Below are positions 1 to 58,511 of a DNA stretch of 58,511 nucleotides, piece after piece (the stretch's first letter is position 1; every line of letters starts with the position of its first letter). The stretch is from a virus (Duplodnaviria; Caudoviricetes). The notes below the pieces were generated by a model. That model was not told the DNA's origin. It worked only from the letters and a program-made list of their open reading frames with translations, and did no database searches. The stretch spans positions 1 through 58,511 of the IMG/VR virus record IMGVR_UViG_3300017913_000450; one strand, 5' to 3'. Both the position numbers and the translations under genes were made by a program.

Positions 1-165
1 ACTAACCTACTTCATGTGGGTACAAGCGCAGGACGTTCAGTGTTCCAAGGGCTACGACGAGTAGACAATACAACAACCGCTGTCGGTGCAGCAATCAGTG
101 CATCTAATGGCCTAGTGGCTGACGAGTAAGGAGATTACAGATGACGGTAAACGTATCTAAGCCAG
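1..165. repeat. Terminal direct repeat / circular overlap (copy 1)
   Basis: Matches 58347-58511 with 7 mismatches (positions 3, 25-27, 29-30, 105); 106-165 identical. Contains the 3' end of the large tail fibre gene and the start of the 141 ORF. Confidence 0.95.
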
Positions 166-1160
166 CCATTAATGTAAGAGAAAAACTGGCAGAACTAGAC
201 AAGCCCACAGGCATAGCTGGTGAGGCAATGCTACGGGCTGAGACACCACAGGAACAGTTTAACCTGATTAGTGCAGGGCGTAGGAACCTGATTATCAATG
301 GTAACTTTCAGGTAAACCAACGAGGAACAAGCATATCTGGCACAACCTACTTTTATGGTGCGGCTGACAGGTGGCAAGGATATGGCTATTCAACAAATAG
401 CTGTACTATAGCAGTGGTAGATAGCAGTGAGATTTTACCAGACGGCAGTGCTATCTCTAGGTATTTAAGCGTTACGTCAACAAGTAATCGTGTTTTTGTA
501 ATGACGAATGTAGAAAATCTCGCCCAATTTAATAAACAGACTTTAACTCTTTCTGGTTGGGTAAAGTGTCCTAGTGGAAATGCTTGTATTGGCACAGATT
601 TAGAGATGGGCGGTGCTTTAAATTATGGATCGGGCGGCTCTACCGCCGAAGGTATTACTAACTTTGGGGATGGAACAAAATCGGGTACTGTGCTTAGTGA
701 TGAATGGCAAAAGTTTACTAAGACCATAACAATACCCGATATTTCTGCAAAAACTTTTGGTTCAAGTAATACAAGTCGCCTAGAGTTTTATTTAACTTCC
801 GACAGTGTATCTGGAACATTACATTTTGCAAACGTCCAACTAGAACTAGGCAAAGTCGCCACGCCCTTCGAGCATCGGTCTTACGGGGAAGAACTGGCGT
901 TGTGTCAGCGGTATTATTGGAGGCCACCAAGCGGAACTCAATTTTTCGCCTATCAATATCAACCTAGTTATAGGATGGCACAAGTAAGGATGCCAGTAGA
1001 AATGCGTTCCACGCCAACAGTCACGTATAGTACATCTGGAGGTAGTGGTTGGTCATTATACAATCACAATAATACTCACATAGGGTACTACGCAACTGCG
1101 GCAAATACGTTAGCCAGCAATGTGTACATCCATGATTTAAAATGTGATGCGGAGTTATAA
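141..1160 (+). CDS. Tail fibre-associated protein with carbohydrate-binding-like domain
   Basis: AAGGAG RBS; RRNLIINGNFQVNQRG...ADRW and VQLELGKVATPFEHRSYGEELALCQRYY motifs typical of marine phage tail proteins. Confidence 0.75.
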   Translation: MTVNVSKPAINVREKLAELDKPTGIAGEAMLRAETPQEQFNLISAGRRNLIINGNFQVNQRGTSISGTTYFYGAADRWQGYGYSTNSCTIAVVDSSEILPDGSAISRYLSVTSTSNRVFVMTNVENLAQFNKQTLTLSGWVKCPSGNACIGTDLEMGGALNYGSGGSTAEGITNFGDGTKSGTVLSDEWQKFTKTITIPDISAKTFGSSNTSRLEFYLTSDSVSGTLHFANVQLELGKVATPFEHRSYGEELALCQRYYWRPPSGTQFFAYQYQPSYRMAQVRMPVEMRSTPTVTYSTSGGSGWSLYNHNNTHIGYYATAANTLASNVYIHDLKCDAEL

Positions 1161-1162
1161 TT

Positions 1163-1693
1163 ATGTTTGAAGTTCGATTAGACACATTTACAAATGAAAA
1201 GTCAGGTATCTACTGCCAAACTCATGACCATGACATCCCCCTAGACCCTGCAAACCGCCACTATCAGGAAGTGCTAGACGCAATCATTGCAGAAGGTGCA
1301 GCCTGTTTCGACGGTGATATTCCTGAAGACCTACAAGCAGCGGCAGACGAAAAGCAGTTCAACCAACAGCTTGCAGACTACCGTGTAGCAGTGGCCAGAC
1401 TAGAACAGTATGTGGTTGCAGATGGTCGTGCAGAAGTCACTGAAATGCAGCCCACAGGTGAACAGGTCTGGAACGAAGAAACAATGGAAATGGAAGATGT
1501 GATGCATGAAGTCATCACAGTCACAGCCATTGAACCTGTCGAAGCCACGGTTCAGCAAACGACGTATGACCAAGACGGCGACGCCACGACAACGACAATC
1601 GAAAACCCGCTCATAACGCAAGACAACGCTGAACGTGCGGCGGCGCAGGCCGTCGTAGACGCGACGCCCGAAGACGTAAGGAATGCAGCATGA
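1163..1693 (+). CDS. Tail fibre-associated/assembly protein
   Basis: IPLDPANRHYQE motif; acidic; lies between tail fibre genes. Confidence 0.6.
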   Translation: MFEVRLDTFTNEKSGIYCQTHDHDIPLDPANRHYQEVLDAIIAEGAACFDGDIPEDLQAAADEKQFNQQLADYRVAVARLEQYVVADGRAEVTEMQPTGEQVWNEETMEMEDVMHEVITVTAIEPVEATVQQTTYDQDGDATTTTIENPLITQDNAERAAAQAVVDATPEDVRNAA

Positions 1694-3456
1694 CACGCGC
1701 CCGTACTCTCGCAGACATGATCTCAGACGGTGTCATCGGCACCACCGAACTTGCCGACGACGCGATCACCCCCGTCAAGCTCGACGAGACGGGCAACTAT
1801 ACTATCGCGCAACTCGATGTGAATGGCACGCTCACGGCTGACGGGCTGACTGTGGATGGTGGCACTGGTAATTACGGGATTGAAATTGAGGCTCGTACCG
1901 ACTTTACAGGCATAAGCGGTCAGTTAGGTATAACCGATAGCACAGGTAGTGCGATATTAAATACTGTTAGTGGTAATTTAAATATTTCTACAGGTGCGAC
2001 TTTTGGCACCAGTACAGGAACACAAAGGCTACAAATAGGTTCAGGCGGCGACATCAGCTTCTACGACACCTCTGATAACGCAAAGTTCTTCTGGGATGCG
2101 AGTGAAGAAAGTCTAACGATTGGCCCAGCAACCAACACTGCCGCAAATTTACTTTTAACCAGAACTGGCTCAACAGAATACGCCAATACAGTCCTTGAAG
2201 CTGGTAGAAAGTATCAGATAGGGTCGGGAGGTGCTTCTACGGGTGATTATGCAAATAAGTTCTACATTTATGATAACACAGGGGGTGCGCCAAGACTTAG
2301 CCTAGATAGTTCGGGTAATTTTGCCCTTGGTACGATGACTCCGACAGCAAACGGACTGACAATCGCTAGTTCTGTTGCTAACGCAAGCAATATGCAATTC
2401 CACATAGGCGGTAATAGCACTTCCCCAAGTACAGGAACCTACGATACTATCTCTAACAATAATCATGGCGATTTACTGATTTCTAGTAACGCCTATGTAA
2501 ATTCTAACAGCAACCCTGTAATCATAAACAACCACAGTGACATGGGTGCTACAGGCATCCAAATTGGCGGTAATGGAAGCCACGATCTTCGGTTCTACAC
2601 TCAGCAAGCAAGTTCTACTGCAGGGACTGAGATAACAAATGCGGAGCGTATGCGTATCAAAGCCGCTGGTGATATTTATATAGGTAAAACCACTGGCTCT
2701 CTTGGTACGGCAGGGACGGTCATCTACGGCGGTTCATATCCAGGGCTTATTGAAAGCACAGCCGATAATTTAAAAGTCATGACGCTAAACCGTGAAAATG
2801 CTGACGGTGGAATTATTGATTTCCGCAAAAATGCAAGTCAGATCGGTGAAATCGGCGTTGTAGCGGGTGACAACCTCTATATCGGCTCCACAGCCAGCGG
2901 CCACACAGGCATTAGCTTTGGGTCTAACGAATGGACGCCTATGTCTCCTGTGGGAACCAACGCTGACGACACGGTAGACATCGGTGCTTCAAGTCGGCGT
3001 ATCCGTAAAATCTTTACTTCTCAGGGTATTTTCCTCGGCGGGACGGGTAGTTCAAATCAGTTGGAGGACTATGAGGAGGGGAATTGGACACCAACAATCA
3101 CAGGCGGGTTTACTGGCAGCGGATTGGGTAAATATACGAAAGTAGGCGACATCGTTTATGTAACAGCAAACTTATATCGTCCCGCAGATACTTCCTCTTC
3201 TACTGAAATACAAATTGGCGGCTGGCCCTTCACACCTGCATCCCTTGGGCATTGGCAGTTACTGAATGTATCAATGCGTTATGTAAATGTAGATGAAAAG
3301 ATTGTTGCTGGTGTGATGATAGATAGCGTTAGCACATACCACGGTAAAATTCTTACATTTAGCGATAGTGGAAGTGACTATCAGTATCTCACTCACTCGG
3401 TGTCTACCAGTAGTTACTGGACCTTCCAAATAAGCGGAACTTACAAAACAGCATAA
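1690..3456 (+). CDS. Tail fibre protein
   Basis: G/S/T-rich; MTRARTLAD N-terminus; ERMRI motif and LEDYEEGNWTP...GKYTKVG C-terminal module; ATGA overlap with previous gene. Confidence 0.8.
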   Translation: MTRARTLADMISDGVIGTTELADDAITPVKLDETGNYTIAQLDVNGTLTADGLTVDGGTGNYGIEIEARTDFTGISGQLGITDSTGSAILNTVSGNLNISTGATFGTSTGTQRLQIGSGGDISFYDTSDNAKFFWDASEESLTIGPATNTAANLLLTRTGSTEYANTVLEAGRKYQIGSGGASTGDYANKFYIYDNTGGAPRLSLDSSGNFALGTMTPTANGLTIASSVANASNMQFHIGGNSTSPSTGTYDTISNNNHGDLLISSNAYVNSNSNPVIINNHSDMGATGIQIGGNGSHDLRFYTQQASSTAGTEITNAERMRIKAAGDIYIGKTTGSLGTAGTVIYGGSYPGLIESTADNLKVMTLNRENADGGIIDFRKNASQIGEIGVVAGDNLYIGSTASGHTGISFGSNEWTPMSPVGTNADDTVDIGASSRRIRKIFTSQGIFLGGTGSSNQLEDYEEGNWTPTITGGFTGSGLGKYTKVGDIVYVTANLYRPADTSSSTEIQIGGWPFTPASLGHWQLLNVSMRYVNVDEKIVAGVMIDSVSTYHGKILTFSDSGSDYQYLTHSVSTSSYWTFQISGTYKTA

Positions 3457-3507
3457 CCCACTGCATAGCTTTGGGTCGGACAGTCCAACCATCACAGGAG
3501 ATAAACG

Positions 3508-3777
3508 ATGGCACTAACAGAAGAAACACTTAACGACAAAATTGAAGTCGTTCACAACGGCACATTTCCTGTCGTGCAAGTTCGTACAGCGAACATCATC
3601 AAGCGTGATGGCGAAGAAATCAGCCGTTCATTTCACCGTCATGTGGTAATGCCTGACGCTGATCTAACGCAGGAAGACGCTGACGTAGCAGCCATCTGCA
3701 CACCAGTGTTCACGCAAGAAGTCAAAGACGCATACGCAGCCCACATTGCGGCACGGGAACAAACGGCAGCAGAATAA
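3508..3777 (+). CDS. Small tail-fibre-associated protein
   Basis: AGGAG RBS; DKIEV...VQVR...EISRSFHRHV pattern commonly found after such fibres. Confidence 0.65.
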   Translation: MALTEETLNDKIEVVHNGTFPVVQVRTANIIKRDGEEISRSFHRHVVMPDADLTQEDADVAAICTPVFTQEVKDAYAAHIAAREQTAAE

Positions 3778-4025
3778 TGGAAATGGACGGCATGCTATTC
3801 TGGAACGTACTCTTGACGCTGGTCATTGCGCCAGCGTTTTGGACGTTCCGACAGTTCACGGCAGAAGTGAAGCGTCTTGACATCCTCCTGAACAAGACGC
3901 GCGAAGAGCTTGCCAAGCAATACATTACAAAAGACGAAGTCCATATGGACATCGGTCGCGTTATTGACCGTCTCGAAGCGCTCGACGCAAAGCTCGACCG
4001 CATACTCGAAGTCAAGGGACGATAA
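3777..4025 (+). CDS. Small membrane protein with coiled coil (holin-like)
   Basis: One N-terminal hydrophobic helix plus heptad-rich C-terminus; TAATG coupling. Confidence 0.55.
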   Translation: MEMDGMLFWNVLLTLVIAPAFWTFRQFTAEVKRLDILLNKTREELAKQYITKDEVHMDIGRVIDRLEALDAKLDRILEVKGR

Positions 4026-4047
4026 CCTTATCGACCCTGTGTATGAT
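4017..4047 (+). promoter_or_regulatory. Putative late promoter GGACGA-N19-TATGAT
   Basis: One of 11 copies with fixed spacing; 25 bp upstream of the 4073 start. Confidence 0.75.
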
Positions 4048-4072
4048 GGCCTTGTCTATATAGGAGGACACC

Positions 4073-4165
4073 ATGAAATCATCATCCACAAAGAACCGTG
4101 CTTTTGGCACCGTCGTAGCAGGCGCAGCAAAAGCCAAAAAAGGTAAGAAGCAGAAGCGCAAATGA
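4073..4165 (+). CDS. 30-aa basic micropeptide (MKSSSTKNRAFGTVVAGAAKAKKGKKQKRK)
   Basis: Not in the ORF track; strong AGGAGG RBS, directly after a late promoter, ATGA overlap with the next gene. Confidence 0.75.
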   Translation: MKSSSTKNRAFGTVVAGAAKAKKGKKQKRK

Positions 4166-4422
4166 CCTCAAAAAGTAAGATCAAAGCCATCGACGGTCTT
4201 ACGAAATCGCAAGGTTGGCGCATAATGCGCGAGGTTATGGAGCAAGAAATAGTGCAGGCTGCGATGCAGATTGCCGAAACTCCCACCATGCCACTCGATG
4301 AAATCAACTTCAGACGCGGTTCTATCTGGGCCGCCAAGACGATGTTGGAGTTACCTGAACGTCTTCGCATGAAGCTCGAAGCAGAGACCGTTCTCACAAA
4401 GGACGACAGCCCAGACGCCTAA
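4162..4422 (+). CDS. Small conserved pre-scaffold protein
   Basis: SQGWRIM...INFRRGSIWA pattern and position before the scaffold gene. Confidence 0.65.
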   Translation: MTSKSKIKAIDGLTKSQGWRIMREVMEQEIVQAAMQIAETPTMPLDEINFRRGSIWAAKTMLELPERLRMKLEAETVLTKDDSPDA

Positions 4423-4432
4423 AGGGCATACT
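4401..4432 (+). promoter_or_regulatory. Putative late promoter GGACGA-N20-CATACT
   Basis: Motif copy 50 bp upstream of the scaffold gene. Confidence 0.7.
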
Positions 4433-4482
4433 CGCAACATTAACGCAAACCGTCCCGCTTCGGCTGGACAAAGGAGATAAAA

Positions 4483-5517
4483 ATGGCAACACCGCAATCA
4501 CCCGATCAAATGGCCGCAATGGTTGACAACATCGCCGCCAAGCAGATGGGCGTAGCTCCGCAACAGGCCGAGCAGACACAGCAAGCCAAGGAGCCACCCA
4601 AAGAAAGCAGCCAAGAAAAAGCCGCAGAGAAAGGATCGCCCGAAACAGAAGGCGACAAAATCAGCGCAGACGCTGTTATTTACGAAGTTCAGTTTGGCGA
4701 CAACGACACGCGCAAACTAACTCCCCAACAAATTAAATCGACATTCGACCGCTACAGCGCGATGAACTACAAGAACGCGCAGTACAAGCCAGTCATGGAC
4801 TTGATCGACCAGTACATGCGCCAGACGGGCCAAAGCCCCAAGCAGATGGCTGAATATCTACAGAACGTCCAGAAAGCCCAGCAGTCAAACCCACAGATGG
4901 GCAACACTCAAGGCGACAAGTCTGGCCCTCCCTACGACAAAGAGCCACAAGCTGGCGACCTCGACGCATCCCTAAAGAAGTGGGAAGAAGAGAACGCAGC
5001 GTCTCTACCCCCTGGATACCGCGACATGATGGTCGGCAGCCAGACGCAGATGCAGCAGATGCAGCAGCAACTGGCTCAGACGCAAGCAATGCTCCGCCAA
5101 GTCTTGGGCAACGCACAAGGTATGACAGACGCAGCCCGCGCTGGTATGCAGCAAGGCCAAGCAAAGCAAGCAAATGCAGTGCGCCAACAAATTGCAAACA
5201 ACATTGACCGTAGCCAACAGGCTCTCAAGCTCCCAGACGAAAAAGCGCAAGACTTTATGGTCTTCGCAGCAGAGCGCGGCTACACAATGGAAGACTTTGC
5301 AGACATCCAGCTAACATTCAAAGTGATGTCAGACTTTAAAAACAACATGGACAGCCCAGAGATGGAGCGCATGCGCCAGATTGCACAGCGCAGACAGGCG
5401 TTTACAGGTTCTCTTGGCTCCACCCCAGCGTCTGGTGCAGCACCAGAAGCAGCGCCAGAAGGCAACCGTTTTGACCAGTTTGCTTCAGCCGCTATGGCGA
5501 AGCGCGGGATGGGATAA
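4483..5517 (+). CDS. Capsid scaffolding protein
   Basis: Q/E/A-rich, helical, directly upstream of the major capsid gene; AAGGAG RBS. Confidence 0.75.
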   Translation: MATPQSPDQMAAMVDNIAAKQMGVAPQQAEQTQQAKEPPKESSQEKAAEKGSPETEGDKISADAVIYEVQFGDNDTRKLTPQQIKSTFDRYSAMNYKNAQYKPVMDLIDQYMRQTGQSPKQMAEYLQNVQKAQQSNPQMGNTQGDKSGPPYDKEPQAGDLDASLKKWEEENAASLPPGYRDMMVGSQTQMQQMQQQLAQTQAMLRQVLGNAQGMTDAARAGMQQGQAKQANAVRQQIANNIDRSQQALKLPDEKAQDFMVFAAERGYTMEDFADIQLTFKVMSDFKNNMDSPEMERMRQIAQRRQAFTGSLGSTPASGAAPEAAPEGNRFDQFASAAMAKRGMG

Positions 5518-5542
5518 AAGACCTCGTATCCTCCCTGAACTA

Positions 5543-5568
5543 GCCCCGCTTCGGCGGGGCATTTTGTT
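5543..5568 (+). terminator. Rho-independent terminator
   Basis: GCCCCGC-TTCG-GCGGGGC perfect stem with UUCG loop, then ATTTTGTT. Confidence 0.8.
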
Positions 5569-5570
5569 AG

Positions 5571-5601
5571 GGACGAAAAACTTTTTCGAACACGCTACAA
5601 T
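5571..5601 (+). promoter_or_regulatory. Putative late promoter GGACGA-N19-TACAAT (major capsid)
   Basis: Motif copy immediately after the terminator and upstream of the capsid gene. Confidence 0.75.
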
Positions 5602-5723
5602 CCCCTTAATGCCACTATGTTGCGCTACGGCCTGACAGGCAGCAACTGGGCCAACGCGATGGTTTTGACCGCGTAGCTCGCTGAACCGCTTAACGTAACC
5701 AGCCTTTATAAGGAGACTTTCTC

Positions 5724-6917
5724 ATGGCTGCTATTCAAGGACTGCGCGGATCAGGCGAGTTTTCGACTGATTTCCGCCCTAAAAACTACCGTGAGCTTTT
5801 CACGCTTATGGAACCAAACGGCAACGCGCCACTGAACGCACTTTTGGCAATGGGATCATCTGAACCTACAGACGACCCTGAGTACAAAAACTTCCGTGAC
5901 GAACTGCCTGACCGCAAAATGACTGTGAACGGTGCTGTCGCTTCGACATCCACTGGCACAATCACTATCGACGCGTCTGACGACAACAAGTTTGCTGTCA
6001 ACGGATCAATCGTCGTGAACAGCGAAACTGGCGAAGTAATGCACGTTACTGCTGACACCACAGCGACCACGCTGACTGTCACTCGTAACATCGGCGGCAC
6101 AACGCACCAAATCGCTGACAACGCGGAACTGTTCATCGCTGGCTTCGCCGCACAGGAAGGTGGCTCATCGCCAACTGCAATTAGTTTCGACGCCACAGTT
6201 GCATCGAACTTTACGCAAATCTTCCGTACAGCGTTCCAAGTATCGAACACATTGAACTCAACATTCTTGCGCACTGGCGACAAGATGGACGAGGCAATGA
6301 CCAAAGCTCTAAAACTACACATGTCAGACATCGAACGTGCGATGTTCTTTGGTGTGAAGCACGAGAGCAACGGGTCAACTGCACAGCCAACTCGCTTCAC
6401 TGGCGGTTTGTTGAACAGCTTGACTAACGTCGTCGACATCAACACCGACTACGCCACATACGGCGGTTCTGGTGCTGGTAAGATGCCAGAAGAAGGTTTC
6501 GACAGCTTGCTGATCTCAACCATCTTCAAATATGGTTCGAAGCAAAAAATCGCCTTCGTAGGTGAAAACGTAGCGAACCACCTCCAGCAGTACGGTAAAG
6601 ACCGCTGGCAGCCAACTGCGCTAGAAGGTGCGTATGGTGTGAACCTAACACGCTATAACACATTCGCTGGCGACCTTATGGTTCACCTGCACCCGCAGTT
6701 CCGCCAAGTCCCTGGAATGAAGAACTCAATGATTATCGTTGACTTCCCATACCTATCTTACCGCTACCTTGAAGGACGCGACACTCAGTTGCTGGAAAAC
6801 CGCCAGTCACCTGATGCCGACAGCGTCAAGCACGAGTACCTGACCGAATGTGGTCTGGAACTTCTGCAAGACAAAGTTCACGCGTACATCAAGAACTGGA
6901 CAACGCGCACTGCGTAA
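5724..6917 (+). CDS. Major capsid protein (SU10/DUF5309-like)
   Basis: NFTQIFRTAFQVS, H..DIERAMFFG, RFTGG and EYLTECGLE motifs; follows the scaffold; AAGGAG RBS. Confidence 0.88.
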   Translation: MAAIQGLRGSGEFSTDFRPKNYRELFTLMEPNGNAPLNALLAMGSSEPTDDPEYKNFRDELPDRKMTVNGAVASTSTGTITIDASDDNKFAVNGSIVVNSETGEVMHVTADTTATTLTVTRNIGGTTHQIADNAELFIAGFAAQEGGSSPTAISFDATVASNFTQIFRTAFQVSNTLNSTFLRTGDKMDEAMTKALKLHMSDIERAMFFGVKHESNGSTAQPTRFTGGLLNSLTNVVDINTDYATYGGSGAGKMPEEGFDSLLISTIFKYGSKQKIAFVGENVANHLQQYGKDRWQPTALEGAYGVNLTRYNTFAGDLMVHLHPQFRQVPGMKNSMIIVDFPYLSYRYLEGRDTQLLENRQSPDADSVKHEYLTECGLELLQDKVHAYIKNWTTRTA

Positions 6918-6948
6918 GGACGACGAAGTCTAGTAAGTAGTTCATTAT
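6918..6948 (+). promoter_or_regulatory. Putative late promoter GGACGA-N19-CATTAT
   Basis: Motif copy starting right after the capsid stop codon. Confidence 0.7.
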
Positions 6949-6978
6949 AGGGGGCGTAGACACGCCCCCTATTTCTTT
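6947..6978 (+). terminator. Rho-independent terminator after the capsid gene
   Basis: ATAGGGGGCGT-AGAC-ACGCCCCCTAT 11-bp stem followed by TTCTTT. Confidence 0.8.
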
Positions 6979-6987
6979 GGAGGAAAC

Positions 6988-7326
6988 ATGGCAACCACAA
7001 CTAAAAAGACAACCGCCAAAGCAGCGCCAAAGCGCAAACGCGCACGCACTGCTGAAGGCCACTTCATCAAAGACGACCCGTCAACTCCAGACGTAAATGA
7101 AGCGTATGTTCAGGAAGAACCTGCGGCCCCAGCGCCAAAGGCAGAACCAGAATATGTTTGGTATCAGTCACGAGAAAAGGAACCGACAATGTTCCCTGTG
7201 GCAGGCATCAGCCCGATCCGCAATTTCAGCAGCGGACGTCTTGAGTACAGAGTTAAGAAAGACGACGTGGCCCGCTTTGAAAGCAACCATTTCGTACAGA
7301 ACGCCCGCATCGTCAAGAAGGTATAA
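6988..7326 (+). CDS. Hypothetical virion-associated protein
   Basis: GGAGG RBS; basic N-terminus with RAR..GHFIKDDPSTPDVNEA motif. Confidence 0.7.
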   Translation: MATTTKKTTAKAAPKRKRARTAEGHFIKDDPSTPDVNEAYVQEEPAAPAPKAEPEYVWYQSREKEPTMFPVAGISPIRNFSSGRLEYRVKKDDVARFESNHFVQNARIVKKV

Positions 7327-7329
7327 CCG

Positions 7330-7791
7330 ATGGCACAGAGCAACACGAACCCACACATCCGCGAGAAGAACTCGCCGCTAAATGCACTAGCGATGCAAGC
7401 GCTGCGCAGGTACGGCGACTTCCATGCTGGCACTGTGGATGGCGACGTGATGCTCATGTTTATCGAATTTGCCAACATGATTATCGACGAGATACGGATG
7501 CACCCATATTACGACGGTGTGGAGGTTGATTACTATCAGTCTCCCACCGACGTGCGTGCAATCTCTGATCCCATTGTAGTGGCGGGTCTTCTCTACCATT
7601 ACGCAGCCCAGCAGATGAGCGACAAGCTGCAAGTGTACACCCCACAGTTCCAGCGCATTATGAACCAGCGTTTGTGGGAGCAGTACAACGGCAACACAAA
7701 AATCCAGATGCGCATCACAGATGGCGGCACCAACAAGCGCAATGTGAATGGTGCCAAGACCAATACGAAAAACGGGACGGTTAGTTACTAA
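7330..7791 (+). CDS. Putative head-tail adaptor
   Basis: Helical ~150-aa protein between capsid and nozzle-like genes; positional inference. Confidence 0.55.
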   Translation: MAQSNTNPHIREKNSPLNALAMQALRRYGDFHAGTVDGDVMLMFIEFANMIIDEIRMHPYYDGVEVDYYQSPTDVRAISDPIVVAGLLYHYAAQQMSDKLQVYTPQFQRIMNQRLWEQYNGNTKIQMRITDGGTNKRNVNGAKTNTKNGTVSY

Positions 7792-9302
7792 TGTCGACCA
7801 GCACGCGTTCATCTACTGGCCTCAAGACCAAGACGTTCGTTTATGAGAACTTCCAAGGTCTCGACACGTCGCGCGACATCACATCGCTCGATACTGGCAA
7901 AGAACAGCACCTTTCCAAGATCAACAATGCGACCGCAGACTGGCGTGGCCAGATCGTGCGTGACGCAGCATGTCTCGAACGTGGCGGAGAGTATCGCGTA
8001 CAGCACGTCCGTTTCTTTGGTAAGAACGAACTCGTCTGGGCCGAGCGCACAGGTGCTGGCATTAACTTTAACTCCGAACGTGGCCACGTCTTGGAGAACG
8101 TACACGAGGCGACAGCCATTGTATCAAGCACGGTTTTTAACCAGAACGTGATCTTCGCTTCTCGTGCCAGACCAATGTATGCTTACGACGGCATCAACTT
8201 TAACCGTAACCAATCACCAGCGGCAGACTTGCTGCGCCCTGCATACGTCACGTCTGTGCAGCGACGTCTGGCAGTTGCGGGCATTCCAGGGCGTGAGACC
8301 CAAGTACACCTTTCTCGCGTCGACCAAGACCAAATCTTCCCAGACGACGAAGAGCCAGATAGCACAAGCGTCTTACGCGCTGGCTTTATCGACGTCGCAA
8401 ACCTACTAGGTACAGCCGACCAAATCACGGGCATTGGTTCTTTCGAGCAAAACCGTCTGGTTGTCTTCACGGCTGACCGCGCAATTATCTATCGCGTCGA
8501 TCCAGACCTAACGCGCTGGGTTATTGACGACAACGCAAACATCAACATCGGCTGCGCATCCCACAACACCATCGTAAACGCTGGCACTGACCTACTCTTT
8601 TGCTCGCGCTCTGGCGTCCATTCCATCAAGCGTTCGGAAGAAAACGGTATCCTCGTTTTCAGCTACTCGATGTCTGACAAGATCGACATTCTGTATCGCG
8701 AACTCTTCAACTCAGTAGCAGAGCCAGAAACAATCAGCGCGGTCTTTGACCAAGACACAGCGCAGTATCACATCTTCTTTCCTCAAGGCAGCGGCACATC
8801 ATGTAAGCGCCTCACTCTTGCGACAAACCCAGAGGGCGGGCAGCCCCAACCTAAGTTCTCAACTGGCGATTTTCTCAACGCCAACTGTGGTTCTTTCCTT
8901 GGAGGCAAACTTGTCTTGGGAACCAATGGTGGTGTCTACGAAGTCTTAAAAATCGAAGACGACCGCGAAGACGCATTCACCCCAGAGATGGAGGTCGTAA
9001 CTCCCTATCTTTGGCATGGCAGCTTAATGGATACAAAGGAGACAACCAGCGTCATCCTGCAAGCAACAGGCAAAGGCATCATTGAGATGGATGCCCTTGA
9101 TCTAAATGGGCGAATAATCGGCTCACTTGTCATCGAGGTAGATGACACATCGGACGACAACTACTTTCTCGATGTGCCATTATCCAAACAATATGAACGC
9201 AAGTGGTCGCATCGCTATCTCGCAGCCCAGTATCGCTTCAAAACCAAGGGCGGTGGTGGGCTTCTTAGGATAATTGGCTTCGCAGTGACCGTGAGGACGT
9301 AA
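7791..9302 (+). CDS. Putative tail nozzle / DNA stabilization protein
   Basis: FQGLDTS N-terminus, beta-rich, IGCASHNTIV motif typical of podovirus nozzle proteins. Confidence 0.65.
   Translation: MSTSTRSSTGLKTKTFVYENFQGLDTSRDITSLDTGKEQHLSKINNATADWRGQIVRDAACLERGGEYRVQHVRFFGKNELVWAERTGAGINFNSERGHVLENVHEATAIVSSTVFNQNVIFASRARPMYAYDGINFNRNQSPAADLLRPAYVTSVQRRLAVAGIPGRETQVHLSRVDQDQIFPDDEEPDSTSVLRAGFIDVANLLGTADQITGIGSFEQNRLVVFTADRAIIYRVDPDLTRWVIDDNANINIGCASHNTIVNAGTDLLFCSRSGVHSIKRSEENGILVFSYSMSDKIDILYRELFNSVAEPETISAVFDQDTAQYHIFFPQGSGTSCKRLTLATNPEGGQPQPKFSTGDFLNANCGSFLGGKLVLGTNGGVYEVLKIEDDREDAFTPEMEVVTPYLWHGSLMDTKETTSVILQATGKGIIEMDALDLNGRIIGSLVIEVDDTSDDNYFLDVPLSKQYERKWSHRYLAAQYRFKTKGGGGLLRIIGFAVTVRT
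9152..9183 (+). promoter_or_regulatory. Putative late promoter GGACGA-N20-CATTAT (intragenic)
   Basis: Motif copy inside the 3' end of the nozzle gene, 120 bp upstream of 9304. Confidence 0.55.
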
Positions 9303-9303
9303 A

Positions 9304-10863
9304 ATGGCTCGAATAAGACAACAATACCCACAGAACTATGGTTCGTCGGGAAACATCAATACTGAATTTGAAAACGTAATTCGGTATTTAAACGCAGCAG
9401 AACTCGGCAACAGCACCGTTGGCGAATTGTTGCAAAAAATCTTTGATGCAAACGGCAACTTCGATGGCCCCATCGAACTTCGCAAAGACAGTTCTGCTGG
9501 CATCCAATACCGCATCGGTGAGTATTCTGATGAGGCGAGCGGCTGGGTAACTCTGGCAACTCTTGCTGAACTGCGCGGCGAAAGTGGTCAGGACTTCGGT
9601 GAGATCGGTGCGCCAATCATCTTTGGCCGTGTCGACTACACAGCTACGTCTGGCCAGACTGCGTTTGACTACGCACACGAAAGCACAGACGAAATCCTTG
9701 TATATGTCGACGGTGTCTTGCAGCGTTCAGGCGGCTCTAACGACTACACGACTAGCGACACAGGCGGCTCCGCGTCTGCTGGTGTTGTCACGTTCAACTC
9801 AGGTCTGACCGCAGGTAACGTAGTGTCGCTGTTTAAAATTCGAGCCACAGCGATTACTGGCTTTACTCGCACAGACACTGACACAGTGAACTCACAAGCG
9901 GTGTTCCCGTTTACATTCGACGAAAACGCCAAGCTGCAAGTTTATAAAAACGGTATCTTGCAACGTGAAGGTGGTGCGAACGACTACACGCTACAGCCAG
10001 CGAACAATACGGTCACATTCACAACGGCTGTTCCATCTGGTAACACAGTCACAATTCTAACAGTTGAAAACACCTCTGTTCAGGCTGTGACTGGCATGAT
10101 GTTCGAAGAGAACTACGTCAATACCGCGTCTGGCTTGATCCGCTTCGACAAGATTACAATCGCAGACGGCGACATTGCCCAAGCAAAGGTTTCAAACCTT
10201 GTATCGAACCTTGGCGAAAAAGCAAAGATCACGGTCTCATCATCTAGTCCGACATCCGTAGCAACTGGCGACTTGTGGCACGACACGTCTGTAACGCCCA
10301 ACCAGCTAAAGTTCTATGACGGAACCCAATGGCTGCGCACGTCACCAGACAGTTCCCTCCCGACCTTTACAACAGCCAATTCTGGTCAGTTTGTTAAGGT
10401 GAACGGTACTGGTACAGCGCTAGAGTATGGCACGGTCGACCTCTCCTCAGTCGTACCTGTCACACAAAAGGGCGCAGCCAATGGCGTCGCGTCATTAGAT
10501 AGTTCTGGCCGCCTTCCCTCATCGCAGTTGCCAGAAGTTCTCTCCTCAGACAGCCTCTATCTAAATGTCGCGACGCCTGCCGCTCAAAACTATGCTATCA
10601 AACGCATCTATCGCCAGAAGCTACGGGTTGATGGCATCTCCATCCAGACGACGTCTGGCACATGTACCGTCCAAATCGCTTTCGACGGAACTGGCTATGG
10701 CTCAACATTTAGCGCGTCTTCTGTCGTGAACGAAAGCGTACTTGGCACACCACTGGAAATCGACGCAACAACTGTCTCTCACGAGATTGGTTTCCTTGTG
10801 ACGAACGTATCATCGACATCCCAACTTGAAGTCACCCTCGCGGTCAGTGTGGTGGCCAGCTAG
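9304..10863 (+). CDS. Tail/tail-fibre structural protein
   Basis: Two YTAT.GQT.F...VY..G.LQ...DYT modules, GDLWHDT...LKFYDGTQW and GAANGVASLDSSGRLP motifs. Confidence 0.75.
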   Translation: MARIRQQYPQNYGSSGNINTEFENVIRYLNAAELGNSTVGELLQKIFDANGNFDGPIELRKDSSAGIQYRIGEYSDEASGWVTLATLAELRGESGQDFGEIGAPIIFGRVDYTATSGQTAFDYAHESTDEILVYVDGVLQRSGGSNDYTTSDTGGSASAGVVTFNSGLTAGNVVSLFKIRATAITGFTRTDTDTVNSQAVFPFTFDENAKLQVYKNGILQREGGANDYTLQPANNTVTFTTAVPSGNTVTILTVENTSVQAVTGMMFEENYVNTASGLIRFDKITIADGDIAQAKVSNLVSNLGEKAKITVSSSSPTSVATGDLWHDTSVTPNQLKFYDGTQWLRTSPDSSLPTFTTANSGQFVKVNGTGTALEYGTVDLSSVVPVTQKGAANGVASLDSSGRLPSSQLPEVLSSDSLYLNVATPAAQNYAIKRIYRQKLRVDGISIQTTSGTCTVQIAFDGTGYGSTFSASSVVNESVLGTPLEIDATTVSHEIGFLVTNVSSTSQLEVTLAVSVVAS

Positions 10864-10871
10864 GAGCTTAA

Positions 10872-11348
10872 ATGAAGGATAGGAAGCAGACAAAGGTAGA
10901 GCAAGCATACGAAGCGGCACTGCGTGCCAGCTTCGATGCTTTGCGTCTTCCTAAATCTGCATCCGACTTCTTGATTGATATGTGGTTCTGCATACAAATG
11001 TTTGATGACGTCGCCGATGGCGACGAGGTCTCACGCGACAATCTTGACCGTGTTCTATGGTCTACCCTTGTCGGCATGCCGATGAACCCATTCTATGCGT
11101 CCAACGTAAAAACACTCATCCCAGTAATCGCAACGCAAATCCTGAAGTGGCAGGGGTCTGACAAAGTCGAGCAAGACGGAAAAGCAGACGCCCGTAGTTA
11201 CGTCTGGCGGGCTGGTTACTATGACCTTGTACTTATAATCGTCCAGCTTTGCCATGGCTATGAAGCAGCGATCAAGGCGGCTCCCACCGTTCTGGCTTTA
11301 TACGGCGAAAAACTTGAGGACTACTTAAAGGAGTTCAATCATGCCTGA
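10872..11348 (+). CDS. DDxxD-motif helical protein, isoprenoid synthase/prenyltransferase-like
   Basis: QMFDDVADGD motif (codons 11004-11018), apparently all-helical; AGGAG RBS; overlaps the next gene. Confidence 0.5.
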   Translation: MKDRKQTKVEQAYEAALRASFDALRLPKSASDFLIDMWFCIQMFDDVADGDEVSRDNLDRVLWSTLVGMPMNPFYASNVKTLIPVIATQILKWQGSDKVEQDGKADARSYVWRAGYYDLVLIIVQLCHGYEAAIKAAPTVLALYGEKLEDYLKEFNHA

Positions 11349-13749
11349 TCCAGTAACAGCCCTTGTTGTGGTCGGTGGTGGCGTTGCGGTAAACGAAAGC
11401 AGCAAAAACCGAAAAGCAAAGAAAGAAGCGGAAGCGAAGGAAGCTGCCCGCCTTAAACGTCTGTCAGAAGCAGTCGACGCTCGCGAAACAGAGTATTCAG
11501 GTCTTGCCGACACCTACAACACAGCGGTCGATACCTACAATACGAACCTCGCAAACACAGTTTCTGGCCTAACAGGTTTCACGAACACAATCGGTGGCCT
11601 CACAATCGCCGATTTGTATGACGACCCTACAACAGCGGCTAACGAAAACCAGTATGACGCCTTGATGAACTCTCTCAGCACAATGGAGAGTAACCTAAAC
11701 AACTTGTCTTTTGATGCGGATCGCCCGACATTCAGCAGTATTCTAACCACAGACGATGGCACTGCCACAGTTGACGACATCCCTACACTCGGAACAGCCA
11801 ACACTGGAAACGTCAGTGGCTATCTCGACACAATCTCAGACTTACGCTCTTCTCTGCAAGGCTTGAGCCGTGACCGTCGTAATGAAGAAAGCCGCATTTC
11901 GAACTTCCAATCGGACCTAGACTTCGACCTTGGCCAGCTTGGCCGCGATGTTGGTCGTCTTGGAATAGGCGATACAGACATGCTGGGTGGTTATGAAGAC
12001 CAACTAGCTGACTTGCAGCGTAGCTACGATACATTCTCGTCTGATATTCTCGACCAAACGGGCGGCCTCAACTTTGATAGCAGCGGAATAACCAATGCGA
12101 TCACAGGTTTGCGCAATGAAAGAGACACAGAACAGACGCGTATCGACAATTTCGCGAACACATTAGGTACGACCGCAGGAACATACGCCGATAACCTGTC
12201 TGGCTATAACATCACAAACCTCGATGATCTAAATAACCTGCAAGATTTGATCGACGCGCAGCAAGATGCGGCGATGGACTTTGACAGTGAGCTAGACTTT
12301 GACTTCTCGAAACAGCTTCAAAGCCTTGGTCAAACTGAAGCAGGCGTTCAAGGATTGCTTGATGACCGATCCGACGAGCTTGATCGTATCTCAGACGCAG
12401 AGCGTAAGGCACTGCGAACTGCTACATCTCTTGATCGCTTCTCCGACAGTCTTGGTATTGCTGACATCGACAGCATGAACCAGCTTGGCTATGACCTTGA
12501 GGACTTTAACAGTGGAATTGCCGACTTTGAGAGCTTGCTAGATTTCGACTTCAGCGAAGCGAATACAAAAGCCGCCGAGGCACAAGCTGCACTTGAAGGA
12601 CTAAGAACAGCCCGTACTGCCGAACTTGACCGTATCGACCAGTTTGGAAACGACTTAACTGGCTTTGCTTCTCAATATGCAGACGATCTTGGCGGTTACA
12701 ACATTGCAAACATCGACGAGATGAATGCACTGCAAGAGTTAATTGATGCACGCCAAAAAGAAGCTCGCAACTTCGACAGTGAATTAGACTTCGACTTTGA
12801 AGCACAGCTTAGAAACTTGGGCGACGTAGAAGGCGATCTTGGCGACCTGTTCCTTGAACGTCAGCTTGAAGAGGGCCGCATCGAAGATGCACAACGCGAC
12901 TACCTGCGCACAGCGCAATCGCTTGATCGCCTAGCTGACAGCACAGGCATCTACAGCAAAGCTGGCATCGACGCCCTACAGGAAGACCTTGACAACCTTA
13001 ACGCAGACATTGGTGGCTTCACCTCGCTACTCGACTTTGACTTTGGCGATACCCAAGAGTTTAGAGATCAGGCAGGTACAGACATTGCAGACCTATACTC
13101 TCGTCGTGGCGAAGCACTAGATGCAATCAACAACCCAATCTCTGGCATCTCTGAGGGTGCAGCGGGTCTCGAATTATACGACGAAACAGGAATGCGCGAT
13201 GCACGGGGCGAACTGTCAGACCTTAATCGTGAATTGGCTCGCTTTTCAGGTGGCCGCGTAGATGACATCCAAGGCAACGTCGACACAGCCATTGGAGAAA
13301 TCGACACACGTCTGGAAGAACTTAACACATATCGCAACGAGCTAGAGACCAAGGCACAAGGGCTTCTCGAACAGGTCAACAACGCCACATACTATGGCCT
13401 TGGCGATCTGGAAGGCGACCTTGGCAGCCTAGACGCGCAGCAAGCAGAGATCGAATTATACAACGCACAAGTCGCGATGGATGAACTCGATCAGCTACAA
13501 GACCGTCTGTATGGCGAACGCAACCGCCTAGAGCAAGACGCTCAGAACGTGGCAGCACGTCGGAGCAGCGCACAAGAAGCTCTTCTGAACGCGCTGAACG
13601 CATTTGGTCTACCGCAGTTCGACAGTCTGTCTCAGATTGATCCGATGTCCATGGAGCAGTTCATGGCCATGATACAGAACAACGAAGAAGAAGAAGACTT
13701 TTCGCAAAATCCAAACGCATTTAGCAGCAATGTAATTCGCGTTGGATAA
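11341..13749 (+). CDS. Putative ejection/internal virion protein with 82-aa acidic repeats
   Basis: MPDPVTALVVVGGG N-terminus like podovirus ejection proteins; F.S.LDFDF units every 246 bp. Confidence 0.6.
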   Translation: MPDPVTALVVVGGGVAVNESSKNRKAKKEAEAKEAARLKRLSEAVDARETEYSGLADTYNTAVDTYNTNLANTVSGLTGFTNTIGGLTIADLYDDPTTAANENQYDALMNSLSTMESNLNNLSFDADRPTFSSILTTDDGTATVDDIPTLGTANTGNVSGYLDTISDLRSSLQGLSRDRRNEESRISNFQSDLDFDLGQLGRDVGRLGIGDTDMLGGYEDQLADLQRSYDTFSSDILDQTGGLNFDSSGITNAITGLRNERDTEQTRIDNFANTLGTTAGTYADNLSGYNITNLDDLNNLQDLIDAQQDAAMDFDSELDFDFSKQLQSLGQTEAGVQGLLDDRSDELDRISDAERKALRTATSLDRFSDSLGIADIDSMNQLGYDLEDFNSGIADFESLLDFDFSEANTKAAEAQAALEGLRTARTAELDRIDQFGNDLTGFASQYADDLGGYNIANIDEMNALQELIDARQKEARNFDSELDFDFEAQLRNLGDVEGDLGDLFLERQLEEGRIEDAQRDYLRTAQSLDRLADSTGIYSKAGIDALQEDLDNLNADIGGFTSLLDFDFGDTQEFRDQAGTDIADLYSRRGEALDAINNPISGISEGAAGLELYDETGMRDARGELSDLNRELARFSGGRVDDIQGNVDTAIGEIDTRLEELNTYRNELETKAQGLLEQVNNATYYGLGDLEGDLGSLDAQQAEIELYNAQVAMDELDQLQDRLYGERNRLEQDAQNVAARRSSAQEALLNALNAFGLPQFDSLSQIDPMSMEQFMAMIQNNEEEEDFSQNPNAFSSNVIRVG
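12277..13044 (+). repeat. Intragenic 246-bp (82-aa) degenerate tandem repeat
   Basis: DFDSELDFDF (12277), DFESLLDFDF (12523), NFDSELDFDF (12769), GFTSLLDFDF (13015). Confidence 0.85.
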
Positions 13750-13762
13750 AAGGAGTAAGTAG

Positions 13763-15556
13763 ATGTCATTTTCCTCAATGCTCCAAATAGGCATGGGTAC
13801 GCTTGGCATGATGCAAGCGGGCCAGCAGTACCGAGACGGCATACGCGCTCAGTACGAAGCTATGGCTTTGCAGCGTGACCAGTACAACCAGCAGTACGGC
13901 TCTTACCTAGACGCGATGCGTCTGCAAGCCGAGGAAAATGAATACATACGCCAGCGCGAACTTCTCGACCGCCTGACGCGCAGCGGGGAGCGTGACTTTG
14001 CAGAAGACCAACTGTTTAACTACCTCGATACAATCGGGTCAGAACGCCAGTACGGCATAGACAGACAGCAACTTCTTGACCGAGACGCTGCACGACAGCG
14101 TGCATTCCAACTCCAGCAGCTTCTTCAAAACCAAAACCTTCGCGCCGATGAACGGCGTTTTGCTTTAGAGCAGCTACGCATTGCGCAAGATATTGCAGCA
14201 GGTGAGCGTGACTTCACAATGGGCATCTACCAAGACGAGGCAGATCGTCTGGCAGAGCGCCAAGCATTGATGGATGATGAGGCACGAGAGATGCAGCTAT
14301 ATCGCTTACGCGAAGCTGCACGAAACAGAGACCTAGTGGCAAGCGAACGAGAGTTCGCTAAAATGCTTTTAGGGCAAGCCCAAGACGTAGCGGGTGCAGA
14401 GCGTGACGAGCAAATGGCTCGCTTCCTCGAAGACCGTGAGACCCGCGCAGACGAACGTCAGTTCGTCGTCGATCAGTACGAAGACTATCTCCGTCAGGCT
14501 CAAGCAGAGCGCGACGAAGAGATGGCTATCCGAGGTCAAATCTTAGCGGGAGCAGACGACTTACAAAGCAGACTGGAAGCAACGGCAGCCCAACTTGGCT
14601 ACGTCCCAGAGATCGAGCAGATCACACCAGAGATGATTGACGCTGAAGTTGCACGTCGAACTGGCGAGTACATGTCAGACGTTGACCGCGCAGCGGAAGC
14701 CGTCGCTTCAGTCAACGAGGCAGACCTCATCCGCGCTGGCATCGACGTATCAACTGGCGGCACCCAGCGCCGTGGCGAGATCGCAGAACGTCTGGCGAAG
14801 GAATATCAGAACGCACGCAGCCGTGCTTACGACGACGCAATGGGCTACATCTCTGGCCGCAGCGACGCAATGGCACGCAATGTCGGCAACATTATGGATC
14901 GTCGCACAGCAATGCTTGGCGAAGCTGCCAACATCGGCGGTGCAGAGCTTGGCATCTTGCAGAACCTGCGCTCTCTACCAAGCGCAACTGGTGCGTATCA
15001 GATGGCATCCGCTATCGGCTCTGGCATCCTAGATCGCAACATCACAAGCGCAAACAACTACCGAGCGCCAATCGCCGTAAACTCTGGCCTATACGACGCA
15101 TCGAACGCGATGACGTCTGGCATGTCCAACTACGACTTTAACCTGATGAACCTTATGTCTGGCATCAAGAGCGGCAACAACTATAGCTCACCAGTAGCTA
15201 TTGGCTCTTCAATCTATGACGGCAACATTGGCGGCAACTATGCTGGCACACTGAACCCAGTGTCTGCCGCGTCTACTGCTGGCTTGAACATCGGCTCTTC
15301 AGTCATGGCTCCATATAATCAGACCCTAACCAACCCAATGACATATCTGGGCAACGCGAACAGTTATCAGAACAGTTACATTAGCGGCCTGATGGGACAG
15401 TATAACCAAGGTTATAACAGACTGTCTGACGCAAGCTCTAACTTCGGCGGGCTGTTAGATGATCTGGCTGGTGATATAGATGCAGGTGGCGGATATGACA
15501 AGTTTAGCACTTGGTTCAGTTCTAAATTACCAAGTTGGGCTGGAGGAACGACATAA
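13763..15556 (+). CDS. Putative ejection/internal virion protein
   Basis: Hydrophobic Gly-rich N-terminus, long Q/E/R/A coiled coil, G/N/S-rich C-terminus. Confidence 0.6.
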   Translation: MSFSSMLQIGMGTLGMMQAGQQYRDGIRAQYEAMALQRDQYNQQYGSYLDAMRLQAEENEYIRQRELLDRLTRSGERDFAEDQLFNYLDTIGSERQYGIDRQQLLDRDAARQRAFQLQQLLQNQNLRADERRFALEQLRIAQDIAAGERDFTMGIYQDEADRLAERQALMDDEAREMQLYRLREAARNRDLVASEREFAKMLLGQAQDVAGAERDEQMARFLEDRETRADERQFVVDQYEDYLRQAQAERDEEMAIRGQILAGADDLQSRLEATAAQLGYVPEIEQITPEMIDAEVARRTGEYMSDVDRAAEAVASVNEADLIRAGIDVSTGGTQRRGEIAERLAKEYQNARSRAYDDAMGYISGRSDAMARNVGNIMDRRTAMLGEAANIGGAELGILQNLRSLPSATGAYQMASAIGSGILDRNITSANNYRAPIAVNSGLYDASNAMTSGMSNYDFNLMNLMSGIKSGNNYSSPVAIGSSIYDGNIGGNYAGTLNPVSAASTAGLNIGSSVMAPYNQTLTNPMTYLGNANSYQNSYISGLMGQYNQGYNRLSDASSNFGGLLDDLAGDIDAGGGYDKFSTWFSSKLPSWAGGTT

Positions 15557-17811
15557 TGTTTTTTGACTACGCATCACGAGGGGCGCGAGACAATAGAGAA
15601 AAGCGGAACCGTCAACGCCGCGAACTAGCCCAAGCGTTCCAGCAGTTTCAGGCGTCCAATCCAGAAGCCACAGTTCAAGACTTCCAAGCATTCATCGACA
15701 GTATGGCAGGCAGCGGTCTTGGCTCGAACTATGTGCGAGGTGGCGCACCATCCCAAGACGTCTTGCAAAGTCTGGCAGACCAAGGCGCGGCAAGAAAGCA
15801 ACAACGCCTGCTAGAGCAAACGTCTGAGAACTTTAGACGTCGCGCAGCAGACTTATCTACCCTCGAAGCTATGGCTGACAAAACTGTGTTGGGGATGAAT
15901 GACGACAACTTCGACGCAGCATACGACGCATTCGTCCAATCACTTGGCCCCAACGGTCAACAGATTGTGAACGGCATGAACCTGCGCAATCGCTTCACCA
16001 TCCAAAACCGCGACTTGCTTATAGGCCGCCGTCTGGCTGAGACGATGCCAGCACTACAGAACTACCTGTCGATGAACGAATATAGTCTCGAAAGTCTTGA
16101 CCCTGCCGCTATGTCATCTTTCTTCGGCATTCCAGAAAGCCAGATACAACCATTTATTACAGCCGCAGAGCGCCAAGTCAGGATGAAAATGACTGAATGG
16201 TGGCAGGCTAATAATGCTCGCATGCAAGATGCTGCGAACGCAGCAGCAATGGAAGGTCTCGATCCAGAGGAAGCTGTTATTAACTACATCAGAAAAACTC
16301 CTATGGCAGACAACCTGATCGGTAAAGATGGTAAGCTCAAAGATTACGACTTGTCGAACTTCGTAGAAATGTCAGCCCGCGTTGTTCAGCAACGTGACGA
16401 GGCAGAAGAAGTCGCTGCTCAAGGACGCGTCAATACAATGATTGATGGGTGGGAAAGCAACGCTCGCGTGCAACGCTTCCTACGCGATGGCAATAACAAG
16501 CAAGCTCTTGCCGCTATGTTCGATGTGGCTGACCGCCACTTAACGGATGCAGACTTCCAGCGTCTATATGGCAAAACTCGTGAACAGATTAAAGCAAATC
16601 CAGAGCTTGCATTTGAGGCTGACATCGAACGCTATGTAAGTTCCGAGCGCGATGTACAGGAAGAAAATTACCAAACTCAATCTCAGGAGCTTGATAAGTC
16701 TCTATCTGAAGTCTCGCGTACATTTGTGGCAAACAACCAAGAGCGTCTTACGGAAGTTCTCAAGAACTATTTCTCAGAGCAAGTTGCTGGAACTTTGGGC
16801 ATGCAGCTTGGTCAAAAGTACGCTTACTCGCCACAGCTTGCGAACGCAGTATTCCAAATCAATTCTGCGATGGACGAAGAAACACGCGCTTCTGCTGAAA
16901 ACAACCCAGCGGTCGCAGTAAATTACATCCTGCAACAACTGGAAGCGCAAGGATTTACGTCAAACATCGAAGAAACACGCGACCGCTTCATTCAGCAGCA
17001 GCGTGAGGTGAATGGACTTTACCAACCGCAGACATTTAACGATTGGATTGCCAGCGAAACAGACGGCATCACAACAGCGATCAACGGATACCGCGAGCGG
17101 TTCAATGAAATGCTATCTGCATACGGGCAGAACCCACAACTTCTGGCCTCTGAACTCATGCGCCTCAAGCAAACTATCTCAACTGTACCAGACGCAGTTA
17201 AAGCAGAGATGTCTGCAAGGCAGCGTTCCGAACGCAGTTGGCTCTATTATAACTCAGGTGGTTGGAACCAATCGCAAGTGGATAACCAAATTATCCAGCC
17301 AACAAATGTACAGATTGCGGAACTATCAACGCTTATCGACCAAGCTATTGAAGATGCTAATGAGCGTGCGAATACACAGCCAGAACCTGTTCCATCTAAC
17401 CAGACTGTTGATGCACCGTCTGAAGACCAGTCCTCAATCAGCAGATCAGTTAGTGAAGGTGTGGAAGAAGTCTACGGCGTAGGCAACGAAATCCGCAGCA
17501 GCGTAAACATGCGTCCAGCGGGTGCAGTTGGTTGGATTACAAGTCCAATTTATGCAGGTCTTCGCTGGATTGCAGAAGAAGGCGTGATGAATGAAGCTGA
17601 TGCGCAAGGTGTTCAAGATCGTCGTGAATGGGTTGAGCCACGCTTCGACAGACTACAAGAGTATGGTCGACACCTGAAGAACATGAACCCACAACTTTAC
17701 GCTCAGATGTTGGTCGACTTCCAAAACATGACATCTGAAATGCTATCTCAGAAATATGATCCAGTTCTGGATGCACTAGCGAACGATAGACAAATAAGAC
17801 TTCCTCAGTAA
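15556..17811 (+). CDS. Putative internal virion protein
   Basis: Likely start MFFDY at the TAATG junction with GGAGG RBS; helical, Q/A-rich. Confidence 0.6.
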   Translation: MFFDYASRGARDNREKRNRQRRELAQAFQQFQASNPEATVQDFQAFIDSMAGSGLGSNYVRGGAPSQDVLQSLADQGAARKQQRLLEQTSENFRRRAADLSTLEAMADKTVLGMNDDNFDAAYDAFVQSLGPNGQQIVNGMNLRNRFTIQNRDLLIGRRLAETMPALQNYLSMNEYSLESLDPAAMSSFFGIPESQIQPFITAAERQVRMKMTEWWQANNARMQDAANAAAMEGLDPEEAVINYIRKTPMADNLIGKDGKLKDYDLSNFVEMSARVVQQRDEAEEVAAQGRVNTMIDGWESNARVQRFLRDGNNKQALAAMFDVADRHLTDADFQRLYGKTREQIKANPELAFEADIERYVSSERDVQEENYQTQSQELDKSLSEVSRTFVANNQERLTEVLKNYFSEQVAGTLGMQLGQKYAYSPQLANAVFQINSAMDEETRASAENNPAVAVNYILQQLEAQGFTSNIEETRDRFIQQQREVNGLYQPQTFNDWIASETDGITTAINGYRERFNEMLSAYGQNPQLLASELMRLKQTISTVPDAVKAEMSARQRSERSWLYYNSGGWNQSQVDNQIIQPTNVQIAELSTLIDQAIEDANERANTQPEPVPSNQTVDAPSEDQSSISRSVSEGVEEVYGVGNEIRSSVNMRPAGAVGWITSPIYAGLRWIAEEGVMNEADAQGVQDRREWVEPRFDRLQEYGRHLKNMNPQLYAQMLVDFQNMTSEMLSQKYDPVLDALANDRQIRLPQ

Positions 17812-17843
17812 GGACGACACCTTGCGACCTCTCCAGTTATCAT
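17812..17843 (+). promoter_or_regulatory. Putative late promoter GGACGA-N20-TATCAT
   Basis: Intergenic motif copy upstream of the giant virion gene. Confidence 0.75.
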
Positions 17844-17881
17844 AGGCGTGATTGCTAACGGATAACTGGAGAACCGCCGCA

Positions 17882-20800
17882 ATGAAATATCTGCCCGACG
17901 CCCCCGCGCTTGTCGACCCATCTGCACAGCCTTCTGAAGCTGTCGATTATCTATCAAATACAAGTGGCACCGATTTGCTTCGCAGCCCTTCGTTTCTTAA
18001 TGATCTACGAGAATATTATGAAAGCAAAGGCGCTCGCTTCCTAACAGAAGAAGAGCTTATTGACCGCTTCTATTCGGACAACACATGGGATGACCTAAAC
18101 ACGGTCAGTGCAATCGGGTCAGCTATCGAAGCTGGTACAGCAAACACTGAGCAAAAGCAGCGTCTAAATCGCCTACAGCAAGCATGGCGATCATTGCCAA
18201 ACTTCTGGCAAGAAGGTGGCCGTGGCTTTATGGCAGCAGCATCAGACGCAACTGGTGCAATTCTCGCAGACCCGATCAACCTAATTCCAGGGGTCAACGC
18301 ATATGCGAAGGGTGCAGCGGCGGCTCGTGGTGCGGCAGCAGCAGGACGAAGCGCAACAGGTGCAGGTATCAGAGCAGGTGCAAGGTCTGGTGCGCTATCC
18401 GAAGCAGCAATTTCTGGTGGCCAAGAAGCAATCGTAAACGCAGCGAGCCAAGTCCGCGACGTACAGCTTGGCCTTCGCGACAACTTTAGTACAGGCGAAC
18501 TGGCTGGTGCGACAGCAATCGGTGCTGGTCTTGGCGGTACAGTCGGTGGCGCAATCGGTGCGGGCGCTGGTGCATTAGCTTCCCGCACAGGCGCACAGCA
18601 AGCTGAAACACTAGGACGTCTTGGCTACAGCCCAGAAGAAATCGGCGGCCTAACCAATCAGCAAGTTCAACAGCGCATTCCTCGTGAAATGCCAGACTTC
18701 CAGATGCCAGACGGCAGGCAGTCAGACGAAGCGGCGGAAGAGACACCCGAATTAACACCCGAACAGCAGCGTGATGCCAAATGGCAGGAGCAGACTGCCC
18801 GTGCAACAGCAGTCCGCGATGCACTTCGTGATCGCGTCGATGAGTTGCGTGCAGACGGGGCGGACCCAGAAGTTATTGAGGCAATGCAGCAACGACTAGA
18901 AGCTGCAACACGACTAATTCCGATGACCCAGCGCCTTGCAAAAGAGGAAGCTGACATCATCAATTTCGGCGGAACAAACGATAGCCAACAAAGGGCGCGG
19001 CACTCACGTCGAACAAAAGAATACGAACGCGACTTCTCCGAATGGCGCGAACTCGTCAGCACAGTCGAAGATGCCTCAGACGTAGATGCAGTGAACGCAC
19101 GCATCGACGAAATACAGGCGCGTGTCGAAGCTGATAGAGCGCAAGAAGTAGAAGCCGCAGCGGAAACTCCACCAGAAGCAGCGGCTGACGAGGCGGTTGC
19201 GACAGGTGGGGAAGATGCTCCACCCCCTGATGGCCCTGATGCAGCCGCCTCACCTATCGAAACGTCACCAACCACCGAGCCGTTGGATGGCGCAGAACCA
19301 GAAGCGGAAGGCTTCCCTGAGTTTAAGTATCGCTCAGACGCCCAGCGCGACAGCGTTCGCAACTTGCTCGAACAGGCAGGTATGAACGAGTACGACCTGT
19401 CTGTCATGGTTGCAAATGGCGAGATCAAAGTTGGCAAGCGTGGCAACATATTGACCCAAAAGAGCGTCAAAGACCTACGCGCCAAACTCAAGCCTATTAT
19501 TGATGAACTGTCAGCCAAAAAGACAGACGACGAACTACCATCAGCCGTTGGCCCTGACCCTGTAGCGGTTGAAACTCCAGCCCCAAGACAGGAAGTGTCT
19601 ACCGATCCACTGCGTGGCCAAGCTCTTTTCGCTGGTATTGACCCGAACAGCATTACGCCACCCAAGCGCAGCAAGACTGGCAAGGTCACAAAAGCGCAGG
19701 TCAACAAGGCGATTGCTGCTCGCGCACCAGACGCAGAGCCTGACGCATACGCAGCACAGGTTCGCCAAGAACTAGACGATGCACTTGATCTTATCGGTGC
19801 GGAGGAAGACCTAGACGCATTGCGCCAAGCCGTTGCAATGCTGGCTCGCTCCTCCAAGTCTGAAGACGCAGACATTTTGGCTCTGTTCGATCACCTAACA
19901 GATGTCATGCCAGACGATGGCCCAGAAGTCTCTCTTGGTTCTGTCGATTTTACCAAGACGGAACTCAAGAAGATTGAGCGTCGTGCGAAAGAACTGCGTC
20001 GTCAACAGCCTGGGATGGGTGCCGATCTCGCGACAGAAATTGCGACAGGCGAGATCAAAGCGCAGCGCGGCGCAGATACTCAACCCGTCCGTGGCACTGG
20101 CGAAAGCATCGAAGACGCGAAGAAGTTTACAACTGCTGGCCGCAACGTAGCTGGACGTATCCAAGGCTTTCTGCGTCGTGGCACCCCCATTGGCAAAGGC
20201 AGCGACTACACAACAACCCGCGACATGCGCGTAAAGCGCAGCGAGTTTGGCTTCGAAGCAGCAATCATCGAAGCACGCAGCGGTAAAGGTCCAGACATCG
20301 TGGCCTACACGACGCTTGGCCCAGAAACTATTATGACCCGTACTGGCAAGGTGCAGGTTCCAAAAGGCACAGTCGCATATGCAGACGGCTACACCCGTCG
20401 CGCATACGATAGCATGGAACTGGCAATCGAAGCGCGTGGTGATGGCCGCAAAGACCGCTCGATGCCCAAAGTAACGGACACAGGTCCAGCGCAGAACAAC
20501 ATCAAGAAACTTCTCGACGAGTTCGGCGACGATCCAGAGGCATTCCGCCGCGCATTGCAGGCGGTTCGCGACGGAGGAACGACAGCCAAGGCACCAGCTA
20601 TCGAAAAGCTGCCACTGGTTCGTGGCGCAAAGCTGGCAATCGCCAAGCACAAAACTCGCAAGGGCAAGGACGGCGGCCCGCTTATCCGCATGGTCGACCC
20701 CAAGCAGGCAGACGCTGGAAAGAATATCTCTGCGGTTTTAGGCAAAGACCTAGACGGATGGGAAGTAAAGTATGCAGATCGAAGCCGCTTCACGAACAAC

Positions 20801-23800
20801 CAGCGCAAACTGCGCGACTTGTGGGAAGCAACATCTGACGATGCCCGCGCAGAAATGGAAGGCATTCCGCCAGACGCGGCACTAAACGAAGCTGGCTACG
20901 AAACAAGTCTTGGCCGCCCGATGACCCAAGTCGAAGCGAGTTTCATCGAGCTAACAGCAGACACAACGCTGACCGAGAAAGAAACAGCGGCAATCTTATA
21001 CGCAGGCAAAAAGACAGACCATATCAAGAAGATCGACGAGGTCACTGTCGCTGACCTTCTTTATTACGAGATGGCTCTAAACAGCACACGCTGGCAGAAA
21101 AACCTCAACGAACACCGCGCAATCGGTGAGGCTATCAAGTCGCTGAACGAGGTCATGGATCGTGTAGCACCAAATGGCATTAAAATTCCAAATGCCAAAC
21201 GTGCTGATGCGATGCGTAAACTAGATGCGATCTTCGCTGGTGTCGGCACTGATGAACTCCAACATGCGCGAGAGTTCCTGACACGCATGGGTGGCGATAG
21301 AGCCGTCGCACCTGAACTAGGCACATCGACACCTAGCCCGACTATGACTGGCGTATATGAGTTCCGCGTGCCGAAGAGTGATGGCGATGGTGTGACTGCT
21401 ATCTCTGACTTGGGTGTAGCACAGCGTGTTGGCGTCGTCCCGACCCCAACCAAAGTGTATCCGAACCCACGTCTGATGACGTTCTACCATGAGATGGCGC
21501 ACTGGGCTTACTACAACATTCTTACCCACAAAGATCGTGCCGACTTCTGGAAGTCGATGGACAAATACTACACAGACGACGGCAAGCTAGACATTGATCT
21601 ACTGGTCGCAAGTGTCCCGAAGGTCGACGAGAAAGGCGTGCCGCTCAACAACGCACTTGAGGCACCAGCCGAACTGTTTGCCAACCAGTTCGAAGTCTTC
21701 ATGGCCAACAAGATCAAGGGCTATGCAACTGCATCCGAAAGCTACTGGCGTCGCGTAACAAAGTACATCCAAGCAGTGTTCGACCGCTACTTTGGTGGCG
21801 TGATGATCGACCCTGACCTAGAGCCGATGTTTGCAAAAATCCTCCCAGACGAGGAAAGCGGTGCATTCGCGATGGGTAAAGACGCAGTGGCCAAGACGGA
21901 CGCGGGCAAGACCTACAACCGTCGCTACGCGCAGATCAAGATGGACCGACAAGACCTGAAGGATGCCATCTTCGATGACAGCCCTGAAGGTATTGTCAAC
22001 GCATCTCGTACTATCGTCGAAACGCTACTCACACTGGCACCTCGCGTACACATCGCAATGAAGCGCGGCACAACTGGCACTCTGATGCCTCTGATCCCAA
22101 TGCGATCTATGATCCGTCAGCGCATTGATGACATCAGTGAAATCCTGTCAGGCAAACCATTCGACTTTGACGCATACGACAAGGGTGAAATGCCACGCTG
22201 GATGATCGACGAAGGTTTGACCGCCGTCGATGACCCAACGGAAGCCGCAGACATGCTGCGTGACTTCTACTTCAATGGCTACAACGGCAAGTTCCAACCG
22301 TCCAACGGCATCCCTGCTGGCCCGAAAGGTCAGCCCATCAATAAGCAGTATACGTCTCTCGAAAAACTGTTCGATATGATGGAGACCCGTCTGGAAGCGG
22401 CATACAAGAAAGCTGAAAGCGGAGACCTGCCACCATCAGCAACGCCGAAGTTGGATACAGACGTTGAGCCGTCTGAAAGACCAAACCCAATTAAGCGGAA
22501 AGCTGCCAAGAAGAAGCAACGCATCGAGAAAGCAGCGGATGCAGCAGCGGCAGCCGTCACCAAGACGCCCGCAGCCAAACGCACAAGACGCAATCCTAAG
22601 TCTGGCCGCGTCGTTGACCCAGCATTTGCAGAGAGCTTGAAGACAAAAGAGCCTAACGAACTGCGCTCGTTGTTCATCGAACACAAAGGCACAGAGCGTG
22701 GCGATCAGGTCGCATTCGAGCTTATGCAACGCGTCAAATCACAACCAGCATCTGCCTACAAAGAAGCTCGCATCACCAAAGAGATCAAGGCGATGAAGTC
22801 CGACGAGCTTGAGGCGACATTCCTCAATGGCCTCGAAACGGGCGACCAGAACACTGTGAACATGGCGATCACCGAGATGATGCGTCGCCAGATTAACAAG
22901 CGTCGCAGAAAAGAAGGCATCCAAATCATCCAGCCTCGCATACTGAAGGACGAAATTCTTCAGAAAGAGATCGACGACAACGTCGGGCTGGCACAAAGCG
23001 ATGGTATCCCACCAGCAGCGCGGGCGTCTGTGCGTGAAATACTGGGTTACATCACACACCGTGATCCAGAAATTCAGTACACCGCCCGCACCATGGCATA
23101 TCGTATGCTAAACCTGATGGGCAAAACGTCACGCAAAGCGTTTGGTGAAGCCAATATTATGACGACGGCAGACATCGCTCGTATTGCAAACAAAGACCCG
23201 AATATTGTGGGTAATGCAGTCTTTGCAGACTTCCGTGGTCCTGAGTTCCAGAAGCTGCGCAGCGATCTACGCCGCATGGCTATTGGCCTCAACAAAGGCA
23301 AGGCAAGTCCGTTCGATCTGATGCACGAGATTGGCCACGTCATGGTGCGCTCTGGTGTTCTGGCGGACGACGAGATTGCAGCGATCCGCGAAGCCTACAC
23401 ACTGGCAAATGACGTCACTAAAAAACGCGTCCAGCAAGCACATGGAAGTAAATATGCTGACCGCACAGAAAACCTAGACGATCTGCTCGCAGAAGAGTGG
23501 TTCTCAGAAGGTCTGGCCTACTACATGGCAGAGCGCGTGGCCAAGGGCGACATCCTTGAAGCTGCACTTGATGGCAATATCGGCAACCTTCGCATGCGCA
23601 ACTCATTCAGCCGTGCGATGGACAAGATGATCGAGTATATCGCCTACGTCTTGAACGGTATGGTTGGTCGTAACGACATCAAGCAGCAGTATCGCCGCTT
23701 GTTCTTGTTTGGCGACATGTTCCAGAAAAACACTACACCACCACTGGCTACAGTAATCCGCCGCACGAAGGGTTTGAACGCATCTTATGCAGCAGATGCT

Positions 23801-26800
23801 GTGGCAGACCACATTGCAAATAGCCCATCTGCACGTCTGGCAAAGATACGCAACTTTGTTGGCGACGGTATGAGCTACGACGCAAACAGCGGTACATTCC
23901 TAGAGTTTTACCACGGCACACCAAACGGCTGGGCTTTCAAGCGCAATACAAACCCAGACGTAATTCTTGGCGGGTCTGCTCGCGGACAAAAAGGTCCAGG
24001 GGTCTACTTGACACGGTCTGCTGCGGTCGCGTCTGAGGTCTATTCTCGCAAGCCCACATACGAAAACTTGCTAGGCCAGATAAATAGATTGGTTGAAGAA
24101 GAAAAGATTGACGAGGAAACATCGGTCTACATGGTCGACGCTGCTCGCGATCTTATCAACACACGTCTGGCTCTATCGAAAGCACGTCGTAAATACTCTG
24201 AGTTCACACAGTTCAACCAAGAGAAAGAGAAGCGCGACCTTATCAAAGAGCGCATTGATTACTTTGTTGACGAGGAAAAAGAACTTAACGATTACCTAAT
24301 CGAGCGCGGCCTTCTCGTCGAGCCAATGGTTATCCCGACATTCGTGCGTGTGATGAACCCTGCGGACTTCCGCACCAGAACGATCTACCAGCCCAACGAA
24401 GCGGGCATCCCGTCCCCGATGGCTAAGATATTCATCGACCACGGCGACATGATGCAAATTTTCAGGCCAACTGCACTGGATAGCTTTGCTCGTGACACGT
24501 CTTCACGTCGCTTGGACGGAGAGGAAATGTACCAACGCATCGTTCAACTCTACACCGAAAGTGGCTTCAGCAAGGAAGAAGGGCAGCGCATGCTGAACGA
24601 AGTCCTTGACGACAATGGCTACGACGGCATTCGCTCCACACACCGCAACAGCCTTGGCATTCAAGGTACAGAGCAGATGCCGAACGGTGAGTTTTACGAA
24701 GCATCAATGACCGAATATGAAGCTCTGACTGTATTCGAGACATCCAACGTCAAGCATGTGGATGCAGACGAGTTCGATGACTTCGATGACCGTCTATTCT
24801 ACCGTGCCTCTGAGGCTATGCCTCGCGGCACTGCTGGCTCTGTAACTGAAGCACTTGCAAACCGTGCAATTAACAGACCGTCTGACATCAACCCTGCCTC
24901 TCTTGGCGAGGTGATGGAAGGTGACGGCGTGAGTTCGCCAATGACGTCTGCGATTATGTCTATGATCCGTGGTCGCAAGCTCGATGTGAAAGAAGAGCAG
25001 GCAATGCGCAAGACGTCACCATTCTGGTGGCTGCAATCACAGTCACAGCGGATGAAAGACCTTGGCGCACACTGGGTTGGTGACTGGTACAAGAATAACT
25101 TCCCATCACTGCACCAGAAATTCGCATCTAAATACTTCCCAATTCACCACCAGCTTCGTGCGCTGCCAGATGCAGACGGCAAAGTACGGGCGTGGGCGCG
25201 TGCTGCATCAGGCAGTGTCGGACAGGCGCAGCCGAAGAGTTATCAGCGCATCGTGAAGGCTTTGCGTCGTGGATACGACAAAGACGGCAACGAAACCCGC
25301 TATGTGAAGAACCTTTCAGATCAAGAACGTACCGTGTGGAACCAGATCAGAAACGCTCTGTCTGCCGAACGTGATGAGATGATTGCTAAAGGTATGTATG
25401 TCGGGGATCGCGGCCCCAACTACCTGCCACAAGTTTGGAACAAGGAGAAAATTCGTGACAACAAACAAGAGTTCCTTGCCTCAATGGCTGACTATTTCCG
25501 AATGGAAAAAACGGCGCACGGCATTCTCGATTATACTGACGAACAGGCTGCTGATTTTGCGGATGGACTGTTTGCGACTTTGGCTGAAGACGGGGCAGAT
25601 GGTGTCTTCGTTCCGATCCAAGGTGGCTCGCGCAATCCGAAGTTTGAGAACGTAGACTTCAGTCGTATTATTGAACTAGAGAAGTATCCTGCCGCAATGG
25701 ACAGCTTAGAGAAGTTCCTTGAGGACGATCTCGAAGCACTGCTAGTTAAATACTTCGAGGGATCATCACGCCGCATCAACCATGCGGAGCAGATGGGGAT
25801 CAATAGCCACGCATTCTACGACTACATTCTGGCCGCAGACGCAGGTCGCGAGGGTATCATTCGTCTGCTGACGACAGCGAAAGACTTCCGCAAGGACATC
25901 CGAGCGATCAGCGAAAGCGGATACCCAGAGTACGCCACTCTGTCAGACGTCGTTCGTATGCCATTCGAAGGGAAAGAGGGACAAGCCGCAGAGTTTGTGG
26001 ACAACCTGATCCGCGTCAGTAACGACGAGGGCGCAGGCGCTGCTCGCAAAATGCTGGAGACCATCGCTCCGATGGACCCAGACGGGACAATCCCGCTGGC
26101 ATACAAGCGCCGTGCAGACGCAATCATTGGCGCACTGACAGACTACAAAGGTCAGAAGGTAAACTGGAAGCCAAGTGACTTCGAGTTTATGGAAAACTCT
26201 ATGCGCGTCGCCATGAAGAAGCCACAAACTGGCACTGGTTCTCGCGGCATGATGAACTTCAGCCGTGCAATGCGCAGCTTCAACAGCGTCACACTGCTTG
26301 GCTTCACGACCCTGACGTCTTTGGGTGACTTGGTGCTACCAATCATCCGTTCTGGTTCATTCACAGACTGGGCGAAGGGCGTACACAAGTGGAAGACCGA
26401 TCCAGAATACGCACAGTTCATCCACGATACTGGCGTCGCAATGGAGAACATCGTCCACGAGCGCATGGTTCACATGTATGGTGCGGTTGATGGCAAGCTG
26501 ACCAACGCATTCTTCAACGCCACAATGCTAACGCCTTGGACTGACATGAACCGTCAGATCGCAGGTGCCACTGGCTACGAAGCGATGAAGACAATGCAGC
26601 GCAAAGCTCGCAAGCACTACAAAGAAGGTTTGCCAATCGGCGAGCAGCCTGTGCAATACAAGACAGCAGCACGCTTCCTCAACACATATGGCCTTGGTGA
26701 TTACCTACCAAGTGGTGTGAACAAGGGCATCAGTCTTGGGGATCGCAAGTTGATGGGCAGTGACCCTGCTTTGGGACAGGCTCTCATAAAGTTTGCAGAC

Positions 26801-27502
26801 GAAGCGATCTTCCAGCCAAATCCAAACGACATCCCGCTATGGGCGCAAACGCCATGGGGTTCGATGATCTTCCAACTGAAGTCATTCCCACTAATGATGA
26901 CACGTCTTGGCAAGCACGTCGTGGACGAGGCTATGAAAGGCAACGTCAAACCTCTGGCATACTTCGCAACTCTCGGACCTGCCTTCGGTATGGGTGCGCT
27001 GGCAGCCAAAGACATCGTGCAGATGCGCGGTGGTGACGACGAGCGCAGCCCAGAGCTACGCCGTCGCAACATCCTCAAAGCTCTTGGCTACGACGAGAAA
27101 GTCCACGGCAACGAGCAAGACTTCCTTGGCTGGTATGTTGAAGGGATGATGATGATGGGTGGCCTCGGTCTTATCGGCGACGTCATGCACAGCGCAGTTA
27201 CTCAAGTAGACAACGGTGCATACGGTAAAATCCGTATCGCATCCACGATAGCTGGCCCATCCTTCGGTGCGTTCATGTCTGCCGTAGACGTAGGCGCTGG
27301 GGCCAAGGACGCGATGGTTGGCGGAGACAACAGCAACGCCAAAGAGCGCAGCGCAGTTCGCGAAATGGCCACAAGGATACCAGTTGTTGGCGGCATTCGA
27401 GCCGCACGAGAGGGCATCGTCGACACCCTAGCAGGGGAACCTGATAGCGGCAGACGCAAGAAAAACCCATGGCAGACAAGCTGGAGTAGCGGTTGGAAGT
27501 AA
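17882..27502 (+). CDS. Giant (~3,200 aa) polyvalent internal virion/ejection protein: two HExxH metallopeptidase-like domains and an ADP-ribosyltransferase-like domain
   Basis: HEMAH (21488) and HEIGH (23324), each with a downstream E.(L/W)F motif; FYHGT (~23906), GPGVYLT, GYDGI, VFETSNVK; ATG 17882 has a GGAG RBS. Confidence 0.75.
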   Translation: MKYLPDAPALVDPSAQPSEAVDYLSNTSGTDLLRSPSFLNDLREYYESKGARFLTEEELIDRFYSDNTWDDLNTVSAIGSAIEAGTANTEQKQRLNRLQQAWRSLPNFWQEGGRGFMAAASDATGAILADPINLIPGVNAYAKGAAAARGAAAAGRSATGAGIRAGARSGALSEAAISGGQEAIVNAASQVRDVQLGLRDNFSTGELAGATAIGAGLGGTVGGAIGAGAGALASRTGAQQAETLGRLGYSPEEIGGLTNQQVQQRIPREMPDFQMPDGRQSDEAAEETPELTPEQQRDAKWQEQTARATAVRDALRDRVDELRADGADPEVIEAMQQRLEAATRLIPMTQRLAKEEADIINFGGTNDSQQRARHSRRTKEYERDFSEWRELVSTVEDASDVDAVNARIDEIQARVEADRAQEVEAAAETPPEAAADEAVATGGEDAPPPDGPDAAASPIETSPTTEPLDGAEPEAEGFPEFKYRSDAQRDSVRNLLEQAGMNEYDLSVMVANGEIKVGKRGNILTQKSVKDLRAKLKPIIDELSAKKTDDELPSAVGPDPVAVETPAPRQEVSTDPLRGQALFAGIDPNSITPPKRSKTGKVTKAQVNKAIAARAPDAEPDAYAAQVRQELDDALDLIGAEEDLDALRQAVAMLARSSKSEDADILALFDHLTDVMPDDGPEVSLGSVDFTKTELKKIERRAKELRRQQPGMGADLATEIATGEIKAQRGADTQPVRGTGESIEDAKKFTTAGRNVAGRIQGFLRRGTPIGKGSDYTTTRDMRVKRSEFGFEAAIIEARSGKGPDIVAYTTLGPETIMTRTGKVQVPKGTVAYADGYTRRAYDSMELAIEARGDGRKDRSMPKVTDTGPAQNNIKKLLDEFGDDPEAFRRALQAVRDGGTTAKAPAIEKLPLVRGAKLAIAKHKTRKGKDGGPLIRMVDPKQADAGKNISAVLGKDLDGWEVKYADRSRFTNNQRKLRDLWEATSDDARAEMEGIPPDAALNEAGYETSLGRPMTQVEASFIELTADTTLTEKETAAILYAGKKTDHIKKIDEVTVADLLYYEMALNSTRWQKNLNEHRAIGEAIKSLNEVMDRVAPNGIKIPNAKRADAMRKLDAIFAGVGTDELQHAREFLTRMGGDRAVAPELGTSTPSPTMTGVYEFRVPKSDGDGVTAISDLGVAQRVGVVPTPTKVYPNPRLMTFYHEMAHWAYYNILTHKDRADFWKSMDKYYTDDGKLDIDLLVASVPKVDEKGVPLNNALEAPAELFANQFEVFMANKIKGYATASESYWRRVTKYIQAVFDRYFGGVMIDPDLEPMFAKILPDEESGAFAMGKDAVAKTDAGKTYNRRYAQIKMDRQDLKDAIFDDSPEGIVNASRTIVETLLTLAPRVHIAMKRGTTGTLMPLIPMRSMIRQRIDDISEILSGKPFDFDAYDKGEMPRWMIDEGLTAVDDPTEAADMLRDFYFNGYNGKFQPSNGIPAGPKGQPINKQYTSLEKLFDMMETRLEAAYKKAESGDLPPSATPKLDTDVEPSERPNPIKRKAAKKKQRIEKAADAAAAAVTKTPAAKRTRRNPKSGRVVDPAFAESLKTKEPNELRSLFIEHKGTERGDQVAFELMQRVKSQPASAYKEARITKEIKAMKSDELEATFLNGLETGDQNTVNMAITEMMRRQINKRRRKEGIQIIQPRILKDEILQKEIDDNVGLAQSDGIPPAARASVREILGYITHRDPEIQYTARTMAYRMLNLMGKTSRKAFGEANIMTTADIARIANKDPNIVGNAVFADFRGPEFQKLRSDLRRMAIGLNKGKASPFDLMHEIGHVMVRSGVLADDEIAAIREAYTLANDVTKKRVQQAHGSKYADRTENLDDLLAEEWFSEGLAYYMAERVAKGDILEAALDGNIGNLRMRNSFSRAMDKMIEYIAYVLNGMVGRNDIKQQYRRLFLFGDMFQKNTTPPLATVIRRTKGLNASYAADAVADHIANSPSARLAKIRNFVGDGMSYDANSGTFLEFYHGTPNGWAFKRNTNPDVILGGSARGQKGPGVYLTRSAAVASEVYSRKPTYENLLGQINRLVEEEKIDEETSVYMVDAARDLINTRLALSKARRKYSEFTQFNQEKEKRDLIKERIDYFVDEEKELNDYLIERGLLVEPMVIPTFVRVMNPADFRTRTIYQPNEAGIPSPMAKIFIDHGDMMQIFRPTALDSFARDTSSRRLDGEEMYQRIVQLYTESGFSKEEGQRMLNEVLDDNGYDGIRSTHRNSLGIQGTEQMPNGEFYEASMTEYEALTVFETSNVKHVDADEFDDFDDRLFYRASEAMPRGTAGSVTEALANRAINRPSDINPASLGEVMEGDGVSSPMTSAIMSMIRGRKLDVKEEQAMRKTSPFWWLQSQSQRMKDLGAHWVGDWYKNNFPSLHQKFASKYFPIHHQLRALPDADGKVRAWARAASGSVGQAQPKSYQRIVKALRRGYDKDGNETRYVKNLSDQERTVWNQIRNALSAERDEMIAKGMYVGDRGPNYLPQVWNKEKIRDNKQEFLASMADYFRMEKTAHGILDYTDEQAADFADGLFATLAEDGADGVFVPIQGGSRNPKFENVDFSRIIELEKYPAAMDSLEKFLEDDLEALLVKYFEGSSRRINHAEQMGINSHAFYDYILAADAGREGIIRLLTTAKDFRKDIRAISESGYPEYATLSDVVRMPFEGKEGQAAEFVDNLIRVSNDEGAGAARKMLETIAPMDPDGTIPLAYKRRADAIIGALTDYKGQKVNWKPSDFEFMENSMRVAMKKPQTGTGSRGMMNFSRAMRSFNSVTLLGFTTLTSLGDLVLPIIRSGSFTDWAKGVHKWKTDPEYAQFIHDTGVAMENIVHERMVHMYGAVDGKLTNAFFNATMLTPWTDMNRQIAGATGYEAMKTMQRKARKHYKEGLPIGEQPVQYKTAARFLNTYGLGDYLPSGVNKGISLGDRKLMGSDPALGQALIKFADEAIFQPNPNDIPLWAQTPWGSMIFQLKSFPLMMTRLGKHVVDEAMKGNVKPLAYFATLGPAFGMGALAAKDIVQMRGGDDERSPELRRRNILKALGYDEKVHGNEQDFLGWYVEGMMMMGGLGLIGDVMHSAVTQVDNGAYGKIRIASTIAGPSFGAFMSAVDVGAGAKDAMVGGDNSNAKERSAVREMATRIPVVGGIRAAREGIVDTLAGEPDSGRRKKNPWQTSWSSGWK

Positions 27503-27505
27503 TGG

Positions 27506-27700
27506 GTGTGGATAACCGAACGAAAAGGAAAGTGGAGGATATACGACGGTAGCGGAAGAATTGTCGTCATCTCAAGAGACAAGAAGGCTGCCATCAAATA
27601 CGCAAAGGAGCAACGCAATGGCAATAGCTATGGAAAAAATACTGGCGTGGAAACTACTGCCAAGAATAATGATGGCAGTGATGACGTGGATGTACATTGA
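27506..27700 (+). CDS. Small hypothetical protein
   Basis: GTG start after GGA; KWRIYDGSGRIVVISRD segment; 3' part overlaps the next gene. Confidence 0.45.
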   Translation: MWITERKGKWRIYDGSGRIVVISRDKKAAIKYAKEQRNGNSYGKNTGVETTAKNNDGSDDVDVH

Positions 27701-27824
27701 AGTCTTGTGGTGGTTCATGGACCTGCCGCCAGACGCAATGACATCGCAGGCCACAGCCCTTACTGCAACAGTTACTGGCGCAATGACAGGTGCATTCGCC
27801 GTCTGGTTAGGACATGAGAAATGA
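27618..27824 (+). CDS. Small two-TM membrane protein (lysis cassette)
   Basis: AAGGAG RBS; WKLLPR...WWFMDL...VTGAMTGAFAVWLG. Confidence 0.7.
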   Translation: MAIAMEKILAWKLLPRIMMAVMTWMYIEVLWWFMDLPPDAMTSQATALTATVTGAMTGAFAVWLGHEK

Positions 27825-28204
27825 TACAAGCAATTCTCGGACCTATCGCAAGTCTGGCTGGCAGTTGGCTAGACGCAAAGACAACAAAGCAGGCAGCCGA
27901 AGCAAAGCTAAAGCTAACTGAGGCAGAAGCGAAAGCGAAAATTCTCTTGTCAGAAAAGACCTCGGTCGCTGACTGGGAACGGATCATGGCAGAAGGCACG
28001 CAGAACTCGTGGAAAGACGAGGTTGTAACTGTAATCGTACTCATTCCTGTCGTGCTTTGTTTTGTCCCAGGCTTTGAAGACGTCGTCAAGACGGGCTTCG
28101 AACGTCTGAACGAACTCCCCGAATGGTATCAGTACCTAGTTTACGTCGTCTGCCTAGCAGCAGTTGGCATTCGTGGAACCAAAATGTTTATGGGTAAAAA
28201 ATAA
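27821..28204 (+). CDS. Holin (3TM-like)
   Basis: SWKDE...LPEWYQY...GIRG signature with hydrophobic helices, upstream of the endolysin. Confidence 0.75.
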   Translation: MIQAILGPIASLAGSWLDAKTTKQAAEAKLKLTEAEAKAKILLSEKTSVADWERIMAEGTQNSWKDEVVTVIVLIPVVLCFVPGFEDVVKTGFERLNELPEWYQYLVYVVCLAAVGIRGTKMFMGKK

Positions 28205-28214
28205 GGAGCAAGTT

Positions 28215-28712
28215 ATGAGTTGGAAATTTGGCGGAAGAAGTTTGCGAATGCTGGAAGGTGTACACCCTTCACTGGTAGAAGCAGCACACAAAGGTCTTGA
28301 GCGTTGTGAGGTTGACTTCGGTGTCACATGCGGCACTCGAACACTGGCACAACAGATGGAGAACATCCGCAAGGGTAGGTCAAAGACGAAGCAGTCTTAC
28401 CACCTGATTGATTGGGATTGGGATTGGGATCGCACCAAAGACGGTATGTCTCACGCTATAGACTGCGTGGCCTATGATGGATCAGACGTCGTCTGGGAAA
28501 TGCCATACTACTTCAAGATTGGTGACGCATTGATCTCAGCAATGAGAGAAGTCGGCGGCATCAAGTTGCAGTGGGGCAGCGCGTGGCACATCCCAGACAT
28601 GTGTGAGTACGATGGAGACATGAAGAAAGCGTACAACGAATACGTTGATCTACGCAGGTCGCAGGGCCGCACGCCCTTCACGGATGGGCCACACTTCCAA
28701 ATCAGGCTTTAG
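28215..28712 (+). CDS. Endolysin, M15-family (L-Ala-D-Glu) peptidase
   Basis: GVHP.L, G.RT..QQ, SKT..SYH, HAID and DGPHFQ motifs; ATG 28215 with AAGGAG RBS. Confidence 0.88.
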   Translation: MSWKFGGRSLRMLEGVHPSLVEAAHKGLERCEVDFGVTCGTRTLAQQMENIRKGRSKTKQSYHLIDWDWDWDRTKDGMSHAIDCVAYDGSDVVWEMPYYFKIGDALISAMREVGGIKLQWGSAWHIPDMCEYDGDMKKAYNEYVDLRRSQGRTPFTDGPHFQIRL

Positions 28713-29034
28713 TTTTTCCGAGAGCTTCATTGAGGCGGGACTGACGTTCTGCCTCATTGGTTATAAACTCTCCACCTAGTGCGCTGTAGCCACACTTGTC
28801 GATCCAACTATCCGAATGGTCCAGAGAGTTTAATAATCTGGACGTCTTCATCCAGTCTAGCATAAGCGCAACGTGTTGCGCGGAAAGGTAGCCATGGGTC
28901 GTAAGCGCAGATCGAAGAATAATATTCCACCCTTCCGCTATACGGTCGAAGTTATCGTGTGCGTCTCCATAATCTTGAGCGCGTTGGCCGTTAATATACT
29001 CGCCAGCTTTCTCTAAAAATTCAGTCCTGTTCAT
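28702..29034 (-). CDS. DUF6378-like helical protein (nucleotide-pyrophosphatase-like)
   Basis: INGQRAQDYGD...NF.RIA..W...K.SR...DSWID.CGY pattern. Confidence 0.7.
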   Translation of the reverse strand: MNRTEFLEKAGEYINGQRAQDYGDAHDNFDRIAEGWNIILRSALTTHGYLSAQHVALMLDWMKTSRLLNSLDHSDSWIDKCGYSALGGEFITNEAERQSRLNEALGKTKA

Positions 29035-29323
29035 TGGTTGCCTCATAATCTACAAGCCACTTGAACCGCATCTTGAGTGCATCAATCTCAGCCTCAACCA
29101 GACGCACGTCATGCTTGCGTTGCGAAATGTCACTACGAACACGCTTGCGCTTGTCCTTTGCTTTCACGATCTCGTCGCTCGTCTGAGGGTTTGCTTCTTG
29201 CAGATCAAAAATGCGTTCTGAAATACTCATTACTTCGTCTTCCATGTCATTGACATCTTTCAGAATGGCAGACCTTTTCTGAGACAGCTTTGTGAACTCT
29301 TCCAGTATATCCTTGAATTTCAT
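29021..29323 (-). CDS. Hypothetical coiled-coil protein
   Basis: Likely start MKFKDIL; charged heptads; operonic position. Confidence 0.6.
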   Translation of the reverse strand: MKFKDILEEFTKLSQKRSAILKDVNDMEDEVMSISERIFDLQEANPQTSDEIVKAKDKRKRVRSDISQRKHDVRLVEAEIDALKMRFKWLVDYEATNEQD

Positions 29324-29327
29324 ACGG

Positions 29328-30149
29328 CTATTCCTTCGGCAACGGCTCGTAGACTTCGTAGTCGTCGCACGGTCCACTGGCTTCTTTGTCGTGTTTGTCA
29401 CAGTGCCAAGCGCCACTTGGGTGTGCGGAAGAAAAGCGACACGTTCCGCATCGTACTGGAACGTCCATACCTTCCCAACATACGCCACGTTTGAAGCATC
29501 CCTTGCATCTCCAATCAGTCCCGTCGTCGCTGATCTTTCTTGACTTACCAAGGATTGATCTTTCGATCCGCTCTTTGATGTGAGCAAACTCAAATTCGTC
29601 ATAATTTACTAGCTCCGCATGATAGTCGCAGTTGTTCTTGTTGATGGCTATGAACAAAGTCTGCGTCATATCGGACATGCCCATCATCATCTGCACCTGT
29701 CCGAAATATTGTGGGTGAGATGACTTCACCCCATTCTTTTTAAACTTGTTGAAACTTGCATCGTTCATCGACTTGATTTCCAAGACGCGGACGATGCCAT
29801 CATCCAACTCAACGTGGCCGTCCATATGGCAGACGATGTGACCACCCCACGCTTCGTATGTATGCTGTCTGTTTGTAAGGCCGTCGACTTCCCAGACGCG
29901 GATGTCAGCCTTCCTCTTTAGGTCTTTGACGACTTCGTCTTCAAGGATGTGGCCCAACTGGAATATGCGCTTGAGGCGAGGGTCTGGCTCAACATTTGGA
30001 AATCCGCGCAAGTTGAAAGCGATTGCGGCATCACAGGCGTGTCCGATAATTGACGCGCCAATGTATTCTCTGGCTTTTTCTTCTCGTTTGTCATTGTCGT
30101 AACCTTCGTCGATTGCGAAGACCACTTCTTCTGCTGTTTTAACCTGCAC
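29328..30149 (-). CDS. Cas4-like PD-(D/E)XK exonuclease
   Basis: GAS.IGH.C, HMDG, LEIKS, Q.Q..M motifs and C-terminal CxxC...C cysteines. Confidence 0.85.
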   Translation of the reverse strand: MQVKTAEEVVFAIDEGYDNDKREEKAREYIGASIIGHACDAAIAFNLRGFPNVEPDPRLKRIFQLGHILEDEVVKDLKRKADIRVWEVDGLTNRQHTYEAWGGHIVCHMDGHVELDDGIVRVLEIKSMNDASFNKFKKNGVKSSHPQYFGQVQMMMGMSDMTQTLFIAINKNNCDYHAELVNYDEFEFAHIKERIERSILGKSRKISDDGTDWRCKGCFKRGVCWEGMDVPVRCGTCRFSSAHPSGAWHCDKHDKEASGPCDDYEVYEPLPKE

Positions 30150-30176
30150 TGCTTCGCGCCCTATGTTTATAATTTA

Positions 30177-30201
30177 AGAGAGGGGCAAGCTGCCCCCCTC
30201 T
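30177..30201 (-). terminator. Putative terminator hairpin after the SSB gene
   Basis: AGAG(A)GGGGCA / TGCCCC(C)CTCT imperfect inverted repeat; weak U tract. Confidence 0.45.
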
Positions 30202-30210
30202 GTATGGCAT

Positions 30211-30693
30211 TTAAAACGGGATTTCGTCGTCCAGTTTCTTAGCAGTTCCACCTGACTTGCCTTCTTTGTCGCCACCCCCTGATGGCTTGAACGATTTAAT
30301 CTCAGTCTGCTGACGTTCGTTCCCGTCCGTTCCCTTCCATGGCTTGCCCATGCCGACATACACATCGCACGACAGACCAACCAAAGTTGTTACGTCTGAT
30401 GGATTGTCTGGCGTTGGGTGATCTCCTGCCAGAAGAAAGGATTTCAACTGACGCAAACCAATCTCGACCGTCTGGTCATTGGTATGATGCACGTTGAAAT
30501 TAAAGCGAATGTCACCAGACCCATCAACATCTTTGAAGTCTGCAACCACACGCTTGTGTTGCTCCTTGTCACCAAAACTTTCTACTTTTGCCGACGTACA
30601 TTTTACCGTGTAGTTCCCAACAGCCAGACGCTGTGAGCCTTCACTCTGTTCAACCTTCGATAGGTCTAGTTCTCCAAAACCACTCCAACTCAT
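30211..30693 (-). CDS. Single-stranded DNA-binding protein (DUF669-like)
   Basis: Acidic DDEIPF tail; follows the Sak4-like ATPase. Confidence 0.8.
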   Translation of the reverse strand: MSWSGFGELDLSKVEQSEGSQRLAVGNYTVKCTSAKVESFGDKEQHKRVVADFKDVDGSGDIRFNFNVHHTNDQTVEIGLRQLKSFLLAGDHPTPDNPSDVTTLVGLSCDVYVGMGKPWKGTDGNERQQTEIKSFKPSGGGDKEGKSGGTAKKLDDEIPF

Positions 30694-31496
30694 TTTTCAT
30701 CTCCTGTCTTTTTGTCAGATTGAGCCGATTGATATTTCTCCCACTCGTCGTCTGGCATAGACATTCGAGATAGAAGTTCTGTTACGTCGTCCACCTTTTC
30801 GTATGGCTTCAGACGTTGACGTGGGTCACGGACTTTGCCGTGCCAACCACTGGCCTCATCAGTCACGACGTATCGTGAGACCTTGGGCATCCCTTGATCG
30901 TTCTTTTCGGTTGTGCGAACGCCGCACAAGACGTGATCGAACAGTGCAGGAATTTGCTTCGACACCTTCTGGCCTTTAACGAATGGCCAATACTGGGTCA
31001 CATCATTTGCGTCTTGTTCCTCTGCTGCAAGGCAGGTGACATAGACGTGCATGTCGAGGTCGCGTATCCACTTGAGGGTTCCGATCATCATCCGTGAGTA
31101 GTCGGCCCAAAGTTGGAAGCCATTACTGTTGTGCTTGTGTTCGACTTCCAAGTGTTCAATCAAACGCTCGGCAAGTTCAGTCAAGCTATCAATGGCAATC
31201 CATTTGTACCCTGCTTTCTGGAACTCCTCGGTTGCAATCATTTTACAGATGCCACGATATGAGTACACACCGTCCTCTGGATCGTGATTGCCATCCCAAG
31301 ACGAGAAAGGAACGTAGTCGATGTCGACATCCTCGACTGACTTTAGTCCGCTTTCGCCTGAGATGATTAGACCTTTGCCAAATCTCTTCTGATAGAAGCG
31401 GCATTGGTATGTCTTGCCATATCCGTGATGGGCATAGAGCAAGACTTTAGTGGGGCCATCCTTTGTGATGGATGACGTCTTGGGAAATTTAAACAT
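30690..31496 (-). CDS. AAA_24 / Sak4-like recombination ATPase
   Basis: KVLLYAHHGYGKT Walker A, ESGL, IAIDSLTE Walker B. Confidence 0.85.
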   Translation of the reverse strand: MFKFPKTSSITKDGPTKVLLYAHHGYGKTYQCRFYQKRFGKGLIISGESGLKSVEDVDIDYVPFSSWDGNHDPEDGVYSYRGICKMIATEEFQKAGYKWIAIDSLTELAERLIEHLEVEHKHNSNGFQLWADYSRMMIGTLKWIRDLDMHVYVTCLAAEEQDANDVTQYWPFVKGQKVSKQIPALFDHVLCGVRTTEKNDQGMPKVSRYVVTDEASGWHGKVRDPRQRLKPYEKVDDVTELLSRMSMPDDEWEKYQSAQSDKKTGDEK

Positions 31497-31923
31497 GTGG
31501 TATTACCCTCACTTTTGGTTTGTCTAGCTTTCGAGTGAGAGCAAATTTCAGCTTCTCCTGCTCGCTTGTGGGAAGTTTGAGGAACTTCCGCTTGTCTACG
31601 GTCAACGACCGCTTGACGTGATCGGGCAATTCACCTTGCGAGAATGCTTTCTCCAAGGCTTCCTTATCCCATGTCCACCGTTCAGAACGGTTGACGATAA
31701 CCTCATAGCTGTTTGTTGATATGGCTTTCTCACCCGCTTCTTCTGGGAAGACGTGCGCGATTTCTGTTTCCAACTGTGCTATGAGAATAGTCAGAGCCTC
31801 TAGCTGATTTGACACCTCAAGGTGTTGCTTCGCTAAATCCTCTAATGTTTTACTTCGCTCGGAAGGTTTGGGCGTCTTCTTTCCTATACTATCAAAGACA
31901 TCCCACTCATCGCTTTCAATCAT
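31489..31923 (-). CDS. Gp157/Gam-like recombination-module protein
   Basis: Start MIESDEW with AGGAGG RBS; coiled coil then WDKEAL...KPKVRV; first gene of the Sak4 operon. Confidence 0.55.
   Translation of the reverse strand: MIESDEWDVFDSIGKKTPKPSERSKTLEDLAKQHLEVSNQLEALTILIAQLETEIAHVFPEEAGEKAISTNSYEVIVNRSERWTWDKEALEKAFSQGELPDHVKRSLTVDKRKFLKLPTSEQEKLKFALTRKLDKPKVRVIPHV
31812..31825. promoter_or_regulatory. Operator-like palindrome ACACCT-CA-AGGTGT (intragenic copy)
   Basis: Identical 14-mer to 31972-31985. Confidence 0.55.
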
Positions 31924-31971
31924 TGTATCCTCCTGTGACTTACCAGCTACAATATCGTTTGGTGTCTTGTC

Positions 31972-32009
31972 ACACCTCAAGGTGTAGTATATATAATACA
32001 AGGTGTCAA
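31972..32009. promoter_or_regulatory. Divergent promoter region with operator ACACCT-CA-AGGTGT
   Basis: Palindrome 31972-31985; TATAAT at 31992 (+); TTGACA at 32009-32004 (-); AT-rich gap between divergent genes. Confidence 0.65.
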
Positions 32010-32027
32010 CTAAATGGAGTAGAAAAA

Positions 32028-32255
32028 TTGACTTCGCGATTGAACATATCGGCACTGATCTCTGATCTTGGTGGAGCAGCCAAGGTTGCTGAGATTGCTG
32101 GCGTAGTACGCACAGCCCCGTATGGATGGGTTAAACGTAACTACGTTTCGAGTTCCGTCTTGGAGAAAATAAAATCTGCCAACCCTGACATTAACTTAGA
32201 CTTTTACTTTCACGAGGTGGACGATGACCAAGACAAAAATGGAGGCCGCTCTTGA
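32028..32255 (+). CDS. Cro-like HTH regulator
   Basis: TTG start after GGAG RBS; LISDLGGAAKVAEIAGV..APYGW Cro/YdaS-like pattern; upstream of the primase. Confidence 0.7.
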   Translation: MTSRLNISALISDLGGAAKVAEIAGVVRTAPYGWVKRNYVSSSVLEKIKSANPDINLDFYFHEVDDDQDKNGGRS

Positions 32256-34134
32256 GTATTTGGATCGCGGCTGGGCCGTTATCCCAATCAAGGGTGACAA
32301 AAGACCTGCAATAAAGTGGGCTGATTTTCAAACAAGGCATCCAACTGAGGAAGAGGTCGTAGACTGGTGGACTAAGTGGCCAGACTATGACATCGCGGTG
32401 ATTACAGGTGAGATAAGCGGCATCGTTGTTGTCGATTGTGACAACGAGGAAGCCGTGGACGCTGCCCAAGAAGCGGGTATGCAAAGTCCAATAAGGGTGA
32501 AGACCAAGCGCGGTCTTCACCTTTACTTTGAACATCCCAAGGATGGCATACGTCGTGGCCCACGGGCTGGCGTAAACAGTAGAGGTTCAGACTGGCCAAA
32601 GATAAATGGCTTAGACTTCAGAGGTGACGGCAGCTACGCTCTGCTTCCCCCATCTAACAATTACGAATGGACAATCCCACCCTACATGGACTGGGACGAG
32701 ATGCCCATGTGGCGTGACTGGCAGCCCAAGCTAAAAGAAGAACGTCTTACAGCAGACTTCACTTTCTCCAAGCTCGATCTGTCTTCGATAGACCCCATAC
32801 ATCCAGACGAATTTATTAGTGAGTGGGATCGCACAGCAAAGTATGTGCTTGAGCATTTCCCAACCACCAAGAAGATACCGTCTGGCATGAGCAACGGACG
32901 CAACGAACGAGTGATGCGCTACATCAGCGAAAGCATACTCGAAGGTTTCTATGGACCAGAGTTACGAGTGCGTGGCTTTGCGTTTATGAATGAGTTCTTC
33001 GAAGACAACCTTGATGAGCGTGAGTTCGAAGCCACAGTGCAGTCGATGGAGCAGGCTGAGAAGCGCAACCATCCAGAACGCTTCGACGACAAGGGCAACT
33101 ATATATACAGCCGCGACCTTATGCCCAAGAAGGAAGAGAAGAAGGCAAAGAAGCTGATACAAATGCGGGATGCCGAGCAACTTTTGGAAGAGGCAGACGC
33201 AAAAACCTATTTGATAGAGCCGTGGCTTCCTGCTAATACAATCGTGCAGGTCTTCGGTTACTCAGGACATGGCAAATCACTTTTCGTTCAGCATGCAGTC
33301 AGCGCACTCTGCGCTGGTCGAAAGTATTTTGGCCCCTTTGAAATCGGCAGACCTGCACGAGTGCTATACTTAGACTTCGAAATGGGCATGGCAACTATTG
33401 CCAGACGTCTGATGGAGTTGCGCCAGATGCACGGTGACACCCAAGATAGGCTGAACATCTGGACACCATTCATCGAGGGCAGAGAGATAGACTTGCAGAC
33501 GCGAGAAGGTCTTCTCGATCTTCAGGAATGGATAAAGTTTGCTGGCCCAGACGTCGTCGTCATCGACACCATCCGCTCGGCATACCCAGGGATGGCAGAG
33601 AACTCGGCAGACGAGTGGGCAAAAGTAAACAAGCTGGCAGTAACATTGCGCAACTCTGGTCTTGCCGTCATCCTTATTCACCACAGCAACAAGCCATCTG
33701 AGAGTGGCGTCGGAAGGGAAGCTGGCTCAACAAACCAGTTGACCGTCTTGGAGACGCAGATCAGGGTGGCTCAAGTATTTAAAGACGAAGAGACAGCGAA
33801 GCAAAACGCTGGCTTGTACGATGCGAACTACGACATGCCAGTCTGGCCATTGCTGGAGAGCAAGCTGCCGCCTGAGTATCGGCTCTACATGGTGATGGAG
33901 ATCAGGTATGGTAAGGTGCGTGAGTGGACAGACTTACACGACCGTGTGCAATGGATTGGTTACGCTGCGCACAACACAACAGACGAGAAGATTGTGGTAA
34001 GCAGCAAGTCAACCAAGCAACGTGCGAAAGACATGGCACTGGAAGGTCACTCAGCCATGGCTATTTCTGATAAGTTGCATCGACCTCTACGGTTGGTCCG
34101 TGATTGGCTCGAACTTCGCGATACTTCTGCCTAG
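32224..34134 (+). CDS. Bifunctional primase-polymerase / AAA_25 helicase
   Basis: YLDRGWAVIP..KRP, VVVDCD, GLHLYF Prim-Pol motifs; GYSGHGKS Walker A, VVIDT, LIHH. Confidence 0.9.
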   Translation: MTKTKMEAALEYLDRGWAVIPIKGDKRPAIKWADFQTRHPTEEEVVDWWTKWPDYDIAVITGEISGIVVVDCDNEEAVDAAQEAGMQSPIRVKTKRGLHLYFEHPKDGIRRGPRAGVNSRGSDWPKINGLDFRGDGSYALLPPSNNYEWTIPPYMDWDEMPMWRDWQPKLKEERLTADFTFSKLDLSSIDPIHPDEFISEWDRTAKYVLEHFPTTKKIPSGMSNGRNERVMRYISESILEGFYGPELRVRGFAFMNEFFEDNLDEREFEATVQSMEQAEKRNHPERFDDKGNYIYSRDLMPKKEEKKAKKLIQMRDAEQLLEEADAKTYLIEPWLPANTIVQVFGYSGHGKSLFVQHAVSALCAGRKYFGPFEIGRPARVLYLDFEMGMATIARRLMELRQMHGDTQDRLNIWTPFIEGREIDLQTREGLLDLQEWIKFAGPDVVVIDTIRSAYPGMAENSADEWAKVNKLAVTLRNSGLAVILIHHSNKPSESGVGREAGSTNQLTVLETQIRVAQVFKDEETAKQNAGLYDANYDMPVWPLLESKLPPEYRLYMVMEIRYGKVREWTDLHDRVQWIGYAAHNTTDEKIVVSSKSTKQRAKDMALEGHSAMAISDKLHRPLRLVRDWLELRDTSA

Positions 34135-34318
34135 CTTTTATTTCCTCAAGCGTAAGGTGGCGCACAGACGTCACCTTCGCTTCTGGGAAATGCTCGCGAA
34201 CTCTATCGACTAACTCAGCAATTTCTGGGTACTTGCGACGGTTTTCCTCGACAAGTTTTTGTCTCATAAGTTCTTCGTAACGCAGCTTATCTGCTGCAAT
34301 TTCTTTCTTGGTTGCCAT
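34061..34318 (-). CDS. Hypothetical protein
   Basis: NRRKYPEIAELVD.VREHFPEAKV; sigma70-like promoter upstream. Confidence 0.6.
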   Translation of the reverse strand: MATKKEIAADKLRYEELMRQKLVEENRRKYPEIAELVDRVREHFPEAKVTSVRHLTLEEIKARQKYREVRANHGPTVEVDATYQK

Positions 34319-34330
34319 ATTTTCTCAGAA

Positions 34331-34439
34331 TTAAAATCGTCTAGGCGTGTGACGTTGTCACCTCGACGTTGCTATCGTTTCACGACCGAGGCAGGCACTG
34401 CCGTGCCTGTCTCGGCCTAACGTCTCGCGACGATTTTAA
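34331..34439. other. Multibranch inverted-repeat element (candidate structured RNA or origin)
   Basis: Outer 11-bp stem TTAAAATCGTC/GACGATTTTAA enclosing GACGTT/AACGTC, a 13-bp hairpin (34386-34415) and two small hairpins. Confidence 0.6.
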
Positions 34440-34460
34440 CTTTTTTGACTGGAAAGTCAA
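34433..34460 (-). promoter_or_regulatory. Sigma70-like promoter TTGACT-N16-TAAAAT within palindrome TTGACT-GGAA-AGTCAA
   Basis: Read directly from the reverse complement. Confidence 0.5.
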
Positions 34461-34468
34461 CACCTTTA

Positions 34469-34510
34469 ACACCTGTAGGTGTTGATTTATCGTAACATTG
34501 GTTATACATT
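34469..34510 (+). promoter_or_regulatory. Operator ACACCT-GT-AGGTGT abutting sigma70-like promoter TTGATT-N17-TACATT
   Basis: Palindrome 34469-34482; -35 at 34482, -10 at 34505; upstream of the HTH-Zn gene. Confidence 0.6.
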
Positions 34511-34544
34511 CGACACATAAACAACTGTGCGACAAGGAAATATT

Positions 34545-34838
34545 ATGCCGAAAATGGTTCACGTCTCAGACGCGGACCTGAATTGGCTCAAAGAAAACCA
34601 TTACGATTACTCTTACCCTGACATGGCGCAACGAATTGGATGTTGTGTCGACACCCTGAAGCGTATCCTCGTTCGAGAGGGTCTTCAGGAATTTGACGGA
34701 GCCAAGTATCAGGTCCGCACTATCGACAAATCCAAGCTATGGACACGCCCCTGCATGTCGTGTGGAGAAGAAGAAGAGCGTCCGCGTTTCTGGTACTTCT
34801 GCACCACTTGCCGAAAAGGAATGGGATATACTGAATGA
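34545..34838 (+). CDS. HTH + zinc-ribbon transcription regulator (GcrA-N-like; candidate late activator)
   Basis: DLNWLKE..SYPDMAQRIGCCVDTLKRILVREGL HTH; CMSC...CTTC; AAGGA RBS. Confidence 0.55.
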   Translation: MPKMVHVSDADLNWLKENHYDYSYPDMAQRIGCCVDTLKRILVREGLQEFDGAKYQVRTIDKSKLWTRPCMSCGEEEERPRFWYFCTTCRKGMGYTE

Positions 34839-35215
34839 CAAAAGCGCATAAGCGTAAGGGTGACGCATATGAGAGGGAACTAGCTGCATACATCAACGAC
34901 GCCACTGGGCTGAATTGCTCACGCGCACCTTTATCTGGTGGTGGTAAAGTCGGTATGCACGGGACAGCAGACCTCATCGGCACACCAGCACTGTTCGTCG
35001 AGGCCAAGAGAGTAGAGCGTCTGAACTTTCACGATGCTCTCAAGCAAGCAGAAACCAACATCAGCAAGACGAACAGCATGTGTATGCCACTCGTCGTCAA
35101 CAGACGTTCAAGAATGAAGACGGGTGAAAGTCTCTGCCTCCTCAGACTTGACGATCTGCTGAAGCTGTATCGCTGTTACCTCGTGTTGAACGGGTACACG
35201 AAGGACGACCAGTAG
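34835..35215 (+). CDS. Holliday junction resolvase (Hjc-like PD-(D/E)XK)
   Basis: KRKG..YERE.A, R.PLSG, ADL, VEAKR.E motifs. Confidence 0.8.
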   Translation: MTKAHKRKGDAYERELAAYINDATGLNCSRAPLSGGGKVGMHGTADLIGTPALFVEAKRVERLNFHDALKQAETNISKTNSMCMPLVVNRRSRMKTGESLCLLRLDDLLKLYRCYLVLNGYTKDDQ

Positions 35216-35233
35216 CGTCTGACCTGCCATAAT
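35203..35233 (+). promoter_or_regulatory. Putative late promoter GGACGA-N19-CATAAT
   Basis: Motif copy 24 bp upstream of the basic peptide island. Confidence 0.75.
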
Positions 35234-35257
35234 CCTCAAGAAACTAGCGAGGTTATT

Positions 35258-35530
35258 ATGGCAGCGAAGAAGAAAAGATGTAACGTCTCCCTTTCTGTCA
35301 AGAAGGGTGAGAAGAAGCCTGCATCGCAGGGCGCGGGGCTGACTGCAAAGGGCAGAGCCAAGTATAACAAAGCCTGTGGCTCCAAACTAAAAGCTCCCCA
35401 ACCATCTGGCGGTTCTCGCAAGAAGTCTTACTGTTCTCGCTCCGCTGGCCAGATGAAGATGCACAACATCAGTTGTTCCAAGACACCGAAGAAACGCATC
35501 TGCGCAGCACGCAGACGTTGGAAGTGCTGA
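35258..35530 (+). CDS. Small basic protein (DUF6321-like)
   Basis: GLTAKGRAKYN..GSKLKAP...RKKSYC.RS...RRWKC. Confidence 0.75.
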   Translation: MAAKKKRCNVSLSVKKGEKKPASQGAGLTAKGRAKYNKACGSKLKAPQPSGGSRKKSYCSRSAGQMKMHNISCSKTPKKRICAARRRWKC

Positions 35531-36099
35531 TGACAGACCCCAAAGACATAGCAGACGAAATTTTCAAGTGGTCAAACGAGATTGTCGAGACACCTCTCGA
35601 AGCCTTCGGTGGCCTCCCCGCCTGCCCGTTTGCACGGGCGGCGTGGGCGCAAAACAACGTCATGCTTCACGTCATCTATGACATCGACGTTGTCCTCGAC
35701 ATAAAAAATTCTATCGACCCATTCTCTCCGATGATCCACGTCTGCGCATGGCTAGACTACGACGAGCTAACAGCAGACGAGTTTCAGAAGTGCATCGACC
35801 ACCAAAACGAAAACCACTTTGGCGTCTGGATCATGGGCTTTCACCCAGACAGTGAAGAAAACACCATGACCCCTGAGTTCGATGGCCTCGTAGAGGACGA
35901 CTACGCACTCATTCTTGTGCAATCATTGGAACATCTGGTGGAGGCGTCTGACAAACTTCGTCGCACAAGTTATTACGACGCGTTCTCACCAGAAGACATG
36001 TCATACATTAACCACCGACAGGAGATTTATTATGCGTGGAATGAAAAAATCGGTTCGCAAAAAGCCTTCTTCTACCAAGAAGAAGAAACGGTAAATTAG
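35530..36099 (+). CDS. DUF1415-like acidic protein
   Basis: GLPACPFAR and MGFHPD motifs; TGATG coupling to the previous gene. Confidence 0.6.
   Translation: MTDPKDIADEIFKWSNEIVETPLEAFGGLPACPFARAAWAQNNVMLHVIYDIDVVLDIKNSIDPFSPMIHVCAWLDYDELTADEFQKCIDHQNENHFGVWIMGFHPDSEENTMTPEFDGLVEDDYALILVQSLEHLVEASDKLRRTSYYDAFSPEDMSYINHRQEIYYAWNEKIGSQKAFFYQEEETVN
36032..36094 (+). CDS. 20-aa basic micropeptide (MRGMKKSVRKKPSSTKKKKR), nested out of frame
   Basis: AGGAG RBS at 36020-36024; 11 of 20 residues K/R. Confidence 0.55.
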   Translation: MRGMKKSVRKKPSSTKKKKR

Positions 36100-36108
36100 G
36101 AGAAAACT

Positions 36109-36288
36109 ATGGCCCGTGTTCGTAAAGACAGAGGCGTCGTGTTCGGAACAAGCGCGATGTCTAGCCGCAATCAACCAGTGATGGGCGGCAACCAACTACA
36201 AAACGCTTCGAACGTATCATCACAGTTCGGCTCATCCCTTTCCCGCAGCCCAGTCTACTTGGGTCGCCAAAGGTCAATGCGCAGATGA
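36109..36288 (+). CDS. 59-aa basic peptide (MARVRKDRG...RQRSMRR)
   Basis: AGGAG RBS; ATGA overlap with the next ORF. Confidence 0.7.
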   Translation: MARVRKDRGVVFGTSAMSSRNQPVMGGNQLQNASNVSSQFGSSLSRSPVYLGRQRSMRR

Positions 36289-36395
36289 AGTCACGTCAAG
36301 TTAAAACAGTCGGTCGCAAGACCAAGTCAGCCAACATGCAGCACGACACCTGTCCCTGCGTCTTGGCCAACAACAAAAGGAGTAAGTCCAAATGA
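36285..36395 (+). CDS. 36-aa basic peptide (MKSRQVKTVGRKTKSANMQHDTCPCVLANNKRSKSK)
   Basis: ATGA overlaps at both ends. Confidence 0.65.
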   Translation: MKSRQVKTVGRKTKSANMQHDTCPCVLANNKRSKSK

Positions 36396-36541
36396 TGGGT
36401 CGTAAAAAACCAATGCGTCGTGGCGCAGGTCCGAAGATCAGTCCACGTCAAGCGCAAATGATGATGGCTAGGATGAACCCTGCCCAGCGCAAGAAGGCAA
36501 TGATGATGGCGCAGCAAGTCTTGGCAAGAGGCCGCCGCTGA
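36392..36541 (+). CDS. 49-aa Met/Arg-rich peptide (MMGRKKPMRRG...LARGRR)
   Basis: AAGGAG RBS; coupled at both ends. Confidence 0.7.
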   Translation: MMGRKKPMRRGAGPKISPRQAQMMMARMNPAQRKKAMMMAQQVLARGRR

Positions 36542-36666
36542 TGTCTCTCGTGCGCAACATTAACAGGCGAAAGAAAGCAGGCACCAGTCGTCCTAAGTCT
36601 CGCTCAACCGTGTCTGCGAAGGCATACGCAGACATGAAAAACAACTGGGGTAAGAAGAAAAAATAA
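36541..36666 (+). CDS. 41-aa basic peptide (MSLVRNINRRKKAGTSRPKSRSTVSAKAYADMKNNWGKKKK)
   Basis: GAGG RBS; TGATG start, TAATG junction to the next gene. Confidence 0.7.
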   Translation: MSLVRNINRRKKAGTSRPKSRSTVSAKAYADMKNNWGKKKK

Positions 36667-37613
36667 TGGGCTTCTCATCGAACCTCGAAGGCAAAGACCT
36701 TGCAACTCTCATCACAGAAACAGCGTCAGCCCTTGGCGCTAACCCAGTAGACTTGGCCACCGTCATCTCCTACGAGACAGGCGGCACCTTTGACCCCATG
36801 CAGTCTGGCCCAACCACCAAGTGGGGAACCCACCGTGGCTTTATCCAGTTCGGCGAACCACAAGCCCAACAGTACGGCGCAGACTTCACCACACCCGAAG
36901 CGGCCCTCACCTCCCAACTCGGCGCAGACGGAGCTATCGTAAACTACCTGCGATCCAACGGTTATCAAGAGGGCATGGGCATCCTCGACCTGTACTCTAT
37001 CATCAACACTGGTGGCCCAAACAATTACAACTATACAGACGCAGCAGCAGGCGGAGCGTCTGGCACTGTCCGCGACAAGGTCGAGAACCAGATGGATGGA
37101 CACCGTGCAAAAGCATTGGCCTTGCTCGGAAACGAGAAACCACAACCAACGGAACTCGCATCAGCAATCGACGCAGCCGTGGCTGAAGCGGTCGACTTTG
37201 ACCCAGACAAGCAGAACGAAGCAGCATCAACCGCAATGAACGACGGCCCATCCGCGCCCGTGGCGGGCGCGTCTGGCGAAAAAAAGATTGACAGCAGTAT
37301 CACCGACGCAGCTAACGAAGCCCAACGTCGTGAAGCCTATCGCGCAGCCCAAGAATTTATCTTCTCGATGACGCCCCAACAACGCATGATGGAGAAGCAA
37401 CTCTACTACAAAGCGCAGTTGGAACAGGGAGAAGCCCGTGGCTTCGACCAGTGGTTTACCAACACGCGCTTTGGAAACTATGCCCAAGAATATATGAACG
37501 GCGACCAGACCTTCGTAAACAAACTCTCTGGCCCCCAACAGGTCTTGCTGCAACAACTCACAGCCAACATACCCCAAGCCCAATCCTTCGCTCACTATCT
37601 GATGGGCGTCTAG
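36666..37613 (+). CDS. Lysozyme/lytic transglycosylase-like protein
   Basis: LATVISYETGGTFDP...HRGFIQF (catalytic Glu plus G.IQ motif), then an Ala-rich linker. Confidence 0.65.
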   Translation: MGFSSNLEGKDLATLITETASALGANPVDLATVISYETGGTFDPMQSGPTTKWGTHRGFIQFGEPQAQQYGADFTTPEAALTSQLGADGAIVNYLRSNGYQEGMGILDLYSIINTGGPNNYNYTDAAAGGASGTVRDKVENQMDGHRAKALALLGNEKPQPTELASAIDAAVAEAVDFDPDKQNEAASTAMNDGPSAPVAGASGEKKIDSSITDAANEAQRREAYRAAQEFIFSMTPQQRMMEKQLYYKAQLEQGEARGFDQWFTNTRFGNYAQEYMNGDQTFVNKLSGPQQVLLQQLTANIPQAQSFAHYLMGV

Positions 37614-37643
37614 GACGACTGACCCTCAGACGTTTGGTATCCT
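37613..37643 (+). promoter_or_regulatory. Putative late promoter GGACGA-N19-TATCCT
   Basis: Intergenic motif copy upstream of the 37697 ORF. Confidence 0.65.
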
Positions 37644-37696
37644 ATACTCACCTGACCTTCACCTGACTTCACTTCACCAGTCTTAACCAAGCGGAA

Positions 37697-38173
37697 GTGT
37701 TTACAATGATAGAGGTATTGGCTCTTGCCAGTGCAGTCTCGACGGTCGCAGGCAGTATTAGCAGCGGTATCAAGGCAGGAAAAGACATCGGCTCTCTGAT
37801 GCCACAGTTTGGCAAGCTCGCCCAACTGGAAGCGGACATCCATCTGGCTGAGAAGGGCAGACATAAGGGGCCGCTCGGACGTCTGACCTCGTCTGAGGAA
37901 GAGGGTTTTGCTATCGCGCAAGCAAAGATCAAGCACAAGGAAGCGCAAGACCAACTCCGTTCCATCTGCATGTTGTATGGCCCCCCTGGAATGTGGGACA
38001 TGGTCGTCGCTGAACAGGCGGCAGCACGCGCCAGACAAAAGAAAGCACTCGAAGCAGCCGCCGCCAGACGTGACCAGATATTCTGGTACATCTCCATTGG
38101 CATAGGTGTCGTCTTTTTCCTTGCAGGAACATCAGGAATGATCTGGGGATTGAACTGGTGGGTAAACGGATGA
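37697..38173 (+). CDS. Membrane-anchored coiled-coil protein
   Basis: Hydrophobic N-terminus, coiled coil, YGP.G.W motif, C-terminal TM helix. Confidence 0.7.
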   Translation: MFTMIEVLALASAVSTVAGSISSGIKAGKDIGSLMPQFGKLAQLEADIHLAEKGRHKGPLGRLTSSEEEGFAIAQAKIKHKEAQDQLRSICMLYGPPGMWDMVVAEQAAARARQKKALEAAAARRDQIFWYISIGIGVVFFLAGTSGMIWGLNWWVNG

Positions 38174-38343
38174 CGTGGTATCTCATCTTAATCACGTTCT
38201 CTCAAGTCTACCTGCCAGAATATGGCAGTGTCCTCGTGCAATACTGCCACTACAAGACGCACAAGGAACAAAAATGGGAGGACAGAAAAGTCTACGCTGT
38301 CCCCCCTGATTTCATTTGTCCAAGAACTTTCTCGGAAGCCTAA
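38170..38343 (+). CDS. Small hypothetical protein
   Basis: ATGA overlap; hydrophobic N-terminus, two Cys. Confidence 0.5.
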   Translation: MTWYLILITFSQVYLPEYGSVLVQYCHYKTHKEQKWEDRKVYAVPPDFICPRTFSEA

Positions 38344-38510
38344 CGCTTATCTCGTCTTTCCAACACAAGACGCGCAACATGCGCTATGCCTTCGGCTCTC
38401 TGTTTGATTGTGCCTCGGTATGGCTGACGCTGCGCATCCTTCGCGATTACATCAGCCTGTCTGACAATCTGCTCCAACAGCTTCGTGTCTTCATCATCCC
38501 AAGACTTCAT
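38340..38510 (-). CDS. Small hypothetical protein
   Basis: Start MKSWDD with GGAG RBS and ATGA overlap. Confidence 0.55.
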   Translation of the reverse strand: MKSWDDEDTKLLEQIVRQADVIAKDAQRQPYRGTIKQRAEGIAHVARLVLERRDKR

Positions 38511-38758
38511 GCTTGTTCTCCAAGCCATGCGATCATGTACTTCTGCGCTTTAGGGCCAATGCTGATCCCTTGCTTATGCTTCTCCACAATGCCGACATGA
38601 TCCAACGTCTTGAGGTAATGAGACAAGGTCGACGATGTCATCCCTGTCTCGTTGCTCAAGTCTTTAAGTGTCAGCTTTGACTTTTCTTCGCTGCTTTTTT
38701 CCAGTGCTTTCAGCACCAGTATCGCTGTCTTCACTTGTCTCTGTGTTAGTCTGTGCAT
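38507..38758 (-). CDS. Stand-alone IclR-like winged HTH protein
   Basis: LTLKDLSNETGMTSSTLSHYLKTL..VGIVEK. Confidence 0.65.
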   Translation of the reverse strand: MHRLTQRQVKTAILVLKALEKSSEEKSKLTLKDLSNETGMTSSTLSHYLKTLDHVGIVEKHKQGISIGPKAQKYMIAWLGEQA

Positions 38759-38984
38759 CGCCCTGCTCCCGATTTTGCACTCTCATTACGGTGTTCATAG
38801 TCCAACCAGTGCTATTCAATGCACCTTTCAAGTTGTCCAACACCAACACAGCGCCTTGCGCATTCAAGACGTTCTCGGTGAACAGGGTTTCAACACCTAG
38901 TATCTGCTCACCGTTCTTCACGATGTACAAATCACCAACGTGTACCATCTGTGGCTGCTGCTCTTGTGTTTGCTCTTCAGACAT
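38664..38984 (-). CDS. Hypothetical protein
   Basis: GAGG RBS; 3' end overlaps the HTH gene by 95 bp. Confidence 0.55.
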   Translation of the reverse strand: MSEEQTQEQQPQMVHVGDLYIVKNGEQILGVETLFTENVLNAQGAVLVLDNLKGALNSTGWTMNTVMRVQNREQGDAQTNTETSEDSDTGAESTGKKQRRKVKADT

Positions 38985-39195
38985 TGTTTATTTCCTCTTT
39001 GGTTTCTTGAATGTCGACACGACAATCAATGAGCGCATCTAATATCTCGTTCATATTTTGCTTAACGAATGGCGACTTGCTTCGGTCGCTTCTCTGTTGC
39101 GTAGCTTCGATCAACTGATCCAAGATGTTGTCCATCTCATCCAAGTCTTCTTCGTTCGCCACGACTTGGAAATTAACTTTGATTACATTACTCAC
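38977..39195 (-). CDS. Hypothetical acidic protein
   Basis: GTG start with GGAG RBS; MSNVIKVNF N-terminus. Confidence 0.6.
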   Translation of the reverse strand: MSNVIKVNFQVVANEEDLDEMDNILDQLIEATQQRSDRSKSPFVKQNMNEILDALIDCRVDIQETKEEINNV

Positions 39196-39262
39196 TGATG
39201 CTCTCCATCATTTGTATTGTTGACACTACAGGTGTCTGCGACGTCTGTAAATACTCCTTCAT

Positions 39263-39521
<259 letters not shown>

Positions 39522-39531
<10 letters not shown>

Positions 39532-40520
39532 CGCACACCTAGAAGACCTATCGTATCCTCAAGGTGTGACGGCGCAAGATGACTGTAACGCATCACCATT
39601 GACAGTGAACTGTGGCCAAGCAAATCAGCCACCGCTCTTAGCGAAGCGCCCCTCTGCACCAGTAACGATGCAAAGGTATGGCGCATGTCGTGCGGCCTAA
39701 AGTCTTCAATGGCTGCACGTCTCGTGGCTCTGTAGAAATAGTCATAGAAACCATCTCTGTGCCACTGACCCCCTGCGGGGTTCGGGAAGACCAGACCTGT
39801 ACCTCTCTCCCCTATGGCTTTGGTGACGTCGTCGACCAACGGCACGGCTCTGAACCGCGTCTTGCCTGACGTCCCCTTGCGCGTCCCGAAAGTGGCCTTG
39901 CCATCTACGATGTCAGACCACTCCACACGGAACGCCTCGCCAAGTCTCGCCCCAGTAAAAAACAGGAACGTGACCAATCCTTCTATTTCTGGCTCACAAC
40001 ATTCGATGAGCGCATCCCTCTCATCCTCGTCAAGCCAACGTGTGCGGCTGTCGTCGACCTTCGGCTTCTTCAACCGCAAGTCTGGCGCATCCAGTCCCAT
40101 GTCCTTGGCATGGTTCAGCATGGCCATAATGCTGTTGATCTCCCGCTTGACGGTCGACGCTTTGTTACCACGACTATTCACCCACAACATAACATCAGCA
40201 ACAGTCAGCGCCTCCAGACGTGTCTTACCAAATGACTTATCAAAACGTCCCATGATATTCACATCTGTTTCCCCGACCTTGCTTGGCCTATCCAAGAACA
40301 GCCTAATCGCCTGTCCTACAGACACAATGGAAGTCGCGCCCCTTTCAAGACGTCCATCCAACGCATCCTTGAGTATCCGCCCCATGGCTTCTTGCGCATG
40401 TGGCTTCATGCTCCGACCAAACCCAGTGCTTTTACGGACGCGTAGTCGACCGCCAGTTGGCGTGACCACTGTCCCACTTACTTGCCAGACGTCATTACGC
40501 AGCGTCAGTCGTAGTGTCAT
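39522..40520 (-). CDS. int: Tyrosine integrase
   Basis: TGARLGE, HDMRHTFAS, LLGH and RYSH catalytic motifs; likely start MTLRLT with GAGGA RBS. Confidence 0.93.
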
Positions 40521-40956
40521 TCCTCTTCTCCGCATACAGACGTGCAAACGGATCAGGTTCTGAGAAGTTTGCGTCCCAGTCTTTGGGCAGCCCACCTGTC
40601 ATCATCATGTATCCGTTGTCGTCTATCTCCTCGAACTCTTTGCTTGTTCGGTAAATCAGTTGCGCTCTGCTATTCACGCCCACCTTCTTGAACATGCCTC
40701 TGACATGTACCTTGGCGGTGTTAATGCTGACGCCCATCCTTTCCGAAATCTCTTGATTGTCCGCCCCTCTGAGCAGCATTTGGTACGCGACGTGTTGTTT
40801 CGTCGTGAACTTATCCAAAAACGTAACTTCGTTCTGGGGGGGGATTGGCGACGCAGCTACGTCTTTGGACGCGCCACCTGCCAAATCCTGCAATCGCAAG
40901 CAATGGCTTATAAGTTGGTCGAGCTTCCACTCGATCCGATCCAGTTGTGTTGTCAT
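40495..40956 (-). CDS. LuxR/GerE-type HTH regulator
   Basis: FTTKQ...GADNQEISERMGVSINTAKVHV..MFKKVGVNSRAQL; overlaps the integrase start. Confidence 0.85.
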   Translation of the reverse strand: MTTQLDRIEWKLDQLISHCLRLQDLAGGASKDVAASPIPPQNEVTFLDKFTTKQHVAYQMLLRGADNQEISERMGVSINTAKVHVRGMFKKVGVNSRAQLIYRTSKEFEEIDDNGYMMMTGGLPKDWDANFSEPDPFARLYAEKRNDTTTDAA

Positions 40957-41136
40957 TTTTTTCCCTAGTTCCGTGAGTGTTTCTAGTTATAATGATCTCA
41001 TCACGGGAACACGGTGGTCCGCAGGGTGGACTGCACCAGTTAGTCACTGATAGCCCACACTCGGACGAACTATACGCCTCGTGTCTCATGTCGCTCCTCA
41101 TGTTAAAGGTGGCACACCTCATGCCACCTGTATAAT

Positions 41137-41164
41137 ACGTTATACATATACCAAGATATGTCAA
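41137..41164 (-). promoter_or_regulatory. Sigma70-like promoter TTGACA-N16-TAACGT for luxR-int
   Basis: AT-rich intergenic site with adjacent AGGTGT half-sites. Confidence 0.5.
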
Positions 41165-41177
41165 GGTGTTTTAGGTG

Positions 41178-41642
41178 TTAAAAATCCATTAACTTCTCGC
41201 ATGCGTTGACCGCATCTTTGAACTCATTGTGACGTGATCTCAAGCAAATGCCATCCACTCTATGCTCGTTTCCCTTGGTGTCCTCAAAGTCAAACTCTGA
41301 TGACCAACCCTCAACAGTACACACGCAGTATTGGCCACCCTTGATGCCAAGCAGAACAACCTGACCATTTTTCAACTCAGGTATCTCCTTCTGGCTCACC
41401 CAACCACCTGCGATCTGATCCATGCCACGCTTGCTCTTGTCCACACCATCCACGCGCTTCATCCAGTATGGCTTGTAACTCCCCCGACGTTTCTTCTTCG
41501 GCGATGTAGTCGACTTTCCCGCCTCCCACTTGTCTGCCAGACCAGAGCCATCCAACTCGTTCCCGATCTGCAAGACGACTTCCTTCTTCTCTTCCTCATC
41601 CATTGCCTTGAACAGGCGCATCACAATATTTACAGCTTCCAT
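41178..41642 (-). CDS. Hypothetical protein
   Basis: Likely start MEAVNI, TGATG coupling with GGAG RBS. Confidence 0.65.
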   Translation of the reverse strand: MEAVNIVMRLFKAMDEEEKKEVVLQIGNELDGSGLADKWEAGKSTTSPKKKRRGSYKPYWMKRVDGVDKSKRGMDQIAGGWVSQKEIPELKNGQVVLLGIKGGQYCVCTVEGWSSEFDFEDTKGNEHRVDGICLRSRHNEFKDAVNACEKLMDF

Positions 41643-42811
41643 CACTTCGCTCCTTTGCTTTTCAATTCGTAGTCGTGAACAATCGTGCCGACCTCGGCAC
41701 TGCCCACCCATTGCTCTGCAATCCACCGCGTAACCACGGTGCCGTCCTTGCGTCTGTACCGACGCCAATGCCCACGTCTGACGTGCCGACGCTTCTTGCC
41801 GCCGCCGCCCTTGAACATGCGCTCGTACCTCGTCGTCCCTCTTGGCTTTGGCAGATCAATCTCCAGTAGACGCAACTCATTGCGTGGCACAGGCCGACCA
41901 AACGCCACGCGTCTGATACCCTTCTCCATCTTCCGCTCGATGACCGTGTGCGGGTAATTAATCAGTGCAAGCACAGCAATCAGGAAGCGCAAGTCTCCAA
42001 CCCACATGTCAATCGAACTTTTGCGCTGCTCCTGTAGAAACTTCTCGGCCTCATCCCTCACACTCGCAGACGAACTGCGTGTCGCCGCAACCCAGTCGAG
42101 CAGGTGCGCCCCACCAAAGTTACCCAACGTCAGCAACGTGCGTTCGAAGACGTCAGTCATCCGCTTTGTACGCTTGCCGCCATGATTGTGAACGTAGATC
42201 GGACTTATCAGACGCTCGCCATGTATGTGTTGGTTGGCTCGCATCAAACTCTCGTCACTCTTCTGGCCCATCGTAGAGACCAGACGCTCTGGCTCATACA
42301 AAATGGGCGCGTCGGGACAAAACTGCACAGAGAACGCAGGCATTGCGATCTTCCCGCCCTTGCCGTCTGGGTTCTCGATGAAACAAAACTGCTCCACGTC
42401 GTAGTGATTGACGTCCTTGTCCTTGTTGCGTCTGATGTGCAGACCAATCGTGTCTTGCCATTTCTCTGGCGCAGGGTCTTCGCCTCGCTCCCATCCCAAC
42501 TCGTCCATCGTGTCGAACAAAATAGGCACACGCTTCTTGTCGTCCCACTCAATCCACATGTTGTCGAACGGCGGAACTCCAACCTCGAACATGTCGAGTA
42601 ACGTCTGCGGTGGCGCACAACTGGCCGTAACTGCATGCTGCAAAAGACTGTCGCACACGACAAACTTCTGCGCTCCAAGCAAATCGGCACGCGTGGTGCG
42701 TGCCGTTGCTGCAATGTGTTTCTTAATCGTTTGGCTCTTCACATCCTTGTGCCAGAACCCACGTTTTGGGTCGCCGCAAGCGGCAACCACCAAGTTGAAC
42801 AGGTCACTCAT
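41642..42811 (-). CDS. Hypothetical early protein with C-terminal RRHVRRGHWR motif
   Basis: PPFDNMWIEW and RRH.RRGHWR...RWI motifs. Confidence 0.75.
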   Translation of the reverse strand: MSDLFNLVVAACGDPKRGFWHKDVKSQTIKKHIAATARTTRADLLGAQKFVVCDSLLQHAVTASCAPPQTLLDMFEVGVPPFDNMWIEWDDKKRVPILFDTMDELGWERGEDPAPEKWQDTIGLHIRRNKDKDVNHYDVEQFCFIENPDGKGGKIAMPAFSVQFCPDAPILYEPERLVSTMGQKSDESLMRANQHIHGERLISPIYVHNHGGKRTKRMTDVFERTLLTLGNFGGAHLLDWVAATRSSSASVRDEAEKFLQEQRKSSIDMWVGDLRFLIAVLALINYPHTVIERKMEKGIRRVAFGRPVPRNELRLLEIDLPKPRGTTRYERMFKGGGGKKRRHVRRGHWRRYRRKDGTVVTRWIAEQWVGSAEVGTIVHDYELKSKGAK

Positions 42812-43320
42812 GGCTTCCTCTCATCGCTATCAATGCGTCCATCCACGCTGATGAACCGACGCTTCTTGTCGTATGGGTCTTCGTGCATGAAGCCCTCTTG
42901 CATCATCAGACTGACGTACTTGCGCACCGTCGCACCCGACATGCTGCCCTTCATCAACAGCCCTGCACCCTCGACCACGTCGAACATGTAGCCAGACACA
43001 ACATCGACCAACATGTCCCACTCTTTGCGGCTGTACCCTGCATAGTTTTTCTGGGGCTTATCGGGCGTCGGCAACTCACGACAACGCATCAGCACCTCAT
43101 CCACCTTGGCCTTGCTCAATGCGCTCGGCGTCTGTATGGCAGGCACACGCTTGGCATAGTCCGCATAAGACGTGGCAGGCTTGGGTGTATACTTCTGTGT
43201 ATACGTCTTGCGTGGGGCAGTCGTCTTGGCGGTCGGTGCCTCACGCTTTTCGGTCACACCGTAATCCGATAGCTTGGATCGTGTGATTTTGTTGACTACA
43301 TCTTTAGCTTGCTTGGTCAT
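42808..43320 (-). CDS. Hypothetical early protein
   Basis: Likely start MTKQAK with GGAG RBS. Confidence 0.6.
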   Translation of the reverse strand: MTKQAKDVVNKITRSKLSDYGVTEKREAPTAKTTAPRKTYTQKYTPKPATSYADYAKRVPAIQTPSALSKAKVDEVLMRCRELPTPDKPQKNYAGYSRKEWDMLVDVVSGYMFDVVEGAGLLMKGSMSGATVRKYVSLMMQEGFMHEDPYDKKRRFISVDGRIDSDERKP

Positions 43321-43606
43321 ACTCTCTCTCCTCTGGTAGGGTTTGTGTGCGAAAGAACCCCTGATGTTTGGGGAACTCCCACATGAACAGCCGCGCATAG
43401 TACGGCGTGTAATTGTTGGACATCTTGAACTCCTCACCAGACGTCTCGACGTCTGTGTGCCATCTGATGCGCTCGAAGATTGCCTTGCTGCTGTATTGGT
43501 CATGCCCTCTGGCAATCACCTCAAACGTGAACCGCTTGAACAACTCGTAGATGTGCGGATTATCTTTGTGGTACATCCACCACTTGTGCTTGATGCTAAC
43601 GCTCAT
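43304..43606 (-). CDS. Conserved phage hypothetical protein
   Basis: HKDNPHIYELF...FERIRW...FKMSNNY.PYYARLF. Confidence 0.7.
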   Translation of the reverse strand: MSVSIKHKWWMYHKDNPHIYELFKRFTFEVIARGHDQYSSKAIFERIRWHTDVETSGEEFKMSNNYTPYYARLFMWEFPKHQGFFRTQTLPEEREYDQAS

Positions 43607-44109
43607 GCTGCCACCTCGTACTCAGCCAACCACTCTGGCTTGTCACGCTTGGTCCACTTGTGCAGGTGACGTTTGTCGCATGCGTAGTACCAACGATAGG
43701 ACGCAACGTGACACGACGTGTCACCGTGATGCTCGTCATACGGCAGCTTGTACTCGTCTGGGATGCAGCGTGGCGGATTGCGCCAACCATTCTCAGGTAT
43801 CAGACGCGACGCCAGCCCAAGGCTGGGCAGCAACTGCATCGAACCGTGCGCTTTTCCGTACCGTTTGATCCACTCATCGGCCAACGCAACCGCATGATCC
43901 CAACACCACTCGTAGTGCGACCGACTGGCACCAACCCACAAGGTCATGGGATGACTGACATGCGTGTCTCCATACCCACCGACGAACCCGTACTCACGGG
44001 CCGACGTGGACATCATCTGACAACACTCAATGAGTATCTTCCCGACGTGCTTGTCCGCATAGTAACGCGCAGCCTGATCGGGATCGTCGTGCAAAAAGAA
44101 TATGTTCAT
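43603..44109 (-). CDS. Pyrimidine-dimer DNA glycosylase (DenV/Pyr_excise-like)
   Basis: MNIFFL..DP...DKHV.K..IE.CQM.ST, HP.T.W, E...RYGK.H, YR.YY motifs. Confidence 0.8.
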   Translation of the reverse strand: MNIFFLHDDPDQAARYYADKHVGKILIECCQMMSTSAREYGFVGGYGDTHVSHPMTLWVGASRSHYEWCWDHAVALADEWIKRYGKAHGSMQLLPSLGLASRLIPENGWRNPPRCIPDEYKLPYDEHHGDTSCHVASYRWYYACDKRHLHKWTKRDKPEWLAEYEVAA

Positions 44110-44279
44110 ATATCTAACTCCTCACATATGGCTTTGATGGTTGATAAATCTGCGTGGCGCACATTGCGTTCACGCACTCGCTTGGACACTGCCATCCAGA
44201 ACTTCATGTCCTTGCGTGGATGCAGACGCATCCACTCGGCTCTCACTGTCCACTTCCTGATGCGCGGCCTATACCGCAT
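44106..44279 (-). CDS. 57-aa basic protein (MRYRPRIRKW...ICEELDI)
   Basis: Not in the ORF track; fills the gap between the VWA and glycosylase genes, overlapping both. Confidence 0.5.
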   Translation of the reverse strand: MRYRPRIRKWTVRAEWMRLHPRKDMKFWMAVSKRVRERNVRHADLSTIKAICEELDI

Positions 44280-46152
44280 GCTTGGTGTGATCCAACGTCA
44301 CGCGCTCTCCAAGCAGCAGCTTGGACAACTGGTTCATCACCTCGCCCTCAAGGTCTTTGATGTCGTTCACGACGACGTGCTTGGAATAGAAACGCTCGAC
44401 CGCATCGCTCTGAATACCGATACCCACAAGCTCAACGTCTGACGCCTCGATGTCACGGCACACCTCAAACAGATGCTGTTCGTGGCCATAGCCTTCAGCC
44501 GCAGGCCATCCGTCTGACAGAACCATCATCACCTTGCGCTTCTCAGGACGCGCACTCAGTCTGTCGTATGCGTGAAGCAGTGCCTCGCCATCCGCATTGT
44601 TGCCGTCTGCCATCGCAACGATGCTGCCGATAGCACCCTTGGCCTCGAACAGACGCTCGTCGAAGTGCTTGAACACAGACATGCGCAGCGGCTCTGTCCT
44701 GTTGTACGAACCTGATTTGGCACGGTACGCTTTCCTGTACTCGGCACTCCAGTAACGGCTGTACAAGTTGTCGAAACCCAGTATCTCGTACTTGATGCCT
44801 GTACGATCCACCGCCTCGGCAATCGCAATGGCACACTGGCGTGCCGTCTGGATGCGTCGGCTGCGCGTCATCGAACCACTCAGGTCAATGAGCAACGTCA
44901 CTGCCGTGTCCATCTCCTGCCTGTCGGTGCGCACCTTGAACACATTCGGACGACCCGCAACCGCAGCGGTCAGACGCTTGGTGTCAAGACGACCATGCTC
45001 CTTGGCCACATCCCAGTCACGCGTCTGCTTGGCAATCAGCGCACGCTCCAACTTACGACGCAGCATGTTGATGGTGCCGCTCATCTCCGCAAGTACGCGG
45101 TCATACGTCTCGGCCTTGCCCTGCGCGAGAATGTGAAACCCCTTGTTGCTCATCTCGCAGCCTGGGTATTTGTTTGGCTCGTCTGAGCGGTGGAACCACA
45201 TGTCATAGGCCGTCGAGAACGGTGTGTACCGATCACCATGTCCGCCCTTGACCCTGCGTGCGAGCTTCTCAAGTGCTTTCTCTAGTCCGAAGTCTTCGTA
45301 AACGTCATCCACACGAGGCTCATCTGCGGTGTCTGTGTGTTCCCTGTCGCCATCATCAGGTTTGTCGCCTTCTGAAACATCGCTTCCCTCTGGCTTATCG
45401 GTCCCGTCCACGTCGTCTCCATGTCCACCCCATTCGGCGTCGCCCATCTCGCCGTCAGGCGTCCCTGTCTCTCCGTCTTGTTGCTCATCTCCGCTGTCTC
45501 CTTTCTCTGGTTCTCCGCGTTCCTCACGCTCACGACGCAGCGCAGCTTCCATCTCCTCGGCCAGCGCGAAGACGTCTGAACTGCTGTCGCACTCATCAAG
45601 ACGCTCGACGTAACCGCGAAGCATGGCCTCAAGATCGCCGTCGAGCAGGTCGATACATTTCTGCTGTGTCTCGCCGCCGTAACCCTCACGACCAATCCAT
45701 GTGGCTGCGACTGGCCCAATGAACACTGGGTCTTGCAGACGTGGGTCGCTGCGCTTGACCTCGCGTAGGAACTCCTTGTTGACCGCATCACTCGTGGCTC
45801 TGATGTTCTTCTCGGCTCCGCCGTACTCAGAGATGACGCGCTTCTCCAACCACACGTCTTCGAGTGCGTTGGCACATGAGTGCAACAGCTTGTTGCCCTT
45901 CAGCTTGCCTGCGTTCTTGCGCAACACGTCGAAGTCTGTGTGACGCACATGCCCTGCCTCATGGTCGACGTACCCACGCATGATGGCTGCGTCTTCCTCG
46001 CTCACGTCACCGCGCAGGTTGAGTGCAGGAAGTATGATCTTGTTGCCGTCTGTGGCTGCGCCGTCACCTTGGAAGACGACGCTGACTGATTTCTTGCGAC
46101 CGAAAACGCTTGATGTTTTGGTCAGTTCGTTGGCGAATATGTTACCCTTCAT
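44269..46152 (-). CDS. CobT-like VWA protein with N-terminal HExxH domain
   Basis: RGYVDHEAGH; acidic linker; GRLD, LLIDLSGSM MIDAS, EILGF, DGEAL, MVLSDG.P; start MKGNIF with AAGGAG RBS. Confidence 0.85.
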   Translation of the reverse strand: MKGNIFANELTKTSSVFGRKKSVSVVFQGDGAATDGNKIILPALNLRGDVSEEDAAIMRGYVDHEAGHVRHTDFDVLRKNAGKLKGNKLLHSCANALEDVWLEKRVISEYGGAEKNIRATSDAVNKEFLREVKRSDPRLQDPVFIGPVAATWIGREGYGGETQQKCIDLLDGDLEAMLRGYVERLDECDSSSDVFALAEEMEAALRREREERGEPEKGDSGDEQQDGETGTPDGEMGDAEWGGHGDDVDGTDKPEGSDVSEGDKPDDGDREHTDTADEPRVDDVYEDFGLEKALEKLARRVKGGHGDRYTPFSTAYDMWFHRSDEPNKYPGCEMSNKGFHILAQGKAETYDRVLAEMSGTINMLRRKLERALIAKQTRDWDVAKEHGRLDTKRLTAAVAGRPNVFKVRTDRQEMDTAVTLLIDLSGSMTRSRRIQTARQCAIAIAEAVDRTGIKYEILGFDNLYSRYWSAEYRKAYRAKSGSYNRTEPLRMSVFKHFDERLFEAKGAIGSIVAMADGNNADGEALLHAYDRLSARPEKRKVMMVLSDGWPAAEGYGHEQHLFEVCRDIEASDVELVGIGIQSDAVERFYSKHVVVNDIKDLEGEVMNQLSKLLLGERVTLDHTKHAV

Positions 46153-46162
46153 GGTCGGCTCC

Positions 46163-47959
46163 TTATGAGAATACGCGAGTTGCAAGGCCGTTAAGCACGG
46201 CACGATCTTGCACACTGGCTCTGTCAAGAATGGTTGCCTCAAGCGCTTGCTTGGTGGCGTCTTTCATGCCCATGGTCGAGAACGTCTCGACTGCTCTGGC
46301 AAAGGCGAGGAATGTGCGTGGGCTGATGGGTTGCAGCACCTTGGCAGACGTGAACGCTTCGAGGTGTTCGCCAACGTACTGGTTGACACGATTGAGCAAG
46401 TCGCCGTTGAGCGTAGGCGCATTGCTCTCAATCAGCTTGGCTCTGTCGCTTGCGGCCATGTATTCCACCTTGACCCACACGGTGAAGCGGTCGAGCAATG
46501 CCATCGACTGCGGTCTGGCACCCTGATACATGCCGTACTCGTCGCCCTGACCCACGGTGTTGCCTGTGGCGAACATGCGGAACATCTTGTGCGGACTAAC
46601 GATGCGACCGCCATCCTCGGTCAGCATGAGGCCGTTGCCCTCAAACGCACGCTGCATAACGTAAGCGACGTCTGGTCTGACGAAGTCGATCTCGTCGAAG
46701 ATGCCGATGTATGGCCCCGACATCATCTGCGGCAGAATGCCGTCGACGAACGTCGATGTGGTGGCACCGTCCTCAGACGACAAGACGTCACGACCGATCA
46801 AGTCCATGCGTGTGATCTCGCTGTCGAAGTTGACGCGCATGACAGGCCAGTTCAGCACGGCAGCAACCTGCTCCACGAGTGTCGTCTTGCCTGTGCCTGT
46901 GTGACCGTGCAGGTAGCAGCGTTGGTTGGTGATGATGGCGTACAACACACGGAACAACTCGAACGGACGGAAGATGTAGTTGGGGTCACGCACTGGCACA
47001 TGCGGATGCGGTGCATCCCACTGCCACACTGGCACGTCGAAGTTCAGCGTCTTCTTGGCACCCGCAGACGTGAGGCCGAACACCTCATACGCCTTGGCAA
47101 TCGTGACCTTGCCTGTCGGCAGCGTGCCGTCTGGCGTGAACTCGATCTCGGTCGGCACACTTGGCATGACCGCAGCCTTGGCCTTGGCTGATGCTTCTGC
47201 GAGGTCGCGTGTCAACGTGTCGATCTGGTCGAGCATGGTGTTGATGCTCGGAAGCGATGCGGCAGACAGCATGGCGTCGATCATCTTGGCCTCGCTTGCG
47301 TCTGGTCGCTTGCTGCTTGGCTTTGGTGTCGGCTCCGCCTCTGGCTCGACGCTTGGGTCGATGTTGTCCATGACGCTAGTTGCGATGGTCTTGTTGGCCA
47401 TGGACAGATACGGTGGCTCGGTCGGCATCTCGTCACGCACGCGAATGGCGTCGAGTGCAGCTTCGAGCTTGCCGAGCTTCACGTCTGTGACCTCACGCAT
47501 GGCGTCCTTGATGATGGTCAGGGGCATCTTCGTGTGGAATGTGACGTGGTCGATGATTGCGATAAGTTCGGATAGGTTCATCTCAGGCGCGTCCTCCTCT
47601 TCTGCTGCTGCGCGTATGATTTCGCCGTATTTGTCGTCGTCGAAGTGCAAGGGACGACCGATGTCGTAGCCCGACTTCGTGGTCGACTTGGGGTAGCACT
47701 TGCTCTGGTCTTTGAGCGCGTCGACGACGTCGTAGACGTTGATCTGGCCTGCGACGATGCCTGTGAGCGTGTGGATGCTCATCGCGTCACGCAATGACGC
47801 CCACGATGGACGGCACGACCAGTCAGCTTTCTCAAGCGCCCCGCGTATGCTGTGCGAGTGCAACTTGAGGTCGTCGCTCGCCATGTTGCGCAAGAGTTTG
47901 CGCTGCTCGGCGAACGGCAAGTCCATCGCTTGTCGTATGATTTTGAGGTTTCTCATCAC
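46163..47959 (-). CDS. CobS-like (MoxR-clade) AAA+ ATPase with N-terminal extension
   Basis: GHTGTGKT, EQVAA.LNWP..RVN.DS.I.R.DLIG, FDEID, FATGNTVG.GD, LDRF closely follow CobS motifs. Confidence 0.88.
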   Translation of the reverse strand: MMRNLKIIRQAMDLPFAEQRKLLRNMASDDLKLHSHSIRGALEKADWSCRPSWASLRDAMSIHTLTGIVAGQINVYDVVDALKDQSKCYPKSTTKSGYDIGRPLHFDDDKYGEIIRAAAEEEDAPEMNLSELIAIIDHVTFHTKMPLTIIKDAMREVTDVKLGKLEAALDAIRVRDEMPTEPPYLSMANKTIATSVMDNIDPSVEPEAEPTPKPSSKRPDASEAKMIDAMLSAASLPSINTMLDQIDTLTRDLAEASAKAKAAVMPSVPTEIEFTPDGTLPTGKVTIAKAYEVFGLTSAGAKKTLNFDVPVWQWDAPHPHVPVRDPNYIFRPFELFRVLYAIITNQRCYLHGHTGTGKTTLVEQVAAVLNWPVMRVNFDSEITRMDLIGRDVLSSEDGATTSTFVDGILPQMMSGPYIGIFDEIDFVRPDVAYVMQRAFEGNGLMLTEDGGRIVSPHKMFRMFATGNTVGQGDEYGMYQGARPQSMALLDRFTVWVKVEYMAASDRAKLIESNAPTLNGDLLNRVNQYVGEHLEAFTSAKVLQPISPRTFLAFARAVETFSTMGMKDATKQALEATILDRASVQDRAVLNGLATRVFS

Positions 47960-48363
47960 GTCTCCTCCGTGATTGGTTTCGGTTTGAAATTCGAGGCATT
48001 CTGCCCCACCTGATAACCCCTTTTAGGGGGAAGCGCGTGCCGCGCGAGGACACCTTCCGACACCTCACATGTATAACGTGCTATACAGGGTGTCAAGGGT
48101 GTCTCTTTTGTGAGGGTGACGGTGTCGCCGACGCTTGCGATGCGCTTGACGTCTTTGATCGACACTCTGCGGTCGCCTCTGGCCGTGACGTAGAAGCGAA
48201 CCTTGGTGGCAACGCCGTTGACGTAAGCGTTGACCTCGACCTTCTCGCGAAGGCTTGCGTAGTCGATGCCGTAGGCGTCGAGCGCCCAAGACCTCACCGA
48301 CGCGTTGGCGTCGATGATGTGCTTGTCGAGCATCGTGCGAGTGAGTTTGATCGTCGCGCTCAT
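47956..48363 (-). CDS. Hypothetical protein resembling the N-terminal domain of MvaI/BcnI-type nucleases
   Basis: LT.TML.K.IIDA...VR...DY...FY...RGD.R.SI...GD pattern; AGGAGG RBS. Confidence 0.5.
   Translation of the reverse strand: MSATIKLTRTMLDKHIIDANASVRSWALDAYGIDYASLREKVEVNAYVNGVATKVRFYVTARGDRRVSIKDVKRIASVGDTVTLTKETPLTPCIARYTCEVSEGVLARHALPPKRGYQVGQNASNFKPKPITEET
48068..48096 (-). promoter_or_regulatory. Sigma70-like promoter TTGACA-N17-TACATG upstream of the cobS-like gene
   Basis: AT-rich patch sharing GTTATACAT with 34501 and 41139; ACACCT half-sites at 48050 and 48060. Confidence 0.45.
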
Positions 48364-48372
48364 GTTGTCCTC

Positions 48373-48657
48373 CTATGAAAGTTTGCAAGCCATGCGTTCG
48401 AGCCACGTCCCGATGCGATGTCGCAGTGTGGCTCTGTTCTTGTCGTCGAACGCGTTCCACCACGCCTCGGCCTTGGGGTCGTTGAAGATGTCGGCTCGAC
48501 GCTCAAGCACATACTGCGCTTGTATGCAGGGATGCCTGTCGACCAGACGGTGTAGCCATTGCCAACGTGCGCAAGTATTGCACTCGCACCAGCCATGCGT
48601 GCCGCCTTGTAGGGCTTTCGCGATGGACACGAGTTCGTCTTCGATGTGCTGCCGCAT
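48373..48657 (-). CDS. Hypothetical early protein (CxCxxC)
   Basis: Start MRQHIE with GGAGG RBS. Confidence 0.6.
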   Translation of the reverse strand: MRQHIEDELVSIAKALQGGTHGWCECNTCARWQWLHRLVDRHPCIQAQYVLERRADIFNDPKAEAWWNAFDDKNRATLRHRIGTWLERMACKLS

Positions 48658-48659
48658 GC

Positions 48660-48860
48660 TTAGTCCCTCCATGGCATGAACACGCACTCGCCATGTATTC
48701 GCTCGCCCGTGTATGTGATGAAGGTTTCGCCGCAGCCTGTGACCCAGTTGATGCCCACCCATGCGAGCATGAGGCCGAAGATGGCCGCGATGAAGACGCT
48801 GCCGATGGTCTCGACCACGCGTTGGCGTAGGTCGTTGTCGTCGTCGTGTCGGTATGTCAT
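48660..48860 (-). CDS. Small membrane protein
   Basis: Start MTYRHD with AGGAG RBS; one TM helix then INW.TGCG...GEC. Confidence 0.65.
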   Translation of the reverse strand: MTYRHDDDNDLRQRVVETIGSVFIAAIFGLMLAWVGINWVTGCGETFITYTGERIHGECVFMPWRD

Positions 48861-48885
48861 GTGCGTGTCTCCTGTGATTTGGCAC

Positions 48886-48918
48886 AAAAAAAACCCCCCA
48901 CGCGGATGCGTGAGGGGT
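48886..48918 (-). terminator. Rho-independent terminator
   Basis: Minus strand ACCCCTCACGC-ATCC-GCGTGGGGGGT stem-loop ending in a T8 tract. Confidence 0.8.
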
Positions 48919-48935
48919 CATGCAGGTGTGTGTGA

Positions 48936-49304
48936 TTATGCGCGGGCTTTGGTCAGCGCCTTGAAGAACGCCGCCATTTGGACTTCGTCCAAGTCGGCGA
49001 GTTGGCTCACGAGCGCGTCCATGTCGTTCGCAGGCGCTTTGGCCTTCGGCTTCGCCTTGGGCTTGGGCTTGGCGGCAGCCTTCGGCTCGACGTCGCGTGC
49101 GACCGCCGACCAATCGCCAGAGCCTCGCGCAGTCACGCGGTCGAGGCGACCCGCGTCGATGTCGGCCAACAGGCGCGTCCAGCGCACGCGTTTGTTGGTC
49201 TCGCACTTGGCCGCGATAGCGTCGCGGATTTTCTTGCGTGCAGGCGCGGATTTCGCGTTTGCGTATGCGGCTGCGTGATCTTTGGCGGAAAATAGTTTGG
49301 TCAT
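48936..49304 (-). CDS. Ala/Lys-rich first early protein
   Basis: AAGGAG RBS, own terminator, AAKPKPKAKPKAKAP linker. Confidence 0.75.
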   Translation of the reverse strand: MTKLFSAKDHAAAYANAKSAPARKKIRDAIAAKCETNKRVRWTRLLADIDAGRLDRVTARGSGDWSAVARDVEPKAAAKPKPKAKPKAKAPANDMDALVSQLADLDEVQMAAFFKALTKARA

Positions 49305-49385
49305 CGCGTGTACTCCTTCGCGTTTGAGCCGAGAACAGCCTCGGCCTCCACCCGAGAAGCCCCTTTGGGGACCGCGCGTGTGAGC

Positions 49386-49416
49386 GGACGACCCGATATG
49401 CGCGAGGAGCTAAACT
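49386..49416 (+). promoter_or_regulatory. Putative late promoter GGACGA-N19-TAAACT
   Basis: Motif copy at the early/late strand switch upstream of the terminase genes. Confidence 0.6.
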
Positions 49417-49643
49417 GTTGATTAGACTGATGTTGCCCCTTTTAGGGGCAGTGTTCAGGCGCAAGCGAGGGGTCGAGCCGAAACGTCTCAGCCCTGAAAG
49501 GGCCACACACACCCGTAGGAAGGGAGCGAAAACCGTGCAAAATCAGCCACTTAGCCTCGCATGTGTCAGCCATTTGCCATGCAAATGGTCATATGCGCGT
49601 GCGGGGGGCGGGGGTCATCCCGCCGCCGACGTTTTTGCGTTAG

Positions 49644-50189
49644 ATGTCACCTCCCCTACCGCGCGAGCAATCGGAGCAAAAATTGAAAACGTCGGAACCA
49701 GAAAGAAGGAAGGTCACAAAAGGCACTTTTGAAGGCGAGCAGGTCAAACTCACATGCACAAACTGCAAGCAAGAGTTCTGGACCCGCGCCTCACATGAGG
49801 ATCGTCGCAAGTTCTGCTCAATAAAATGCAGGAAAGAAGCGCCAATAAAACGAAAGGCAGATGAAATGGCAAAACTAATGGAACAAACTGAACTCACACC
49901 AGCGCAATCCGCAAAAATCCGTGGCCAAATTGCGAACTATGTGCGCGATCAGATCACAGATGCGCACCAAGTGGTTATGGGCGGCAAAGAATGGAACCCA
50001 ACGCAAGCCCGTGTGTTCTCAGCGCTCCTCAACAAAGTCGTGCCAGACCTAAACGCCTCATATGTGCAGCACGAACACACAACTAAGGAAGTAACAGACC
50101 TCTCACGCGAAGAACTAGAAGCCATCGCCCAAGGCGTGTCCACAATCGAGGTCGAATATAAGGAGCTAACCCAAGATGAAGATAAGTAA
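49644..50189 (+). CDS. Putative terminase small subunit (possible N-terminal Zn ribbon; alternative start 49866)
   Basis: Q.R....LLNKVVPDL...DLSREELEAIA; two genes upstream of TerL; CTNC...FCSIKC. Confidence 0.6.
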   Translation: MSPPLPREQSEQKLKTSEPERRKVTKGTFEGEQVKLTCTNCKQEFWTRASHEDRRKFCSIKCRKEAPIKRKADEMAKLMEQTELTPAQSAKIRGQIANYVRDQITDAHQVVMGGKEWNPTQARVFSALLNKVVPDLNASYVQHEHTTKEVTDLSREELEAIAQGVSTIEVEYKELTQDEDK

Positions 50190-50397
50190 CCGCCAAGCAG
50201 AAGCTCTGCCCAGCAACCTAACCACAGACGAGCTTGGCAAAGCCATGTCCCAACTCGATCTGTCCTCTGTCCCGCCAAACAAACGCCAAGCAGCCGTCAT
50301 GGATCACCTAATGCGCGTCATGGCAGACGCAATCCACGACAAAGACAAAGCACAGGAAATTCACCTGTCCCGCATCTTGCGCCAACGAGGTCTCTAA
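50176..50397 (+). CDS. Hypothetical protein
   Basis: AAGGAG RBS; between TerS and TerL. Confidence 0.65.
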   Translation: MKISNRQAEALPSNLTTDELGKAMSQLDLSSVPPNKRQAAVMDHLMRVMADAIHDKDKAQEIHLSRILRQRGL

Positions 50398-50398
50398 C

Positions 50399-52018
50399 AT
50401 GGCCAAGATGACCCAAGCCCAAGTCGCCAAGTATCTCTTGTCGCTTCGCGACGCATCAGACGGCTTTGAGGGCTTCGTGCGCCTGATGTTCCCCGACTGG
50501 GAACTGGCAGACTTCCAACTGGAACTGATCGACGCTCTCGACAAGCTAGAAAAGGACGAACTCGGTGCGAACAACCTGCTTATTACGATGCCTCCACGCC
50601 ATGCTAAGTCCACGTTCGGCACAGTCCTGTTCCCCTCCTACTTCATGGCGCGGAAACCCAACCGTTACATCATGTCTTGCTCATATAACTCTCAACTGGC
50701 AACTGACTTTGGCCGTCAAGTCCGCGCTATCGTCGAGCAAAAACAGATGCAGCAAGCATTTCCAGAGTTCACGCTCTCCACAGAGAGCCGAGCAGCCGAC
50801 GTCTGGAGAACCGAAATAGGTGGTGCCTATTTCGCTGTCGGCGTCGGCGGCACCACATCAGGCCGACCAGCAAATCTCCTGCTCGTCGACGACCCTATCA
50901 AATCTCGCGAAGACGCGGAGAGCATGACCCAGCGGAACAAGACATGGAACTACTACACATCAGCCCTAGCCACCCGTCTCCAACCAGAAACAGGCGGAAG
51001 TCCACCCAAACAGATCGTGATCCTCACACGCTGGCACCCAGACGACCTCGCAGGCCGCTTGCAACAAACGGAAGACTGGGCTGAAGGCCGCTGGAAGCAC
51101 ATCAACTTCCCAGCCATAAAAAAGGTCGACGGCAAACGCATCCGCCGCAATCACCTGCCCACTGACCACCCGATGTATCTCGACGCCAAGGCAGTAAACC
51201 TCGTATCCCCCGCGAAGCGCGAAATCCCAAGCGAAGCGGAAGCCCCGCTCTGGCCCTCTCGCTTCCCACTTGAAGACCTAAAACGGCGCGAGCGCCTTAA
51301 CCCGCGCGAGTTCGCATCCCTATACCAGCAACAACCTTACATCGAAGGCGGTAACATCATCCGCACAGAGTGGTGGCAAAAATATCCATCTGACCTAAAG
51401 CCAGAAAACTTCGTATCCCTCGTCATAGCGTGCGACACAGCCTTCAAAAAAACCGAAACCGCCGACTACTCCGTGGCTGTAACGGCTGGCATGGATCGCA
51501 ACGGCGACATCTACCTCGTTGACGTCATGCGCGGCAAGTACGACTTCCCAGAACTCAAGCAACGTCTCATCCGCCTCAACAACCGCTGGCGCGGACGCGG
51601 CTTACGCGCGATGTACATCGAAGACAAAGCCTCTGGCCAATCTCTCATCCAAGAACTCAAGCGTGAGAGTGGCATGTCCATCATTCCCTACAAGGTCGTC
51701 CACGACAAAGTGGCCCGCGTCAACGCAATCCTACCAATAATAGAAGGTGGGCGCGTCTTCATTCCAGACCAATCGGAATGGCTAGACGCCTTTATCGACG
51801 AGAGCGTATCATTCCCCAACGGCAACCACGACGACCAAGTCGACGCAGCCACAATGGCCATCGACATCCTGTCCCGAACATCTGTCAGTCCAGAGGCGTG
51901 GTCCCTACACAGCGACCCGCATCAATCCTTGAACCATCTGGACGACAAGCACTTCGGTAAGTCGCTATTAAAGAGCGTCAACAGCAGTTCTTCAAAATGG
52001 CAAGGCTGGGGTCTCTAA
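50399..52018 (+). CDS. terL: Terminase large subunit
   Basis: MPPRHAKS, LLVDDP, TRWH.DDL.G, LYQQ.P, CDTA, IEDKASG, HDDQVDA. Confidence 0.95.
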   Translation: MAKMTQAQVAKYLLSLRDASDGFEGFVRLMFPDWELADFQLELIDALDKLEKDELGANNLLITMPPRHAKSTFGTVLFPSYFMARKPNRYIMSCSYNSQLATDFGRQVRAIVEQKQMQQAFPEFTLSTESRAADVWRTEIGGAYFAVGVGGTTSGRPANLLLVDDPIKSREDAESMTQRNKTWNYYTSALATRLQPETGGSPPKQIVILTRWHPDDLAGRLQQTEDWAEGRWKHINFPAIKKVDGKRIRRNHLPTDHPMYLDAKAVNLVSPAKREIPSEAEAPLWPSRFPLEDLKRRERLNPREFASLYQQQPYIEGGNIIRTEWWQKYPSDLKPENFVSLVIACDTAFKKTETADYSVAVTAGMDRNGDIYLVDVMRGKYDFPELKQRLIRLNNRWRGRGLRAMYIEDKASGQSLIQELKRESGMSIIPYKVVHDKVARVNAILPIIEGGRVFIPDQSEWLDAFIDESVSFPNGNHDDQVDAATMAIDILSRTSVSPEAWSLHSDPHQSLNHLDDKHFGKSLLKSVNSSSSKWQGWGL

Positions 52019-52020
52019 AA

Positions 52021-52051
52021 GGACGACCAACTAACAATAGCAAGGTATCTT
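52021..52051 (+). promoter_or_regulatory. Putative late promoter GGACGA-N19-TATCTT (portal)
   Basis: Fills the terL-portal gap; -10 ends 6 bp before the ATG. Confidence 0.7.
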
Positions 52052-52057
52052 TAAGCC

Positions 52058-54019
52058 ATGGCAGTAAACGGACCAAAAAGCACACCAAGTCTCCCATCGG
52101 GAAGCAGTTACCGCAGCGCGGAATACACTGCTGGCCCTAACGAAGGCGTGGTCGTCGACCTTTCAGAGTTTGCAGATCGTCTGACAAACTACGAAGACAT
52201 CTCTGCGGACCTCACGGAGGAGCAGGAACGCCGCATCGTGGACTACGTCAAGTCCATGGTCGACATGTCATATTTCAAAATCCGCAAACGCTACGATCAT
52301 TGGAAGGAGGCAGACCGCGCACATGACGTTTATGTCAACCCAGACGCGACCGATTTCCGCGAAAAGGCGGTCATCGCGGACACCAGAGCTATCGCCGACA
52401 CAGTCCTTACCTATCTCATGGCAGCACTCGGCGGACGTAACCCGATGTTCCAACTTGAGGGTCTCAACACAAAATCAAGAAAGAGTAGCCTTATACTCGA
52501 ACGCGTTTTACACCAGCAAATGCGCAGAACCGCTGGCGAAGCTCGTTTGGCCCAGCTTCTTCTTGATAGTGTACGCTATGGCTTTGCTCCTACCAAGGTA
52601 GTCTGGGACGCCAAGTCCAACCAGAACCAACTGGTAAACTTCGACCCTCGCCGCTGCTTCCCTGACCCGCGCGTCAACTGGGGCGACTGGGAGAACATGC
52701 AGTACATCGTCTTCTCAGACTATGTATCCTACAACTCCCTGCTCTACTCTGGCCTCTATCCCAAGCTCAAGAAGTTCCCAGCCCTGCGCCACAAAATAAG
52801 CCCGCCACGCAACTCATGGAATGCGCATCACTGGCACAAGGAAGAAGGTCGCGGTCTCAATATAGACCCAGCCCAGCCGCACCAACGCGAACGCTTTGAC
52901 CATGCCTACTTCACTCTCGGCGACGCACGCGTCATCGACGAAGCATGGGTCCGCCTCTCTGGCCATGAGATCGGCATCCCGTCCATCGACCAAATCTTCC
53001 TCGTCATAACAATCCTTGACGAGAACGTCGTGATCCGCATGCAGCTAAACCCATACGGACGCCAGTTCCCCGTCGTCATCGGTGGCCTGTACCAAGACGC
53101 GCACAAGACATTCGGTCAATCACTCTACGACCTGATCCTGCCGATGCACGACATCGCAACATACCTACTCCGCTCTCGCATCGACAACGTATCGGCAGCC
53201 CTCAACAACTTAATCTTTGCAGACCCAACCCAAGTCAGCGTCCCAGACCTCATCGACAGAAACCCATGGGGCATTGTTCGAACGATGCCAGGGGCGAAGC
53301 CTGGGGACGGCGTCTTCATTGCCCAAGTACCAGACGTAACTCGTGGCCATTTTAACGACATAGCCGCGATGTCAGAATTGAAGCAGCGAGTATCCGCAGC
53401 TTCGGATGCGCAGCAAGGTATGCCAACGGCAGACGGTATCCGCACAGCCACTGAAATCCAACGCTTAACACAACTCGGTTCCCAGCGTCTTGGCGTCATT
53501 GCTCGCATCATGTCTGCAACCACCATCCGCCCGATGGTGCGTATGATGACGGCCAACATCCAAGACAGTCTCTCGATGTCTGGCTCAATCAAGATCGACA
53601 GCAGCAACATGCCGACCCAACTCGCCGACATGGTTCAAGATGGCTATATCGACTACGACGTAGCCAAAGACCTGCAAGGCGACATCGACTACCTCGTCAT
53701 TGACGGCACACTTCCTGTTGAACCTACCCGCAACGCCGAAACATGGATGAACATGCTTCAGATCATGTCTCAGACTGGCTTGAACATGGAATACAACGCG
53801 GGCCAGATCGCAGAAGAAGCCATCCGCGCGATGGGCATTACAGACCTAGATCGCTTCCGCGTCTCCAAGGAGCAACTCAACGCCGAGGGCATGTCGCCTT
53901 CCCAACAGTTGGCTCTGATGGAGAAGATGCGTGGTGCATCAGTACAACCCAATGAGCAAGTCCAGAGCGAAATCCAGAAGGGCAACCTCATTCCAATGTC
54001 GGAGGCACGACGCGCATGA
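52058..54019 (+). CDS. Portal protein
   Basis: 653 aa after TerL; RYG...KVVWD, FPDP, QQG...RTATEI motifs of podovirus portals. Confidence 0.85.
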   Translation: MAVNGPKSTPSLPSGSSYRSAEYTAGPNEGVVVDLSEFADRLTNYEDISADLTEEQERRIVDYVKSMVDMSYFKIRKRYDHWKEADRAHDVYVNPDATDFREKAVIADTRAIADTVLTYLMAALGGRNPMFQLEGLNTKSRKSSLILERVLHQQMRRTAGEARLAQLLLDSVRYGFAPTKVVWDAKSNQNQLVNFDPRRCFPDPRVNWGDWENMQYIVFSDYVSYNSLLYSGLYPKLKKFPALRHKISPPRNSWNAHHWHKEEGRGLNIDPAQPHQRERFDHAYFTLGDARVIDEAWVRLSGHEIGIPSIDQIFLVITILDENVVIRMQLNPYGRQFPVVIGGLYQDAHKTFGQSLYDLILPMHDIATYLLRSRIDNVSAALNNLIFADPTQVSVPDLIDRNPWGIVRTMPGAKPGDGVFIAQVPDVTRGHFNDIAAMSELKQRVSAASDAQQGMPTADGIRTATEIQRLTQLGSQRLGVIARIMSATTIRPMVRMMTANIQDSLSMSGSIKIDSSNMPTQLADMVQDGYIDYDVAKDLQGDIDYLVIDGTLPVEPTRNAETWMNMLQIMSQTGLNMEYNAGQIAEEAIRAMGITDLDRFRVSKEQLNAEGMSPSQQLALMEKMRGASVQPNEQVQSEIQKGNLIPMSEARRA

Positions 54020-54285
54020 ATAAACTGGCAGCCCTCGCATCACAATGTGATGCAAAAACAGTCGACTACGTCACAGAAGCCATCCGAGTGGCCGTAGCTG
54101 ACCAACAGCAAGAAAACGTAAAACTATCGGAACGCATCTCACTTCAAAGGGCTGAGATCGACGCCCTGAAGCTCCGCCTTGCGGAGCTAGAAGGGCAGTC
54201 AAACTCGGCCTCTGGGGACGACAAGTACAGCCTCACTAAGGCAAAGTTAGTGCGTCTGATGAAAGAAAATGGATGGTATGACTAA
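54016..54285 (+). CDS. Small coiled-coil protein
   Basis: GGAGG RBS; coupled at both ends. Confidence 0.65.
   Translation: MNKLAALASQCDAKTVDYVTEAIRVAVADQQQENVKLSERISLQRAEIDALKLRLAELEGQSNSASGDDKYSLTKAKLVRLMKENGWYD
54216..54247 (+). promoter_or_regulatory. Putative late promoter GGACGA-N20-CAAAGT
   Basis: Motif copy 37 bp upstream of the large tail fibre gene. Confidence 0.55.
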
Positions 54286-57200
54286 TGGGTATCACGCGTC
54301 CTACAGGTGAACAGCTTCGCTTCCGCTCACAATTTACAGGCGACCACGTCCTCGACACCTATCTTGAGGCGTCTGAGAAGGGCAGCCGCCAGCTATCAGA
54401 CTTGCTTGACGACCTTTTCGACAGCAGCGGGACATTCCGTGCGGACAATTTTGAGTTCCGTTTTGACGAAAGCACAGACAAAATCCAGTTTCGCGCAGGT
54501 AACTTCGCATCCAGTACCGCTGGCTGGACCGACATTACAACATTTTTCAACATCACTGGCACTTTCAATTCATCCACGACGTACAACAACTTTGACCTAA
54601 TCACTCTTTCCACCAAGGACATATACATCGTTCATGGCCTTTCGTCTGGCACAACATTCGCTGACGAAGCGGCAGTCATTGCATCCTCAAACACTGACAA
54701 GCTGGTCGACGTATCCGAGGCACGCGATTGGGCCAAAAAGACTGACGGCATCGTAAGCAGCACCGACTATTCCTCCAAGGCGTGGGCAATCGGTGGCACT
54801 GGCGTAACCAACTCAGCAACAGGAGGTGCAGCAAAAGAATGGGCTATCAAAACAAGTGGGACGGTCGACGGGACCAATTACTCTGCGAAGTATTGGGCAA
54901 CCAGCACAGACGTTGTAACTGTGTCCACCAACATCGCAGATGTGACTACTGTCGCGGGCAGCATCTCCAACGTAAACACGGTCGCGACAGACATAACGAA
55001 CGTCAATACGACCGCCTCTAGTATTGCAAACGTCAACACGGTTGCCGCCGAACTCGGTGCAGGCCAAGACGTAACAGTCGTTGCAGCCAGCATAACCAAT
55101 GTCGGCACAGTTGCGTCTGACATATCCAACGTCAACACAGCCGCTGGTTCTATCGCAAACGTCAACACCGTTGCAGGCAGCATTACCAACGTCAACACGG
55201 TGAGCGGCAGCATTGCGAATGTGAATACGACTGCGACAAACATCGCAGACGTGAACACAGTCGCGACAGAAATCAACAACAACAACCTGCAAACTGTCGC
55301 CGCAGACATTCAAGCGGTCATCGACGTCGCAGACGATCTCAACGAAGCGACGTCTGAGATCGACGTCGTCGCAAACAACATCGCAAGCGTAAACACAGTT
55401 GGCACCAACATCGCCGACGTAAACACTGTTGCAGGCATTTCATCAGACGTAACGACCGCAGCAACAAACGTCACTGCGTTCAACAACACCTATCTCGGCG
55501 CACAATCCAGCGCTCCAACGCTCGACCCAGACGGCTCTGCTCTCGACGTCGGCGATCTATACTTCGACACCACATCCAACACCATGAAGGTGTACTCGTC
55601 TTCTGGTTGGACAAACGCTGGTTCCTCAGTCAACGGCACAGCGGAACGCTTCACTTACACAGCGACCGCAGCCCAAACCACGTTCACTGGCGCAGACGAC
55701 AACACAAACACTCTGGCCTACGACGCTGGCTTCCTCGACGTCTACATGAACGGCGTCAAACTGGTGAATGGCTCAGACTTCACGGCAACCAGTGGCTCCT
55801 CCATCGTCCTCGCTTCTGGTGCAGCGGCCAACGACACACTAGAAATCATTGCCTACGGCACATTCACGCTGTCAAACCAGTCGATTAACGACATGACAGA
55901 CGTCTCCACCTCTGGCGTGGCGAACAACAGTATCCTTGCTTACAACAGCACCAACTCGCAGTTCGAGCCAACAGACGCCCCAACTTTTGCGAGCATTACT
56001 GTGACTGGCAATGTGGATGGCCGCGACGTCTCAGCAGACGGCACAAAGCTCGACACAATCGAAACAAACGCAGACGTCACAGACGCAACTAACGTCACCG
56101 CCGCAGGCGCACTTATGGACAGTGAGCTTACAAACATTGCAGCGGTTAAAGCTCTCAACCAAGGTCTGGCAACTACAGACGAGCCATCATTCGGCAACAC
56201 AACCCTTAACGCCCTAGCAGCCACCATATCCGACACAGCCGTAGACATCTTTGTGTACGACACCCGTAAGGACAGCGATGGCGGTGCATGGCGTAAGCGC
56301 ACACAGCATACCTCATGGTATAACGAAACCTTGAACACTGCCACCCGTGGTAGCCGTAAGGAGTTCCCTGCGGTTGCTGTGATTGTGGCTGAGAGTAATC
56401 AGGTTACGATCTACGATGGCGATGACCCTGATCTGCCTATGTGGATGGTGTTTAATTATAACTCAGGTGCTATTTACTATACTCACGCTGTTTCTTGTGT
56501 ATCTATGCTTAATGGCATTTTAACTATAGGTATTTCATCCACTTACGGACTTAGCATTAGTAACTTTGTGACTGAAAATATCCAGAATATTAGAAATACT
56601 TTTGGTGTATATACATACAACGGCAGTATCGTTGATAGAAACTCAAGCAGTGGACAAACACTAGACTCAGCTAATCCACTGGTGAACGGTAATACTAACG
56701 ATGTAGCCATGACCGTGCTACCCAACGCCCCGATTGATGCAGCTGCGGGCTTACCTGTGCCTACGATTGCAGTCGGAACTGATGCGGGTGCTTCTGTAAT
56801 AACAGATAGTGGAAGTGTGTACGATATTTCATCAACAGCGGATGGCGTTCAAATTGCTTTTGATGATGATAAAAAACTATGGGTTATGTGGAATGACGCA
56901 TCTGGTGATGCTATTTATGCTTACCCTACTTCAGCGTACACTTCTTCAGACTTCACTAACGCAGACGGTGTTTTCCGATTTAATGATGGTGGATGGTCAT
57001 CGGGAAAACAAGGCAACAGCTTTGACTTTGACCACTTAGCCGTTCTTAGCAATAACTACATTGCATTCGGGGGTAACTATTCCCCAGCAGATTATGAAGG
57101 GTTAAACATTCACAACGATGTTGCTTATCCTGGGGCGGGAACTGAGCTGGAACCAGAAGCCCTTCATGCAAACATTCAGTCTGATTTCAGCACAGGTTGG

Positions 57201-58475
57201 ATGAACGGCGACATCAAACTAGCCACCTTGTCCGACACGGATGATACTGACGTTACTGGCAGTGAGTTGGTGACGAATGGTACGTTTGATAGTGATCTTA
57301 CAGGTTGGTCTATTTCAACAGGTGTAGCCCACAACAATGGTACAGTTGAACTTACTAATACTGAACAATACGGTGCGCAAATCTCACAAACATTCACTGG
57401 GCTTGAAGTAGGTAAAAGGTACATCCTGACTTTCCATGTGATAGGTATTTCTGGAAACCTTGGTTGGTATTGTGATAACTTTTTAGGAAGCTACGTCCAA
57501 GGAATTACAACCGCTACAGGCACAACTTTTAGATATGAAGTTGAGGCAACCAGTACCAGTGGTACGGTAACATTTAAGAAATACCAAGCAGGTACTGTTG
57601 CCTTCGACAACATCTCAGTACGCCTAGCCGAAGAAGATCGCAGCGTGAACGGCAATGGCTTACAGGTGTTTGGCACTGTGACCAAGAACCCTGTGGCTAC
57701 TGGTGCTGATCTGGTAGCGTATCGAGTCAGTGAGTATGGCTATGGGCTTGTTCAACCTCATAACACAGATTTAGAGTTTGGCACTGGCGATTTCTGTTTT
57801 ATGTTCTGGGGCAAGCAGGACACCTCAACCACAGTAAACGGAAAGTTTGTCTCTCTCGGTGATACAAATGCGACAGGGACAACGTGGGTCGGATCAAACA
57901 TTAACATTGATGTTAATAACGTAGGCTTAGTAAAGGCGTACATTACAGATGACGCTTACGCATCTAATGACCAAATAGAATTAAACGCTGATGGTAACGA
58001 CAATACTTGGTATTGTTATGCGTTAGTTCGTAGGGGCGACACATTCTATGGATATAAAAACGGTGAGTTGAACGAAAGTGTTGCGGTATCAAATGCGTCT
58101 GGATCACTAAGCAATACGGATAGCCGACTTTGTGTTTTGATAGACCCTAGACGAGCAGCGGGTAATACTGGCTATGGGTCGCAAACACAAGTAGAGATAG
58201 CCCTTCTCCGCATCTCAAGCACAGCCCCATCTTCAGAGCAGATCAAGAAAATCTACGAGGACGAGAAGTTCCTATTCCAAGAGAATGCTCAAGCCACGCT
58301 ATACGGCGACAGTGATGCGGTAACAGCTTTGGCCTATGACGATAGCACAAACCTACTTCATGTGGGTACATCAGATGGACGTTCAGTGTTCCAAGGGCTA
58401 CGACGAGTAGACAATACAACAACCGCTGTCGGTGCAGCAATCAGTGCATCAAATGGCCTAGTGGCTGACGAGTAA
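54285..58475 (+). CDS. Large tail fibre protein (repeat shaft, CBM-like and LamG-like domains)
   Basis: YSAKYWA, 10-aa NVNTVA.SI repeats, GDLYFDT, YDTRKDSDGGAWRKR, ELVTNGTFD, FGTGDFC..FW. Confidence 0.88.
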   Translation: MGITRPTGEQLRFRSQFTGDHVLDTYLEASEKGSRQLSDLLDDLFDSSGTFRADNFEFRFDESTDKIQFRAGNFASSTAGWTDITTFFNITGTFNSSTTYNNFDLITLSTKDIYIVHGLSSGTTFADEAAVIASSNTDKLVDVSEARDWAKKTDGIVSSTDYSSKAWAIGGTGVTNSATGGAAKEWAIKTSGTVDGTNYSAKYWATSTDVVTVSTNIADVTTVAGSISNVNTVATDITNVNTTASSIANVNTVAAELGAGQDVTVVAASITNVGTVASDISNVNTAAGSIANVNTVAGSITNVNTVSGSIANVNTTATNIADVNTVATEINNNNLQTVAADIQAVIDVADDLNEATSEIDVVANNIASVNTVGTNIADVNTVAGISSDVTTAATNVTAFNNTYLGAQSSAPTLDPDGSALDVGDLYFDTTSNTMKVYSSSGWTNAGSSVNGTAERFTYTATAAQTTFTGADDNTNTLAYDAGFLDVYMNGVKLVNGSDFTATSGSSIVLASGAAANDTLEIIAYGTFTLSNQSINDMTDVSTSGVANNSILAYNSTNSQFEPTDAPTFASITVTGNVDGRDVSADGTKLDTIETNADVTDATNVTAAGALMDSELTNIAAVKALNQGLATTDEPSFGNTTLNALAATISDTAVDIFVYDTRKDSDGGAWRKRTQHTSWYNETLNTATRGSRKEFPAVAVIVAESNQVTIYDGDDPDLPMWMVFNYNSGAIYYTHAVSCVSMLNGILTIGISSTYGLSISNFVTENIQNIRNTFGVYTYNGSIVDRNSSSGQTLDSANPLVNGNTNDVAMTVLPNAPIDAAAGLPVPTIAVGTDAGASVITDSGSVYDISSTADGVQIAFDDDKKLWVMWNDASGDAIYAYPTSAYTSSDFTNADGVFRFNDGGWSSGKQGNSFDFDHLAVLSNNYIAFGGNYSPADYEGLNIHNDVAYPGAGTELEPEALHANIQSDFSTGWMNGDIKLATLSDTDDTDVTGSELVTNGTFDSDLTGWSISTGVAHNNGTVELTNTEQYGAQISQTFTGLEVGKRYILTFHVIGISGNLGWYCDNFLGSYVQGITTATGTTFRYEVEATSTSGTVTFKKYQAGTVAFDNISVRLAEEDRSVNGNGLQVFGTVTKNPVATGADLVAYRVSEYGYGLVQPHNTDLEFGTGDFCFMFWGKQDTSTTVNGKFVSLGDTNATGTTWVGSNINIDVNNVGLVKAYITDDAYASNDQIELNADGNDNTWYCYALVRRGDTFYGYKNGELNESVAVSNASGSLSNTDSRLCVLIDPRRAAGNTGYGSQTQVEIALLRISSTAPSSEQIKKIYEDEKFLFQENAQATLYGDSDAVTALAYDDSTNLLHVGTSDGRSVFQGLRRVDNTTTAVGAAISASNGLVADE
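54906..55472 (+). repeat. Degenerate 30-bp (10-aa) tail-fibre shaft repeats
   Basis: Repeated I.(N/D)V(N/T)TVA units. Confidence 0.85.
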
Positions 58476-58511
58476 GGAGATTACAGATGACGGTAAACGT
58501 ATCTAAGCCAG
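58347..58511. repeat. Terminal direct repeat / circular overlap (copy 2)
   Basis: Matches 1-165 with 7 mismatches. Confidence 0.95.

Follow-up and report, generated by a model that had tools for sequence, protein, structure and literature searches.

At the middle promoters of phage T4, MotA and AsiA act by sigma appropriation, in which a phage box replaces the -35 element and the sigma-70-type -10 element is kept. Mor and C of Mu, Ogr of P2 and delta of P4 bind as dimers to dyad-symmetric sites that lie further upstream, and Ogr is a zinc-binding protein. In SPO1, gp28 and gp33/34 replace the host sigma factor, have their own -10 consensus and set the temporal order. ECF-sigma promoters combine a GGAAC-like -35 element with a CGT-type -10 element. 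Passages of one report describe Caulobacter GcrA as a monomeric sigma-70 cofactor on a short cis element, which recognizes methylated GANTC either within the spacer or 3' of the start and contacts sigma domain 2 with its C-terminal domain (PMC9976885).

The DNA analyzed here (the window, 58,511 nt) is a complete 58.5-kb temperate phage genome related to Roseobacter phage CRP-810. Phages of the CRP-810 type are presented, in parts of the paper devoted to them, as a diverse and globally distributed marine family (PMC11288001); that paper contains none of the terms "promoter", "sigma", and "RNA polymerase". Judged by titles and abstract openings, full-text matches for GGACGA as a phage promoter box concern other subjects. 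A preliminary description of the window had noticed 11 copies of GGACGA followed after 19 or 20 bp by YANNNT and had likened these putative late promoters to those of T4 MotA and Mu C, a likeness that is to be taken as an analogy. To judge from their sequence and placement, the 11 sites very likely represent a real promoter class.

The box and its downstream hexamer in the phage genome

All 11 box coordinates and all 11 downstream hexamers were recovered as first written (Table 1), and nine of the 11 boxes read GGACGAC. The complete motif GGACGA-N19/20-YANNNT occurs 11 times on the + strand of the whole window and not once on the - strand. In 100 dinucleotide-preserving shuffles with both strands counted, 1.49 +/- 1.17 copies were expected; the largest shuffle count was five, and none of the 100 reached 11. 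The bare hexamer GGACGA is found 28 times on the + strand and 14 times on the - strand. Downstream of the + strand boxes, YANNNT peaks sharply at spacings of 19 (n = 7) and 20 (n = 4), with 0-3 occurrences per pair of spacings at 15-18 and 21-26. Boxes with one mismatch show no enrichment (11/328 on the + strand, 10/303 on the - strand). Conservation in the position table of the sites is confined to (T)A(G/A)GGACGA, with no second half-site that would give dyad symmetry, and the box is asymmetric and strictly oriented.

Table 1. Features of the window and recurrence of the site types among 12 complete genomes of the family (strand ".", none assigned).
Position	Strand	Feature	Context	Genomes with site type
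4017..4047	+	GGACGA box-N19-TATGAT	5' of small ORF (ATG ~4078) coupled to ORF 4162-4422	6/12, 5' of 4162 homologue
4401..4432	+	GGACGACA box-N20-CATACT	5' of ORF 4483-5517; leader has CCCGCTTCGG hairpin motif	5/12
5543..5560	+	Intrinsic terminator, hairpin and T run	Directly 5' of predicted capsid promoter	
5571..5601	+	TAGGGACGA box-N19-TACAAT	Predicted promoter of major capsid gene; directly 3' of terminator 5543-5560	
6918..6948	+	TAAGGACGAC box-N19-CATTAT	Directly 3' of capsid gene stop	
6947..6972	+	Intrinsic terminator hairpin	After capsid gene; abutted by -10 of site 6918	
9152..9183	+	GGACGACA box-N20-CATTAT	Inside ORF 7791-9302, 150 nt from its 3' end; 121 nt 5' of ORF 9304	11/12
17812..17843	+	TAAGGACGACA box-N20-TATCAT	5' of gene for 3216-aa virion protein	9/12
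31812..31825	.	Perfect palindrome ACACCTCAAGGTGT	Operator-like	
31966..31997	+	Early sigma-70-type promoter TTGTCA...TATAAT	5' of primase-helicase operon containing ORF 34545	
31972..31985	.	Second copy of palindrome ACACCTCAAGGTGT	Inside early-promoter spacer	
34469..34482	.	Palindrome ACACCTGTAGGTGT	Over promoter-like TTAACA-N16-TATCGT; 63 nt 5' of ORF 34545	
34545..34838	+	97-aa protein, N-terminal three-helix HTH and C-terminal CxxC...CxxC zinc ribbon	Candidate box reader	
35203..35233	+	GGACGAC box-N19-CATAAT	End of RusA-like gene, 5' of ORF 35258 (DUF6321)	4
37613..37643	+	GGACGAC box-N19-TATCCT	Overlaps stop of ORF 36666-37613, 5' of ORF 37697	4
38507..38758	-	ArsR/IclR-type winged-helix protein		
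40495..40956	-	LuxR/GerE-type HTH protein	Adjoins/overlaps integrase gene; weaker candidate	
49386..49416	+	GGACGAC box-N19-TAAACT	~228 nt 5' of ORF 49644	7/12, upstream of 49644 homologue (225-228 nt away in 5)
52021..52051	+	GGACGAC box-N19-TATCTT	Portal ATG (52058) 6 nt past hexamer	11/11 having a portal start
54216..54247	+	GGACGACA box-N20-CAAAGT	Inside ORF 54016-54285, 70 nt from its 3' end; 38 nt 5' of 1396-aa fibre gene	6

The sites had been placed upstream of late genes and mostly in intergenic gaps. The first part stands, with a + strand gene start no more than ~230 nt 3' of every site; the second does not, since only about four of the 11 are clearly intergenic (5571, 6918, 17812, and 52021). 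Sites 4017, 4401, 35203, and 37613 each coincide with the very end of the preceding ORF (its last 25 nt or its stop codon), where the box is read as GAC-GAC codons. Nine of the sites would drive the packaging, virion, and lysis operon, which runs from 49386 through the record end to 28712, and sites 35203 and 37613 would drive a small block of accessory genes. Site 49386, which lies in the divergent region and within a doubtful ORF call on the - strand, is the promoter predicted to head the packaging and virion operon.

Conservation across the phage family

The motif is conserved in relatives. In ten of 12 complete genomes, 7-11 copies lie on the strand of the virion genes and 0-3 on the other strand; the virion-strand/other-strand counts of all 12 are 11/0, 11/1, 9/0, 9/0, 9/0, 8/2, 9/1, 7/0, 11/1, 9/3, 2/0, and 1/0, the two box-poor genomes being G003 and G005. 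When hexamers were ranked without bias by the presence of a -10 element 3' of them, GGACGA came first in G002 (9/18, p 3e-7) and in G004 (9/28, p 8e-5), and a similar ranking by count put it first in the loci of six of 13 relatives. The exact box is found 5' of the capsid gene, at -129 to -195, in 35 of 39 non-redundant relatives, and in 32 of these 35 YANNNT follows at spacing 19 or 20 (the -10 element was not preselected). Across the 12 genomes, 82 of 96 sites are followed within 350 nt by the start of an orthologous gene. No gene was found among the 12 genomes that is present in all ten motif-rich ones and absent from both box-poor ones.

The layout of single sites is conserved as well. At site 6918 the -10 element directly adjoins the capsid terminator, and the predicted start, ~7 nt further on, is thereby placed in the 5' arm of the hairpin; this arrangement recurs in relatives. 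At the portal gene the hexamer is followed by the ATG after 6 or 7 nt, and the portal message is, by its predicted start, apparently leaderless. Together with the terminator-box pair at the capsid gene, these arrangements fit transcript starts as predicted from sequence; the predicted promoter inside the capsid terminator and the seemingly leaderless portal message are small design features that can be tested. Sites 9152 and 54216 are ambiguous: both lie in conserved coding sequence, and protein constraint could be the cause of their retention. The DNA around 9152 encodes a conserved S-D-D-N-Y-F...V-P-L-S, and this type of site persists in both box-poor genomes, which suggests that protein constraint may explain it; site 54216 has a weak -10 element.

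These coding positions bear on the reading that the sites are not promoters but serve antitermination loading or pausing in the style of Q or RfaH-ops, bind another DNA process, or arise as by-products of Asp-Asp codons. Two sites in coding sequence, the four GAC-GAC overlaps, and the vicinity of several sites to terminators speak for it, and sigma-dependent pause elements are also -10-like. Processive antitermination needs a single loading site, however, whereas the operon has nine. Codons cannot explain the capsid, portal, giant-gene, and post-capsid sites, which are intergenic, and around the 4401-type site the encoded C-termini vary while the box is kept. With the fixed distance to the portal ATG fitting a transcript start, this reading is very improbable, and a promoter class is the reading followed below.

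The box is unchanged in prophages of a Poseidonocella (alpha) and a Kistimonas (gamma) isolate and of a MAG labelled Aquaspirillum. That prophages of hosts from at least two proteobacterial classes have the same box speaks against a host factor confined to one lineage. As a conserved code for late promoters, the motif could delimit transcription units in hundreds of uncultured phage genomes and open direct access to the cascade that governs lysis and lysogeny in a temperate roseophage.

Relation to sigma-70 promoters

The downstream hexamer is sigma-70-like, with T or C first, A second, a preference for T at position 3, and a final T; the second-position A and the final T (position 6) hold for all 11 sites by construction. 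The first base is C in 17 of 56 sites with spacing 19 and in 21 of 32 with spacing 20, which is unusual for E. coli sigma-70. A TTGACA-like -35 element, TTG above all, is absent 16-18 bp upstream; two of the 11 sites pass a consensus scan, with ACGACA-N18-TATCAT at 17814 and CTGACC-N18-TATACT at 37619 (9 of 12 each). Consensus sigma-70 promoters are not enriched in the late region (positions 1-19000, 11 found vs 15.9 expected, only two of them on the + strand). The sites do not fall in the ECF-sigma class, as their -10 element is TAnnnT-like and no sigma family match exceeds the cut-off.

The preliminary description had the box take the place of the -35 element and sit 2-3 bp further upstream than usual. 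The replacement has strong support from comparison of genomes: the box is strand-specific, keeps the same gene positions across the family, and is absent from the early region. The shift is partly a matter of register, because the GA at the end of the box coincides with G-33 A-32 of TTGACA under a normal 17/18-bp spacer, and in all four sites with spacing 20 GACA aligns with G-33 A-32 C-31 A-30. The box has A at -35 and C at -34, and its novelty lies in GGAC, which spans about -37 to -34.

This register is the main point for a reading in which the host holoenzyme acts alone, or assisted by some widely conserved host factor, on GA(CA) as a weak -35 element and GGAC as an upstream enhancer. The two 9-of-12 scores and the lack of a gene that tracks motif-rich against box-poor genomes fit it too, and the invariance of GGAC among the selected sites proves nothing, since it was fixed by site selection. 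The exact hexamer is nevertheless kept upstream of the capsid gene where the flanks diverge, selection by sigma-70 alone should yield TTGACA, as at the early promoter of the phage, and the box is identical in hosts of different classes, for which we know of no common alternative sigma factor with this consensus. Host factors alone are therefore an unlikely explanation. Because the -10 element is sigma-70-like, host RNA polymerase probably reads the sites with a phage specificity factor.

On this preferred reading the locus resembles T4 MotA in the retained -10 element, the asymmetric phage box in place of the -35 element, the proposed monomeric reader, and early genes on host-type promoters. 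It differs in that the MotA box is centered at about -30, 11-13 bp from the -10 element, whereas GGACGA occupies -37 to -32, 19-20 bp away, and in that the canonical -35 register is partly retained here (GA or GACA). Homologs of MotA or AsiA are absent from the PHROGs, Pfam, and NCBIfam matches, in which very distant ones would be beyond reach. With Mor/C and Ogr/delta the locus shares a temperate phage and, as proposed, a small activator that serves several late promoters without a good -35 element through the host sigma-70 holoenzyme. The sites of those activators are dyads, unlike the asymmetric, oriented GGACGA box, and no match to the Mor or Ogr families was found.

Candidate readers of the box

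It is fairly probable that the promoters are read with a phage-encoded factor. We lean, with less assurance, towards the fuller reading in which the 11 sites form a phage-specific promoter class used by host RNA polymerase together with a phage factor from the early operon, the best candidate being the product of ORF 34545. The hexamer would then be an ordinary sigma-70-type -10 element, recognized by region 2 of the primary sigma factor of the host. In place of the TTG of the -35 element there would stand (T)A(G/A)GGAC, spanning about -40 to -34, and the GA or GACA after it would occupy the usual -35 register, so that the host holoenzyme alone should use the sites poorly. The early operon, itself under repressor control, would supply a sequence-specific phage factor that reads GGAC(GA) and recruits or repositions RNA polymerase, giving an early-to-late cascade; the 34545 protein would do so as a monomer on the asymmetric box.

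SPO1 and the polymerases hidden in large virion proteins of crAss-like phages are models for a different reading, in which host sigma-70 is not involved and the whole motif, box and hexamer alike, is read by a phage sigma-like factor or an unrecognized phage RNA polymerase. As in SPO1, the promoter class is phage-specific and bipartite with an unusual upstream box. The fixed spacing, as in sigma-type promoters, and the frequent C at the first -10 base agree with this, and several large or universal proteins lack a family assignment: those of 3216, 802, 758, 597, and 588 aa match no family in PHROGs, Pfam, or NCBIfam, and a polymerase or sigma factor may be hidden among them. Unlike in SPO1, however, the -10 element resembles that of the host primary sigma factor, and no sigma gene is recognized. 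The preliminary description had seen no sigma or RNA polymerase gene, and the family searches agree, with no match to Sigma70_r2, Sigma70_r4, or RNA polymerase families above the curated cut-offs (PHROGs, 32 ORFs; Pfam, 34 + 24; NCBIfam, 18) and with weak sigma-related rows on the LuxR-like protein only. From a polymerase packaged in the virion one would expect transcription of early rather than late genes, and the unassigned large proteins of the virion module are themselves late products. A phage sigma factor or polymerase is thus rather unlikely.

The phage activator favored above had been sought among ORFs 34545, 40495, and 38507. Only the first holds its place, being present in all 12 genomes and in two prophages; 40495 and 38507 are each absent from two of the ten motif-rich genomes. 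The 38507 protein is a possible repressor. The LuxR-like protein of ORF 40495 could read the box by binding at the -35 position, as activators of the GerE family can. It exceeds the Pfam GerE gathering score (40.7 vs 23.5 bits; E 1.8e-10), has weak similarity to Sigma70_r4_2 (E 0.0017), and is encoded in eight of the 12 genomes and on the Kistimonas prophage contig; according to the CRP-810 paper, CRP-810 itself and 107 related contigs have it (PMC11288001). A profile HMM search at E <= 10 over all stop-to-stop ORFs found no copy in the motif-rich G002 (nine sites) and G010 (seven sites), however, and the syntenic gap of G002 holds only ORFs of 48 and 87 aa, both without a GerE domain. The overlap of its gene with that for the integrase points to lysogeny control, and the LuxR-like protein is improbable as the reader.

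The 34545 protein remains the candidate of choice, and its identity with the reader is a possibility that we put somewhat below even chances. It has 135 homologs at E <= 0.001 in a large protein collection, and among 120 homologs listed no functional name appears beyond two stray labels; D36, T37, L38, K39, R40, and L42 are invariant in 32 diverse members. Searched with an AF2 model (pLDDT 76), the best of 48,161 chains was the GcrA DNA-binding domain 5yiu_A (Z 6.6, rmsd 2.7, 47 residues), with the next row at Z 5.8, within the tie range of the tool, and with Z < 8 possibly reflecting a common arrangement. A language-model search led to a GcrA-labelled viral cluster (score 0.94). Pfam GcrA (PF07750) is matched by none of the 32 family members at E <= 1, and the C-terminal domain through which GcrA interacts with sigma-70 domain 2 is absent from 34545, which differs from GcrA in carrying its zinc ribbon there. 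The resemblance to GcrA, which lies in the N-terminal HTH, is weak as modeled.

Both box-poor genomes, G003 and G005, carry the gene too. Of five records with distant homologs that were searched, four keep the capsid gene of the family (61-66% identity) and the fifth is half complete; 34545 is hence not uncoupled from the phage family as a whole, and the evidence that ties it to the box is circumstantial. A role in replication, switching, or other regulation is equally conceivable. That it represents a new kind of phage transcription factor, a monomer whose GcrA-like HTH reads GGAC immediately 5' of a truncated -35 element and whose zinc ribbon holds the host RNA polymerase, is a tentative and somewhat doubtful proposal. 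If true, 34545 would lend the sigma-70 holoenzyme a surrogate -35 reader with a box that works across proteobacterial classes, which would help to explain how a global family keeps one late-gene code in different hosts. One to three small proteins are thereby offered for tests of a new way to redirect host RNA polymerase.

Early genes, in contrast, are served by a near-consensus sigma-70 promoter with operator-like palindromes, which lies upstream of the operon that contains ORF 34545 and is conserved in relatives; gene 34545 is also preceded by an upstream region of its own, in which the palindrome of that promoter recurs.

The bipartite motif in the window and in related phages

The box GGACGA is followed by the hexamer YANNNT after 19 or 20 bp at eleven + strand sites of the window, which are named here by box start (4017, 4401, 5571, 6918, 9152, 17812, 35203, 37613, 49386, 52021, and 54216). 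When rechecked on the window sequence, all coordinates and hexamers listed in the preliminary description were found to be correct, and its bipartite motif stands clear of background, with 11 occurrences on the + strand and 0 on the - strand. In 100 dinucleotide-preserving shuffles, 1.49 ± 1.17 occurrences are found (maximum 5), and 0/100 reach 11. YANNNT follows the 28 + strand GGACGA hexamers at spacing 19 in seven cases and at spacing 20 in four, and other spacing pairs between 15 and 26, taken as controls, give 0–3. The 14 - strand GGACGA hexamers show no spacing peak for YANNNT, and boxes with one mismatch show no enrichment in the window. All four spacing-20 sites read GGACGACA, and CA directly 3′ of the box occurs in 0/7 spacing-19 sites.

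The motif is also conserved in relatives, as checked in capsid-upstream regions, 12 complete genomes, and prophages. A capsid protein search retrieved 80 related viral loci (63–96% identity), whose capsid-upstream regions diverge freely save for the box at a fixed place and the -10 that follows it. After removal of near-duplicates, GGACGA lies 129–195 nt 5′ of the capsid ATG in 35/39 regions, 32 of which carry YANNNT at 19/20 (the remaining three read TAAACC, ACTATT, and CATAGC); the other four regions have GGATGA or GGTAGA at the same place. The relatives’ loci hold 347 distinct box contexts on the + strand and 42 on the - strand, with TANNNT peaking at spacing 19 (60) and 20 (15). A position table compiled from 56 spacing-19 and 32 spacing-20 sites, all non-redundant, shows sigma-70 -10 features in the hexamer, CA directly 3′ of the box at spacing 20, and a preference for T, A, G/A at -3 to -1 of the box in the spacing-19 class.

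Site counts in the 12 complete genomes (virion-gene strand/other) are 11/0, 11/1, 9/0, 9/0, 9/0, 8/2, 9/1, 7/0, 11/1, 9/3, 2/0, and 1/0, and 82 of the 96 sites lie at most 350 nt 5′ of the start of an orthologous gene. Recurrent positions are the capsid gene, the gene after it, the giant gene, portal, fibre, and the operon’s first gene. In an unbiased ranking of all hexamers, GGACGA comes first in the genomes G002 and G004. The exact box is largely lost in G003 and G005 (both 39% G+C), which instead carry GGAAGA (6/23 and 4/25 on the virion strand) and GGTAGA. Prophages with such sites occur in Poseidonocella sp. (Alphaproteobacteria), in Kistimonas scapharcae (Gammaproteobacteria), and in a MAG that bears the label Aquaspirillum, a betaproteobacterial genus. 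The motif is real and is taken as the hallmark of a promoter class common to a large marine phage family.

Register of the box and layout of the late sites

The box had been described as replacing the -35 element and sitting further upstream than usual. If the hexamer is numbered -12 to -7, spacing 19 places the box at -37 to -32, and its final GA then overlies G-33 and A-32 of a TTGACA set 17 bp from the hexamer. At spacing 20, GACA overlies the final four bases of a TTGACA set 18 bp from the hexamer, and a consensus scan scores 17814 in that very register. The distinctive part, read from this alignment, is thus GGAC, which replaces TT and extends upstream, rather than a shift of the whole box. 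Sigma region 4 could contact GA(CA) even so, and another protein would read GGAC. The late region shows no enrichment of consensus sigma-70 promoters (11 versus 15.9 expected in 1–19000, 2 on the + strand).

Upstream of the capsid gene, a terminator (5543–5560) is directly followed by box 5571. Downstream of the gene, box, -10, and terminator follow in order (6918–6972), a layout that is repeated in relatives. A start ~7 nt 3′ of the site-6918 hexamer is predicted to fall in the 5′ arm of the hairpin; transcripts begun there would be unable to form the terminator, unlike capsid transcripts. Metatranscriptome contigs of four runs, drawn from three studies, were compared with 3900–9400, and pieces of them reach across the capsid gene from 5632, 5655, and 5677 to 6924 and 6938. 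None was seen to span 5556–5632 or the terminator, but such contigs cannot mark transcript starts or ends, and nothing is concluded from the gaps.

At the portal gene, the order box-N19/20-hexamer-N6/7-ATG is found in 11/11 genomes, with a hexamer that fits YANNNT in nine and reads TACAAC and TAAAAC in the other two. Given the N6/7 distance to the ATG, the start is expected on the AUG and the portal message would be leaderless; the AGG/GAGG 12–13 nt 5′ of the ATG could serve read-through transcripts.

The capsid 5′ leader contains a small conserved hairpin (5619–5636) with an invariant GC-UACG-GC core and a UNCG-type loop, which recurs ahead of the capsid gene in loci L017–L111 and has no Rfam match. 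Its four outer pairs covary, both sides being changed in 10–12 of 26 sequences, and a second conserved pairing, GCG...CGC, lies 3′ of it. A similar CCCGCTTCGG motif occurs 3′ of promoter 4401 (~4455–4470). The leader of the first late gene (49416–49644, ~228 nt) has many hairpins, the last being a G/C-rich stem, GGGGGCGGGGG...CCCGCC, with a T run between it and the nearby ATG 49644. This stem is conserved in relatives and may act as an attenuator, or else as a site for packaging or replication.

Candidate readers of the box

The closest known systems are T4 MotA/AsiA sigma appropriation and the Mu and P2 late activators, but neither the proteins nor the site geometries that define them were found in the window phage. 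As noted at the outset, no sigma or polymerase gene is evident: no such family scores above the cut-off in any library searched. The late sites likely depend on a phage factor. Three readers had been suggested, two of which are made weaker candidates by their distribution. The LuxR/GerE-type protein (ORF 40495) is found by profile HMM in 8/12 genomes and is absent from the motif-rich G002 (9 sites), where the syntenic gap was inspected, and G010 (7 sites). The ArsR-type protein (ORF 38507) is absent from G013 and G004.

The 97-aa protein of ORF 34545 (34545–34838) is the only DNA-binding candidate found in 12/12 genomes and also in both the Poseidonocella and the Kistimonas prophage. It is built from a three-helix HTH, in which a DTLKR.L stretch is invariant, and a CxxC...CxxC ribbon; an F..AKY linker is conserved as well. 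At E <= 0.001 the protein has 135 homologues, and the 120 listed are named only “hypothetical protein,” apart from two stray labels. The homologue in Roseobacter phage CRP-810 (69% identity, L009 ~14026–14331, - strand) falls in a stretch without annotated CDS between resolvase gp22 and primase gp23. Outside the phage family, the protein was not found in alignment, distant-homologue, or gammaproteobacterial searches. The 80 loci retrieved with its alignment are close relatives. The distant homologues P0114 and P0102 led to five records, four with the family capsid gene (61–66% identity) and 4–6 sites; the fifth, half complete, gave no capsid match. The single hit in 400 sampled gammaproteobacterial genomes is the Kistimonas genome itself.

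In a structural comparison of the 34545 model (VIA-align, 48,161 chains), the GcrA DNA-binding domain ranks highest, with Z 6.6 and an rmsd of 2.7 over 47 residues against Z 5.8 for the runner-up, and a feature search led to a viral cluster with Pfam GcrA on 53% of its members (score 0.94). Pfam GcrA matches none of 32 members of the 34545 family itself. GcrA is described as a monomer acting on a short element (PMC9976885). Foldseek against the PDB returned only generic HTH regulators (E >= 0.35), and a profile search of PDB sequences was uninformative. A complex prediction of Poseidonocella sigma-70 residues 590–682 with the 95-aa HTH-zinc protein of its prophage scored 0.02 against a mark of 0.32, which counts neither way. 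The case for the 34545 protein as the box reader is circumstantial, and the protein is also encoded in the box-poor genomes. A hint of covariation between box and HTH, in which I replaces the otherwise invariant L of DT-L-KR in G003 and G005 alone, both mostly GGAAGA, was judged too weak: it comes from one lineage, in which 39% G+C is a confounder, and in G004 the residue is M but the box is still GGACGA.

Genome organization and early control elements

The window (58,511 bases) represents a complete virus record. CRP-810 is the one relative that megablast finds among deposited phages, with 23% of the first 25 kb aligned at 74.9% identity. The gene map was built from family searches of the window ORFs.

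Coordinates of genes and sequence features in the window
Feature	Position	Strand	Remark
Packaging, virion, and lysis operon	~49644 via record end to 28712	+	family searches
Large terminase	50399	+	late operon
Portal	52058	+	late operon
Major capsid	5724	+	late operon
3216-aa protein	17852	+	late operon
Endolysin	28164	+	late operon
Fibre genes	in late operon	+	family searches
Recombination block	32055 to 28702	-	family searches
Primase-helicase (32224), small HTH protein (34545), RusA-like resolvase, then accessory genes	block end 38173	+	
CobS/CobT-like genes, LuxR/GerE-type protein (40495–40956), integrase, ArsR-type winged-helix protein	49512 to 38507	-	
tRNA-Thr (GGT) gene	39417–39491		adjoins integrase gene 39522–40595
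85-aa ORF	34061–34318	-	divergent from ORF 34545
Perfect palindrome ACACCTNNAGGTGT	31812–31825		early divergent promoter region
Perfect palindrome ACACCTNNAGGTGT	31972–31985		early divergent promoter region
Perfect palindrome ACACCTNNAGGTGT	34469–34482		over promoter-like site upstream of ORF 34545

Judging by this map with its integrase block, the phage is temperate, and the tRNA-Thr gene beside the integrase gene, the sole match of an Rfam search, suggests integration at a host tRNA gene. Loci L109–L111 are bacterial genome contigs with relatives. The prophages of Kistimonas scapharcae and of the Aquaspirillum-labelled MAG indicate that the host range of the CRP-810-type family is wider than Roseobacteraceae; two more matches, in MAGs labelled archaeal and Flavobacteriales, are probably binning errors.

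The early operon promoter, TTGTCA...TATAAT, is conserved in relatives. About 0.01 exact ACACCTNNAGGTGT matches are expected by chance (arithmetic), and the palindromes are probably operators of the prophage repressor. The half-site GTCAACACCT recurs 5′ of the ORF 34545 homologue in G001, CRP-810, G002, and G011. The 34545 gene and the divergent 85-aa ORF have ~225 nt of upstream non-coding DNA in common; this stretch contains the early-promoter palindrome, which would fit a repressor-controlled regulator. A sigma-70-like site, TTGACT-N16-TAAAAT (10/12), points towards the 85-aa ORF, and the layout of the two ORFs resembles a genetic switch.

In the late operon, a zinc-ribbon protein may be the small terminase. 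For the 3216-aa ORF (17852–27502), searches of PHROG, NCBIfam, and PDB sequences gave no match, and its only family match is a sub-threshold one to ART-PolyVal (ADP-ribosyltransferase; residues 2116–2307). Its true start is probably the ATG after GGAG near 17880 rather than the TTG at 17852, and a CTCCAG...CTGGAG inverted repeat covers the -10 and the ribosome-binding site of the gene.
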